A DNA stretch of 64,000 nucleotides from Laetmonice hystrix. Its lineage: Eukaryota. Position 1 is the stretch's first letter. Each line of letters opens with the position of its first letter. The notes under the pieces are model-generated. The model was given only the letters and a program-made list of their open reading frames with translations, was not told the DNA's origin and made no database searches. The position numbers were made by a program, and so were the translations under genes. The stretch lies in contig OZ249436.1 of assembly GCA_965235115.1 (NCBI GenBank), positions 25,856,001 through 25,920,000 of the forward strand, written 5' to 3'. Shown piece by piece: positions 1 to 64,000 of this stretch.

Positions 1-2096
1 CCATGACGTCAGAGGATATAGGTCAAAATAATGGACGTAAGGAAGAAGGGTCTATGGGAGATTATTATTCTATGAAAACTTTAAGAAACTATAGAATATG
101 GTTTGACGAAATGCCACTAAGTCTAAAATACAAATTACGTCCTGACGTCATGATGTGACGTCATATGACGTAATAGTTAGATGGGTCGATTCTCTCTGCC
201 ATGATGAATGTCCCTGCCAAGATTCATTTGGATATCTTTATAAATGACTGAGATAGATGCACAAATGCAAATTGGTTATATATCAATGACGTCATGATGA
301 CGTAAAACGTCACCCTATGTCATCGGTATTGGTGTCCTTTGATAGAGCATGTATGACTTACTATTAACTATATGGCTGCAATAGTAACCATCTGGTCTAT
401 CTGGCCCCCTTTAAGAGTTATAGCTCTTTAAAAAAATATTGGTTATAGGTCAATGATGTCATTATGACGTAATACGTCACCCTACGTCATCGATATTGGT
501 GTCAATGGAAAGAGCATGTATGACTTCCTATATGATCTCAATAGTAACCATGGCTCTATCTCGCTTCATTTTAGAGTTATAGCAATGTATATCTTGAATG
601 GTGAATTTTACCAACTTCAAGGTCACGTGGTACAGCGAAAATAGGTCAAATTGCTTATTCCATGCGGTTTTAAACAAAGCTCACTATAGAAGGCCTGGCT
701 ACCAAAAATTATCATATTTTCGCAAAAAATGGCAGAGGAGATACGATTTGAGCACTTTCGGACATGTGACCTACTTTCCCATGACATCAAAGGTCAAAGG
801 TCAAAATAAAGAAGAATAGTAAAAAGGGTCTATGCCCAATTACTAGGCTATGAAAAGTTGTGGGAAAGTATGGATTATTGCTTCAAGAAATGCCTATAAG
901 TCTAAAATGCAAAATACGTCATGACGTCATGACGTGACGTCGTATGACGAAATAATTACAGAGGTCGATTCTCTCTACCATGGTGAATGTCCCTGCCAAG
1001 TTTCATTTGGATATCTTTATCAATGACTGAGATACACGTGCAAATGCAACTACTCCAACTACGGGAATAATACGGAAGACGAAACCATACAACTTAGATG
1101 GATGGGATAATAATACGGAAGACGAAACCATACAATTTTAAGATCCCATCCCCCTATCGGGGGGATGGGATAACTAGACCTGTCGTGGATAAAACCACGA
1201 TGGATCCCATCCCTTGGGTGACATGATTTAATGAGGTCCGGATTATGACGTGTGATGTCACGATAGGTATTATGTCGTGGTGTTAATCAAAAGAACATGT
1301 GTATGACTGCCTATTTGTGTTGAATAGTAGCTATGGCTGTATCTTGGAAAGTTTATGACTAATAGTAAATGTAAATGACGTCATTGTCATATTATGATGT
1401 CACCCTACATCGTAAAGCTTGGTCTCAATTGAAAGAAAGTGCATGACTTCCTAGTAACCATAGTTATAGGCCCTAGAAAATATAGATGACGTCATTATCA
1501 TATGTCACACTACGTATAGTAGCCATGGCTCTATCTCCCACCGTTTAGGAGTTATAGGCCTTAGAAAATATTGATGACGTCATTATGACGTCATAAGTGA
1601 CGCTACGTCATTAAACTTGGCCTCAATTGAAAGAGCATCCATGACTTCTTATTTGTGTTCAATAGTTTAGGAGTTATAGCCCTGAGAAAAATACCTATGA
1701 CACCTTATCGATATTCTTCTGACGTCATAGGTCACGTGACCTAAAAAAATAATGGTGTCGAAGGAAAGAGCTATGACTTCATGTTAGTGTTAAGTAGGCC
1801 TAACTATGAATCTAAATCTATAAATCTTGGTGTCAATTGAAAGAGCATACAATATGGTTTCCAATTCCTGTTCAATAGTAACCATAGCTCCATCTTGCAC
1901 CGTTTACTAGTAATAGGCTTAAGAAAATAATGTTAACATCATTATAACTTTATACGTCATGCTCCTCCTTTCATGCAGGCACAGATCCAGCACTGAACGA
2001 AAGGAGGGGCACCAAAGGTGCGAGGTGAACGTTGGCGGGGGGGGGGGGGACTTGAATTTAGAAGGGAAAGAAAATGATAGATGTGAAGTTTCTTAA

Positions 2097-2623
2097 AGGG
2101 GCATATTATGAGGAAACGTGAAAAATCGGTATTTCAAAGAACTTTTGCTGTTTTCATAAAGAGATCCTTCATTAATATTGCTTGGTAAACAACAGACTTC
2201 TCAGTTTCAGTTTGTGTGAAAAATCGAAGTTTATGAAGCTTCCTTGCCCGCTTTTCTGCCGATTTCGTAAAATATTTTTTAGGTGGCATTCTGATGCCGG
2301 ACGATCGAGTGCAACTGCTGAATTGTTTACAACTAAGCGAAGCACGTGACTAAGCACATGCAGAGAGTGCACACGCAGGATGTGACACAGTATGCAATTA
2401 CACGGGTTAATGGGAGGTTGTCTATAGCAAATTATGGTGGGAGATGTGCTATCGGGAGAAATCTATAGGTTTGGTCGTATAGAATCTACTTGTGCTGCAT
2501 ACGCAGCGAAAACACGTCGGAGGACAAAATGCTGTGGTAGGATTATTTACTTGGATCCCTAGTACACGATCATGTTGGATAATTGCCGGAAATCCTCCAA
2601 AACGTGTTTCATAGCATGCCCCT
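2097..2623. mobile_element. Kolobok-like MITE
   Basis: TTAA TSD (2093-2096, 2624-2627); TIR AGGGGCATATTATGA / TCATAGCATGCCCCT; empty site in paralogous units near 18070 and 25560. Confidence 0.7.
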
Positions 2624-2710
2624 TTAAAGTATTTCAGGCGCGTGTCGGCAGGGGTCCGGGGTTTGGACCCCCTCCCCTGTTCCCCCAGAGCATAGATTCC
2701 TTTTCCCTTA

Positions 2711-3517
2711 TACTCTAGTCACACTAGAGGCGGAATGAGCCAGAATGCTGTCGGAATGAATATTCTTGGTATATTCCTGGATATTCAAAGCGCATTCTGA
2801 AAGTTCTGACTGCATTCTGTGTGCATTCCAAATATTCGGGCCCATTCTTGTGGCCGGCCCGAAGGTTTTGCTCATGCTCAAACATATCGACCTGCATTCT
2901 AAGTGTATTCTAATTGCACTCTGACTGCATTCTAAATATTCTTACGACATTCCAACAGCATTCGAAACATTCGGGTTGCATTCTTGGGAAAATCGAAACG
3001 GCAAGCCACTTCAAATCCTGCCAGAATGTTCCGAATGTGCCTCGAATAAGCTGGAATGCACCTTGAATGCGTCTCGATTGCTGCCGGAATCTATACTCGG
3101 GACATTCGTGTTACATTCTAAGTACATTCGAAGTGCATTCTAAGTATTCGAGCTACATTCTGTTTGAATTTTTGGAGGTTCGAACCATATTCAGCGGCCA
3201 TTCCGGGAGCGTTCTGACTGCATTTGAGGTGAATTCGTACAGCATTCGAGGCACCTTCCAACTAGACTTCGGGTGGTATTTGGGCAGCAATCGAACCGCA
3301 CTCGTCTGGCATTCGAGGTGCATTCTAAATATTCTGACTGCATTCTAACAGCATTCTAAATATTCCTACTGTGTTCCAACTACATTCGAGCTGCATTCGA
3401 GAGCAATTTTGGTCAATTTGAAATTCCCTCCCGAATGTGGCGCGAACTTTGAGAATTCTTCATTCCGGCTGGTTCTGCTTGATTCCTGCTGATTTCGAAT
3501 AAGTGTGACGGGGGTTT
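2711..3517. mobile_element. MITE, probably PIF/Harbinger-type, with GCATTC-rich interior
   Basis: Imperfect TIR ACTCTAGTCACACT / AGTGTGACGGGGGT in TTA/TAA context; absent from paralogs near 18155 and 25645. Confidence 0.55.
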
Positions 3518-5592
3518 AAAGATTCAATGAAACAACATCGAACAAACAGGTGCAAAGCATTCTGCCTATTTTAAACTGGTTGAGTGATGGATACACAAAA
3601 TATAATGCACTAAAAGGGTCCATAAAAGGCGGGAAAATCACGTCTAAGAGCTTCTAATGTAAAAACAAATTCCGAGACCACCCTGCTGAAAATCCTAGAC
3701 ACGTCGCTGTATTTAGACCTAGCCTAACAATAATATTTGTCAATTCTTCAAAAAGAAAGAGTGCAGATCCGCCCCTGACATGTCAAAAGAGATCATAGAG
3801 ATCTACTGCATGGTATATCTACCTATTTAGATATTTTAATCATTGTGGAAGGATACGTTATAATCGTAATTATATCTAGAGACTCTGATTGCCAAGCAAT
3901 ACAGGTAGGTCCCATTTCCCGAATGGTTTTCTATCATTACCTATATTTTTCTCTCATTTAATTATTGTCCCAACAAAAGCGTCATTTCCATTCACATGGA
4001 AGTTACTAAGTATCCTTTTGACATTATGAAATATTATAGTCCTGATGGATTATATGGATATATACCCGTTACGGGCATCATGTAAAATATGACAGACTCA
4101 AGAACAATAGGTGCGAATGTCATCCACACCAGGCTGTTGGCTCACGCTGAAACCAAGTGCAGCTGACCAAAAGTTTGTCGTGTCACTTGAACTCCACAAC
4201 CAACAATCAATAGTAGACTAGTGTTTTATTCAGCTCTCCTATATAAGATTCAAAAACAAATGCATTAGGCAGTTACACCTACAGTTCAAAGGCACAGCTA
4301 ATTCAGTTATGTCAGTTCTGAATACACAATCATATTCCTCCAACCAGACCCTGACTGGGAGGGAGGGAGGGGGGAGGCCGGCCGGCCGGCCCTTATCACC
4401 AGCATGCACTTACGTAACCCTCTGCCGACCATGGCCCTGGCTTCACAGCGGGTGATTAGTGTATTCAGAGATGCCACCTGTCAGAGTGTAAAAATATTAT
4501 TGTGAAGACTATACCCATTAAAACTTACAATTCTGGCCATATTACCTTTCCAAAACAAGAACTAAGCAGTCAGTGGTATACCTGAATCTATACACTTTGT
4601 AATTGTTGTATTTGTATATGGCTTAAACAGGTTTAAGGTAGAGCCTGTCAACGTCAGATTACATTATTTCATCATAAATAAAAAAGATATTGGTAAATTT
4701 ATGAAAAGAAATATGAAAAGTGACCAATCGTCAATAGCAGCACATATCTAGTGACCAAATACACGATTCCTATATAACTAAAGCAGTTTTAGAAAAAAAT
4801 GTCAAAAGTGACAAACTTTAAAGTCACGTGGTTCGGCGAAAATAGGTCAAATCGCTAATCCCTGCAATCATCTTGTGAACCTTTCGTTAGAGAGTCTTTC
4901 TGCTGAATATTGTCGAATTTTACCAAAAATAGAGAAGGAGAAGCAATTTAACCGATTTGTGACCAATGACCCAGTTCACCCTAAGGCCAAAGGTCAAAGG
5001 TCAAATCAAGGCTCAAATTGAGGCAGCACCTTTGGCCGATTATGAGGCCATGACGGGTTTTAAAAAAAAATTCCCAATATGAGCTTAAAAATGGCTTCAA
5101 TTTTCATAATACGTTTGACGTCATCACGTCATGACGTGACGTCACATGACGTTATGATTTGATGCCTGACCATACTTTCTCATTGTCAAGACGTGTGCCA
5201 AATTTCATTTAGATATTTTGAAAATTGACTGAGATAGACATACAAGTTTACTACTACTACTACTACTACTACTACTACAACTACGACGCCAAAAATAATA
5301 CAGACGACGAAACCACACAATTTCTAAATCCCATCCCCTCCGTAGGGGATGGGATAATAACTAGTCATGTCGTGGCAAGACCACAATGGATCCCATCCCC
5401 GGGGTGACATGTCCCTTCTGATATTGAGTTTGAGTAGAGTTACGTTCAAGGCAGACACTTACACATCTGTGATAGGCAGTGGTGTTTGTGAAGTGCCAGG
5501 TAAGGTGTCAAGTTATGGCTCTGAGAGAATATTGATGACATCCTTATGACGTCACAGTAACTATGGCTGTATCTTCAACCATTGACAAGTTA

Positions 5593-8500
5593 TGGCCCTG
5601 GGAAAATATAGGTGACATAAATATGACATTATAGGTCACGTGACCTACAAAATAAAGGTGGCAAAGGAAAGATCATATATAACTTTCTATATGTGTTCAA
5701 TAGTAATTATGTCTGTATCTTCAATGATTTACAACTTATAGCCCTGGGAAAATATTGGTGACCTTGTTATGACGTCATAGGTCAGTGACTTGAAAAATAT
5801 GGGTGCATAATGAAAGAGCATATATATATGACTTCCTATTAGTGTTTAATAGAAAATATAGCTGTATCTTCAACCATTTACAAGTTATGGCCCAGTGAAT
5901 ATATATGATGTCATAGGTCACGTGACATACAAAACAATGGTGCCAAATGAAAGACCATATATGACTTCCTATTCGTGTTCAATAGTAACTATGGCCCTAT
6001 CTGGCACCGTTTACCAGTTATAGCCCTAAGAAAATGTCAATGACATCCTTATGACGTCATAGGGCACGTGACCTGGAAAATGAAGGTGTGTAATGAAAGA
6101 CCATATATGACTTCCTATTCGTGTTCAATAGTAACTATGGCCATATCTGGCACCGTTTACAAGTTATAGCCCTGAGAACATATTGGCGACCTTGCTCTGA
6201 CGTCATACGTCACGTGACCTGGAAAATGAAGGTGTATAATGAAAGAGTACATATGATTTCCTATTAGTGTTTAATAGTAACTATGGCTCTATCTTTCACC
6301 ATTTACAAGTTATGGCCCTGGGAAAATATAGGTGACGTCGTTATGATGTCATAGGTCACGTGACTTACAAAATAATGGTGTCAAATAAAAGACCATATAT
6401 GACTTCCTATTCATGTTCAATAGTAACTATGGCCCTATCTGGCACCGTTTACAAGTTATACCCAGAAACATCTAAACTGTCTGCTGTTGAAAACTTTAAG
6501 GTCACGTGGTTCAGTATATATAGGTCAAATCGCTAATCCCTCTTTGTATGTTTTGAACCTTTCGATATAGAGTGGCAATGCCAGATATTGTCAAATTTTA
6601 CCAAGAAATGGGGATGGAGTAGCGATTCAACCCGATTCTGACCCAGGAGCCAGTTCTCTCTAAGGTCAAAGGTCAAATGAAGGGTCGACTTGAGACAGGA
6701 CCCTTGCCTGATTAAAACCCCGTAATGGATTTTGAAAATTTCGAATATGACCTTTAAAAAAATGGCCCCAATATGCAAGACACGTTTGACGTCATGACGT
6801 CATGACGTGACGTGTCGTGGCCCTGGGAAAATATAGGTGACATCAATATGACATTATAGGTCACGTGACCTACAAAATAAAGGTGGCAAAGGAAAGATCA
6901 TATATAACTTTCTATATGTGTTCAATAGTAATTATGTCTGTATCTTCAATGATTTACAACTTATAGCCCTGGGAAAATATTGGTGACCTTGTTATGACGT
7001 CATAGGTCAGTGACTTGAAAAATATGGGTGCATAATGAAAGAGCATATATGACTTCCTATTAGTGTTTAATAGAAAATATAGCTGTATCTTCAACCATTT
7101 ACAAGTTATGGCCCAGTGAATATATATGATGTCATAGGTCACGTGACATACAAAACAATGGTGCCAAATGAAAGACCATATATGACTTCCTATTCGTGTT
7201 CAATAGTAACTATGGCCCTATCTGGCACCGTTTACCAGTTATAGCCCTAAGAAAATGTCAATGACATCCTTATGACGTCATAGGGCACGTGACCTGGAAA
7301 ATGAAGGTGTATAATGAAAGACCATATATCACTTCCTATTCGTGTTCAATAGTAACTATGGCCATATCTGGCACCGTTTACAAGTTATAGCCCTGAGAAC
7401 ATATTGGCGACCTTGCTCTGACGTCATACGTCACGTGACCTGGAAAATGAAGGTGTATAATGAAAGAGTACATATGACTTCCTATTAGTGTTTAATAGTA
7501 ACTATGGCTCTATCTTTCACCATTTACAAGTTATGGCCCTGGGAAAATATAGGTGACGTCGTTATGATGTCATAGGTCACGTGACTTACAAAATAATGGT
7601 GTCAAATAAAAGACCATATATGACTTCCTATTCATGTTCAATAGTAACTATGGCCCTATCTGGCACCGTTTACAAGTTATACCCAGAAACATCTAAACTG
7701 TCTGCTGTTGAAAACTTTAAGGTCACGTGGTTCAGTAAATATAGGTCAAATCGCTAATCCCTCTTTGTATGTTTTGAACCTTTCGATATAGAGTGGCAAT
7801 GCCAGATATTGTCAAATTTTACCAAGAAATGGGGATGGAGTAGCGATTCAACCCGATTCTGACCCAGGAGCCAGTTCTCTCTAAGGTCAAAGGTCAAATG
7901 AAGGGTCGACTTGAGACAGGACTCTTGCCTGATTAAAACCCCGTAATGGATTTTGAAAATTTCGAATATGACCTTTAAAAAAATGGCCCCAATATGCAAG
8001 ACACGTTTGACGTCATGACGTCATGACGTGACGTGTCGTGGCCCTGGGAAAATATAGGTGACATCAATATGACATTATAGGTCACGTGACCTACAAAATA
8101 AAGGTGGCAAAGGAAAGATCATATATAACTTTCTATATGTGTTCAATAGTAATTATGTCTGTATCTTCAATGATTTACAACTTATAGCCCTGGGAAAATA
8201 TTGGTGACCTTGTTATGACGTCATAGGTCAGTGACTTGAAAAATATGGGTGCATAATGAAAGAGCATATATGACTTCCTATTAGTGTTTAATAGAAAATA
8301 TAGCTGTATCTTCAACCATTTACAAGTTATGGCCCAGTGAATATATATGATGTCATAGGTCACGTGACATACAAAACAATGGTGCCAAATGAAAGACCAT
8401 ATATGACTTCCTATTCGTGTTCAATAGTAACTATGGCCCTATCTGGCAACGTTTACCAGTTATAGCCCTAAGAAAATGTCAATGACATCCTTATGACGTC

Positions 8501-9252
8501 ATAGGGCACGTGACCTGGAAAATGAAGGTGTATAATGAAAGACCATATATGACTTCCTATTCGTGTTCAATAGTAACTATGGCCATATCTGGCACCGTTT
8601 ACAAGTTATAGCCCTGAGAACATATTGGCGACCTTGCTCTGACGTCATACGTCACGTGACCTGGAAAATGAAGGTGTATAATGAAAGAGTACATATGACT
8701 TCCTATTAGTGTTTAATAGTAACTATGGCTCTATCTTTCACCATTTACAAGTTATGGCCCTGGGAAAATATAGGTGACGTCGTTATGATGTCATAGGTCA
8801 CGTGACTTACAAAATAATGGTGTCAAATAAAAGACCATATATGACTTCCTATTCATGTTCAATAGTAACTATGGCCCTATCTGGCACCGTTTACAAGTTA
8901 TACCCAGAAACATCTAAACTGTCTGCTGTTGAAAACTTTAAGGTCACGTGGTTCAGTAAATATAGGTCAAATCGCTAATCCCTCTTTGTATGTTTTGAAC
9001 CTTTCGATATAGAGTGGCAATGCCAGATATTGTCAAATTTTACCAAGAAATGGGGATGGAGTAGCGATTCAACCCGATTCTGACCCAGGAGCCAGTTCTC
9101 TCTAAGGTCAAAGGTCAAATGAAGGGTCGACTTGAGACAGGACCCTTGCCTGATTAAAATCCCGTAATGGATTTTGAAAATTTCGAATATGACCTTTAAA
9201 AAAATGGCCCCAATATGCAAGACACGTTTGACGTCATGACGTGACGTGTCGT
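5593..9252. repeat. Three near-identical tandem copies of a ~1221-bp unit (higher-order repeat)
   Basis: Unit starts TGGCCCTGGGAAAATATAGG at 5593, 6818, 8039; near-identical spurious ORFs at 6533/7754/8975 and identical ones at 6954/8175, spaced 1221 bp. Confidence 0.95.
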
Positions 9253-11183
9253 GACGTCATGATTGATTGTGTGACCTGACTTTGTCATGGTCAAGATCTG
9301 AGCCAAGTTTGATTGAGATATCTTGAAAACTGACTGAGATAGACGCACTGTTTACTACTACGACTACAACGCAAAGAACTAGTCATGTCGTGGCAAGACT
9401 ACGATGGATCCCATCCCCGGGGTGACATGTCCTTTCTGATATTGAGTTTGAGTAGAGTTACGTTCAAGGCAGACACTTGCCGACACATCTGTGATAGGCA
9501 GTGGTGTTTGGAAAGTGCCAGGTAAGGTGTCAAGTTATGGCCCTGAGAGAATATTTATGACATCCTTATGACGTCATAGTAACTATAGCTGCATCTTCAA
9601 CCATTTACAAGTTATAGCCCAGGGAATATATAGGTGACCTCCTTATGACGTCATAGGTCACGTGACGTACAAAACAATGGTGTAAAATGAAATACCATAT
9701 ATGACTTCCTATTCGTGTTCAATAGTAACTATGGCCCTATCTGGCACCGTTTACAAGTTATAGCCCTGCGAAAATATTGGCGACCTTGCTATGACGTCAT
9801 AGGTTACGTGACTGGAAAATTATTTGTGCATAATGAAAGAGCATGTATATATGACTTCATATTACGGTTTACTAGTAACTATGGCTCAATCTTCAACTAT
9901 TTAAAAGTTATAGCCCGGAAAAATGCCAATGACATTCTTATGACGTCACAGGTCACGTGAACTGGAAAATGAAAGTGTATAATGAAAGAGCATATATGAC
10001 TTCTTATTCATGTTTAATAGTAATTATGGCTCTATCTTCAACGATTTACAAGTTATAGCCCCCAGAAAATATTGGTGACCTTGTTATGACGTCATAGGTC
10101 ACGTGACATGAAAAATTATGTTGACAAACAAAACAGCATATATATATGACTTCCTATTAGTGTTTAATAGTAACTATGGCTCTATCTTCAACCATTTACA
10201 AGTTATAACCCTGGCAAAATGCAGGTGACCTCCTTCTGACGTCATAGGTCACGTGACCCAAAAAATAATGGTGTCAAATGAAAGACCATATATATGACTT
10301 CCTATTCGTGTTCAATAGTAACTATGGACCTATCTGGCACCGTTTACAAGTTATAGCCCTTGGAAAATATTGGCGACCTTGCTCTGACGTCATAGGTCAC
10401 GTGACCTGGAAAATGAAGGTGTATAACGAAAGAGTATATATGACTTCCTATCAGTGTTTAATAGTAACTATGGCTCTATCTTCAACCATTTACAAGTTAT
10501 GGCCCTGGGAAAATATAGGTGACGTCGTTATGACGTCATAGGTCACGTGACCTACAAAATAATGGTGTCAAATGAAAGACCATATATGACTTCCTATTCA
10601 TGTTCAATAGTAACTATGGCCCTATCTGGCATCGTTTACAAGTTATACCCATAAATATCTAAACTGACCGCTGTTGAAAACTTTAAGGTCACGTGGTTGA
10701 GTAAATATAGGTCAAATCGCTAATCCCTCTTTGTATGTTTTTAACCTTTCGATGTAGAGCGGTACTGCCAGATATTGTCAAATTTTTCCAAGAAATGGGG
10801 AAGGGGTAGCGATCCAACCCGATTCTGACCCAGTAGCCAGTTCTCCTTCAGGTCAAAGGTCAAAGGTCAAATGAAGGGTCAACTTGAGACAGGACCCTTG
10901 CCTGATTAAAACGCCATGATGGGTTTTGAAAATTTCGAATATGACTTTAAAAAAATGGTCCCAATGTGCAAGACACGTTAGACGTCATGACGTGATGATG
11001 TGACGTGACGTCACGTCATGATTGATTGTGTGACCTGACTTTGTCATGGTCATGATCTGAGCCAAGTTTGATTGAGATATCTTGAAAAATGACTGAGATA
11101 GAAAACGAAATGTTTACTACTACTACTACTACAGCGCAAAGAACTAGTCATGTCGTGGCGAGACCACGATGGATCCCATCCCC

Positions 11184-11758
11184 AGGCATCTTGAGTTGTC
11201 AAGGGGCATCGCGCATCCTGCATTCTACCCCTTGAGTGCAGCCTATGCTAACCGGGCGGAAGTTGACCCTGAGGTCAACCTTATGAATATTAATAGGACC
11301 TGTCATCGGCGCTCCACCTGCACTAACGGTCCCACCGAAGGCTTACTTCTCGCAAAAATGCCTGATAGCCTTGCACAGGTCGCTGATAAACAAATGTGTC
11401 GCTCCCTAACAATACAGTTAGTTATAGTGTGTGTCCTTGCAGCCCTGTCAACTCAAAGTTGTTCCTCTCACTGTCACTATAGTGTCAGGATTAAATGCCT
11501 ACCCGTTGCTGCTATCGTTGGCTTCGCCATTGCTTCGACAACAATAACTTTACCGTGGGAACGTTCCCATTGGCTAACCAGAAATGCACTCTAATTTTTA
11601 TGAATCGCGCCACAGGCAGTGCTCCAATCTCATGGCGCGGCCGCAGACGGGGAAACACGTGGCGCTGCGAGGAACGCGTTTCTAAGAATAGACGGGCAGG
11701 CGGGAGGGGGATGAATCAACTGCAAGTGCAAAGGTTCAACCCCGAGCGGGGGAGGATG
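11184..11758. mobile_element. Unclassified ~575-bp insertion in a HINE sub-TIR
   Basis: Splits GGATCCCATCCCC|GGGGTGACATG (intact at 5388 and 9406); ATCCCC duplicated at 11178-11183 and 11759-11764. Confidence 0.75.
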
Positions 11759-13756
11759 ATCCCCGGGGTGACATGTCCTTTCTGATATTGAGTTTGAGTA
11801 GAGTTACGTTCAAGGCAGACACTTCCTGACACATCTGTAATAGGCAGTGGTGTTTGGGAAGTGCCAGGTAAGGTGTCAAGTTATGACCCTGAGAGAATAT
11901 TTATGACATCCTTATGACGTCATAGTAACTATGGCTGCATCTTCAACCATTTACAAGTTATAGCCCAGGGAATATATTGGTGACGTCGTTAAGACGTCAT
12001 GGGTCACGTGACTTACAAAACAATGGTGCCAAATGAAAGACCATATATGACTTCCTATTCGTGTTCAAGAGTAACTATGGCTCTATCTGGCAAAGTTTAC
12101 AAGTTATAGCCCTGAGAAAATGTCAATGACATCCTTATGACGTCATAGGTCACGTGACCTGGAAAATGAAGGTGTATACTGAAAGGGCATATATGACTTG
12201 CTATTAGTGTTTATTAGTAACTATGGCTCTATCTTCAACCATTTTCAAGTTATGGCCCTGGAAAATATAGGTGGCGTCGTTATGACGTCATAGGTCACGT
12301 GACCCAAAAAATAATGGTGTCAAAGGAAAGACCATATATGACTTCCTATTCGTGTTTAATAGTAACTATGGCCCTATCTGGCACCGTTTACAAGTTATGG
12401 CCCTGAGAACATATTGGCGACCTTGCTCTGACGTCATAGGTCACGTGACCTGGAAAATGAAGGTGTATAATGAATGAGTATATATGACTTCCTATCAGTG
12501 TTTAATAGTAACTATGGCTCTATATTCAACCATTTACAAGTTATGGCCCTGGGAAAATATAGGTGACGTTTATGACGTCATAGGTCACGTGACCTCCAAA
12601 ATAATGGTGTCAAATGAAAGACCATATATGACTTCCTATTCATGTTCAATAGTAAGTATGGCCCTATCTGGCACCGTTTACAAGTTATACCCATAAATAT
12701 CTAAACTGACTGCTGTTGAAAACTTTAAGGTCACGTGGTTCACTAAATATAGGTCAAATCTCTCTTTGTATGTTTTGAACCTTTCGATGTAGAGGGGTAC
12801 TGCCAGATATTGTCAAATTTTTCCCAGAAATGGAGAAGGGGTAGCGATTTAACCCGATTCTGACCCAGTAGCCAGCTCTCCTTAAGGTCAAAGGTCAAAT
12901 GAAGGGTCAACTTGAGACAGGACCCTTGCCTGATTAAAACGCCATGAGGGGTTTTGAAAATATCGAATATGTCCTTTAAAAAAATGGCCCCAATGTGCAA
13001 GGCACGTTTGACGTCATGACGTGACGTGCCGTGACGTCATGATTGCTTGTGTGAACTGACTTTGTCATGGTCAAGATCTGAGCCAAGTTTGATTGAGATA
13101 TCTTGAAAACTGACTGAGATAGAGGTACTGTTTCCCAGCGGGCACAGCACGTGGCAATCAAGTGTAATCCACGTGGTTTTGCCACGTGGCAAACTGGTGG
13201 TATGTGTAAACTAAATTCACGTGATTTCATCACGTGGCAGAAATCACGTGTAATCCACGTGGTTTTGCCACGTGGCAATCACGTAGCAAACTGGTGGTAT
13301 GTGTAAACTAAATTCACGTGATTTCATCATGTGGCATACACGTGGCAGAAATCACGTGTAATCCACGTGGTTTTGCCACGTGGCAATCACGTGGCAAACT
13401 GGTGGTATGTGTAAACTAAATTTCCGTGATTTCATCACGTGGCATACACGTGGCAAAATCACGTGAATTCACCACCAGTTTCCCACCAGGCAAAATTCGT
13501 GAATTTCCCGTGGAGTACACGTGGATATGACCCGTGGAATACAGGTTGGGAAACTGTATGATATGTAGATATGTCCATTTGCATTACAAGTGTCATTTTC
13601 CATGTCATATCACCCAGTTTTCCATTTCTCCAGCTTTCCACATCATACGCACCGTGGGTGTGATATCCGGCTATTTTTAGCCATTATATTGCCGCCATAA
13701 TTGAGTGGTCAGTCACTGACTCCGAGGCCCGTATGCCTTTTTCGCGAAGATGCCGG

Positions 13757-13824
13757 GCACTGGTGGGATTCGAACCGTGGATCTCCTGATGAGAAGTCTG
13801 CGTCTCTGCCCATTCGGCCACGCT
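13757..13824 (-). other. tRNA-derived (SINE-head-like) sequence with Pol III A and B boxes
   Basis: Minus strand GCGTGGCCGAATGGGCAGAGACGCAGACTTCTCATCAGGAGATCCACGGTTCGAATCCCACCAGTGC; A box TGGCCGAATGG, B box GGTTCGAATCC; stems degenerate. Confidence 0.55.
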
Positions 13825-14302
13825 TGTAGGTTGTAATTTGCACGGTTGGAATCCTAGCTGTTTTTCCTCGTCTTGCTATCAATAAACCCCCTCGGTAACG
13901 CGCGGGGGTTCATTGATAGCACCACTCGATTGATTATTTTTCTCTCAATAAAATCCTCTACTTTGTCTCGTATTTTTTCTCCATTTGTCAATTCAGAACA
14001 TTTACCATAAACCCCTTCGCTAACGCTCGGGGCTTTCAGTGATAGTACCCGTAAGGTAATGGGGGGTATTTCGCTAGGAAAAAGAAATCGTCCGGAAAAC
14101 CATCTAGATTCATTTAGATTTACACCACCGCCGTAAAGATTTACACCACCGCAAAGTTCCTAACTTCTTGATATATTGTTTGCTTTTGAGATTGCAATAT
14201 AACAAATTCCCTAGATTTTTGGGCCTCCTTAGCGTCAGCCCTGTATACACACACACAAAGCTGACGAGTTGGCTACGAATGATCCTGTTGCCAGTACTGT
14301 TA

Positions 14303-16566
14303 TAGTCTGTCCGCGCTAACTTGAGCCTAATACATATTCATGATATGCAGGGTCATCTTTGTTTACTGCCGGCTGCCGGCCAATGGGTGAGTGGGGTGCT
14401 GGAGACTACCCACGTGTAGGGGGCAGCACATGGTTTGACCACAGGCATCCAGCTGCCGGTCACGGTAACTAAACCTGTACACTCTACCACGATTTAGTCC
14501 TGACACACAATATTCCATTTAGAGCATACATGCACATGGTAAAATAAATAAATATTTAACTCACGTAAATTACAATGAAAGGGGGTAGACTCCCATGTCA
14601 TCCTGATCCTCTGAGGTATCTGTCTCTGATCCTGTGTCAGATAAATCCGAGTCACTGCTTGTGTCATCTATGGAGATAATTAGTTCCTCGACCCTTTCCT
14701 CCATGAGATTATCGCTCTTCCAGTAATCATCTTCCAGTTTCCTTACATGCCTGATAGCATTCTGCCAGTCAGTTGGTGTGATGGAAGATGTTGCTTCAAG
14801 ACAGAGTCTTTCAATATCAGCAATCTTGAAAGTCTTGTTTCTTCTAGCCACTTGTCCTTTGATATTTGCCCATATCAGTTCAATAGGATTTAAGTCACAG
14901 TGGTATGGTGGTGTTCTTACGACAGTGTGTCCATGGTGACGTGCCATTTCATCGATCTCATATTTTAATTCCCTGGGCTTTACAAACTTAATCATTTCAT
15001 ACAGTTCAGCTTTTAACATACCAGGCTGGAGAGCAACATTTTTATCTTCTAGCCACTTAAGCATCTCACTCTTTCTGCTGTTGGAGGTTGGAGCTTTGTC
15101 AAGTTGCATACTATGATAAGAAGCATTGTCCATTACAATGAGTGAGTTGGGTGGAATATTGGGTAGAAGTTTCTCCCGAAACCATTTTTTAAAGTTGTCG
15201 CCATTCATCTCGTCATGGTAATCTCCGGATTTCTGCTTGGCCCTGAAGAGAAGCAACCCGTTGGCAACAAATCCCTGCTCACCTCCTGCATGACTGATGA
15301 TGAGCCTGCTTCCTTGTCCTTCTGGAATCTTTAACCCAAGTTGCCTTTCTGCTGTGGGTTCATCTGGGAGCTGCCATGATTTCGACATACTGTGATGTGC
15401 ATTAAGCCATGTCTCATCTTGATAAATAACAGGCCTTGGGTTGGGAGAGTTCCTATTTTCCCTCATCTTGCGTAGGAATGAATGCCTGGCACTGATGATA
15501 TCAGATCGTTCAAGCAAGAACCTCCTGCCATTCGAACGTGTACACCTAAATCCCAGACGAAGCAAAACTTGGTGAAGTGAGGTTTTTTCTCCAGTAAACT
15601 GTGTTTCTCGCTTTACGATAGGGAGTAATTTCCTGACAGTAGGTAATCCTTTGGTCTTGTCCATGTAGTAATTGTGAACCAGCCTCCTTGTGACACACTT
15701 ATCAAAGTCGTCCAGTTCCACTACCCTGGGCTTCTTGATTTTCCTCTTCTTACCAGGTGTGGAGAAGACGGTTTGGGTGGTTCCTTCCTTCTGGATCCTC
15801 TTCACACTGGCTTTACCTATTCCAAGGCACTCAGCAGTCTTGTTGATCCAACTACCTCCACTTTCTTGGGTTTCTTTCTTAAAATATTGAATAGCATTAA
15901 ACACCAGCTCTCTTGCTTGACTTCCTAAAGCCTTGCCTTTCCTTATTTTAGATGCAGACATGTTGGATAGAAGTTGCGAAGTCTGAGCTTTGTATTCAGT
16001 AGCTGTCTGATAACAAGTGAGGGCATGGTCCTGATGGTTCATTTAATCGTTATTCCCACTCCTTCTGTGTGGTTGCTAGTTAATGAACACATTTCTTTGA
16101 TGTAAACCACCCCATTTTATTATTCAATTCTCCTGACTGGATCAATTTACACCTCCTCTCTTTCCAAATTAAAACCGGATATTTGCGATAAAATGACGAC
16201 GAGAACACCACGTAATAAGATATGCTGATGTGTGAAATTCTGTGATCTACCTCTGAGGTAGCACAAAAAAGAACCCTTACTGTGTGTACATGATATCCCA
16301 GATATCCCTTGGTTAAGAGAGGTGATTGTATAACACATGAAAGTAATCAATCGACTGGCATAAAAACAGCTGGAAACATGCATAGAGATCTACATCTCAG
16401 CTCACAGTGGCCACACGTGGCTTTATTTTGTTTATATGAGTATTGCTGCTAATGGCTTGACCGACGGGCCCCTCCCTGCCCCCATTGGCTGGTACTGGGT
16501 TACACTGGGCCAACCCCCACCGGTAATGAGACCCCGCCTCGAGCTCAAGTTAGCGCGGACAGAGTA
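14303..16566 (-). mobile_element. IS630-Tc1-mariner DNA transposon, DD82E (Sailor-type), apparently complete
   Basis: 24-bp TIRs TAGTCTGTCCGCGCTAACTTGAGC / GCTCAAGTTAGCGCGGACAGAGTA (1 mismatch), TA TSD, single transposase ORF. Confidence 0.9.
14570..16042 (-). CDS. DD82E transposase (DDE_3-like), 490 aa, uninterrupted
   Basis: Motifs YQDETW, VMDNASYH, PPYHCDLNPIELIW; 82 residues counted between the second D and E; N-terminal HTH-like region, basic NLS PGKKRKIKK, acidic tail. Confidence 0.92.
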   Translation of the reverse strand: MNHQDHALTCYQTATEYKAQTSQLLSNMSASKIRKGKALGSQARELVFNAIQYFKKETQESGGSWINKTAECLGIGKASVKRIQKEGTTQTVFSTPGKKRKIKKPRVVELDDFDKCVTRRLVHNYYMDKTKGLPTVRKLLPIVKRETQFTGEKTSLHQVLLRLGFRCTRSNGRRFLLERSDIISARHSFLRKMRENRNSPNPRPVIYQDETWLNAHHSMSKSWQLPDEPTAERQLGLKIPEGQGSRLIISHAGGEQGFVANGLLLFRAKQKSGDYHDEMNGDNFKKWFREKLLPNIPPNSLIVMDNASYHSMQLDKAPTSNSRKSEMLKWLEDKNVALQPGMLKAELYEMIKFVKPRELKYEIDEMARHHGHTVVRTPPYHCDLNPIELIWANIKGQVARRNKTFKIADIERLCLEATSSITPTDWQNAIRHVRKLEDDYWKSDNLMEERVEELIISIDDTSSDSDLSDTGSETDTSEDQDDMGVYPLSL

Positions 16567-16756
16567 TAAACTTTCTGCTTCTCACAACGTCAATTGTCAA
16601 TTCTCAAAGTTAATCGTCGTACAGAACTAGCCAGTTTTTCCTTGGGGAAATGTTATCATTTACATATTTTAATATAAATTTGTCTTTCCATTGGGCCCAG
16701 ATAGGCCTATCCACGTGTATTCCACGAGAAAATACACCAATCATTTCCACGTGTAC

Positions 16757-17605
16757 ATATCCACGTGTTTTCAACGTGATACTGAAACCAAATTTCCCCC
16801 AAATGGCACAAATGACGCACATCACCTTTTCCACTAGAAAGCCACGTGTTTTTAACATGATACTGAAACCAAATTTCCACGAGCTGGCAAAAATGATGGA
16901 CATCACCTTTCCCACCAGAAGGCCACGTGTTTTCAACGTGATACTAAAACCAAATTTCCCCCAACTGGCGGAAATGATGGACATCACATTTCCCACCAGA
17001 AAGCCACGTGTTTTCAATGTGATACTGAAACCAAATTTCCACGAGCTGGCGAAAGTGATGGACATCACCTTTCCCACCAGAAATCCACGTGTTTTCAACG
17101 TGATACTGAAACCAAATTTCCCCCAACTGGCGAAAATGATGGACATCACATTTCCACCAGAAAGCCACGTGTTTTCAACGTGATACTGAAACCAAATTTC
17201 CCCCAACTGGCGAAAATGATGGACATTACATTTCCACCAGAAAGCCACGTGTTTTCAACGTGATACTGAAACCAAATTTCCACGAGCTGGCGAAAATGAT
17301 AGACATCACATTTCCACCAGAAAGCCACGTGTTTTCAACGTGATACTGAAACCAAATTTCCCCCAATTGGCGAAAATGATGGACATTACATTTCCACCAG
17401 AAAGCCACGTGTTTTCAACGTGATACTGAAACCAAATTTCCCCCAACTGGCGAAAATGATGGACATTACATTTCCACCAGAAAGCCACGTGTTTTCAACG
17501 TGATACTGAAACCAAATTTCCACGAGCTGGCAAAAATGATGTACATCAGCTTTCCCACCGGAAAGCCATGTGTTTTCAACGTGATACTGAAACCAAATTT
17601 CCCCG
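16757..17605. repeat. 80-81-bp tandem repeat (~10 copies), subterminal array of the EnSpm-like element
   Basis: CCACGTGTTTTCAACGTGATACTGAAACCAAATTTCC recurs every 80-81 bp. Confidence 0.95.
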
Positions 17606-20600
17606 TCATAAATCCACGTGGAAACGACGTGGAAAACTGGTGGAAAACTAGTGGATTGGTGGATCCACCAGAAATCCACTAGTTTTCCACCAGTTATCCA
17701 CATGGTTTCCACGTGGTGTGCCCGCTGGGTTACTACTACTACTACTACTACTACAACGCAAAGAACTAGACACGTTGTGGCGATACCACAATTGATCCCA
17801 TCCCCGGGGAGTCACGTGATATATGACTTCCTATTCCTGTTCAATAGTAACCATGGCTCAATCTTTCACCGTTTACGAGTTGGAGGCTTAAGAAAATAAT
17901 GTTAACATCATTATAATCTCATACGTCCTGATCCTGCTTTCATGGAGGCTCAGATCCAGTACCGCAAGAAAGGAGGGGCACCAAAGGTGCAAGGCGAACA
18001 TGGGCGCGGGGGGGGGACTTGAATATAAAAAGGCAAAGAACGTTACTTCTGGAGCTAGATGTGAAGTTTCTCAAAGTAGTTCAGGCGCATGTCGGTAGGG
18101 GTCCGGGGGTTGGACCCCCTCTCCTGCTCCCCCAGAGCATAGACTCATTTTTCCTTAGATTCAGCGGAACACCATCGAACGAACAGGTGCAAAGCATTCC
18201 GCCTATTTTAAACTGGTTGAGTGATGAATACACAAAATATAATGCACTAAAAGGGTCCATAAAAGGCTTCTAATTTAAAAAAAAAACATTTCCGCGACCA
18301 CCCTGCTGAAAATCCTAGATACGTGGCTGTATTTAGACCTAGCCTAACAATAATGTCAATTCTTCAAAAAGAAAAAATGGAGATCCGCCCCTGACATGTA
18401 TTCAGCTCTCCTAGGTAAGATTAGAAAACAAATGACAGTTACACCTGCAGTTCAAAGGCACAGCTAATACACTTATGTTAGTTCTGAATACACAATCACA
18501 TTCCTCCAACCCCAGCATGACTGTGAGGGAGGGGAGTAGTCACAACTGACGGGCCAGCCAGCCGGCCCTTATCAACAGCCCTTACGTAACCCTCTGCCGA
18601 CCCTGGCGCTGGCTTCACAGCGGGTGATTAGTGTATTCTGAGATGCCACCTGTCAGAGTGTAAAAATATTATAGTGAAGACTATACCCATTAAAACTTAC
18701 AATTCTGGCCATATTACCTTTCCAAAACAAGAACTAAACAGTCAGTGGTATACCTGAATCTATACACTTTGTAATTCTTGTATTTGTATATGGCTATCTT
18801 AAACACGTTTCAAGGTAGAGCCTGTCAACGTCAGATTACGTTATTTCATCATAAATAAAAAAATATTGGTAAATTTATGAAAAGAAATATGCAAAGTGAT
18901 CAATCGTCAATAGCAGGACATGTCTAGTGACCAAATACATGATTCCTATATGACTGAAGCAGTTTTAGAAGTCAAAATTGACAAACTTCAAAGTCACGTG
19001 GTTCGGCGAAAATAGGTCAAATCTCTGAGCTGTTAATTAACTTTTGTTAATCTCTTGTTAGACAGTCCTACTGCCAAATATTGTCAAATTTTACCAAAAA
19101 ATGAAGGAGGAGTAGCGATTTAACCGATTTTTGACCAAGGACCCAGTTCTCCTTAAGGTCAAAGGTCAAAGGTCAAATTAAATGTTAGATTGAGGCAACA
19201 CCCTTGCCCGATTACAATGGCATGAAGGTTTTTGGAAATTCCTAATATGAGAATAGAAAATGGCCTCGACGTCCAAAACCACATTTCACGTCATGACGTC
19301 ATGACGTGACGTCGCGTCACGTCATAACTCGTTGTCCTACCAGACCTTGTCATGGTCAAGATGTGTACTAAGTTTGGTTGAGATATCTTGAAAAATGACT
19401 GAGATAGACGTACTGTTTACTACTACTACTACAACTACATCGCCAAAAATAATAATACAGAAGACGAAACCACACAATTTCTAAATCCCATCCCCTCCGT
19501 AGGGGATGGGATAATAATAATAACTAGCGCCGATGTGGCTTGGGCCAACATCTTGTATCCCATCCCCTGGCAATGAAAATCATAGTTACATTATCATGTT
19601 AGACTACCTCCATGTCATCGATAGGTCAGTAGATCGAAAGAGAATATATTATTACTTCCTATATGACCTCAATAATTAATATTGGTCATCTATCAATGAC
19701 GTCATTGTCACGTAATACGTCACCCTACATAATAGATTTTGGTATCTTTTGAAAGAACATGTTCCTATTATAGCTTCAATAGTAACCATAGCTCTACCGG
19801 GCCCCCTTTCAGAGTTATAGCTGTTTCAATAATATTGGTGATCTAACAACATAGATTTTCATTTTCATTTCGATTTTGGAGACCCCTCTGACGAAAATCC
19901 TGGGCCCGTGGCTGCATTTTGAGTTAGCCTAACAATATTTTTTGTCAATTCTTCAAAAAGAAAGAGTGGGGATATATAGAGGGAGGTGCCCACGCCAGGC
20001 GGCGCCAGGCAGGCCCTTCAGTGCTAGCACAAGACTACCGCCCGGCAATCAATTTCTTCTTTCCTATAGCTATTTCTTCTTTCCTACAGCTATATTCTCA
20101 CTGTGATGTCACCATTTGATCTCTTACTGTGAGATCATTTTGACATCTCTCTGACATAAAACAGTACCAATATATTGGGCTTTCCTTAGAAGAATACGAT
20201 CTTACAGCAAGCTCATAGCGATCTAACCATGATCTCAATTTCTTCTAACACTGTGAGATCATTTTGACATCTCTGACATAACAGTACCAATATATTTTTG
20301 AAATGACGTTGTCGCACCACCTTCCTAGGTTCCCACAGAGACATTCTAAAAAAAATCCTGGCTTAGGCAGTTCTAACCATTGCGTGGGCACGCTGTAGTA
20401 TCTCCTGTGCCAGTTAAGCACTGACCTTAACACCCATACCCCCGTCCTCACTATTGATGTTTCCCGTCGGAAATTCAAATTGGTGTTTTCGATACTGGGT
20501 TGTTTAAAAACAAAATATCATCTCTACGTCGCTATATTGTTCTTTTCATAAATAGCGAAAAGATAAATCGTAATTTTACACAATGAGTAGCTGTTTTTGA

Positions 20601-23301
20601 ATGACATGTGAATTATTTGAAGTCGCTAGAAGTTCACCTATTGACTGTGTTTCGGACAGTCTAGTCAATCTCAATGATAACAGCGCTACCAGCTGAGATT
20701 TACATGATGTCAAGGTGATGTCGGAATTTTATAACATTCTGACATCAGAAAGATCTCAATATTTGTTCTCACATAGTGAAGCCATTATGAGATTGCTGTG
20801 AGATCAATGTGTGATCTTACCAGCTGAGATTTATGTGATATCAAGGTGATGTCGGAATTTTATAACATTCTGACCGCATGAGATCATACTGACATCATAA
20901 TGATTGCGACTTCACAACTGTGAGGAAAAAGTGACCTCACTGTGATCTCAGCATTAGCTCACTTCCCGACTGGGAAGGGTTTAGCTCTAGGCCTATGGCA
21001 AATTGTCACTTTGTGTATTCTGAATACACAATCACATTCCTCCAACCCCACCCTGACTGGGAGGAAAATATAGGGCGCAGCTGGACAATAGTTCTCTCTT
21101 AACTTCAAGAAGACGGCTTAATATTATCAGTGTTGTTTTATTTCGCTCTCCTCCAATATAAGATTCAAGGTGATGTCGGAGGGAGGTATTAGACAGTAAT
21201 ACCTACAGTTTTATATAAATATAAATGCCCAGCTATTCAATTAAGTCTGTTCCCAGCACAAGGGTCTATCAACATCAACCCATCCTGACTGGGAGTCACC
21301 GCCCGACCTTATCAGCAGCAGTGACCTTATCAGCAGCAGTTACGTAATGCTGCCAACACGGGGCAGGGAGAGGCGGCAGGCCATGCACAGCGGGTGGTTT
21401 GTATATTGAGAGATGCCAACAGTCAGTGTAAACATATTATTCTTATCCATTAAAACTTACAATTCTGGCCAGATTACCTTTCCAAAAAAAGAACTAAAGA
21501 ATCAGTGGTATACCTGAATCTATAGACTTTGTAATTGTTGTATTTGCATGTGGCTATCTTAAACACGTTTCAGGTAGAGCCCGTCAAAGTCAGATTACAG
21601 ATATTTCATCATAAATTAAAAATTATTGGTAAATTTATGAAAAGAATTATGCAAAGTGATCAATCGTCAATACCAGCACATATCTAATGACCAAATACAC
21701 GATTTCTAAATGACTGAAGCAGTTTTCGAAAAAAAAGTAAAAAGTGTCAAACTTCAAAGTCAGGTGGTACAGCGAAAATAGGTCAAATGTCATATTCCAT
21801 GCGGTTTCAAACAAAGCTCACTACAGAAGGCCTGTCCACCAAAAATTGTCATATTTTCTCAAAAAATGGCAGAGGAGTAGGGATTTGACCACTTTCGGAC
21901 ATATGACCTACTTTCCCATGACCTCAAAGGTCAAAGGTCAAAATAATGGAGAGTAGTAAAAACAGTATATGCCCGATTATTCAGCTATGAAAAGTGTTGG
22001 GAAAGTATGGAATATGGCTTCAAGAAATGCCTATAAGTCTAAAATACAATTTACGTCATGACGTCATGATGTGACGTCATATGACGTAATGGTTATACGG
22101 ATCGATTCTCCCTACCATGGTGAATGTCCCTGCCAAGTTTCATTTGGATATCTTCATCAATGACTGGGCTGCATGCACAAAAGCAACTACTACAACTACT
22201 ACTACTACGGGAATAATACGGAAGACGAAACCATACAATTTTAAGACCCCATCCCCCTATCGGGAGGATGGGATAATAATAGGGAAGACGAAACCAGACA
22301 ATTTCAGTCAGGTGATATATGACATGTTCTGAGTAGGGTAAACTATGGCTCGATCTTGCACAGTTAATGACTTATAAGCTTTAGAAGATGCCAATTATGA
22401 GGAGACACGTCATACTACGTAATAAATCTTGGTCTCAAATGAGAGAGCATGTATAGAGCAAAGCATTCCGGCTATTTTGAACTGGTTGAGTGATGAATCC
22501 ACAAAATATAATGCCCTAAAATGGCCCCTAAAAGGCGGGAAATCTCTTCTAAGAGCTTTTAATTTTTAAAGACTTCCCGTGACCCCTCTGCTGAAAATCC
22601 TGGACCTGGGGCTAGCCAAACAATAATTTTTTGTCAATTCTTCAAAAAAAAAGAGTGGGGATATAGAGGGATGTGCCCACGCCCGGCGGCGCCCTCTCTC
22701 CTCCTTTTCCCCTAGTCTCTCTCTCTCTCTTGGTGCTCTTCCCCTCGTTCACGTTTTTGCCCCAGTCCCAGTCTAAAGGATGGCCACTGGTCATTGGCCG
22801 ATGGCCCACGTCCAATTAACTGACCGCCCCTGACCGGCTCCTTTGATTGAGAGCTGCCGCCCGATGGCTGGCATGTTATATGACTGAGAAGGTAACCTCT
22901 TCTATAAACAGTCCTTAAGTATTTCTCACAGAGCATTCCCCTTGTCCCTTCCGCAGACCCGCTCAAGTGATGGCTGCATCTATTGTGTGTGCCGCTCGCC
23001 AGGACGACTGCATACCTGTCTACTGTGCACACCGTTCGTTCACTTCTATCTCTCGCCATTTAGCCAACACGTAGTCATACATCATGAAACTTTACCAATA
23101 GGTGCGAATGTCATCCACACCAGACTGTTGGCTCAGGCTGAAACCAAGTGCAGCTGACCAAAAGCTTGTCGTGTCACTTGAACTCCACAACCAACAATCA
23201 GTAGTATTGTTTTATTCAGCTCTCCTACATAAGATTCAAAAACAAATGCATTAGGCAGTTACACCTACAGTTCAAAGGCACAGCTAAGTCAGTTCTGAAT
23301 A

Positions 23302-23514
23302 CAGGTATATCGCCCATGATAACTTAAACTCCACGAAATTTGGTGGAAAGTAAAGATCCATGGCCCTGACCTTATCCCTAACCCCTAACCCCTAACCCCA
23401 GTCCCTACACCTCCCCAAAACATATCCCTACCTTATCCCTATCCCTATCCCTGACATTAACCCTAACCCCTGCCCAAACATTTCGTGGAAAGTTATCATG
23501 GGGGATAGAACCTG
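23302..23514. mobile_element. Short MITE with internal degenerate (CCCTAA)n
   Basis: TIR CAGGTATATCGCCCATGATAACTT / AAGTTATCATGGGGGATAGAACCTG; AATA TSD; empty site TTCTGAATACACAATC at 4317 and 18482. Confidence 0.8.
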
Positions 23515-24825
23515 AATACACAATCATATTCCTCCCTCACTGGGAGGGAGGGGGGAGTAGGCCGGCCGGCCGGCCGGCGGCCGGCCCTTATCACCAGCAC
23601 TTACGTAACCCTCTGCCGACCATGGCCCTGGCTTCCCAGCGGGTGGTTTGTGTATTCAGAGATGCCAAATGTCAGAACGTAAGAATATTATTTTGAAGAC
23701 TATACCCATTAAAACTTACAATTCTGGACATATTACCTTTCCAAGAAAAGAACTAAACAATCAGTGGTATACCTGAATCTATACACTTTGTAATTGTTGT
23801 ATTTGTATATGGCTATCTTAAACACCTTTCAAGGTAGAACCTGTCAAAAGTCAGATTACGTTATTTCTTCATAAATATAAAAATATTGGTAAATTTATGA
23901 AAATAAATATGCAAAGTGATCAATTGTCAACACCAGCACATATCTCGTCACCAAATACACTATTCCTTTATGACTGAAGCAGTTTTAGAAAAAAAAGTAA
24001 AAACTGACAAACTTCAAAGTCACGTGGTTCGGCGAAAATAGGTCAAATCGCTAAATCCCCATGAACATCTCGTGGAGCTTTCGTTAGAGTGTATCTGCCC
24101 AATATTGACAAATTTTACCACAAAATGAAGAAGGAGTAGCGATTTAGCCGATTTGTGATCAATGACCCAGTTCTTTCTAAGGTCAAAGGTCAAAGGTTAA
24201 ATCAAGTGTCTGATTGAAGCATCACCCTTGCTCGATTACAAAGACATGAAGGTATTTGGAAACTCCTAATATGAGCATAGAAAATACCCTTAACGTGGAA
24301 AACCACATTTCACGTCATGACGTCATGACGTGACGTCGCGTCAGGTTGAGATATCTTGAAAAATGACTGAGATAGACGTACAACTGTTTACTACTACTAC
24401 TACATCGCCAAAAATAATAATACAGAAGACGAACCCACACAATTTCTAAATTCCCTCCCCTCCGTAGGGGATGGGATAACTAGACACGTTGTGGCGACAC
24501 CACAATTGATCCCATCCCCGGGGAGTCACGTCATATATGACATGTTCTGAGTGGGGTAAACAATATGGCTCAATCTTGTGCAGTGAATGATTTATAAGCT
24601 TTAGAAGAGGTAAATGACGTAATTATGAGGTGACACGTCAGGCTACGTAATAAATCTTGGTCATGTACTTTCTATTAGTGATTTAAAATAGTAACTTTAG
24701 TTCCAACTTCAACCATTTACAAGTTATTACCCTGAGAAAAATATCTATGACACCTTATGATGTCATGGGACACGTCACGTAAAAAATGTCAAGCGAAAGA
24801 TCATATGACTTCCTATTCGTGTTAA

Positions 24826-25214
24826 CCCATTAAGGACGGGTGATGCCTTGAGGCATTCCCGGGCGGGGGCCGGATAATGCCCTAAGGCATTCCCGGGCGG
24901 GGGCCGGATGATGCCTTGAGGCATCATTTGACATACGTCAGAGCCCATTGTGTATAGAGCGACAGGGCAGCACTGTGACGTAACGTCACAATTGAGTGCT
25001 AGCTGCGCTGGGCCTAGACCAACTCTAGACTCAAATCCCTACTTTTGTCTAAAACATTGATCATTTTTCTGGGGATGACAGTGATTGGAAGCATGAAAGG
25101 CAATCCGTTATCACATGTGGCCGCCCAGAATGGCCCGTCCTTACAGCACATTCACGCAATTGTTACGTCGTCACTAGTGCACGTCTCGGCCACAAGGGGC
25201 CCGTCTCGAAAGGG
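24826..25214. mobile_element. piggyBac-like MITE, copy 1
   Basis: TTAA TSD, CCC...GGG termini, short GC-rich subterminal repeats; second copy inverted at 33918. Confidence 0.8.
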
Positions 25215-26595
25215 TTAAGTTGTAACCATGGCTCTATCTTAAATGGTTTATTACATAGAAGCCTTAGAAGATGTCAGTGGCATCATTATGACATATATGA
25301 TAATGACAATGTATATGACTTCCTATTCCTTTTCAATAGTAACCATGGCTCCATCTTTCACCGTTTACGAGTTGTAGGCTAAAGAAAATAATGTTAACAT
25401 CATTATAATCTCATACGTCATGCTCCTGCTTTCATGCAGGCTCAGATCCAGTACTGCAAGAAAGGAGGGCACGAAAGGTGCAAGGCGAACATGGGCGCTG
25501 GGGGGACTTGAATTTAGAAAGTGAAAGAACGTTATTTCTGGAGCTAGATGTGAAGTTTCTCAATGTATTTCAGGCGCATGTCGGTAGGGGTCCGGGGGTT
25601 GTACCCCCTCTCCTGTTCCCCAGAGCATAGATTCTTTTTCCTTTAGATTCAACAGAACAACATCGAACAAGCAGGTGCCAAGCATTCCGCCTATTTTTAA
25701 CTCGTTGAGTGATGAATACACAAAATATAATGCACTAAAAGGGTCCATAAAAGGCGGAAAAATCGCGTCTAAGAGCTTCTTATTTTAATAAAATTCCGAG
25801 AGCACCCTGCTGAAAATCCTAGACACGTGGCTGTATTTAGACCTAGCCTAACAATAATATTTGTCAATTCTTCAAAAAGAAAGAGTGCAGATCCGCCCCT
25901 GACGTGTGGAAAGGGACCATAGAGATCTACCTATTTTGATATATTAATCATTGTGGTAATTATATCTAGAGACTCTGATTGCCAAGCAATAAGGTAGGTC
26001 CCATTTCCCGAATGGTTTTCTATCATTACCTATATTTTTCTCTCATGTAATTATTGTCCCAACAATAGCGTCATTTCCATTCACACGGAAGTTACTAAGT
26101 ATCCTTTTGACATTATGAAATATTATAGTCCTGATGGATTATATGGATATATACCTGTTACGGGCATCATGAAAAATATCACAGACTCAAGAACAATAGG
26201 TGCGAATGTCATCCACACCAGGCTGTTGGCTCACGCTGAAACCAAATGCAGCTGGCCAAAAGTTTGCCGTGTCTCTTGAACTCCACAGCCAACAATCAAT
26301 AGTAGCCTAGTGTTTTATTCAGCTCTCCTATGTAGGATTAAAAAACAAATGCATTAGACAGTTATATCTACAGTTCAAAGGCACAGCTAATTCAGTTATG
26401 TCAGTTCTGAATATACAATCATCCTCCACCAAACCGACCCTGACTGGGAGGGAGGGAGGGGGGAGTAGTCACAACCGGCCTGCCGACCGCCGGCCGCCCC
26501 TTATCACCAGCGCTTACGTAACCCTCTGCCGACCCTGGTCCTGGCCTCCCAGCAGGAGTGAGTGAGTGAGTAGTGGTGGTTTTCCGCCGTGCCGG

Positions 26596-28867
26596 TGTGA
26601 TATGAAAATTGGACCCCCCATATTATGGACCCCCGGTCCATATTTCATAGTGACATTTGGACCCCCCGGTCCATATTTCACTATGAAATATGGACTCGCC
26701 CCATGAAATATGGACCCCCTTCGATTTTTTGTTCATTTTATGGACAATGATCAACCAACCACAGGAAAGCATTATTGGGGTTGAGATGACAATGAGCAAG
26801 GCGTTGATTGTGGCACGTGCCTCAAGTTTGGTCAGCAGCTACCGCGCACCGTATACCTATACAATGGTCGTATGGTCAGTGGCGGATCTAAGGGTTGGGG
26901 GGGGGGGGGTTGCAAAATGGAGCCAAAAAACTAGACAACAGGCTAGCTGGGCGGCATGCTTCCAGACCCTTTTCGACACCTTCACTCAAACATCACCCCC
27001 GACCCTTCTGAAAGCTAGATCCGCCCCTGATGGCTCCATTAACATTACCGTTAACACAATTAAGTTCCATAACACCCACCTCTTGCACTAACGTTGAAGG
27101 TTCATAGGATAATCGAAAGCAATTTCTTGATGGTCATGTTAGTCGGAATATAGTCGGAATATAGATATGGAAGCCTCTCATTGGGGGGAATTTTCACTAG
27201 GTGACTATGCACCCCCCCCCCCCAATCTTTCAGTGAGCTGGTAGAAATATGGGTACCTCTCATTCTTCAGGGGGGGGGGTCCATATTACACTCTGAAATT
27301 TGGACCCCCCCCCCCCAATGTCTAGGTGACTATGGAACCCCTCCCTCCAATCTCTCAGTGAACTGGTATGAATATTGAACCCTCTCATTCTTGGGAGAGG
27401 GGTGTCCATATTACACTATGAAATATAGACCTCCCCCCCCCCCCAATCTCACAGTGAGCTGGTAGAAATATGGGTACTTTTTTACGGCATATATATTGCG
27501 CCGTGCAAATATTGTCGCCGGCGAACATTGGCATATTTTCTGGGGGGGGGGGTCCATATTACACTATGAAATTTGGACCCTCCCCCCAATTTCACAGTGA
27601 GCTGGTAGAAATATGGGTACCTCTCATTCTTCACGGGTGGGTGGGTGGGGGGGGGGGTCCATATTACACTATGAAATTTGGACCCACCCCCAATCTCTAG
27701 GTGACTATGGCCACCCCCTCCCCTAATCTCTCAGTGAGCTGGTATGAATATGGAACCCTCTCTCATTCTTCGGGGGGGGGGGCATATTACACTATGAAAT
27801 ATGGACACCCCCCCCCCCATCTCACTTATTATTGGGGTTGAGAGGACAATCAACGATTTTTATGGCGGATGCAATCGTGTCTACCTGTCACTTACTTGAT
27901 TATATATAAACTTAGTGTCATTTAGCGGGCAATTACAAAAGGGCCTAAAACAGTGATATAACTGGCATTGTGTTCTTAAACAAGTGAAGTGGCCTCCACC
28001 AAAGAGTGAAGTCCTTCTAGTCAGAAATTTGCTTTTCTTGCCAACAATTTTACCTCGATTGGTCAAAAGCCTCACTTATTATTGGGGGTCAAGAATTTAA
28101 CACACTGATCAAGTCGTTGATTGCGGCACGTGCCTCATGTTTGGTCAGGAGCTACCGTGCACTGTACCTATACACTGTACACACAATGGTCGTACGGCTC
28201 CGTTAACATCACTGTTAATACAAATTAGGTTCCATAACACTCACCGTGTCGTACGTGTTTTCGCAATACGATGTAATGTTGTACTCAACAGATGTGACTA
28301 CGAATGGTTTTTTTTAACGAAAATACATGAGGAGGAAACGTTTTTAGGATAGCCAAAAGCAAATATATATGGTGGACGGAAGCATTCGTGTCCCCTTGTC
28401 ACTTGGTATACTCCTTGGCACTCCGCGTCTCCTTGGTACTTGATTATGCTCATTGTCAAAATTGTCATTGTCCACATTCCGCTATTTAAATTCGACCCAC
28501 ATCCCGGAAAAATAGAGGGATAACTTCATATGCTACTCAAAGCTAGTAATATAGTATAGCTCCTTTAACACATTTATACTGTCTTTAATTCAGGACCCAG
28601 CTGCCATAAACAATGTTGGATGAGTGGTGGGAGTCCAGGCTTAGGGCATAATGTAGGCCTAAATCCTAGGCCTACTAATAAGCAACTTTTTTATGGAAAC
28701 TGACAGAAATGATTGTTTTGTATAATATTGCTAGTTTGGCAAGTCATTGTATATAAAATAGAGGCAAAACGGAGGGGGGTCCATATCGTATGGGGGGAGT
28801 CCATATTTCACTGTGAAATATGGACCGGGGGTCCATATATTATGGGGGGTCCATTTTGCATCTCACA
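26596..28867. mobile_element. Non-autonomous Ginger1-like DNA transposon in the LINE 3' UTR
   Basis: TGT...ACA termini; long imperfect TIRs (TGTGATATGAAAATTGGACCCCCCATA / TATGGGGGGTCCATTTTGCATCTCACA); CCGG TSD; removal rejoins the LINE 3' UTR. Confidence 0.75.
26877..27029. mobile_element. Small MITE nested in the Ginger-like element
   Basis: TIR CAGTGGCGGATCTA / TAGATCCGCCCCTG; ATGG(T/C) duplication; empty site in the internal duplicate near 28190. Confidence 0.65.
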
Positions 28868-29012
28868 CCGGCATCCGGGGCCATCTTCACGGCGAAAACA
28901 GGGTTAAAAGACCATGAAATGAAAGGAACCTATTTTATCCCGGGCCCCAACGGGAATATCATTAAAACACACTCCATCCTGTCAGCCCAACCAGGCTATC
29001 GACGAGCCTGAA

Positions 29013-30122
29013 CTATAAAAGAGTCAGAAGTCCAGCTTCTGACAAAAACTCTAAAATCACTCCTGGTCTGACATTGTTAAAAAGATCCTTAAGACTTGTC
29101 TCACTATAAAACCGTTGTCTGATCAGAGTAAAATCACCACACTCAAGTAAAACATGCTTCAGTGTCAAAGGACACTGACAGCCATGACACTCTGGAGGTG
29201 GCTCCCCCTTCAATAAAAACACGTGGGTTAATCTAGAATGACCAATCCTGCATCGAGTATAAACAATTTCATGCCTACGTTGGGTTAGGCCGTGAAGACA
29301 CCTTTGGTTCACGACAGGACTGATCTGATACAATTTATTTTTTGGTTGTTCATCCCATTCAGCCTGCCATTTGTTCTTAATGTAAGCCCAGATGGTAGGT
29401 CTGAGGTCAGAGGCTGGGATTGGACACAGTTCGACGTCTGTTTCAAGAGCCCTCTTGGCAGTTCTGTCAGCTTGCTCATTGCCCGGGATACCAACATGCC
29501 CAGGCACCCAGCAAAAGTGAATATCAAAGTTTGCATTGGCAAGCACTGCCAACTTGGACAAGATTTGAACGATCACTGGGTGATCTGTGTTCAAGTTAGC
29601 AAGTGCTTGCAGACAGGATAAGGAATCCGAGAAAATGAGGAAATCCTTTTCACTAGAAACTTCAATATTTTCAAGGGCAAGAAGCAGGGCCCGGGCCTCT
29701 GCTGAGAAGATGGAACTTTGCCCTGAGATGCGGGTGCCGAAGTTGTGCTTGCCATGAACTGCAGCCGCAGACACATCACTGCCATCCTTTGAGCCATCTG
29801 TATAGAAGGCATAATGTGAGGGATACTCCGCCTGGACGCCAAGAAAATGTTCAAAATATGTCAGGGGATGAGTCTCCGACTTCTTCAGTTGAGCCAACTG
29901 AAGAATGACGTCAGGCTTTTCCAGGTCCCAAGGAGGAATGTTGCAAAAATGTGTCTGCCCCAGGACGTTCAGATCAATATCCAGTTCCTCTAGATGAGGT
30001 TTCACCCTCAGTCCAAAAGGACGTATGTACGTTTCCTTTCTTTCATATAAATGTTGGAACCAAGGGTGAAAAACGCAATTGTAAGCTGGATTTGAACTGT
30101 TTGTCCCAAGCTTGACTGCATA
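29013..30122 (-). pseudogene. LINE ORF2 C-terminal part: RNase H and CCHC finger
   Basis: YTDGSK, SAEARA, FSDSLSCL, WVPGHVGIPGNEQAD, CHGCQCPLTLKHVLLEC. Confidence 0.9.
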
Positions 30123-31421
30123 CTAGTTTGGTATGGAGAAAAACCATCTCTCCTGTGAGGTATATTTTTACCTTGGGAGGCTGAGCTGTCAAAGTGACCA
30201 GCTAAAAATAACCAACAGGGCAGCTCAGCCGGCGGTGTAACCGGTCAGTCCCCACCTAACTAGGTCACTCATTAACATAAGCCGTTAATGCTTCTTTTTA
30301 AATTAATGTGTCCAAGGTTTTGTATCTTTTGTATCATTTAAATGATAAGATTGGTGTTAGTATGTTTTGTAGGCATTTCTATATTAGGAATATTCTGGTT
30401 TAATTTTTCAGATATGACTTTATAGAAAAAGGTGTGTTATAAAAGGTTTTTTCATAAATATTTAATTAGGTCACACCACATGGTGACCAGTATTTTTACC
30501 TTTGAATTATTTTTAGTGGTCAGCATCTTTATTTCATTTTAGCCACATGGTTTAATGTCTAACAAATAGGGAAGACCCTATCATGTCTTTACTAGAAAAA
30601 ACTATGTGTAATTTAATTTGTTCAGGGTGACAATTTCCCCAAACTCACGTTGCTTCCTGCTCTCTCAGGAGAAGCTATAAATACCACCCACATCTGGAGT
30701 TTCTCTCTCTCACGTGTTAGTCAGCCTGGATTCCACATCCTGTGGGGTCAGGCCACTGGACAGTTTATTCTACATTTTCAAATCGGATTCTTACTGTGCT
30801 TCAATGGACATCACTTGGACAATTCCCAGCAACATGGACAGTCTAAAGTGAACTCAACAAACGGGTGAACAATCTTTCATGGATTATATACGTGTTTCTG
30901 GATGTGTGTGTAACTCAAGGACTTGTACCCAGCCAGGAAACCATGGATTTTGTGCCCCACGTGGACTTCAGTTAATTTAATCATGCCACGTGCATTCTTT
31001 TTGGTGAGTGCATTTTTGTTGTGCTAGAGCCGGCAAGCCTACTGCTGTTCTTAACTTTTCTAACTGTATTTCGGCCATGGAGTGTCTGTGTCTACATCCT
31101 TGTACATTTCCGTCCACGTGCTTTGGCCTGGACGCCATTTTGTATTCTGGTGCCACACAGTTGGTTCCAGGTGCAATATTAGCTCACAACATGTCTTTTA
31201 AATAAAACCATTTACCCTGGATGTTCCATTTTAAACCATTTACCTTGTTATCTTTATAATATTCCCCGCTAGCTCTCCCTATTTTTCGTACCATCAATCG
31301 GTAAAATCTCAACAATTAAACTCCCCATCTCTAAATAACAAACCCCACTAAAGTACAAAAGTGGTGGAAATCCCTAAAACAATAAAACAACAACACAAAG
31401 AAAAAGACGGTACGAAACTAG
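30123..31421. mobile_element. Unclassified 1.3-kb insertion interrupting LINE ORF2
   Basis: Short TIR CTAGTTTGGTA / TACGAAACTAG; ORF2 homology stops at ...RRLKL and resumes at YAVKLG; no clean TSD. Confidence 0.65.
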
Positions 31422-33604
31422 CTTCAGACGCCTGTTGTCAAGCGATGGCTCTCGGGCCTCCACATACAGGCTCTGAACACGGGACGTTCTAAAAGCCCCA
31501 AGTGAAAGCCGCAAACCCTGGTGGTGAACCGTGTCCAAAAGCCGAATGTAAGACTTACAAGCAGAACCATAAACTATGCTACAGTAATCAAGCTTCGACC
31601 GGATTAAAGCTCTGTACAGTTGTAAAAGGACTGTACTGTCTGCCCCCCAGTTTGTGCCAGATAAAACCTTGAGAACATCCAGAGCCTTAAGGCATCTGGA
31701 TTTGAGTGATTTAATGTGAGGGATAAAAGACAGCTTGCTGTCAAAAGTGAGTCCCAGAAACTTTGTCTCCTTAACGACCTTGATAGGATCTCCATCCATT
31801 GTCAACTCAGGGTCAAGGTGGAAAGCACGCAGTTTGCAGAAATGCATGCAGACCGTTTTAGATTTTGAAAATTTAAAACCATTTTCCACCGACCAAGTGT
31901 GGATTCTGTTGAGACAGAGTTGGAGCTGCCTCTCAATGGCATTCATATTTTTGCCTCTGCAGCAGACGTCAAAGTCATCGACGAACAGGCTGCAGGGCAT
32001 GCCAGTTTTAACCGAGTTAACAATGCTGTTGATCTTAATACTAAAAAGGGTAACGGACAAAATGCTTGCAACTTGTTAAGGCTATTGGTCTGTAATTGTT
32101 AGCTTCACTATGGTCTTTTCCTGGTTTTGGGATGGGGATGATTATTGCTTCTTGCCAGGAAAGAGGTACATTACCAGATATCCAGATATTGTTGAAGATG
32201 TGAAGAAGAATGAGAAGGGTGGTGTCAGGTAGATGTTTTAAGAATTGGTAATGTATTTTGTCAGGTCCAACTGCAGTGTCATGTGATTTTTTAAGAGAGC
32301 ATCTTAGTTCTTTAATGGAAAAGAGTTGGTTATACTCTTCTGTGTTGTCAGAGTGGAAATTTAGTTTTTGTTTCTCTTTTCGAGCACGAATGGCTTGGAA
32401 TTGAGGGAGGCAGTTCCTGGAGGAGGAGTTTGTTTCAAAGGTTTTGGCCAGTTTATTTGCTATTTCATCTGTGGTGGTTAGTAGGGTGTCTTGGTGTTTT
32501 AAATGTTGGACTCCAGAACTACCTCCCTTGCCTTTCCGTATCATGCTCCAGACTTTTTTGATAGGAGTACGAGAGGTCAGGCTGGAGACATAGTCTCTCC
32601 AGCTCTACCTCCGTCTCTCTTTACAGATACGGCGTGCCCTTGCTCTTATGATTTTAAAGTTGGTAAGGTTCACTGCAGTTGGGTGCCTGTTAAAAAGGCG
32701 TTCTGCTTTCTTCCGGTCTTTAATTGCCTGTTTGCAGTCATCATTAAACCATGGATTTGAGACATGTTAGGAATTGTCGTGGTTTTAGGAACCGTCCTGT
32801 CTGCAATGGAGATAAAAGCGAGGTAAAATCATCCATTGCTTCAGGATCGTTAATGTTGTCTGCTCTGAATTCCTCCCGACAGAGGGCCTGGAAGGAGTGC
32901 CAGTCGGCTTTCTTAAGTTGCCACCTTTGTTGTTTTTCCCCAATGTCGGTCCTTATGGTAAGTATGGTGGGAAAGTGGTCACTCCCGCAAAGGTCATCCC
33001 AGACCCTCCAATAGAAATCCAGCAGCAGATCTGGTTCAGCTATTGCAAGGTCAATGGCTGTATAGGTTCCATGACCAGGATGTAGGTATGTGTTTGAACC
33101 ATCATTAAAAATGCATAGAGCATGATTATCAATGAACTCTTCAATCCTCTTGCCCTTGCCATCAGTTGTGGTGCCACCCCATAAGGGATTGTGGCCGTTA
33201 AAGTCTCCCAAAAGGAGATATGGGGATGGTAGTTGACCCACTAGATCATCAAGATCCTGTTGGGTCAAGACACTGTTTGGCGGAATATATATGGAACAGA
33301 TAGTGATGGCTTTATGCAGAGTTAGGCGAATGGCTATTGCTTGTAATGGTGTGTCTATTGTTACAGGGCTATGGATGAGGTCTTGTCGAACCAGAATGGC
33401 AGTGCCGCCAGCAGCACGGTCACCATCTGGTGCAAAACCAAAGAAAGTCTGATAGCCCTTAAATGAGACCTTGTCTCGGGCGGTAAGGAATGTTTCTTGT
33501 AAGCAAAAGGCAAAAGGGTTGAGGTTTTCTGCTAAAAGTCTGAGTTCATTAAAATTGGCTCTAAAGCCTCGACAATTCCACTGAAGGAAGCATTTGCCTG
33601 CCAT
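31422..33604 (-). pseudogene. LINE ORF2 N-terminal part: AP endonuclease and reverse transcriptase (frameshifts, internal deletion)
   Basis: LQWNCRG, CLQET, LLGDFNGH, GSDHFP; YRPIALTSC joined directly to ILSVTLF (middle of RT including PQG missing); FVDD; FLGLTFD. Confidence 0.9.
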
Positions 33605-35232
33605 CAAGGTGGTTTAACAGGCAAACGCCCCCTAGTTTTTATTTTGGGGAAAAGGCTGCGACTACGGCAAGATGTAGCGTCAGCCATTTCAACATCTTGA
33701 AGATGCTGAAACTTATTTGTGAGTGCTATTGCACTGTTGTTGGCGGCTGCCTTGGGCAGCCGATCTGTAATTATTTTCTTCTTTGGTTGATCTTTTTTGG
33801 GGGATGGTTCTTTGGTACTCTGTTGATCTTTTTTTGGAGATGGTTCTTTGGTACTCAGCCCAGCCTGTGGAGGAGGAACCGAGGTTGTCTGGCTCTGTGT
33901 TGAGACGGCTTTCTTAACCCTTTCGAGACGGGCCCCTTGTGGCCGAGACGTGCACTAGTGACGACGTAACAATTGCGTGAATGTGCCGTAAGGACGGGCC
34001 ATTCTGGGCGGCCACATGTGATAACGGATTGCCTTCCATGCTTCCAATCACTGTCATCCCCAGAAAAATGATCCATGTCTTAGACAAAAGTAGGGAATTG
34101 AGTCTAGAGTTGGTCTAGGTACAGCGCAGCTATACACAATGGGCTCTGACATAAGTCACATGATGCCTCAAGGCATCATCCGGCCCCCGCCCGGGAATGC
34201 CTCGGGGCATCATCCGGCCCCCGCCCGGGAATGCCTCGGGGCATCATCCGGCCCCCGTCGTTGACTTGAGATGGCAATCTTTGGTGGTTGACTCGTGCTG
34301 TCAGCAGGATCTGGGTAGGTCACCGGTTTATCTCCCTTGACCCACACCATCTCCGTTTGACAAGCGAAAGTCCGTGTGGTAGGCTTGGTGGCAGCAGCAT
34401 AGGTTTTAATGGTTGGTGGAAGCATATACTGCTCCACCAACTTGCGTGCCTCTGGAAAGCTGATCTTTCTTTCCATCTTTACCTTCAAAATTTCTTTTTC
34501 TTTTTTCCACACGGAACAGTCACGAGAAGTGGCAGAGTGGTCCTCCCCACAGTTTGCACATTTTGGGGGTTTTTGACGTTCCAGATGGCCAGTCTCAGCA
34601 CAGCGAGAACACTTCTGCTGATTCCGGCACGAGTCAGTCCCATGCCCAAACCTCTGGCATTTATAGCATCTCAGAGGGTTTGGGATATAGGCATCCACCT
34701 TTACTTTCAAAAAGCCAATCTCGAGTTCCACTGGTACAGTGGGCCTGTCGAAAGTGAGAAAATAAGTGTGTGTCTTTATGGTTTCACCATCTCGTTTCAC
34801 AATCAATCTTTTCACTTCCGACACACCTTGCCAGCTCAACCCAGCAAGGATCTCCTGTTCAGTTGTAGTGTCAAGAGAGTTTGTTCGAATCACACCCTTG
34901 CTTGAGTTGAGCGTCCGGTGACGAGAGGCCTTAATACTGTAACCTGCGAGTACTGTGGCACTCAACAGGTTCGCAGATTGGGCCCTCGTGGCACACTCTA
35001 CCAACAGTTGGCCAGATCTCAACCGTTTACAATCTTTGACTGTTCCAGCTATCCCCAATATGCCTTTATGTATGGCAAAAGGGGATAGCTTAGATGTTGG
35101 TCGTTCAGGTTCTGCCGATTCAACAATGATGAAACGAGGCCATTCAGTCAAAGGTTCGTTCTCCATAGACCGGTCCGAGTCAGAGTCCGTTAATTTCACT
35201 AGTTTTCGTTTGGGGGGATTGTTTGATGCCAT
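33604..35232 (-). pseudogene. LINE ORF1 (gag-like nucleic-acid-binding protein) interrupted by a MITE
   Basis: CYKCQRFGHGTDSC, CSRCAETGH, CANCGEDHSATSRDC; likely start MASNNPPKRK at 35232; TGATG stop/start overlap with ORF2 at 33602-33606. Confidence 0.85.
33918..34258. mobile_element. piggyBac-like MITE, copy 2 (inverted, one end eroded)
   Basis: TTAA-CCCTTTCGAGACGGG start; reverse complement of 24826-25214. Confidence 0.8.
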
Positions 35233-36577
35233 GGTTGTGTTAGAGTGTTTCACCAACCCTATTCCCCACCCTCCACGGAGCCCAACAAGGGGAAGTGCAG
35301 AGCTGCGGTAACCAGCAGTTGCAAACCAAGGATATAGGGTTGGTATACTCAAGCAATGGAAAGAAAGAGGGTGTTGCCATTACTCGATTGACCCTAAGCC
35401 ACCTAGGAATAAAGAAGAAATAGTTCTAGGAATAAAGAAGAAATAGTTACGATAGATGTTGCCTATTGTATTAGAGAATTAAATCCACTGTAAAGGGTAC
35501 TCAATACAAAAAATCCTAGGGCAAGGCGTGACCAGCCGATTGATTGGATCGGGCCTCTCCAACCTCCCGTCTAGGTGAAGTAGGAGCCAAAGCACCGTGT
35601 TGGACCTGTGAAAAGCCGCAGCGATTCACCGTCCTCAGGTACCAGGACCTCTTCCTCCACCGACACGGGTCGCGACTCACGGCAAACAAGTCGCCCCATT
35701 TATTCGCCTCTTACGAACAGCCAGGGGGGGCTGGGGAACATTCTTACCCCGGTCCCCACGGGGGGCCTCCCAGCAGGTGATTTGTGTATTCAGAGATGCC
35801 AACTGTCAGAGTGTAAAAATATTATTGTGAAGACTATACCCGTTAAAACTTACAATTCTGGCCATATTACCTTTCCAAAAAAAGAACTAAACAATCAGTA
35901 GTATACCTCAATCTATACATTTTGTAATTGTTGTATTTGTATATGGCTATCTTAAACAGGTTTAAGGTAGAGCCTGTCAACGTCAGATTACATTATTTCA
36001 TCATAAATAAAAAAGATATTGGTAAATTTATGAAAAGAAATATGCAAAGTGACCAATCGTCAATAGCAGCACATATCTAGTGACCAAATACACGATTCCT
36101 ATATGACTAAAGCAGTTTTAGAAAAAAATGTCAAAAGTGACAAACTTCAAAGTCACGTGGTTCGGCGAAAATAGGTCAAATCGCTAATCCCTGCAATCAT
36201 CTTGTGAACCTTTCGTTAGAGAGTGTTTCTGCCGAATATTGTCGAATTGTACCAAAAAATATAGAAGGAGAAGCAATTTAACCGATTTGTGACCAATGAC
36301 CCAGTTCACCCTAAGGTCAAAGGTCAAAGGTCAAATCAAGACTCAAATTGAGGCAGCACCTTTGGCTGATTATGAGGCCATGACGGGTTTTAAAAAAAAA
36401 TCCCAATATGAGCTTAAAAATGGCTTCAATTTTCATAATACGTTTGACGTCATCACGTCATGACGTGACGTCACATGACGTCAGGATTCGATGCCTGACT
36501 ATACTTTGTCATTGTCAAGATGTGTGCCAAATTTCATTTTGATATTTTGAAAATTGACTGAGATAGACATAAAAGTT

Positions 36578-36610
<33 letters not shown>

Positions 36611-37349
36611 AACGCCAAAAATAATACAGAAGACAAAACCACACAATTTCTAAATCCCATCCCCTCCGTAGGGGATGGGATAATAATAATAATACAGAAG
36701 ACGAAACCACACAATTTCAAAATCCCATCCCCTTCGTAGGGGATGGGATAATAACTAGCCCAACTGATTGCTAAAGCAATACAGGGATCCCTTCCCCTGA
36801 CGAGGAACAATGAAGCAATAATAAAAATAATGATAACGAGGCAATAGGTGTTGCTAGGCAACACCAGATCCCATTTCCCATTTATGTACATGACGTGCAC
36901 CTAGCCATGACGTGTACAACTACGTGACGTGTACCTAGCCATGAAGTGTACGTAGCCAAAACCAGACATGGCGATTAGTATGGCTATAACAATGGCACAA
37001 CAGGCATTGGTGTATTATGACGTCATTATGACGTTATACGTCACACGACGTCATAAGTCTTGGTGGCAACTAAAAGAGCATCTATGAGTTCCTATTCGGG
37101 TTCAATAGTAACTATGATCGTATCTAGCACCGTTTAGGAGTTACAGGCCTCTGAAAATCCTTAGAAAATGGCAATGACGTCATTATGACGTCATACATGA
37201 TGATAGGTCAAAAAGGCTGGTGGCATTCGAAAGAGCATATATGACTTCCTATTCATGTTCAATAGTAACCACGGCTCTATCTTACACCGTTTCAGAGTTA
37301 CCGCCATTTGTTTCTCAAAAATGGCTATGACCCAATTTCGATGTCACAT

Positions 37350-37837
37350 TGTAACGTGTTAAACGTGTTTTTAAAATAAAGTCTCACTACATGGCACAAC
37401 AGTTACCACTGGCCAACTTAACCGGACTCTCGACGGCCAGTGGAAATAGCAGCAGTCGACTCAGTGAGTGTTGAACCGAGAGTAACTTTATTCCTCCCCA
37501 AACTTTACCCATATACATCGTCTACATAGTATGGGCGTGTCCCGCCCGTGCGCATGCGTGGGGATTCATGGCACGGAGGGGGAGAGCCCGCCCCTCCTTA
37601 TAAGGCAAGGGGCGTGTCCACACGAGATGCACGGAGGCAACCTCATCCCTTCGTGAAATGTTTACTGCAATGGATAGTACATACCCTAATATATGCTACA
37701 CACAACGGAATATATGAAGAACCTAAATAAGGGGGTTATACCTTACATAAGTATGTATAAAGCAAATCTAAATAAAGCGATTATACCTTACATAACAATA
37801 TATGAAGTAAATCTAAATAAAGTGATTATACTTTACA
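37350..37837 (-). repeat. 3' LTR
   Basis: TGTAACG...CTTTACA, 488 bp; purine-rich tract AAGAGCGTGTGGGG immediately upstream on the minus strand. Confidence 0.95.
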
Positions 37838-37885
37838 TAACCCCACACGCTCTTTGTTAAAAACTCGCTTTTTAACACAGTAGGG

Positions 37886-39565
37886 CTACGTAGTTGTTTT
37901 AGATGTGGAAAGAATCGAGGACGGAATCCTCAGTACCGCCACGGATTTCGGCGGGGTTTCATCAGCTTCACCTAATGAAGACTTCTCAATCTCCCCGTGG
38001 AAACAATACTTCTTCTTAAAGTACAATACAAGAGTAATTATGATTCCGATCATGACAACCAACATTAGAATTAAGGGGGCAGGGTACAACTTTGTATGGT
38101 GGATAGTTGACAATGTTGGCAAAGGCTTCATAATGAGAGTTTGTTTGGGATCCAGGATAAGTTCATCATGAATCTTAAGAGTGTGCTTAATCTCATTATA
38201 CTGAACGGGCGTGAGAGAAGGGGGATTCCATCGTATTGGTATGTGTACAGTCAGCGGAATCTTCAATATGTGGTTAGAAACCGGTAGGGTGCGACCTACT
38301 CTCCAGACGACTACACAACGTTCCTTAGCGGTAATCAACGACGGGTTACATATCAGATGCACCGTATACGTCACATCAGGACAGTGAACTGTAATGTTTG
38401 TACAAGTCGTGATACTAACTAGCCACGTATCATTACCTAAAAACTTACTCACGATATGTGTGGCAGAACGGCTAACTTTATATTTACACGTAGGGTTGTC
38501 GCCTTTGATAATAGAAAGTTCACAATCGTCTACACTAGTCTGTGATACTTCACAAATACCCAATGAATGTCCACGGCAAGTCTGTGGCTCATACTGAGCA
38601 GTCAAGGTAGTGTCAGTTAAGATAGTAGACTGGGTAATGTACTTAGCCTTCAGGTCGCGATACGTAAACCACTGTGGCTGGAGTAACCACTGAGTGTACT
38701 CCGTTCTGGTAGACATCCACACAGAAACGACACATACAAGCGTGTCTGACTCGTCCCACATGACCTCCACTGGGGAATACGCGCGGTGCCAGGTCGCCGG
38801 CATGACCCACCCTACACGTGCCATCCGTAACAGTATCTTACCCAGCTGGTCATCGTCCAGTACATCACGGGCTAAATGCCCGTGGCGTAATGCTTTCATT
38901 GCTCTCCTGTACTGCTGGTTGCGAACCTGAGTCACGGCATGAATTGTTTCCAGTTGCTCCATCATATCGAGAGCTTGATGTAGAGCGTTATATGAATCAA
39001 GAGTCCTTTTGATTAACACAACTTGTTGCTCTGTCAGATTGACAAAATTGAAAAGGCTAACAATATCCTCATGGTTAATTTCGGCTTGGGCGCGCGTTGC
39101 ATTCAAGACAGTCACCATTTCTTTCTGGTTATGAAATAAAACATCTTGGCGTAAAACTGCTTCGTGAATTTGATCTCTTAAAGCGTCCACTTGATGTTCT
39201 GTTGCGGTTCCAAATAATTTAGATGAAAGTTCACCAATAATGTTCAACAGACCTCGCTTTGATCGTGCTGGAGTTGATAGCTGTTGTAGATGCTCATAAT
39301 GGGACCATAGAAGGCGGAGACGGAACCGGAGTGACTGTAAATTCCTGGCTGGGAGCTTTACAGCAGACAGACGCAGACCAGCCAAGACTGCGTCAATCCA
39401 TGATAACATTGGTGGTATTTCCGGTGGTTGTAGAGTAACAATAACCGTCCAGCGGTCAGTTAAAATCCATGCTCTCGCTTCACGGGCCAACAATACTCCA
39501 TTTGGTACTTCGGTTACTTGACCTGAACTTATCGCAAAAAGTGGTAGTATGCAAAGGAATAGCAT
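37886..39565 (-). CDS. env: Envelope glycoprotein, errantivirus/baculovirus F-like class I fusion protein (559 aa from MLFLCILP)
   Basis: Signal peptide MLFLCILPLFAISSG; furin site RSKR followed by fusion peptide GLLNIIGELSSKLFGTA; heptad-repeat region; Cys-rich ectodomain; TM LILMLVVMIGIIITLVLYF then KKK; located between integrase and 3' LTR. Confidence 0.88.
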   Translation of the reverse strand: MLFLCILPLFAISSGQVTEVPNGVLLAREARAWILTDRWTVIVTLQPPEIPPMLSWIDAVLAGLRLSAVKLPARNLQSLRFRLRLLWSHYEHLQQLSTPARSKRGLLNIIGELSSKLFGTATEHQVDALRDQIHEAVLRQDVLFHNQKEMVTVLNATRAQAEINHEDIVSLFNFVNLTEQQVVLIKRTLDSYNALHQALDMMEQLETIHAVTQVRNQQYRRAMKALRHGHLARDVLDDDQLGKILLRMARVGWVMPATWHRAYSPVEVMWDESDTLVCVVSVWMSTRTEYTQWLLQPQWFTYRDLKAKYITQSTILTDTTLTAQYEPQTCRGHSLGICEVSQTSVDDCELSIIKGDNPTCKYKVSRSATHIVSKFLGNDTWLVSITTCTNITVHCPDVTYTVHLICNPSLITAKERCVVVWRVGRTLPVSNHILKIPLTVHIPIRWNPPSLTPVQYNEIKHTLKIHDELILDPKQTLIMKPLPTLSTIHHTKLYPAPLILMLVVMIGIIITLVLYFKKKYCFHGEIEKSSLGEADETPPKSVAVLRIPSSILSTSKTTT

Positions 39566-39842
39566 CCTTCTAGGTGTGGTGGGAACTTCTCCAGTAGACA
39601 GAGTTAATACGTTGTTTGTATGAGTGTGAGGGGTCATCTGAATTCCTAGCTTCCAGCAGTCGCCTTTTAGATCTGGTCGCACGCCATGGCGGGGATGTTT
39701 GCCAGTCCATATGTTCCTCAGGCAGGGAAATGTCCGTTTTACGTCTGCGTGTGTCAGGAGAACCATCAGGGGAGGCATCTGGAAACGTTCTTTTGTGTAT
39801 GTTTATATTTGATCGGGGCATACGGTCAATACGTCGGCGCCG

Positions 39843-42800
39843 TCAAGGAGGACTGTGGACATCAACATCTTGAACTCGTCGACGCCGTGACATATGGGGT
39901 TCAACATCAGGGGTGCCAGCCGTGACAGCTGTATCAACCGTGCCCTTCCTACCAAGGTTTGCAGGTGGTAGCCATCGTGGTGGTCGCGAAGATCGTTTCA
40001 CACGGGGCTTGACCATAGACCAATCATCTATTGCGGCCGGCAATACCTTGTCACGATTGACAACACGTTTATGTCCGGTACGTTGGTCTTCTAATGAAAT
40101 TACAGACCCTCTCACCTGGGTGACAATGTACGTGTGATCCCACCTCGGATCAAGGGGGGCATGTTCACTCACTTTAATAACGGCCTTGTCTCCAACTGCT
40201 AGCGGTGGTGCATTAGCTCGGGACTGAAGACGAGCAGTGTTGAACCTGCGTGATTCTTTAGTCTCCATGGCAGCTTTCCGAAAAACCGATACTAGATGGC
40301 TGTAAGGTAACATGGCATCAGTCTCTACATCATATAACGGATGTGCAGGTACATCAGGTTCCCGACCATACTGCAAGAAGTATGGAGTAAATCCATTGAC
40401 GGATGGTGTAATGCGGTAGGCCCATAGAGCAGAGCCTAATTCTTCCTCCCAACTTTCGAATCTGGTGTTTGTCAGTTTACTCAGGATTGTTTTGATTGTA
40501 CGGTGTGCCCTTTCTAACCGACCATTTGTTTGGGGGTGATATGGGGTCGTACTGCGGTGATCAACTTGAAGGAAATGTAAATAATCCTTGAGGTCTCGTC
40601 CTTGAAACTCCATCCCACGGTCAGTGATCAAGACCTTGGGTATGCCAAACCTTGGGATGTAATCATTCTTGAGGTGATGGAGAACGTACTGTTGACTTTT
40701 CTGTGGTATGGGATACGCCTCGATCCAAGCAGTGGCATGATCCATGACTGTTAGTAAATAACGATTGCCATGCGGGGATGCAGAGAAAGGTTCTACCAGG
40801 TCAGCTGCAGCAATGTCTCCTGGTAAAATGGCTAATGGCATATCCGTGGGTGGGGGATAATGTATCCTGTCACTGTGAACACAACACAAGGGGCATGATT
40901 TGTAGAGATCGGTAGAGGTCTGCCACATGGCAGGCCATTTGTAGTGCTCCTGTAATTGCTTTAACACCTTCCTTGTACCGGCATGACCCAAACGTTCGTG
41001 ATAAGTGATCCACAGTTTGGACCTTACTGAGCTCGGTACCCACAGCCTAGGGTAATCAATGTCACGTCTAGCTGGTCGTGTTGTACACAGAAATCCCTCC
41101 AACATGGTCCACCCATTACCACTTGGCGTGCCTGAACCAAACTCCTTCATTTGTTCTTGTCTGACCGTAATGGGATCCAGACCATCAAGCTTCAACCTGC
41201 CACAATAATAGTCATCAGACGGTGCATTTGCCATTACCGGCAACGGGGACCACATAGTTTCAGAGTCTCTGTTTGTTTGAAGGCCAGGGAGACGCGATAA
41301 CATATCAGCACGTTGGTTGCACTCACCCTTAATGTACTTGATGGGAGCACCATATTCGGCAATAAGCATGGCCCAACGCTGCACCTTTGTATTGTTCACC
41401 TCGCCTAAGAACATAGCTTTTGAAAGGTTTGTGGTCAGTGAAGATTTCAAAGTCAGCTCCATAAAGATAGGGACGTAACATTTTTAATGCATGGACAATT
41501 GCGTATGCCTCCCGTTCCATAGCAGGCCATAGTCTTTGCGTTTTGTTGAGAACATGGCTCACAAATTGGACAGGTCTAGGGTTGTCAGCCTCATCCCTTT
41601 GCACTAAAATCGCACCCACAGCATTGGCAGAGCTGTCCGTATACAGTTAAAATGGTTTACCCATGTCCGGGTGATGCTGGACAACTTTGTCTGAACATAA
41701 CACTGTTCTAAGATAATCAAAGGCGTCCTGATGTGTATCAGTCCAGCGCCAAGCAGCATGTTTGCGGGTCAAGTCTGATAATTTTGAAGCATACTCTGCA
41801 TAACGAGGTATCATACTCCTATGAAACCCGACCATTCCAAGGAAACGTCTTACACTTTTAATATCCGTAGGAGGTTGCATGTCCCTAATAGCACTCACTT
41901 TCCCAGCCTGGGGGCGAACTCCGGTGCCGTCTATGGCAAATCCAAGCAATTTGATACTCCTCGCATGAAACACGCATTTATCAGCTTTAATTGTGAAACC
42001 CGCTGAAGTTAACAAGCGCAATACCTCACGTACATGTTTTTTGTGTTCCTGCTCCGTTTTTGAGTAAACACAGATATCGTCCAAATAGACCATTGCGAAA
42101 TAACCAATAGCAGGCCTAAGAACATTGTTCATACACCTTTGGAAGGTAGCTGGTGCAGTCTTTAAACCAAAGGGCATTCGCATGTATTCATATAATCCCT
42201 CATGGGTACAAAACGCAGTTACAGAAATACTGTCTGGATGTACGGGTAGCTGATGGAATCCATTTTTTAGGTCCAAAAGAGAGAAATATGAACACCCTCC
42301 AACACTATCTAACACATCCGAGACACGCGGGAGTGGATGAGCATCATGAACAATTTTTTTGTTTAATTGTCGATAGTCAATGCACATGCGTGTACTCCCA
42401 TCTTTCTTTGGGACCAGAGTTACAGGAGAGGCCCAGGGCGACGTTGATGGACGAATTATTCCTTGTGCTAACAATTCCCTTACCTGACTTTCAATCTCCT
42501 TACGTTTCCTTAAAGGAGTACGGTATGGTCGCTGACGGATAGGGATATGGTCCTCACCAATGTCAACACCATCTGAACATCAGGGTTACATCCAATAGGG
42601 TTTCCGTCTTGCCCAAACAGTGAAGGAAATTCTTTTAACCAATAATCACTCCAAGTATGCAGCTCACTTACAGAGCGTCCTGACATAACTCCTATGCTGC
42701 GGTGACAGTGATCATTAATGTACACACAGTTGTTTTTTAAGTCAATCCGGGCTCCCAGTGCGCGCAAAGCATCATCACCCAAAATCATGGACTCCTTCAA

Positions 42801-43058
42801 CATAATGCTCGTTATGTACACCCTCAGTAGAGTTCCATAGACGGTAATTTCCCCTTTTCCGACTATGGGAATGTTATTTCCGGTAACACCCTGAAGTTGC
42901 TCTGAGGACTTCACACAGTTAGGGCACCTTAAGTCAGAACAATAGTGTTTCCAGGCCTCTAAAGAAATAACTGTGCGTGCCGCTCCTGTGTCTACCAGGG
43001 CAGGTATCCGCTCCCTCCCCACTGGGAGTTCGATACACAGCCTGGTGTCACTTAGTTT
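39843..43058 (-). pseudogene. pol: pol (protease, RT, RNase H, integrase) with two frameshifts and one premature stop
   Basis: LVDTGA; SPWASP, RMCIDYRQLN, MPFGLKTAP, YLDD; LYTDSS, EREAYAI, FTDHKP; HHCC and D-D-E. Breaks near 42565, 41647 (TAA) and 41420. Confidence 0.92.
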
Positions 43059-43061
43059 TTT
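43055..43061 (-). promoter_or_regulatory. -1 ribosomal frameshift slippery heptamer A AAA AAC at the gag/pol junction
   Basis: GCA AAA AAC TAA ends gag; the -1 frame is open through LSDTRLCIELPVGRERIPALVDTGA. Confidence 0.8.
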
Positions 43062-43669
43062 GCATTATTGTTTTTCTTGCCCTGACGCTTCTCATCATCC
43101 TTAATTTTCTTATGGCACTCGCGTTTGTAATGGCCAGCTTTACGGCAGTAGTAGCAAATGACTTGGTTACCTGTGGGCTGTTGTCCTGTCAGCACGTTCT
43201 TCAAATCCGACAGCTGAGCTGCCATGTCAGCCATTGCCGTGAAGATATCCTTCGAATTAATATCAGTTGCCCGCCCTGAAGCTGAAGTCATGGCTCCTAT
43301 CTCCATGGGCTCTTCTATTCTCAGTGGAGGGCGCAGCCAGGCGCTACGTGCGTCGGCCTGTAGGGCGGCTTGGAAAGCTTCCTCGGGGGTTGTTGGATTA
43401 GCATCCGCTGTACAATAACGGACACGCTCATTTGCCAAACCGTTAATAAAGACCTTGATGATGTGACGTATGATCTTCCGTCCTGTCAGATCCTCTTCTG
43501 AATAGGCTCTGTTCATTCTAATCTTGAACTGTGCGACGTATTCACACACAGGCTGGTAACTTGCCTGGCGGTAGGTGTCGACTTCCTTTACACTGCGATC
43601 CTCTTCCTCCCCCGATACACACTGCCCCCTGATATGTGTTAGCAAACCAGCCAGGGTTGGACCTGCTGG

Positions 43670-45106
43670 CAGGGGCGCCGCTGCCTATTTCGAAGTGGGG
43701 GGACAATCTTGGTGTGTTTGACCTCCCCCCCCCGAGATTTATGTACCATAAGAATTGCAAAATAACAGTGTATTCACCCCCCCCCCAAGGGGCGGACCCA
43801 GGATTTTCTTTGCGGGGGGTTGGGGGTGTCAGAAGGTGCCACGCGCAGAAAGGGGGGGGGGCTCCGACTTTGGGAATATAAAAGGCCATCGGTGCTATTT
43901 CCCGGCTTCTCAGCATCAAAAGAGCTTTTGGTGCCGACCTTTTGCTCAAGATTAATGTATTAATCAGGGGGCTTGCCCCCCTTAGATCCTCCTTTTTTGT
44001 ATGAAGATGTATTATTAGTACCTACAGTTACAATGAAATCATGCCGAGCGTAGCGAGGCAAAAAAATTTTTTTAGGTGGGCCCCACCTGGCCGTTGACAT
44101 CACAAAAAACAGTATCAAGCAATATTTATCAGAAGCCATAAAAGTTGACGATTAGGCCTAAAACACACTTTTACCAAATAAAATAGAGACCGTCCCCATC
44201 CTACTTGCCACTTTCTATTCTACCACACTAGGTCTAGTATAATTGGTAAACCTCACTCATTATTTCAATACATTCACGCATGAGGTCTTTTTCTTCAAAA
44301 TCAAATAGAAAGGCCCAACATGGGGGTGAAAAATGTTGACGGCCGCAGGCCTAACGCTGTCAGACAATAATTAAAGCGTGGCCTAGATTTCCTAGAGCTT
44401 AAGATTGACCTGAATATTCAGGTCTATGAGCTAAGCAAGAGACGGTATGGCAGATCCAGCTTTTTCAAGTAGGGGAGGCAACGTTTTTAGGGACGCAACC
44501 GGTGTGACTGTACGAGCGCCGAAGGCACACAGCTTTGCTTGGGGGTCCGGGGGCATGCCCCCCCCCGAAATTTTTAAATTCAAGGTGTAATTTGGTGAAA
44601 TCTGATGCATTTTGGAGCACAAAGCTATTTAAAGACCAATGATGTCAAAAGTCTTATGTAGCCTACAATGCCGTGAGGCGCCATGAACGGCAGGAGGGGC
44701 GCCATGAAATATATATATTTTAGGGGGGTCCAGACCCTATGTTACCCCCTACCGTGGATCCGCCAGTGTGGTAGGACTAAGGTAGGCCTACACAGGGAAG
44801 CTGCAGGGGATCTAGGCCGCGGTTAGGCCCATATTAATTATAGAACAGCAAAGCATAGACCTATCTCCTAAACACATGACATAGGCTTAGGCCTGCGAAG
44901 GCCAAGATTAAAAATGATGAAAATCTATCTTTAATTTGCTCCCATGGGAAATTCACCTTAAAAAGCTAGGCATAGGGAGTATAAAAAGACCTGTAGATCT
45001 ATCTATTAGGCCTGCTTCAACTTCAAGGAGCCTTTGACCTTTTTAGGTCGCCAGCAAAAGTGGGGGGGACATGTCCACCCCATCCCCCCCGGCAGCGGCG
45101 CCCCTG
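43670..45106. mobile_element. Non-autonomous TIR element inserted in gag
   Basis: 16-bp TIR CAGGGGCGCCGCTGCC / GGCAGCGGCGCCCCTG; 6-bp TSD TGCTGG; contains further MITE-like fragments. Confidence 0.88.
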
Positions 45107-45413
45107 TGCTGGGGTATATGTATCGATAGCTTGCACAAGACTCCCTGATGTTTGGGAAGCCAATTCTTCTCGCGCCTCCTGTGGAGTCAGGCCATCCACA
45201 AAGCGAAAGGCAAGTTCGGCCCGTTCGAGCCACAGCCGTAAACTTGACTGGTTGACGCCATCACATGGGGTAACATCCTTCATGTTCGAACTGTTGTGGT
45301 GTAAGTTCAGCGTTTGCCATTTTCAGAGATGTGGTTTTCTTTTCTTCTTATACCATACGTATATTTTCCAGGGTATTGAATTCGTGCCACTGGGTCCGAT
45401 TGTTAAATAATCG

Positions 45414-45432
45414 GCCCCACATTAGGGCGCCA
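45414..45432 (-). promoter_or_regulatory. Primer-binding site, tRNA-Lys(CTT)-like
   Basis: TGGCGCCCTAATGTGGGGC, 2 nt after the 5' LTR; canonical Lys PBS is TGGCGCCCAACGTGGGGC. Confidence 0.75.
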
Positions 45433-45434
45433 AA

Positions 45435-45922
45435 TGTAACGTGTTAAACGTGTTTTTAAAATAAAGTCTCACTACATGGCACAACAGTTACCACTGGCCA
45501 ACTTAACCGGACTCTCGACGGCCAGTGGAAATAGCAGCAGTCGACTCAGTGAGTGTTGAACCGAGAGTAACTTTATTCCTCCCCAAACTTTACCCATATA
45601 CATCATCTACATAGTATGGGCGTGTCCCGCCCGTGCGCATGCGTGGGGATTCATGGCACGGAGGGGGAGAGCCCGCCCCTCCTTATAAGGCAAGGGGCGT
45701 GTCCACACGAGATGCACGGAGGCAACCTCATCCCTTCGTGAAATGTTTACTGCAATGGATAGTACATACCCTAATATATGCTACACACAACGGAATATAT
45801 GAAGAACCTAAATAAGGGGGTTATACCTTACATAAGTATGTATAAGGCAAATCTAAATAAAGCGATTATACCTTACATAACAATATATGAAGTAAATCTA
45901 AATAAAGTGATTATACTTTACA
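45435..45922 (-). repeat. 5' LTR
   Basis: 488 bp; only two substitutions seen against 37350-37837. Confidence 0.95.
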
Positions 45923-48900
45923 CATGGTATGCTAAAAATAGTGCACAACCCTTAGTCTGATCCCGCCATGGAGATTCCCTGGTATCAATTTGGGCTCGAT
46001 TTGTCAAAAATTGTTGGAGGAGAGGCGAATTAGTCACATTTTGAGCTGTGACCTAGATTTCAAGAAGGTCAAAGGTCAGAGGTCAAATTGATGAATAAAA
46101 TTATTCCCTCTCAAGTGGCAAGCTAAGTGCTATGAATGAATTTTCTCTAACTGATCATGGGACTGGTACAATGAGGCACAATGAGGTACTTCCCAAAACA
46201 CCAAATTACGTCATGACGTCACGTCATATGACGTAAATCTTGGTGTCATTTGAAAGAGCATCTATGAGTTCCTATTCGTGCTCAATAGTAACTATGACCC
46301 TATCTAGCACAGTTTAAGAGTTATAGGCCTCTGAAAATGCCAATGACGTCATTATGACGCTATACGTCACATGACGTCATAAATCTTGGTGTCAATTGAA
46401 AGAGCATATGACTTCCTATTCATGTTCAATAGTAACCATGGCTCTATTTTAGATCGTTTCAGAGTTACAGCCATTTATTTCTCAAAAATGGCTATGACCC
46501 AAATTCAATGTCACATGCCATTTCTCTAGTTTCAAAGTTTAGCACCAGGTCGCAGCACGCCTCGGCAATATCCCGGGTCAGGGCCTGCCACATATCGCCA
46601 TGTGGTAGGAAGGGGGTCCCCGATATGCTAGTCCCAATATGCGGCAGGTAGGGGGTTCCTCATATTTAATAGGCCTATTGAGTGAGGAAGTTCTAGTCCC
46701 AATAGATATGGGGAAGGTAGGGGGTCCCTGATATTTAGCCGACATATTGATATGTGACCATCCCTGGCCCAGATATTCTCAATTAAATACAATACAATAT
46801 GTTTATTCACAACCTCGATGGAGGCAAAAGAACAGGGTCAGGGATAGTATAGTATAGTAGCACTGCTCACTCCATCTGCCGCCGCCAGGGCCTGGCCCCC
46901 TAACGTGAGTACAGTGTATAGTCGAGATGTGCTGCTACCTGGTGTCAAACTTCGCCCCTCCCCCCACGGTTGATTGTGTGCTAATGAGATGGGATTTCAT
47001 TTCTCACTCCGACGCTCACTCAAGTTGAGTACTCAAATTTCACTCAGATCGACCGTCTGAGTGTAAGAGAAACGCATTTTACTCAAATTCCACTCAAATA
47101 TGGCTTGAGTGGAATTTGAGTGGATTTGACTGTAAAGTAAGAAAAACCGGGCCCTGGTGTCAAACTTCGCCCCCCCCCCCCACAGTTGATTGTGTGCTAA
47201 CGAGATGGGATTTCATTTCTCACTCTAGCCATTTCCTTAGCCAAAACGCAGCCATACTTTTTCAAACGTTACACACAAGGAGCTAAAATGTTTAATCTAT
47301 ACATCGACTTTCAAAGCAAAAGTCTACATTAAATATTTACAAAGACAGGCATCAGTAGCAATTCAAAGCAGTAGTAGCAGCAAGCAGAACGTGATAGCTC
47401 CTGAGAAGAGTCTATGCTTGATGTGCGACAGGTCTGGCGATCTATTCCCCATTAAGTCATTTGCTGTTTTCGTTTTGATGGTTTTTTTTCGACTGAATTG
47501 GAAAAATATTATGTTTCTCCCCTTGACAATTGCCAGTCATTTGGCTACAGATAATTTACAGCTATATTTCACGTTTAATGACGAAATATGCAGCATATAC
47601 GCCACTGTCTGCAGTGTCACTGTCAGTGTGGACTTACTATGGAGTATGGTATGGAGAACGCCATTGGATTTAACTGAGATTCGTTAGTAAATAGCTTCGG
47701 TCTTCACATGGCGAGTTCCATTCCGAGACTTGGAATCTTCTCTTCAAAGTTGCCTGACATTGAGCTAAATATGTCCCTGAAGTACTCCCCTATTTATAGA
47801 TAGAAACATTAGATACTTATTTATACAGAGGCCGGTCGGCTCAGTGTCTGCAGTCGGCCCCTTCCAGCAGACAACGAGCGGTGACCCGACGACACTCACG
47901 AAAGAGGTTTCTAGGTCACTCGATCAGTGGTCAAATTGCCTGTCTCTCTTCACGACCTTCTCTTATATAATTGATCTCCCTGTTGTTAATTATATATTTA
48001 ATCAATTGAAATTTATAATATCTTAAAGTAGACAGTTTAAAGTCCACACCGTGTAAATATTAAAATGCTGAGCTTATTGTTCCGTAGTTGAGAAGTGCCC
48101 CAAAGTAAAGAAGAGATCACGTTGCAGATGACGTTGCAGATGACGTCACAGGTCACGTGGCACCAAAAATATGGTACCTAATTAAAGTAGACATAAACCT
48201 TTATAAGGTTCATTTAAAAATATGGCTCTATCTCAAATCGTTCATGAGTTACAGCACAAAATCTTCCAAATGACCCAAGTCAAGCTCAAGTTCAAAACTT
48301 TCAGGTCACGTGGTTCAGCGAAAATAGGTCAAATCGCTTATCCGGTTCTGGAATCTGGTTGAGCTGTCCCTAGAGAGTGCCTGTGCGACATATTATCAAG
48401 ATTTATCCAAAAAATGGGAAGAAGTAATGATTAAACCGATTTGCGAGCTAGGGACCAGGTCTGTCTAAGTTCAAAGGTCAAAGGTCAAATGAAGGGTCAG
48501 ACTTATGCAGCACCCTTGCCCGACTAAAACACCTTGACGAGTTTTGGAAATTCCCAAGATGAGGTTCAAAAATGGGCTAAATGTACAAAACACGTTTCAC
48601 GTCATGACGTCATGACGTGACGTTACGTGACGTCATGACGCACCATGAGATCAGAGTTTGTCATCGTCAAGACGTAGCCCAAGTTTCATTGAGATATCTT
48701 GAAAAATGACTGAGATATACTTATAGGTTTACGACTACTACGACTACTACTACAGGCATAAAAATAAGGAAGACGAAACCAGACAATTTCAAGATCCCTT
48801 CCCCTATCGGGGGAAGGGATAATAATAATAATAGGGAAGACGAAACCAGACAATTTCAAGATCCCATCCCCTGACGGGGGATGGGATAATAATACAGAAG

Positions 48901-49889
48901 ACGAAACCACACAATTTGAAAATCCCATCCTCTCCGTAGGGGATGGGAAATACAGAAACCGAAACCAGACAATTTCTAGATCCCATCCCCTTGATAGGGG
49001 ATGGGATAACTAGACCTGTCGTGGATAAAACCACGATGGATCCCATCCCTTGGGGGACATGTCCCTATGACTTATTAGTGAGGTCCTGATTATGACGTGT
49101 GATGTCTCGATACGTATTATGTTGTGGTGTTAATCAAAAGAACATGTCTATGTCTGCCTATTCGTGTTGAATAGTAGCTATGGCTGTATCTTGGAAGGTT
49201 TATGACTAATAGTAAATGTAAATGACGTTATTGTCATATTATGATGTCACCTTACATCGTAAAGCTTGGTGTCAATAATTATTGAAAGAAAGTGCATGAC
49301 TTCCTAGCTCAATAGTAGCCATAGCTGATCTTGCACCGTTTTTGAGTTATAGGCCATAGAAGATAGTAATGACGTCATTATGACGTCATACGATGATATG
49401 TCACGCTACCGGTGGAAGGGGAAGGGGTCACACTACCCCCCCCCCCTCAACTTGGCATGTATTCGCCCCTACCCCAAGTCACATCTTGGCGAAAGCTTTG
49501 TGCCCGCCTCCTACGGCCTAGCAGGCCTAACGGTCACATCCACCCCCTTCTACAGGACATGGGAGAGGGGTCACAAAAGTTTCAAGGGGCCACAATTAGG
49601 GGAAGGGGTCACACTACCCCCCTCCACTTGGCATGTATTCGCCCCTACCCCAAGTCACATCTTGGCGAAAGCTTTGTGCCCACCTCCTACGGCCTACCAG
49701 GCCTAACGGTCACATCCACCCCCTTCTACAGGACATGGGAGAGGGGTCACAAAAGTATCAAGGGGGCACAATTAGGGGAAGGGGTCACACTACCCCCCTC
49801 AACTTGACATGTATTTTGCTCCAACAGTCCACTGCCCGGCCGCCGCCCGGTGTAGCAATGCCAAACTGAATTTTCTTTTCAGATTGATC

Positions 49890-51298
49890 TCTGTTATTAT
49901 TTGAGATCTAAATGCATCATAACAGGTGAATTATAATAGTTTTTGAATCATCAGAAACTACTTAAAAACTACTTAAGTGGTAGGACCCAATGCACCAACG
50001 TCAACAACATATTATCTGAGCCTTTACCTATTACTTGCGGGGTACCTCAAGGCTCAATTCTGGGACCGCTCTTGTTTTTATGTTATGTCAATGACATTTC
50101 TTGGTCGATCCGTAACTCAATGATTAAATTACATGCTGATGACACTATGATTTATACTTCTGGAGAAGATATCAGCTCATTGAGACTTGCTCTCCAAGAT
50201 GACCTTGATGCCCTCTCAAACTGGTGTAGTGAGAACTGTTTAACTATAAATGCTAAGAAGACTAAAGTTATGACATTTGCCTCCCCGCATAAACTCAGGC
50301 ACATCCGTACGCCCACTCTGTCTATAGCTAATACCGTACTGGATTCAGTTCGTGACTATAAATACCTTGGGGTTATACTCGACAGCTCACTTACTTACAA
50401 TAAACATATTTCTAATACAATTCGAAAGTCAAACCACAAGTTGTACCTATTATCTAAAATAAGGACATATCTGACAAGTAACGCCAGCCTTAAGGTGTAT
50501 AAAGCGATGGTCCTTCCTTATTTAGAGTATGGTGACAGTCTATATGGCGGTGCAAACATGACGCTTCTGAATAAGCTCCAACGAATTCAGAATCGAGGAC
50601 TTAGGTTATGTCTGAACCTTCCCAATGAAACCAGCACACTAGAAGTTCACCACAAAGCTAAGTTAAACCTACTAAAGGATAGAAGAGAATCTCACCTATT
50701 GAATATTATGTACCACAGAAGTTGCGATCCTGCGTTTGTCGACAATAGAGCACTACATACCAGGCTCCATGTTAATAAGACCCTGCTAGTCCCCCGTCCT
50801 AACTCAAACTCGTTTAAAAGGAGTGTTTGTTACAGGGGTGCTACGATGTGGAATCAGATGGAAGCACACCTAAAACAGATTCCAAACGCTAAAAGCTTTA
50901 AATATGCCCAAAAAAGGATCCTAAGATCCAAACTGGTGTGATTGTCTTATGGTCAATTAATCAGCTTAGCACTGTTTCATGATGGCACGCTTCGTGAATC
51001 ATTCACATCACATCTCATCACATCTCATATACAACCGTCATTTTTGTAAAATTTGATTCTGAATGTATACAGAATGTATGTATATATGTATATAGCGTTT
51101 CGTTTATTATGGATACATAGACCAATTTATTCCACTAAAGTGTAATGGTAGTAGTGTCGTTGCCTTCAGCCAAATATCTGTACTCCTACTTGCATTGTTA
51201 GAACGTCGTGCTGGACGGTTTTGAAAACCGGTACTCATTCATTCTGTACCGAAAACTTCTCCAGGGTAAATAAACGAATTAAAAAAAAAAAAAAAAAA
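49890..51298 (+). mobile_element. 5'-truncated LINE (CR1/L2 group)
   Basis: RT C-terminal ORF, 3' UTR, AATAAA at 51269 and A18 tail at 51281-51298. Confidence 0.85.
49943..50941 (+). pseudogene. Reverse transcriptase C-terminal fragment
   Basis: GVPQGSILGPLLFLCYVND, LHADDT (variant of YADD), YKYLGVILD, LQRIQNRGLR. Confidence 0.9.
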
Positions 51299-54200
51299 GA
51301 TTCGGACAACCGGTCATGAAATTACAGATAATTGCGTGCGGCTATTTCAGCCCTGTAGGAGAAAAGGTAAAGCATAGCCATAGGGCTATAAGGGGGAAAC
51401 TGTCTCAATAAATGGCACTATCATTAGGCCCTTTATTAATTAGAGCCCACAGAACAGTTCACCATCGTCTAGTCTCCAGGCTAGAAAATTTCACTTGACT
51501 TGCTCCCCTTCATTTCATGTCATTTTATGATGCCTAAATATTCGATGATTTAAAATTCGGACGGTGTAGAAAAATTTGAAGGTGCAAAGGTGTCCGTATC
51601 CATGGCAACGCACAGGAACCTCACTATTTTTAGGGTGTCTCAAAAAAACGAACATATCTCATTGCCCTATGCTCAGATGTAAGGATGTGATACCTCATGT
51701 GAAAGAGCTCACAGAGTACATTCAACATATCAAGATATAAACGGCAGAGTAACAACAGGAAATCAAAATCAACATCTTCATTAGCTGCACGAGTCCAACT
51801 AGGATAACTATCCCCGGTAAATTAACTCCCGATCTCCCGACCGTCGACTTGGCGGGATTGTGACGGAGCGGTGCCCGTAAACAAACGCGGTAACGCTCGG
51901 AACCACGCAACATCAACGAACAACAACGCTGTTTATTAATAGATTAAACAACAGATGTACTATAATTATACATCAATCGAAAGAGAAGATGTTGAGGAAA
52001 ACGATGGTTACGTGCGCGTCAAATGCGCACTTCGTTATCGGCAAAATATTTGCGCCTAAACCCGACAAACGATCGTCTCTCCAAACATACCTTGGACAGC
52101 ACCATGATTCTGATACCGGTGAAATGCGCTTCTCGAACTCTGATTGGTTGTAAAATACTGTCCCAATATGTTAATTTCCGAAAGAGCAGGACCGCACTGC
52201 AGCGACCCCTAGAGTAAACAAACGCCGGCCGAAAACTGAACCCAACACGCTGACAGTGACAGAGCGGCAGCCAAGGTTGGCTTCGCGCGGTCGTGGCGAT
52301 GCAGACGTTGCGGTCTATCACGAAAGAATCTCTGCGCATTAGATATGCTTCTGTGCAGATAAGTGACAGATTAAGCCCCACTATTAACAGTTTTGTATAA
52401 ATAAACACAAAATATGGATGTTAGCTAGATCTGCAATGCCATGTCAATGCCGACTGCCGGCAGTGGCCTAGGCCCAGGGCCTGTCACTGGGTGGGCGCTC
52501 CCGACGTCACAATTTCCCCTTCTTACCGTCACAATGTTTGGCATTGTCCAGTCACATCTAGGCGAAAGCTTTGTGCCCGCCTCCTACGGCCTACCAGGCC
52601 TAACGGTCACATCCACCCCCTTCTACAGGACATGGGAGAGGGGTCACAAAAGTTTCAAGGGGGCACAATTAGGGGAAGGGGTCACACTACCCCTCTCAAC
52701 TTGACATGTATTCGCCCCTACCCCAAGTCACATCTTGGCGAAAGCTTTGTGCCCGCCTCCTACGGCCTAGCAGGCCTAACGGTCACATCCACCCCCTTCT
52801 ACAGGACATGGGAGAGGGGTCACAAAAGTTTCAAGGGGCCACAATTAGGGGAAGGGGTCACACTACCCCCCTCAACTTGGCATGTATTCGCCCCCACCCC
52901 AAGTCACATCTTGGCGAAAGCTTTGTGCCCGCCTCCTACGGCCTAGCAGGCCTAACGGTCACATCCACCCCCTTCTACAGGACATGGGGGAGGGGTCACA
53001 AAAGTTTCAAGGGGCCACAATTAGGGGAAGGGGTCACACTACCCCCCTCAACTTGGCATGTATTCGCAACTACCCCAAGTCACATCTTGGCGAAAGCTTT
53101 GTGCCCGCCTCCTACGGCCTAGCAGGCCTAACGGTCACATCCACCCCCTTTTACAGGACATGGGAGAGGGGTCACAAAAGTTTCAAGGGGGCACAATTAG
53201 GGGAAGGGGTCACACGACCCCTCTCAACTTGACATGTATTCGCCCCTACCCGAAGTCACATCTTGGCGAAAGCTTTGTGCCCGCCTCCTACGGCCTAGCA
53301 GGCCTAACGGTCACATCCACCCCCTTTTACAGGACATGGGAGAGGGGTCACAAAAGTTTCAAGGGGGCACAATTAGGGGAAGGGGTCACACGACCCCTCT
53401 CAACTTGACATGTATTCGCCCCTACCCGAAGTCACATCTTGGCGAAAGCTTTGTGCCCGCCTCCTACGGCCTAGCAGGCCTAACGGTCACATCCACCCCC
53501 TTCTACAGCACATGGGAGAGGGGTCACAAAAGTTTCAAGGAGCCACAATTAGGGGAAGGGGTCACACTACCCCCCTCAACTTGGCATGTATTCGCCCCTA
53601 CCCCAAGTCACATCTTGGTGAAAGCTTTGTGCCCGCCTTCTACGGCCTAGCAGGCCTAACGGTCACATCCACCCCCTTCTACAGGACATGGGAGAGGGGT
53701 CACAAAAGTTTCAAGGGGCCACAATTAGGGGAAGGGGTCACACTACCCCCCCCCCCCTCAACTTGGCATGTATTCACCCCTACCCCGAGTCACATCTTGG
53801 CGAAAGCTTTGTGCCCGCCTCCTACGGCCTAGCAGGCCTAACGGTCACATCCACCCCCTTCTACAGGACATGGGAGAGGGGTCACAAAAGTTTCAAGGGG
53901 CCACAATTAGGGGAAGGGGTCACACTACCCCCCTCCACTTGGCATGTATTCGCCCCTACCCCAAGTCACATCTTGGCGAAAGCTTTGTGCCTGCCTCCTA
54001 CGGCCTACCAGGCCTAACGGTCACATCCACCCCCTTCTACAGGACATGGGAGAGGGGTCACAAAAGTTTCAAGGGGCCACAATTAGGGGAAGGGGTCACA
54101 CTACCCCTCTCAACTTGACATGTATTCGCCCCTACCCCAAGTCACATCTTGGCGAAAGCTTTGTGCCCGCCTCCTACGGCCTAGCAGGCCTAACGGTCAC

Positions 54201-55299
54201 ATCCACCCCCTTCTACAGGACATGGGAGAGGGGTCACAAAAGTTTCAAGGGGCCACAATTAGGGGAAGGGGTCACACTACCCCCCTCAACTTGGCATGTA
54301 TTCGCCCCTACCCCAAGTCACATCTTGGCGAAAGCTTTGTGCCTGCCTCCTACGGCCTAGCAGGCCTAACGGTCACATCCACCCCCTTCTACAGGACATG
54401 GGGGAGGGGTCACAAAAGTTTCAAGGGGCCACAATTAGGGGAAGGGGTCACACTACCCCCCTCAACTTGGCATGTATTCGCCCGTACCCCAAGTCACATC
54501 TTGGCGAAAGCTTTGTGCCCGCCTCCTACGGCCTAGCAGGCCTAACGGTCACATCCACCCCCTTCTACAGCACATGGGAGAGGGGTCACAAAAGTTTCAA
54601 GGAGCCACAATTAGGGGAAGGGGTCACACTACCCCCCTCAACTTGGCATGTATTCGCCCCTACCCCAAGTCACATCTTGGCGAAAGCTTTGTGCCCGCCT
54701 CCTACGGCCTAGCAGGCCTAACGGTCACATCCACCCCCTTCTACAGGATATGGGAGAGGGGTCACAAAAGTTTCAAGGGGCCACAATTAGGGGAAGGGGT
54801 CACACTGCCCCCCTCAACTTGGCATGTATTTTGCTCCAACAGTCTAGTCACATCTAGGTGAAAGCTTTGTGCCCGCCTCCTACGGCCTACCAGGCCTAAC
54901 GGTCACATCCACCCCCTTCTACAGGACATGGGAGAGGGGTCACAAAAGTTTCAAGGGGCACAATTAGGGGAAGGGGTCACACTACCCCCCTCAACTTGAC
55001 ATCTGTGTCGCCCTACAGCTCAGTCACATCTAGACGGTCACGATCTCTGATGTTGTAGTGCACTTGTACACAACAGCCGTAAGATTTATAGTAGTTAAGT
55101 CACTGACTCTTTGTACCTATCAAGATGATGATAACTTCAAATATCAAAGACTCCAGGGAAGAAGAGTACAACCTGTCTTGTTTCAGGAATACAGATTGTC
55201 TTATAAATACAACTAGACCTCCATATTGCAGGCAATCAGGTATTCCATTCTTCTATGGATGTATCTAGAAAGGCTGTGTAAGGCATGAAAGAAAGTTAA

Positions 55300-58240
55300 C
55301 TATACCAGTAATGAACGTAGGGTACCAAGAGAAATTATTGATTAATGATTTCACCTGCATATATACTGCATGCATCACAGTGGAACTGATTCTTGTCTTC
55401 AAGAAGGAACAAATTGGTTAAATCGCTACTTCTTCCCCATTTTTTGATAAATCTTAACAATATTTCACAGAAGCACTCTCTAGGGACAGCTCCACCAGAT
55501 TCCTAGGCGGATAAGCGATTTGACCTATTTTCGCTGAACCACGTGACCTGAAAGTTTTGAACTTGGGCTTGACTTGGGTCATTTGGAAGACTATGTGCTA
55601 TAACTCTTGAATGATTTGAGTCAGAGCCATAATTTTTAATGAATCTTATATAGGTTTATGTCCTCTTTGATTATCTCTTCATTAATTTGGTACGTCTCAA
55701 GTACGGAACGATAAGCTCAGCCCTTTAATATTTACACAGTGTGGACTTTAAACTATCTACTTTAAGATATTACAAATTTCAATTGGCAAAATCTGTCGGC
55801 AGCTGCTAGTGGCCCACTAGTGGCGTGACCAGCTGGTAGCTGTTGCTTTGTTGGCCCACCGGGTGTAGATAGCCCAACGGCTACCAGCTGGTCAGGCCAC
55901 GGCTGCCGACATGGCACTGGTGCTTTGATGGGTGGCCAACGTTGGCCCATCGGTGGCTAGATCGACACCAGTGGCAGTGGGCCAACGGCTACCAGCTGGT
56001 CACACCACCAGTGGGCCACCAACGGCTGCTTTGATGGGTGGCCCAACAGTGGGCCATCGGCTGTGACAGCCTGTGTGCACTCTAACACTGCGCTACGACG
56101 TTTACTGCTTCCTTTACTATTGATTTCATACTAATCATAGATAGATATAGATAGATATGTAGAAATTTGGGGTACCTCTTTATCCCACCACCGGGGACTA
56201 ACTAGTGCCGCGGACTACCGAAGATCACCGAAGATGGGAAGCACATATACTTTTTACCGAGGACTACCGAGGACTGCAAGGACCGAGGAGGCAAATATTT
56301 GATTGCATTCAGATCACGGCCTAGGCTAATTAACTTTAAAAATAGGCGCCAGAGGGCTATGCGACTATAGGCGCTACCCCTTGAATTAATCAAGTTGATG
56401 TGGCTGCCCCCATGCAGCTAGCTGGGGAAGATTATGTAGTAGGCCCCTACTGCCTATAGCATGAGTAGGACATCCACCTATTAGGCCAATTTAGGGCCTA
56501 CTATAGGCTATAGAGTCTAGGCAGGCCTCGGCCTATACAAGGGCATGCCCCAGCCCCTATAATAGGGGTAGGTTATAGCACAGATTAGCATACACAAACA
56601 GATTGGAAACGAGATAGGCCGATTTGAAACTTCCGGTTTGCGCCCGTGACCACTAGTGACATCTGGCGACGGGTGAGATAAACTACAATGCGCCTATGGC
56701 AAGTTATGCATGAGCCCGGCTGGGAACGTCCTCAGTCCCATTTTGGACATAGGTTGGTAGCCTAGCGGGAAAATATAGCTACCCTGGGCATCCGAGTACC
56801 GTATTTTTTTTTACACCTGCCACCAAATGCAGGTCATTGTCAGATATGTTGTCCTAAACCTGTCACGCCATGCTTTTCCTATGGAGGGCGTTTAGTTTAT
56901 CTCCTCCGACGCATGGTGTCGCCACTGACAAATCACTGAATTGTGACGCCATCTTTGTTTCACGTCATTACTATGGCCGTTTCCAATCTGTTTGTGTATG
57001 GTAATCTGTGGTTTTAGGGAACCCCAGTAACTCACGCCAAAGTGCGTGAAAACGCGTGAAAACGGCGCAGTGGTGTCACCCTATTATCGCTTAACATAGG
57101 AGCAGATAGGACGTCTGTATTCAACCCATGACTACACTTGCTGGGGTGACTATTTTGATCAGAAAGGAGGGTTAGACTGTGAAACAGAATGTAGGAAAGG
57201 CTTAGAAAAATGTTCGGTGCCCTAGCAAACTCTTAGATATTTTAAAATCAATTGATTAGAATTAAAATCGAGAGACCCAATCAGCGACGTCAGGAACAAT
57301 GCACAATAGCGCTACGTCACAATGGTCATTTGGAATGTGATCACAACGGGTCTAAATAGTAATGGCGGACGGTGCTTCGCTTCGCCAGTTCAAACGTCTC
57401 TAACTGCTAAAATACACAAGGAAGAATGTTGAAACGTGACATAGGGGGATAAAATATTGAACCAAACAATGTCACTGACTTAGAATTGTATAGCAAGGTC
57501 CCCCCTTTCTTAATTCAAGCACTGTCATCGCCGGAGATCGGTGAAGTTTGTGACGTTACAATTTCGTACCCTCGTAATCTGACAGTTTTTCCGTAATTCT
57601 TGAAAAGATTAAGTAACAGATGTGAATGCCATATACTTTTATAGATCGAGGATTACTGTAAAATTCGGTCTGGATAGATTCTAAAATTAAGAGTTGTGGT
57701 TTAGTATTTCTAATGGGCCGTTTTTATTGGGGCCTGCTTGACCCAAGCCAAAGTCAATGAGTGGGCGATAATGGACTGACACCATGCGACTGCGCATGTC
57801 CGAGACTTTGGTTCCCTATAGAATCTATCATTAAGTGACTTGTGTTACCGTCTTTTCCGCCTAGCGGCAGCACTATCAACTCAGTCCCCTTGGGCCACAT
57901 TATTATGACGTTAGATAGGTCAACAAAATCCTAATCTATCGCTGGGTGCCGTAGTGCTATTTGTTATAAAATATTATATTATTAAATGCTAAGAGGAAGT
58001 CGTACTCTTTCGACACCATATTTAGGTCACGTGACCTATGACGCCACAAAGATGTCACAAAGATTTTCTCAGGGCTATAACTTCTATATGGTGGATGTAT
58101 ACAGATGCATGTATAGAGAGTCTTTTTCTAATAACTATCATTACGATGACATTTAAAGCATTAATAACGTCACCATGCTTTATCGTTCCTTGTCAGGGGA
58201 AGGGATCCGTGTATTGCTTCAGCAATCAGTCGGGCTAGTT
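55300..58240 (+). mobile_element. Inverted, interrupted HINE copy of the 36755-48820 subfamily
   Basis: 55420-55785 is the reverse complement of ~48005-48435; ends GGGGAAGGGATCC-hairpin-GGGCTAGTT at 58240, the reverse complement of 36753-36800. Confidence 0.7.
56577..57012. mobile_element. MITE with ~33-bp TIRs
   Basis: CACAGATTAGCATACACAAACAGATTGGAAACG / CGTTTCCAATCTGTTTGTGTATGGTAATCTGTG. Confidence 0.75.
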
Positions 58241-60208
58241 TGACATTGCAGGAAGCTGGGGAGAGTCAACTCCATGACTTCTAACGAAAATGCCCTAATT
58301 AAAATATTTTAATCAAAATTTTGCTCTGCTGATACATGTTTTAAAATGTTTCCATAGCAGACTAAAAAATAATTTCACTTTAACCTATCTCAATTTTCTT
58401 TTAATATCCAAGCAAAAATGTCACTAAAATTATAGAAACCCTCACCTCTAGAATGGTTTTCCTGGCGATTTGATCCCTTTGATGCCAAACAAACTGTGCC
58501 AGAACGGGCGCACTTGGCCAGATATACATGCCATAACTGGGTTCCACTATCTGTGGAGAAAAGAAAACTTGCATCTTTCAGTCATTGTCAAGTTACTGAG
58601 CACACAGATCAACAATGCATAAATGATTTCTGATTTGCTGGAGTGGTACATTTTATGATGAAGAATGGTAGAGTGAGTGAGAAGTGGTGGTACGACTTAT
58701 TGAACATCTTCAGCAAAAACAAGGTTTAGAACATTGCACAATAAAAGGGACCTGTCACAATTTTCATGGGAAGCCAATTCTGTTTGTTTATGGTTGGTGT
58801 CGGGTTAATGACCACTGTTGGTCAGAGCTTACATCCCTACTTCTTCCTCAATTTTTATTAAAATTTTATGAAATTGCACAGGGGTGGTCTCTAACGAGAG
58901 CTTCAAAGGACTCTTTGCTACAATTGATTTGAACAGTGGTCAATATAGACATATGCCTATAACTAAGAAACGGTGCCATATAGGGCCATAGTTACTATTG
59001 AACACGAAGAGGAAGGGATACATGTTCTTTCTATTGACACCAACATTTATTAGGTATCGTGAAGGATGACGTCATAATGACGTCATCGGTATCTTCTATG
59101 GCCTATAAATGAAAAACGGTGCAAGATAGGGCCATAGTTACTATTGAACATGAATAGGAAGTCATAGATGCTCTTTCACTGGACACCAAGATTCATGACG
59201 TAGCGTGACGTATGATGTCATAATGACGTCATTGGTATCTTCTATGGTCTATAACTCAAAAACGGTGCAAGATAGGACCAAAGTTACTATTGAACACGAA
59301 TAGGAAGTTTTAAGGATGTAGCGTGACGTATGACGTTGGTATTTTCTATGGCCTATTAGTAACTCGTTCCTCGTCACACTCCACTTCATCAAGAACGACA
59401 AAGGTTAGTTCTCCAATGCTCCAATAGGTGGCTCAGTTGGCAGGTGGCAGCACTGCAGTGACCACATGTTTTGATGGCATGTTCAGAGTGCTCTGGTGTG
59501 AACGTTTTAGCACATAGAGGGTTAATGAGGCAAAAAGCCTTCTTCATCATGAATAGCAGAGATACAGAGGAACATAATAAAACAAGTTTCACTGAAATCC
59601 ATAGGGGGTGCACTGAGATAGGGCCAAATGAAAATTGCCTAAAATCACGTTCTTGCCATAAAAAGCACCACCTATGCAAAAGCGCCCTAACTAAGCCACC
59701 ACCATTTATGCAAATTTGGAAAGAACTAGTCCCAGTGTATCCAAATATGCAGGGCCAAATGAAAATTGCCTAAAATCACGTTCTTATTTTTGTATAATTA
59801 TGTTTGTGTAGGTACAAGTGGTCAGGGTAAGGCTTTCCTGGCAGAAAGTGATAGATTTCAAACTATATTTATAATAATATAAAAAGCCTGACATTGTTGT
59901 AAGGTACGACTAGAGTATGAACCTTGGTAAACTATCTATATGTTATCAGGAAGGGTCAGTCACTGGACAGTCCAGCTGGCCGGCTTTAGGTACAAGGATC
60001 AAAACGTGACAATAGATTATCTGGAAGGAACGGTCAGAGTACACCTAAGGGTTTGAGACCATGTTCACATTTTATTGTTTATATTTAACATAGAGGGCGC
60101 TGTTGTTATTATATTGAACTCTGTGATATTACCAGGTTTAAGCCACTAGATGGCACTGTTGTTCACAATATAAACACACCTTAATTTACAGTGATCATGA
60201 GTGATCTG

Positions 60209-61758
60209 GGGGGGCGTTGCACTAACGGTCCTAGGACCGGATTTAGGACCAGTCCTACGTAGGACTGGTCCTACCCGAAGTGGGGTGTTGCACTAACGGT
60301 CCTTGATCCTCCCATAGGACCGGTCCTAAAGGAGTCCATAGGAGTGCCTAAATGTGGTCCTACAAATTTGGAGTGTTGCACTAAACAAAATCTTCCTACG
60401 TAGGAACGAAAATCGGTCCTAAATCTAGGACTGCTTCAGACCTGTCATACCTGCTGTAGGACCGTGGTCTGCAGATGGTTTTGGGGTAATTTAAACATCC
60501 CCACTGCAAAGCACTTGCCCAAAGTCATGCTGCGTGCGTTGAATCTAATCTAGAATAATGTCAGTGACAGCGGACTGTCAATCTGTGCTGCCAAAGCGAT
60601 GTTTCAGCTGAAAAATACAGCTTTCACTTAAACCTGCAGATTTGAACAATTGACACCCACCTGATGATAGCTAACTGTCTAAAACATCCAACAACAGACA
60701 ACATTTAATTCCAATTCTTTAGACTGCTTCATAAAGTCGACCTGTCATCGCGAAGCGACAGTAAACAAACATGGCGGATATGGGCCAGCTTGCAACGTCA
60801 AAATCGGTCCCAGTTTCCATGGTCACGGTGCAAAGTTTGCGTCAAAGCCTGCCGTAGGAGTGAAATGTAGGACCGCCGTAGGACTGGTTTAGTGCAACAC
60901 CTTTTGGGACTACCTCAGTCCTACAATTTCAGTCCTAGGACTGGTCCTACGTAGTCCAGTCCTATGTTAGTGCAACGAGCCCCAGGGGGGCGTTGCACTA
61001 ACGGTCCTAGGACCGGATTTAGGACCAGTCCTACGTAGGACTGGTCCTACCCGAAGTGGGGTGTTGCACCAACGGTCTTTGATCCTCCCATAGGACCGGT
61101 CCTACGTAGGAGTGCCTAAAATGTGGTCCTACAAATTTGGGGTGTTGCACTAAACAAAATCTTCCTACGTAGGAACGAAAATCGGTCCTAAATCTAGGAC
61201 TGCTTCAGACCTGTCCTACCTGCTGTAGGACCGTGGTCTGCAGATGGTTTTGGGGTAATTTAAACATCCCCACTGCAAAGCACTTGCCCAAAGTCATGCT
61301 GCGTGCGCTAAATCTAATCTAGACTAGTGTCAGTGACAGCAGACTGTCAATCTGTGCGGCCAAAGCGATGTTTCAGCTGAAAAATACAGCTTTCACTTAA
61401 ACCTGCAGATTTGAACAATTGACACCCACCTGATGATAGCTAACTGTCTAAAACATCCAACAACAGACAACATTTAATTCCAATTCTTTAGACTGCTTCA
61501 TAAAGTTGACCTGTCATCGCGAAGCGACAGTAAACAAACATGGCGGATATGGGCCAGCTCGCAACGTCAAAATCGGTCCCAGTTTCCATGGTCACGGTGC
61601 AAAGTTTGCGTCAAAGCCTGCTGTAGGAGTGAAATGTAGGACCGCCGTAGGACTGGTTTAGTGCAACACCTTTTTGGACTGGTCCTACCTCAGTCCTACA
61701 ATTTCAGTCCTAGGACTGGTCCTACGTAGGACCAGTCCTATGTTAGTGCAACGAGCCC
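60209..61758. mobile_element. Two tandem PIF/Harbinger-type MITEs (60209-60982 and 60986-61758)
   Basis: TIR GGGGGCGTTGCACTAAC / GTTAGTGCAACGAGCCC; CTG, CAG, CTG (CWG) flanking triplets; near-identical ~773-bp bodies. Confidence 0.85.
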
Positions 61759-62843
61759 CTGGATCCCAGTCCTCATGACAATATCAAGGTCCAGTAGTGA
61801 TATGCAGGGACACTGGACCAAAGTTGTATAAATAGGGAGAAGAAATAAAGCTTGTCAGACTCGACTTCACCATCACCTCGGTCTCATCGTTCTCCTTCGA
61901 AGCTACAGCACCGTTAGGATGCGGTTGGGGTCTTCGCCTTTTGGCTCGTGGTGAACCCAGGTAATTAGCCTACTTAGTATAATACATTCATTCGGCCCTT
62001 TAGGCACTAAGTAGGCATGAGTCCGAAATGCTCTTCTAAATTCTAAATTTATTAATCGTGTTTGTTAGTTGTCACTATAAACACAACTGGCTGGTGACCA
62101 GAAGTGAAACAAAATCGGGTCACAATTTTTACAGGCTGACAAATGACTTCTAACCGAAAGGTTACATCATTGAGCGGAGGACCGAAAGGTCAACGGTGGT
62201 GCACTGTGGTGCTCCGTGACCGCTGAACCGTTGTGCTACAGCTCGCTGATCGCTCAACCATGGTCATAATTTGGATGCAAAACGGTGCCATATGGCTACC
62301 CGTGGTATGTATGGCTACATACTGCATTGATTAAATTATGTAAAATGAAACGCAGCTCTTGTGCATAATATATTTTGTTAACGGAAATGGAATTGGGGGT
62401 GGGGGTGGGGGTGGGTGGAAAAAGGAATAAAATAATAAAGGAATACACTGACAGTCATAAAAAGAAGTGGATACTCTGGGCTTAAAAGAAAAGGTCCTGA
62501 GCAGGGGTTGGGGGCCCGGACTCCCTGCCCCCCGGTCCGCGCCTGTATTTTCTATCTAGCCTAAATTTGACAAAGCTGTAGCCCAAGGAACAGAGGTGGC
62601 GGAGCAAGTGTCAAACTGGGGGGAGGGGCACGATATTCAAAGGACAGTGTACTTCCTGTTCAAAAATTATAATGGTCGACCCCTTAGACAATTTGCCAAG
62701 AAAGGTCCAAAGTTGCTCCCTAAAATGATATAGAAAGGTCCCAAAATTCATAAAAAGGTTATTAGGACACCATAATTTTTTTCTTTATACCTTTTATTGT
62801 CCACTCATAATACAAAATCTGTATCCCAGGTTTATGTTTCCTA

Positions 62844-63420
62844 ATGGCCCAAGCTGCTGAAGAAATCCCCAGAAATAATATTATGGTCTACATATGTTCC
62901 AGGTGTAGTTACCAGGTCCGTCATTTAAATGACATACTCTGTCACTACAGTCTCACTCATGAATATGAACCGGGCTTTTCTGTTACATGTAGCATTGATG
63001 GGTGTCCAGTGCCGTTCAAAAGTATACGTTGTCTGAGACGGCACATTATAAATAAATAAACATCCCACACAAGGGTTGCAAACAGATATTGCAGACAATG
63101 ACCAAGACGAACATTTTGTAAATGATGAACATGTGGATGATGATAATAATGATAATAATGATCACCATCTTGATAAAGACACTAACAATCAGCAGGAATA
63201 TAACATAGAGGATGAAACTGTGCATCATTGCTACAACTTATATTGTACTTTGATGAATTCACAGTAGTCAATCAAAAAGGGTGTCATGCTGCCAGATATA
63301 AGTATGCTGGTGTGTACTTTACATTGGCAAATGTTGAAGAATCTCTAAGATCAAAGCTACACTGCATACAGTTAGCTATACTGGCCAAGGCTAGCTCAAT
63401 TAAACGCCATGGCCTGGCGT
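62844..63420 (+). pseudogene. Degenerate animal EnSpm/CACTA-type transposase with N-terminal C2H2 zinc fingers
   Basis: CSRC..HYSLTH and CSIDGC..RRHIINK*H; acidic linker; LQLILYFDEFTVVNQKG...KYAGVYFTLANVEESLRSKLHCIQLA resembles the first catalytic-D region of animal EnSpm transposases. Confidence 0.65.
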
Positions 63421-63539
63421 CACCCAGACAACACGTATACCTTGGCCCAACGTTGGCATTTGGTTGGCACTGTCGCCACCGTCGCAGTTGGAAAATATAC
63501 GTTGGCAGTTAGTCATCACTATTGCCATGCTGTCCGGTT

Positions 63540-64000
63540 GGAAGGAATTGAAAATTAAAAGAACTTACCTGAAGTGAAGTTTAATTGAGATTAGACGAGG
63601 GGAGTAAACACTAAGGTGGTGTACAGATGAGAGAGAGTTCTGCGCATGTGCCTGGCAGTCTTTAAAGGAAGTTTTTTTCAGGTACTTCCTCGGAGGCGAC
63701 TGCTACTCCATAAAGAGAACCAGAATTGAGTTTGAGGGGAGGGAGAGGTGGGCATCTGTACACCACCTTAGTGTTTACTCCCCTCGTCTAATCTCAATTA
63801 AACTTCACTTCAGGTAAGTTCTTTTAATTTTCAATTATACTTCAGTACGTAAACACCAGGTGGCGTACCAATGAGATTTTAAAGCTTAAGTAGCTGGAAA
63901 AACTAATGCCAACAAACAGGAAGCTCGGCTTTCAATCTTTTTAATACCATTTGTACTACAAGTACAAGGGACACCTAGTCCAGTTGCGATGTGTGTAACG
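63540..64000 (-). mobile_element. Probable terminus of a DIRS1-like tyrosine-recombinase retrotransposon (ITR plus internal complementary region)
   Basis: Perfect ~84-bp inverted repeat 63546-63629 / 63753-63836, followed by a degenerate third copy of GTAAACAC..AGGTGG.GTAC; no coding part inside the window. Confidence 0.55.

Follow-up and report, generated by a model that had tools for sequence, protein, structure and literature searches.

The window (the whole 64-kb stretch of DNA that was analysed) was inspected in full and consists of animal-like repeat DNA. Within positions 1-49010 there are ten non-autonomous units of the Helentron type (HINEs), which represent five or more subfamilies and lie on the minus strand throughout. 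Along that strand a unit opens with a 5' hairpin module of about 58 bp (the head), followed by a (TTA)n tract and a (GTA)n microsatellite; next come a conserved core and 146-bp tandem repeats, and the unit closes with a 3' subTIR, a small stem-loop and a terminal CTAG. In the list below P, V, W, X and Y denote body subfamilies, and Q, Y' and R denote head types; all these labels were coined in the analysis.

1..1107, minus strand: unit E0, subfamily P; 3' end upstream of the window, own head at 1066-1107 with collapsed hairpin
1109..1171, minus strand: surplus P-type head; either P nested in P or a local duplicate
1173..5355, minus strand: unit E1, a chimera of a V-type 3' end with a Y-type body and head (5294-5355); later insertion at 2711-3519
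5360..9377, minus strand: headless body X1; internal triplication of a 1221-bp segment (5598-9260), copies 99.3-99.5% identical
9378..11142, minus strand: headless body X2, the cleanest copy, with 3' end, 146-bp repeats, core and TAC microsatellite
11143..17764, minus strand: headless body X3, interrupted by 11184-11758 (6-bp TSD) and 13134-17729 (TIR element)
17765..19512, minus strand: unit E5, Y subfamily; complete, own head
19523..22274, minus strand: unit E6, P subfamily; complete, own head, with about 1 kb of non-HINE DNA at 20007-20999
22275..22305, minus strand: surplus Q-type head truncated by a deletion; equal to the head at 48836 at 25 of 25 bases
22306..24477, minus strand: unit E7, Y subfamily; own head, 3' end gone in the deletion that cut the Q-type head at 22275..22305
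24479..36681, minus strand: unit E8, Y subfamily; complete, with insertions at about 24830-25214 (TTAA TSD) and 26557-35765 (LINE nest, TSD of at least 12 bp)
36682..36749, minus strand: surplus Y'-type head; 3 of 56 positions differ from its neighbour, one variant in common with 48897
36754..48820, minus strand: unit E9, W subfamily; own head, containing an LTR element (37350-45922) and non-HINE DNA (46517-47999)
48821..48887, minus strand: surplus Q-type head in a four-head stack
48888..48949, minus strand: surplus Y'-type head; 8 mismatches and 2 gaps relative to its neighbour
48950..49007, minus strand: surplus R-type head; 11 of 56 positions differ from its neighbour
49009..49410, minus strand: V-subfamily 3' end of the following unit, adjoining the four-head stack
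55409..59308, plus strand: opposite-orientation relatives outside the array, as fragments (55409-55785, 57977-58239 and 58928-59308)

The coordinates of units, junctions and modules in the initial annotation all hold, and so does its claim of an array in one orientation, which is shared by all nine ACTAG ends and all thirteen modules of 1-49010. Ten units lying one way correspond to p = 0.002 if they are independent, and BLAST of the bodies revealed no reverse copy in 1-49010 except self-palindromes. The heads lie at 1075 (degenerate) and 1118, at 22221 and 22284 (partial), at 36629 and 36697, and at 48769, 48836, 48897 and 48955, with single ones at 5303, 19460 and 24425. Ten of these had been taken as extra modules; six are truly surplus (1118, 22284, 36697, 48836, 48897 and 48955) and the other four are the resident unit's own, so that seven of the thirteen heads belong to the adjoining body. 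The module at 22284, described as partial, is present as a deletion product, and the same deletion took the 3' end of the next unit. Three bodies were also said to run straight into the next ACTAG end without a hairpin terminus. This is confirmed at 9378, 11143 and 17765, where the ACTAG end directly follows CGCAAAGA with no hairpin module between. The three are X1, X2 and X3, all of subfamily X; headlessness is thus found in three of three X bodies and in none of the seven others (p = 0.008).

The abutment of units that had been described is seen once later insertions are set aside, but it is not literal, because HINE DNA makes up 21,871 of the 49,010 bp (45% of the span). The remaining 27 kb are inserted DNA. 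Over half of the block is other transposons, which are later arrivals; clear target duplications were found for three of six insertions tested (570 bp, 390 bp and 9.2 kb). All eleven long ORFs of 1-49010 sit inside inserted elements. Rep/Hel is absent from the ten that were scanned among the twelve ORFs of at least 200 aa in the window; these ten yielded DDE, RT, RNase H, EN or integrase matches, or no match.

The inserted elements are diverse. In E9, an LTR retroelement (37350-45922) has 488-bp LTRs that are 99.6% identical, with RT and integrase frames; its coding region lies in separate frames, is interrupted near 43.7-45.1 kb, and includes in the env position a 638-aa frame (37886-39802) with no Pfam match. 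A TIR element at 13134-17729, at the edge of X3's microsatellite, has the ends CCCAGCGGGCAC and internal arrays of 108-bp and 80-bp repeats, and encloses a 490-aa DDE_3 frame (14570-16042). The 9.2-kb insertion in E8 (26557-35765; target duplication of at least 12 bp) is composed of a LINE with EN, RT and RNase H frames and a TIR element at about 26590-28872. The 390-bp insertion at 24834-25219, flanked by a TTAA duplication, is 84% identical in reverse to 33913-34253, which lies in the LINE between its first and second frames. A 575-bp insertion (11184-11758) with a 6-bp target duplication and no clear terminal repeats is placed exactly within the 3' subTIR of X3.

Beyond the array, a 176-bp tandem repeat interrupts the last HINE unit and forms two blocks (49417-49815 and 52550-55002, with 96% matches in the longer one); the DNA between them includes an RT fragment that ends in an A-rich tail. 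At 60209-61762, a 776-bp element is duplicated head-to-tail (95.8% identical). A long inverted repeat with a short spacer (63578-63679 and 63754-63817) was seen by eye.

The identification of the units as HINEs in the initial annotation is supported by their structure. The 5' subTIR and its inner inverted repeat form a hairpin in all four heads folded (z -3.8 to -5.6); across eleven heads 95.5% of 132 cells are paired, and two of the twelve pairs are compensated. A 3' subTIR, inverted relative to the 5' one, is found 30-44 bp from the end at all nine array ends. The 3' stem-loop is weak, with 5-6 bp stems in the four ends folded (z -0.1 to -2.7). (TAC)n adjoins the head position in ten of ten bodies, and the 146-bp central repeats are present. 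Near the head, body identity is 58-85% between subfamilies and 88-96% within a subfamily. The W 3' end carries the same subTIR variant as the W head: in E9, a compensated A-to-T change is common to the 3' subTIR and the unit's own head. Matching of heads to bodies through the subTIR extensions succeeded for W only.

With respect to class, the canonical Helitron (HLE1) has no terminal or subterminal inverted repeats, whereas subTIRs are found here at both ends; the definitions of HLE1 and HLE2 by ends, targets and inverted repeats are those given in PMC11417382. Two junction registers fit the data, TATC...CTAGT in T^T (as in HLE2) and TC...CTAG in A^T (as in HLE1), the register being hidden by the 3-bp repeat. 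On structure, the units are best classed as HINEs, that is, as non-autonomous elements of the HLE2/Helentron type. No empty insertion site was seen, and pattern scans of metagenome, viral and prokaryote contigs for an autonomous partner or further copies gave zero matches.

The nine visible 3' junctions all end in AA|CTAG, six of them after a head followed by one to four TAA units and three after an X body. Likewise, each of the six surplus heads is preceded by the previous head and a piece of tract. Without exception, then, the visible 3' ends are situated, in a single orientation, within the (TTA)n tract of a 5' module, and the proposed polar insertion at an AAT/TT tract inside or beside a resident 5' end holds at nine of nine junctions. 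Terminal tracts account for 23 of the 94 AATAA sites in HINE DNA (both strands). The corresponding probability is 0.245^9 = 3e-6 for nine events or 5e-5 for seven, on the assumption of independence and for a block that was itself ascertained by abutment. At the visible junctions the subfamilies on the two sides are different (P|V, Y|X, X|Y, Y|P, Y'|W and R|V). A rolling-circle concatemer of one monomer was therefore rejected, considering also that there are at least five subfamilies at 58-96% identity and that the spacers are variable.

Most of the surplus heads do not appear to be local duplicates, as judged from their alignment: four of the six either do not resemble the adjacent head or are nearer to one farther away. 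For those at 48897 and 48955 the differences from the adjacent head are listed above, and the one at 48836 shows 5 differences in 55 positions, which include a compensated arm and the loop. The deletion-cut head at 22284 matches the head at 48836, 26 kb away, at all 25 bases, as against 22 of 25 for its own neighbour. The other two are ambiguous. The head at 1118 has 6 mismatches and 1 gap in 34 positions relative to its neighbour and could be a local duplicate; that at 36697 has only the 3 differences in 56, yet the variant that it has in common with 48897 is missing from the four attached Y heads. Slippage as a general source of the stacks was rejected on the strength of the four heads that fail it.

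No intact X copy is present in the window. The reads examined for this subfamily came from three runs of a single sample, in which 0.39-0.44 of the words are present, and the mapped segment (8915-9575) represents 661 of the 49,010 bases. In each run, the X junction of one contig is longer by one AAT (depth 3700, 1990 and 4100 within 8915-9575), against summed depths at the junction of 19745, 13013 and 9981. It follows that X continues into an AAT tract in other copies and that a second insertion register is in use; the reads thus support the view that X natively runs into an AAT tract. X-next-to-X junctions are common in the reads. The depth of the X-junction contigs is about 40-140 times that of the low-depth contigs listed, and, contig depth not being a copy number, the depth of the AAT-extended junction might correspond to tens of loci. 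From the reads on 8915-9575, 18 loose ends (of 376) and 24 pieces (of 3036) were inspected, and these contain no head of X's own; none of the 18 loose ends is located at the junction. The copies X1-X3 are about 92% identical to one another and form a mosaic along their length; on account of this level of identity, assembly collapse of the three was rejected.

The block was probably formed by nested insertion, in which the target tract is split by every arrival yet stays usable. A trans-acting RepHel transposase would join new copies into TTA^TT without target duplication. The first insertion in a resident's tract would sever the head from the body, and the remaining tract, now between the newcomer's head and the old head, would receive further insertions. 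The expected outcome is a series of head-to-tail units with stacks of unlike heads, and the polarity would be imposed by the strand-specific target. Headless bodies would be immobile unless transposition started at an upstream head and read through a 3' end, by analogy with Helraiser, an HLE1 element reported (PMC4778049) to have an essential left end, whose deletion abolishes transposition, and a right end that can be bypassed. Since then the nest has been enlarged and partly scrambled by unequal exchange, by deletion and by unrelated transposons amounting to about 27 kb. The W-type 3' end at 58239 (plus strand) adjoins no head; not every insertion was therefore nested.

A more elaborate version of this scheme is doubtful. 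According to it, the resident 5' hairpin (or homology within the same subfamily) might guide the transposase to the adjoining TTA tract, the tract might lengthen with each arrival, and headless bodies might be re-mobilised by read-through from upstream. If this were true, polar blocks would be self-extending and the stacked heads would constitute a readable chronology of insertions genome-wide.

The initial annotation had proposed that the stacks record insertion order. Once X1, X2 and X3 have opened, the closing surplus heads follow in the order Q, Y', Q, Y', R. If the pairing is strictly last-in-first-out, X3 goes with Q, X2 with Y' and X1 with Q, and two heads are left for hosts upstream of the window (three, if 1118 also belongs to a host outside the window). 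Under this pairing X1 and X3 agree both in head type and in a tract of 22 letters. For this agreement the counts are 88 of 900 permutations and 6 of 30 orderings, jointly about 0.02 in a post hoc calculation. Both Q heads are identical where comparable, and X1 and X3 have 96% identity next to the head (last 170 columns), as against 88-90% for the other pairs. On the other side, strict nesting gives X2 a head type different from that of X1 and X3 despite 92% body identity, and the rebuilt tracts contain 6-7 AAT units versus 1-3 in intact units. Since the rebuilt tracts are longer than the intact ones, either tracts grow or the tract of X is longer. A longer native X tract would explain both the long rebuilt tracts and the restriction of headlessness to X, which is not predicted by family-blind targeting. 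There are also signs of later reshuffling: the chimeric E1 (V 3' end on a Y body), the 1221-bp triplication in X1, the X1-X3 mosaic, and the deletion at 22306 that removed a junction. The shared head type and tract of X1 and X3 thus speak for the proposed record, while the post hoc nature of the comparison, the need for outside hosts and the reshuffling limit it. The pairing of heads and bodies in last-in-first-out order is weakly supported, and the bracket order of the nest may be taken as a usable but imperfect record, altered by unequal exchange and deletions.

The order of the heads would carry no local information if the stacks had mostly been built elsewhere and had arrived as multi-headed composites that start at the outer head, as in the FoHeli model, with headless X being multiplied by unequal exchange; nesting would still be real. 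FoHelis with several 5' termini are indeed described as moving as units (PMC5148889). Both Q heads come after related P and W heads, the X|X junctions are multi-copy in reads, and the X1-X3 mosaic, the X1 triplication and the E1 chimera are in keeping with such a history. However, Q heads that came as passengers would leave the three X hosts with uneven tracts (31 or more, 16 and 6 letters), compared with 22, 19 or more, and 22 under strict nesting, and any duplication must be old, as the X copies differ by about 8%. Composites are considered unlikely as the main source.

The fact that all three X copies stop at the same base and that X alone is headless would be accounted for if X were a mobile subfamily without a hairpin head, which starts at T^TCTTTG and inserts at, or launches from, the 3' CTAGT end of a neighbour (the 'borrowed origin' of the initial annotation); the junction is compatible with T^T and the X|X junction is abundant. 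Such a subfamily is quite improbable, because six surplus heads would then have no bodies, a tract belonging to X would itself lead one to expect the AAT-extended junction, X retains a 3' subTIR matching the head hairpin, and loss of the left end abolishes transposition in Helraiser (an HLE1 element, and hence an analogy only; PMC4778049). Even less credence is given to the idea that surplus heads are local slippage duplicates and headless bodies are deletions, or that the assembly is collapsed or misjoined. The resemblance of 1118 and 36697 to their neighbours (6 mismatches and 1 gap in 34, and 3 of 56) and the identity of over 99% among the triplicated X1 segments are in line with it. In contrast, 8-11 sites separate 48897 and 48955 from the heads next to them, 22284 agrees with the head 26 kb away at 25 of 25 bases and with the adjacent head at 22 of 25, deletion at the same base three times over is unlikely, and the junction variant is present in read contigs. 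It is very improbable on these grounds. Nested insertion into a reusable tract is thus retained as the preferred explanation.

Two of its components have each been published already, namely self-insertion that leaves 5' ends stacked and insertion of fixed polarity into a short repeat, and the advance is a moderate one. A fixed internal target with both host halves kept would provide natural empty-site data and a relative dating of subfamilies, as well as a route for head swapping between them, and polar repeat blocks could grow without concatemers or target duplications. In the titles and abstract openings covered, no description was found of a HINE for which the repeat tract in its own 5' region serves as a reusable target. 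The papers covered likewise include no biochemical test of target choice or origin end in HLE2/Helentron elements.

The layout of the units is known from the non-autonomous Helentrons designated HINE or DINE-1 in mites and Drosophila (Thomas, Vadnagara & Pritham 2014, PMC4067079) and from Cg_HINE of the oyster Crassostrea gigas (PMC7492417). According to the portions of these accounts available, the common features are a 5' subTIR with an inner inverted repeat, a microsatellite, satellite-like central repeats, a 3' subTIR, a stem-loop, the lack of coding capacity, a T-rich target and a variable flank length. The present elements differ in that TC...CTAG in an AT site is an alternative reading of their ends and that the target, a TTA repeat, lies within the 5' region of the element itself. 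In the same portions there is no description of nests that are polar and made up of several subfamilies.

Among Helitron2-type elements, FoHeli1/2 of Fusarium oxysporum (Chellapan et al. 2016, PMC5148889) are reported to have short (<200 bp) stacked 5' termini that are put down to self-insertion, and one copy of FoHeli4 is inserted 2 bp from another. The FoHeli target is given as TNAT^T in a figure legend of that paper and as TNAT^A in its text; the former matches TTAT^T here, and the type of ends is also the same. Headless hosts and long nests are not shown in the parts of that paper available, while here both halves are in place, at least five subfamilies are involved, and the site is a repeat tract. 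HelenXT233 of Xenopus tropicalis (Li et al. 2024, PMC11417382) is described as an animal HLE2 that has two dissimilar left ends arranged as direct repeats, each of them characteristic of a subfamily, and maize Helitrons are reported to insert near one another, nesting accounting for multiple termini (PMC3288121). In contrast to the present block, the two ends of HelenXT233 are on one element and those in maize are mostly 3' ends, and no fixed internal target is described for either in the available text.

A parallel to the polarity is found in the telomere-targeting Helitrons of Paramecium, whose insertion into one strand of the telomeric repeats is reported to produce polar arrays (PMC13085455). 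Both systems share insertion into one particular strand of a short repeat, and with it absolute polarity and long arrays. Double insertion at a preserved target has also been described, the surviving target inviting more insertions (McGurk & Barbash, bioRxiv 10.1101/158386). As far as these two accounts extend, however, the targets there are telomeric repeats of the host or sites regenerated by TSDs, whereas the target here is borne by the element itself and survives as a split tract.

What the first reader, a model, noticed from the sequence alone, without database searches (positions are those of the whole stretch)
37886..39565. Intact F-type env in a young gypsy provirus: candidate infectious invertebrate retrovirus lineage
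Env shows every class I fusion hallmark (signal peptide, RSKR|GLLNIIG..LFGTA, coiled coil, Cys-rich domain, TM) and is the only undamaged ORF of the provirus. Gag retains a CCHC knuckle and the PBS is tRNA-Lys-like, unlike classical Drosophila gypsy, and the repeat landscape suggests a non-insect host (inference). An intact env beside broken gag/pol could reflect chance, trans-complemented packaging or early co-option.
Basis: partly seen in the sequence, partly recalled or inferred. Interest (0 to 1): 0.7.

Follow-up and report, generated by a model that had tools for sequence, protein, structure and literature searches.

The report
Decaying envelope-carrying gypsy provirus copy
This is a real viral-type membrane-fusion gene inside a young but already broken retrotransposon copy, of a kind already catalogued across invertebrate animals; its open reading frame looks like chance survival, not adoption by the host.

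Summary
39565-37886 (minus strand) encodes a 559-aa F-type class I fusion protein (model pLDDT 82; RSV F E=4e-12, baculovirus F E=1e-20). It is ORF3 of an 8.6-kb Ty3/gypsy provirus whose 488-bp LTRs differ at 2 sites. Gag is split by a 1.4-kb DNA-transposon insertion; pol has two frameshifts and a stop.

The interpretation needs lowering. Env-F gypsy elements outside insects are already catalogued (about 1,500 elements of both Env types, eLife PMC13524379), including polychaete Env-F ones with tRNA-Lys primers. This one has their 'ancient errantivirus' Pol bridge. The Lys primer does not set it apart, since Drosophila gypsy uses one too.

Env's survival needs no selection. Chance leaves it untouched 25-35% of the time, its differences from sibling copies are 13 replacement to 5 silent (omega about 0.9), and relatives show both env-intact/pol-broken and pol-intact/env-broken copies. 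One oddity remains: the interior has diverged more than the LTR pair predicts (P 0.003-0.013), which suggests re-mobilisation of a damaged parent in trans, or LTR conversion. Infectivity and expression are untested.

Verdict: new member of a known kind, low interest.

The parts
45435..45922 (-). 5' LTR, 488 bp, TGT...ACA
   Evidence: ungapped match to the 3' LTR with 2 mismatches
45414..45432 (-). Primer-binding site, tRNA-Lys(CUU)-like, 2 nt after the LTR, imperfect
   Evidence: tRNA 3' end taken from the eLife supplement
45107..45283 (-). gag, 5' part (true start uncertain; an upstream ATG at 45320 is in another frame)
   Evidence: no Pfam hit for this piece
43670..45106 (.). 1437-bp non-coding insertion in gag with perfect 16-bp terminal inverted repeats and a 6-bp flanking duplication; high-copy DNA-transposon (MITE-like) sequence
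   Evidence: contig depth in the thousands to tens of thousands over it
43052..43669 (-). gag, 3' part with Retrotrans_gag-like region and one CCHC knuckle
   Evidence: both hits below the curated cut-offs
43055..43061 (-). A AAA AAC heptamer at the gag/pro overlap: probable natural -1 ribosomal frameshift site, not a lesion
   Evidence: the role is inferred from established retroviral frameshift signals (own knowledge)
39843..43064 (-). pol (PR-RT-RH-mini-domain-IN), broken by a frameshift near 42550, an in-frame stop at 41647-41649 and a frameshift near 41420
37886..39565 (-). env, 559 aa, F-type class I fusion protein; uninterrupted
37841..37855 (-). Polypurine-tract-like stretch, 3 nt before the 3' LTR
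   Evidence: read (12 of 15 purines)
37350..37837 (-). 3' LTR, 488 bp; flanks share a 3-bp exact duplication (4 bp if the LTR's first base is counted)

Best explanation
A recently integrated, non-autonomous copy of a multi-copy Ty3/gypsy family of the 'ancient errantivirus' type, carrying an F-type env. In working members of the family, Gag and a -1-frameshifted Gag-Pol would package the RNA and prime on tRNA-Lys. Env would be secreted, cut by furin at RSKR to expose the fusion peptide, and anchored by its TM segment as a trimeric class I fusogen that lets particles enter neighbouring (probably germline) cells, as in Drosophila gypsy. The anatomy and fold are shown here; translation, cleavage and infection are inferred by analogy. 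This copy cannot replicate alone. Its env is open because too few disabling hits have accumulated, not because it is selected.
For: Fold: Foldseek PDB best hit RSV F E=4.1e-12; BFVD best hit baculovirus F E=9.7e-21; VIA-align Z 12.0, rmsd 5.1, 283 aligned to RSV F; a profile of 91 relatives hits PDB 9w4d 'fusion protein' at E=3e-13; 12 of 14 relatives scanned hit Baculo_F at E<=0.0006. Gypsy order PR-RT-RH-IN; helices plus three short strands between RH and IN, as described for the ancient group. Chance: P(env escapes 3-4 lesions) = 0.25-0.35. Differences from dominant sibling contigs in env are 5 silent to 13 replacement, against 23-29% silent expected under neutrality. omega<=0.3 is rejected for env (P=0.023) and omega<=0.5 for the 29 pooled coding sites (P=0.017). 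Sibling contigs differ from the window by gaps in both frameshift-bearing stretches. Among relatives, at 14 contig lengths shared by Env and Pol cluster members: 6 both full-length, 3 env full/pol broken, 1 pol full/env broken, 4 both broken.
Against: The silent/replacement count uses only the 18 env sites among the 40 best-supported rows shown (251 rows hidden). It is unpolarised and comes from one sample; omega=0.5 is not rejected for env alone (P=0.18). The protein shows no excess damage: it departs at 7 of 37 well-conserved columns, like its six closest relatives (7-10), and at 1 of 35 columns invariant in those six. The LTR pair is more alike (2 differences) than the interior divergence predicts (8-10 expected), so simple decay in place does not fit by itself. 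The Env-Pol pairing of relatives is inferred from equal contig lengths, not from DNA.
Confidence: 0.8

Rival explanations
1. Compatible refinement: the copy descends from an already damaged parent whose RNA was packaged and reverse-transcribed in trans by intact siblings. That would reset the LTRs while keeping older neutral damage inside.
For: The interior differs from dominant sibling contigs by 0.8-1.0% (34 of 4096 and 45 of 4432 letters, longest listed pieces of X1 and X2), predicting 8-10 LTR-LTR differences; 2 are seen, P=0.013 and 0.003. The differences are neutral-like. Both LTRs, the PBS and the PPT are retained.
Against: Gene conversion between LTRs gives the same pattern. The 1.4-kb insertion in gag must either have been carried through packaging or have arrived within the short LTR-divergence time. 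No second copy sharing these lesions was seen; no genome is held and contigs drop rare variants.
Confidence: 0.4
2. Env-donor lineage: defective copies are kept and spread because they supply Env to siblings, so env is under purifying selection while gag and pol decay.
For: Env is the only open gene; conserved columns show no excess damage; the LTR/interior mismatch allows trans-mobilisation; 3 relatives show env full with pol broken against 1 the other way.
Against: Env differences are 13 replacement to 5 silent. A 3:1 ratio is close to what pol being about twice as long predicts. Sibling contigs cover env throughout, so the family has other env sources.
Confidence: 0.07
3. Early host co-option of env (syncytin- or Iris-like, or a receptor-blocking restriction factor).
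For: Intact ORF with LTR promoter and splice-like signals upstream.
Against: LTRs 99.6% identical, so very young; neutral-like substitutions; chance suffices; the locus is a repeat-only neighbourhood with no host ORF of 140 aa or more recognised.
Confidence: 0.03
4. The pol lesions are assembly errors and the copy is intact apart from the gag insertion.
For: Contigs of the runs that hold this stretch differ from the window by gaps where the two frameshifts lie.
Against: Changes over the stretch are transition-rich (115 of 197 places in X1) and the LTR pair is nearly identical, which argues for accurate sequence. The gag insertion has perfect inverted repeats and a duplication, so the copy is broken either way.
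Confidence: 0.07

Closest known systems
'Ancient errantiviruses' with F-type Env (Chary and Hayashi, eLife, PMC13524379)
   Same: LTR-gag-pol-env-LTR order; F-like Env with signal peptide, furin site, fusion peptide and TM; RNase H followed by a mini-domain; multi-copy; a tRNA-Lys(CUU) PBS is listed for three polychaete ENV_F elements.
   Different: Their catalogue holds intact copies only; this copy is defective. Whether this exact family is in the catalogue was not tested, because no reference sequences were at hand.
Drosophila errantiviruses (gypsy, ZAM, Idefix)
   Same: F-type Env as ORF3; the Gypsy group primes on tRNA-Lys (PMC3383448).
   Different: They lack a CCHC knuckle (PMC3383448) and have a pseudo-RNase H bridge (PMC13524379). 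This element has the knuckle and a mini-domain. Infectivity is shown only for them.
Bdelloid rotifer TelKA LTR elements (PMC5408684)
   Same: About 600-aa paramyxovirus-F-like ORF3 in a non-insect gypsy-like element. The dUTPase between PR and RT that TelKA has is also present in this element's two nearest Pol relatives.
   Different: This element has no dUTPase. TelKA Env is described with cysteines bridging the two cleavage products; 80 of 91 sequences here have no Cys in F2.
Baculovirus F and pneumo-/paramyxovirus F proteins
   Same: Same fold family, RxxR plus fusion peptide, Cys-rich F1.
   Different: 10-16% identity; shorter F2 (about 90 aa) without Cys; encoded by a retroelement.

Membership tests
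Ty3/gypsy (Metaviridae) | LTRs with PBS and PPT; PR-RT-RH-IN order | tested here: met
Errantivirus, operational sense (env-carrying Ty3/gypsy) | Third ORF encoding an F- or gB-type fusogen between the LTRs | tested here: met
F-type Env | Signal peptide, furin site, fusion peptide, head-and-stalk F fold, TM | tested here: met
F-type Env | Cysteine in F2 able to bridge to F1 (as described for TelKA and paramyxovirus F) | tested here: not met
   no Cys in query residues 20-104; none there in 80 of 91 aligned sequences
F-type Env | Trimer formation, cleavage, fusion activity | not tested
   monomer model only; no complex prediction was run; activity cannot be assayed here
Ancient errantivirus group | RNase H followed by a mini-domain (N-terminal helices, three small strands), no pseudo-RNase H | tested here: met
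   H70-77, H82-93, E103-106, E109-112, E124-126 at block pLDDT 84-96, then the IN zinc domain; definition
Ancient errantivirus group | Placement in the published RT tree (positions A1-A11) | not testable with these tools
   no reference sequences held; the tree has unnamed near relatives only
Insect (Drosophila-type) errantiviruses | Pseudo-RNase H bridge; NC without zinc knuckle | tested here: not met
   definitions
Intact/active errantivirus copy | Three uninterrupted ORFs | tested here: not met
Co-opted env gene | Purifying selection on the locus | tested here: not met
   5 silent of 18 listed differences, omega about 0.9; partial list, limited power
Co-opted env gene | Fixed orthologous locus and expression | not testable with these tools
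   no genome held; one sample only

The most novel reading that the evidence does not exclude
This copy belongs to a non-autonomous, env-keeping sub-lineage that is copied in trans by intact siblings and supplies them with a disulfide-free F2/F1 fusogen: a helper/donor partnership inside an infectious retrovirus-like family of a non-insect invertebrate. The LTR-versus-interior mismatch and the undamaged conserved columns leave this open; the neutral-like substitutions count against it.
Probability: 0.07. Interest if true: 0.6.

Novelty: new member of a known kind. Interest (0 to 1): 0.24.

Why it matters
Whether Env makes gypsy elements infectious outside Drosophila is open; PMC13524379 says transmission by env 'remains elusive' for most elements. 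This locus adds one more young family from a divergent Env sub-branch: the closest relatives are 36-40% identical over long alignments, none carries a name, and Pfam misses it. A defective copy is a poorer place to study that question than the intact multi-copy elements already listed. Its modest value is as a worked example that 'intact env beside broken gag/pol' arises by chance, and as a possible case of trans-mobilisation.

Tried and rejected
Direct Pfam and PDB sequence searches with Env alone found nothing relevant. No whole genome is held, so copy number, empty sites and full dN/dS could not be computed. No RNA holder listed; this is no evidence either way. Loci of Env relatives were not obtained: the alignments were too diverged for the metagenome scan, and 0 of 32 pattern matches in viral contigs were confirmed. 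No named close relative was found: none of the members read in 30 clusters carries a name, and a profile search returned none at 1e-20. RT against phage records: no match. The Env tree did not finish, so env-pol congruence rests on the RT tree and on rank order. The host phylum was not established: a 146-bp tandem array and an RNase H-bearing LINE recall molluscs or other lophotrochozoans (recalled; only a search listing was seen). Rfam: 0 matches. Earlier scan findings: none. Rejected: the gag/pro frame change as a lesion (it has a slippery heptamer); the weak spike-protein hits (stalk/TM region only); contig depth as copy number (single-copy depth unknown); PMC6238403 as a source on env (0 occurrences).

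Full report
Observation. The ORF is real. 39565-37886 on the minus strand gives 559 aa from ATG to stop. It has a hydrophobic N-terminus, RSKR at 101-104 followed by a hydrophobic fusion-peptide-like stretch, four N-glycosylation sequons, nine ectodomain cysteines and a TM segment near 496-515. It lies inside a provirus bounded by 488-bp LTRs at 45435-45922 and 37350-37837 that differ at 2 positions, with a short target duplication. A tRNA-Lys(CUU)-like PBS follows the 5' LTR and a purine-rich tract precedes the 3' LTR. Pfam finds a gag-like region with one CCHC knuckle (both below cut-off), then protease, RT, RNase H and integrase in gypsy order.

Damage. Gag is interrupted by a 1437-bp insertion (43670-45106) with perfect 16-bp inverted repeats and a 6-bp duplication. 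Against intact relatives, pol changes frame near 42550 and near 41420 and has a stop at 41647-41649. The gag/pro frame change is probably natural: an A AAA AAC heptamer sits in the gag frame just before the stop (role inferred). Env aligns to its relatives in a single frame.

What Env is. Pfam and PDB sequence searches with the protein alone found nothing relevant. The ESM Atlas put Baculo_F clusters first (0.96) and Fusion_gly clusters at 0.92, with a low recognition score. An exhaustive search gave 489 relatives at E<=0.001; the best three are 38-40% identical. I aligned 91 sequences: the 90 proteins of 520-660 aa among those held at that point, plus P0008. The profile hit PDB 9w4d 'fusion protein' at E=3e-13, and 12 of 14 relatives scanned hit Baculo_F, 5 of them above the cut-off. 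The model has mean pLDDT 82. It matches RSV F (E=4.1e-12), baculovirus F (E=9.7e-21) and, without Foldseek, pneumo- and paramyxovirus F (best Z 12.0, rmsd 5.1, 283 aligned; the first eleven rows are all F proteins). One hallmark is missing: F2 has no cysteine here, nor in 80 of 91 sequences.

The family. Four public runs of one sample hold the stretch; none is on record as RNA. Their contigs cover gag, pol and env with several variants per site. They differ from the window by about 1%, and by gaps in both frameshift-bearing stretches. The window's copy is thus one of several, and its frameshifts are not shared by the dominant contigs. Single-copy depth is unknown, so I give no copy number. The RT groups with seven unnamed Pol proteins at 100/99 support in a 48-row tree. 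Four of these share contig lengths with the closest Env relatives, which suggests env and pol are inherited together. That pairing is inferred from lengths, and long contigs may hold several elements.

Why env is open. With 3-4 lesions spread by length over gag, pol and env, env escapes 25-35% of the time. Of the 18 env differences among the 40 rows shown (251 hidden), 5 are silent and 13 change a residue, against 23-29% silent expected without selection. That gives omega about 0.9; omega<=0.3 is rejected (P=0.023) but 0.5 is not (P=0.18). Pooled with pol and gag sites, 6 of 29 are silent and omega<=0.5 is rejected (P=0.017). In three related families, at 14 contig lengths shared by Env and Pol members, 6 have both full-length, 3 env only, 1 pol only and 4 neither (at most 15 members are listed per cluster). 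This is roughly what gene lengths predict. Against my reading, the protein shows no excess loss at conserved columns (7 of 37, against 7-10 for the six closest relatives), so it may still work.

An unexplained mismatch. The interior differs from the dominant contigs by 0.8-1.0%, predicting 8-10 differences between the LTRs if all arose after insertion; 2 are seen (P=0.013 and 0.003). The neutral-like spectrum argues against a working subfamily. The simplest readings are that a damaged parent was re-copied in trans, resetting the LTRs, or that the LTRs were homogenised by conversion. I cannot separate these without the genome.

Mechanism. Shown: the anatomy, the fold, the breaks and the multi-variant family. 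Inferred by analogy with Drosophila gypsy: a spliced env message, furin cleavage, trimer formation, and entry of particles into germline cells. Candidate donor and acceptor dinucleotides exist but are no more than candidates. This copy cannot make Gag or Pol.

Comparison with what is known. PMC13524379 (I read the abstract, Results section 5 part 1 of 2, sections 6, 7 and 8, Discussion part 1 of 2, term passages, part 1 of 34 of supplementary file 1, and 30 of its 194 'Lys' places) reports intact env-carrying gypsy elements in most invertebrate phyla, in a table of 1,513 rows. It defines an 'ancient' group by an RNase H plus mini-domain bridge. The folded bridge here has two helices and three short strands, which fits. 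Of the 30 Lys rows seen, 3 are polychaete ENV_F elements with Lys(CUU), 1 is a Daphnia gB-type element and 26 are dipteran. PMC5408684 (passages) describes a paramyxovirus-F-like env in rotifer TelKA. PMC6238403 was seen in passages only; the other papers only as search listings. The unread parts of the eLife supplements could list this very family; I could not test that. The host phylum is not established.

Verdict. A genuine F-type env in a young, defective copy of an ancient-type errantivirus: a new member of a known kind. Chance explains the open env, co-option is unlikely, and infectivity is untested. Interest 0.24.

Noticed in passing
proteins P0191, P0192: The two nearest Pol relatives by tree path (65% RT identity; clusters of 63 and 11 members) carry a dUTPase between PR and RT (E about 1e-44), which this element and P0193 lack: gain or loss within one small clade. 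Precedent in rotifer TelKA/Juno/Vesta (PMC5408684); the eLife main text has 0 mentions of dUTPase.
   Followed up: partly
window 39566-39265 (env F2) and alignment A1: 80 of 91 Env sequences have no Cys in the F2 region, so the two subunits are probably held together without a disulfide. Cys278 (2 of 91) and Cys388/Cys406 (4 of 91 each) are sub-lineage specific.
   Followed up: partly
window 43670-45106: Composite high-copy insertion with 16-bp perfect inverted repeats and a 6-bp duplication; it appears to hold further nested short elements. Superfamily not assigned.
   Followed up: partly
window 37709-37841 and 45794-45922: The LTR U3 begins with about three copies of a 45-bp AT-rich unit, perhaps an enhancer or insulator array.
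   Followed up: no
window 14570-16042 (-): Uninterrupted 490-aa DDE_3 (Tc1/IS630-like) transposase ORF.
   Followed up: partly
window 29013-35379 (-): Near full-length LINE with ORF1, endonuclease, RT and C-terminal RNase H, in several frames; I/Nimb-like by recall.
   Followed up: partly
window 52550-55002 and 49417-49815: 176-bp tandem array, 13.9 copies at 96% identity, GC-rich.
   Followed up: no
window 5600-12700, 37000-37350, 46200-46520, 58955-59308: Dispersed short arrays of a roughly 146-bp unit. The provirus sits inside such a very high-copy repeat, and contigs join across the insertion site from 37347 to 45966.
   Followed up: partly
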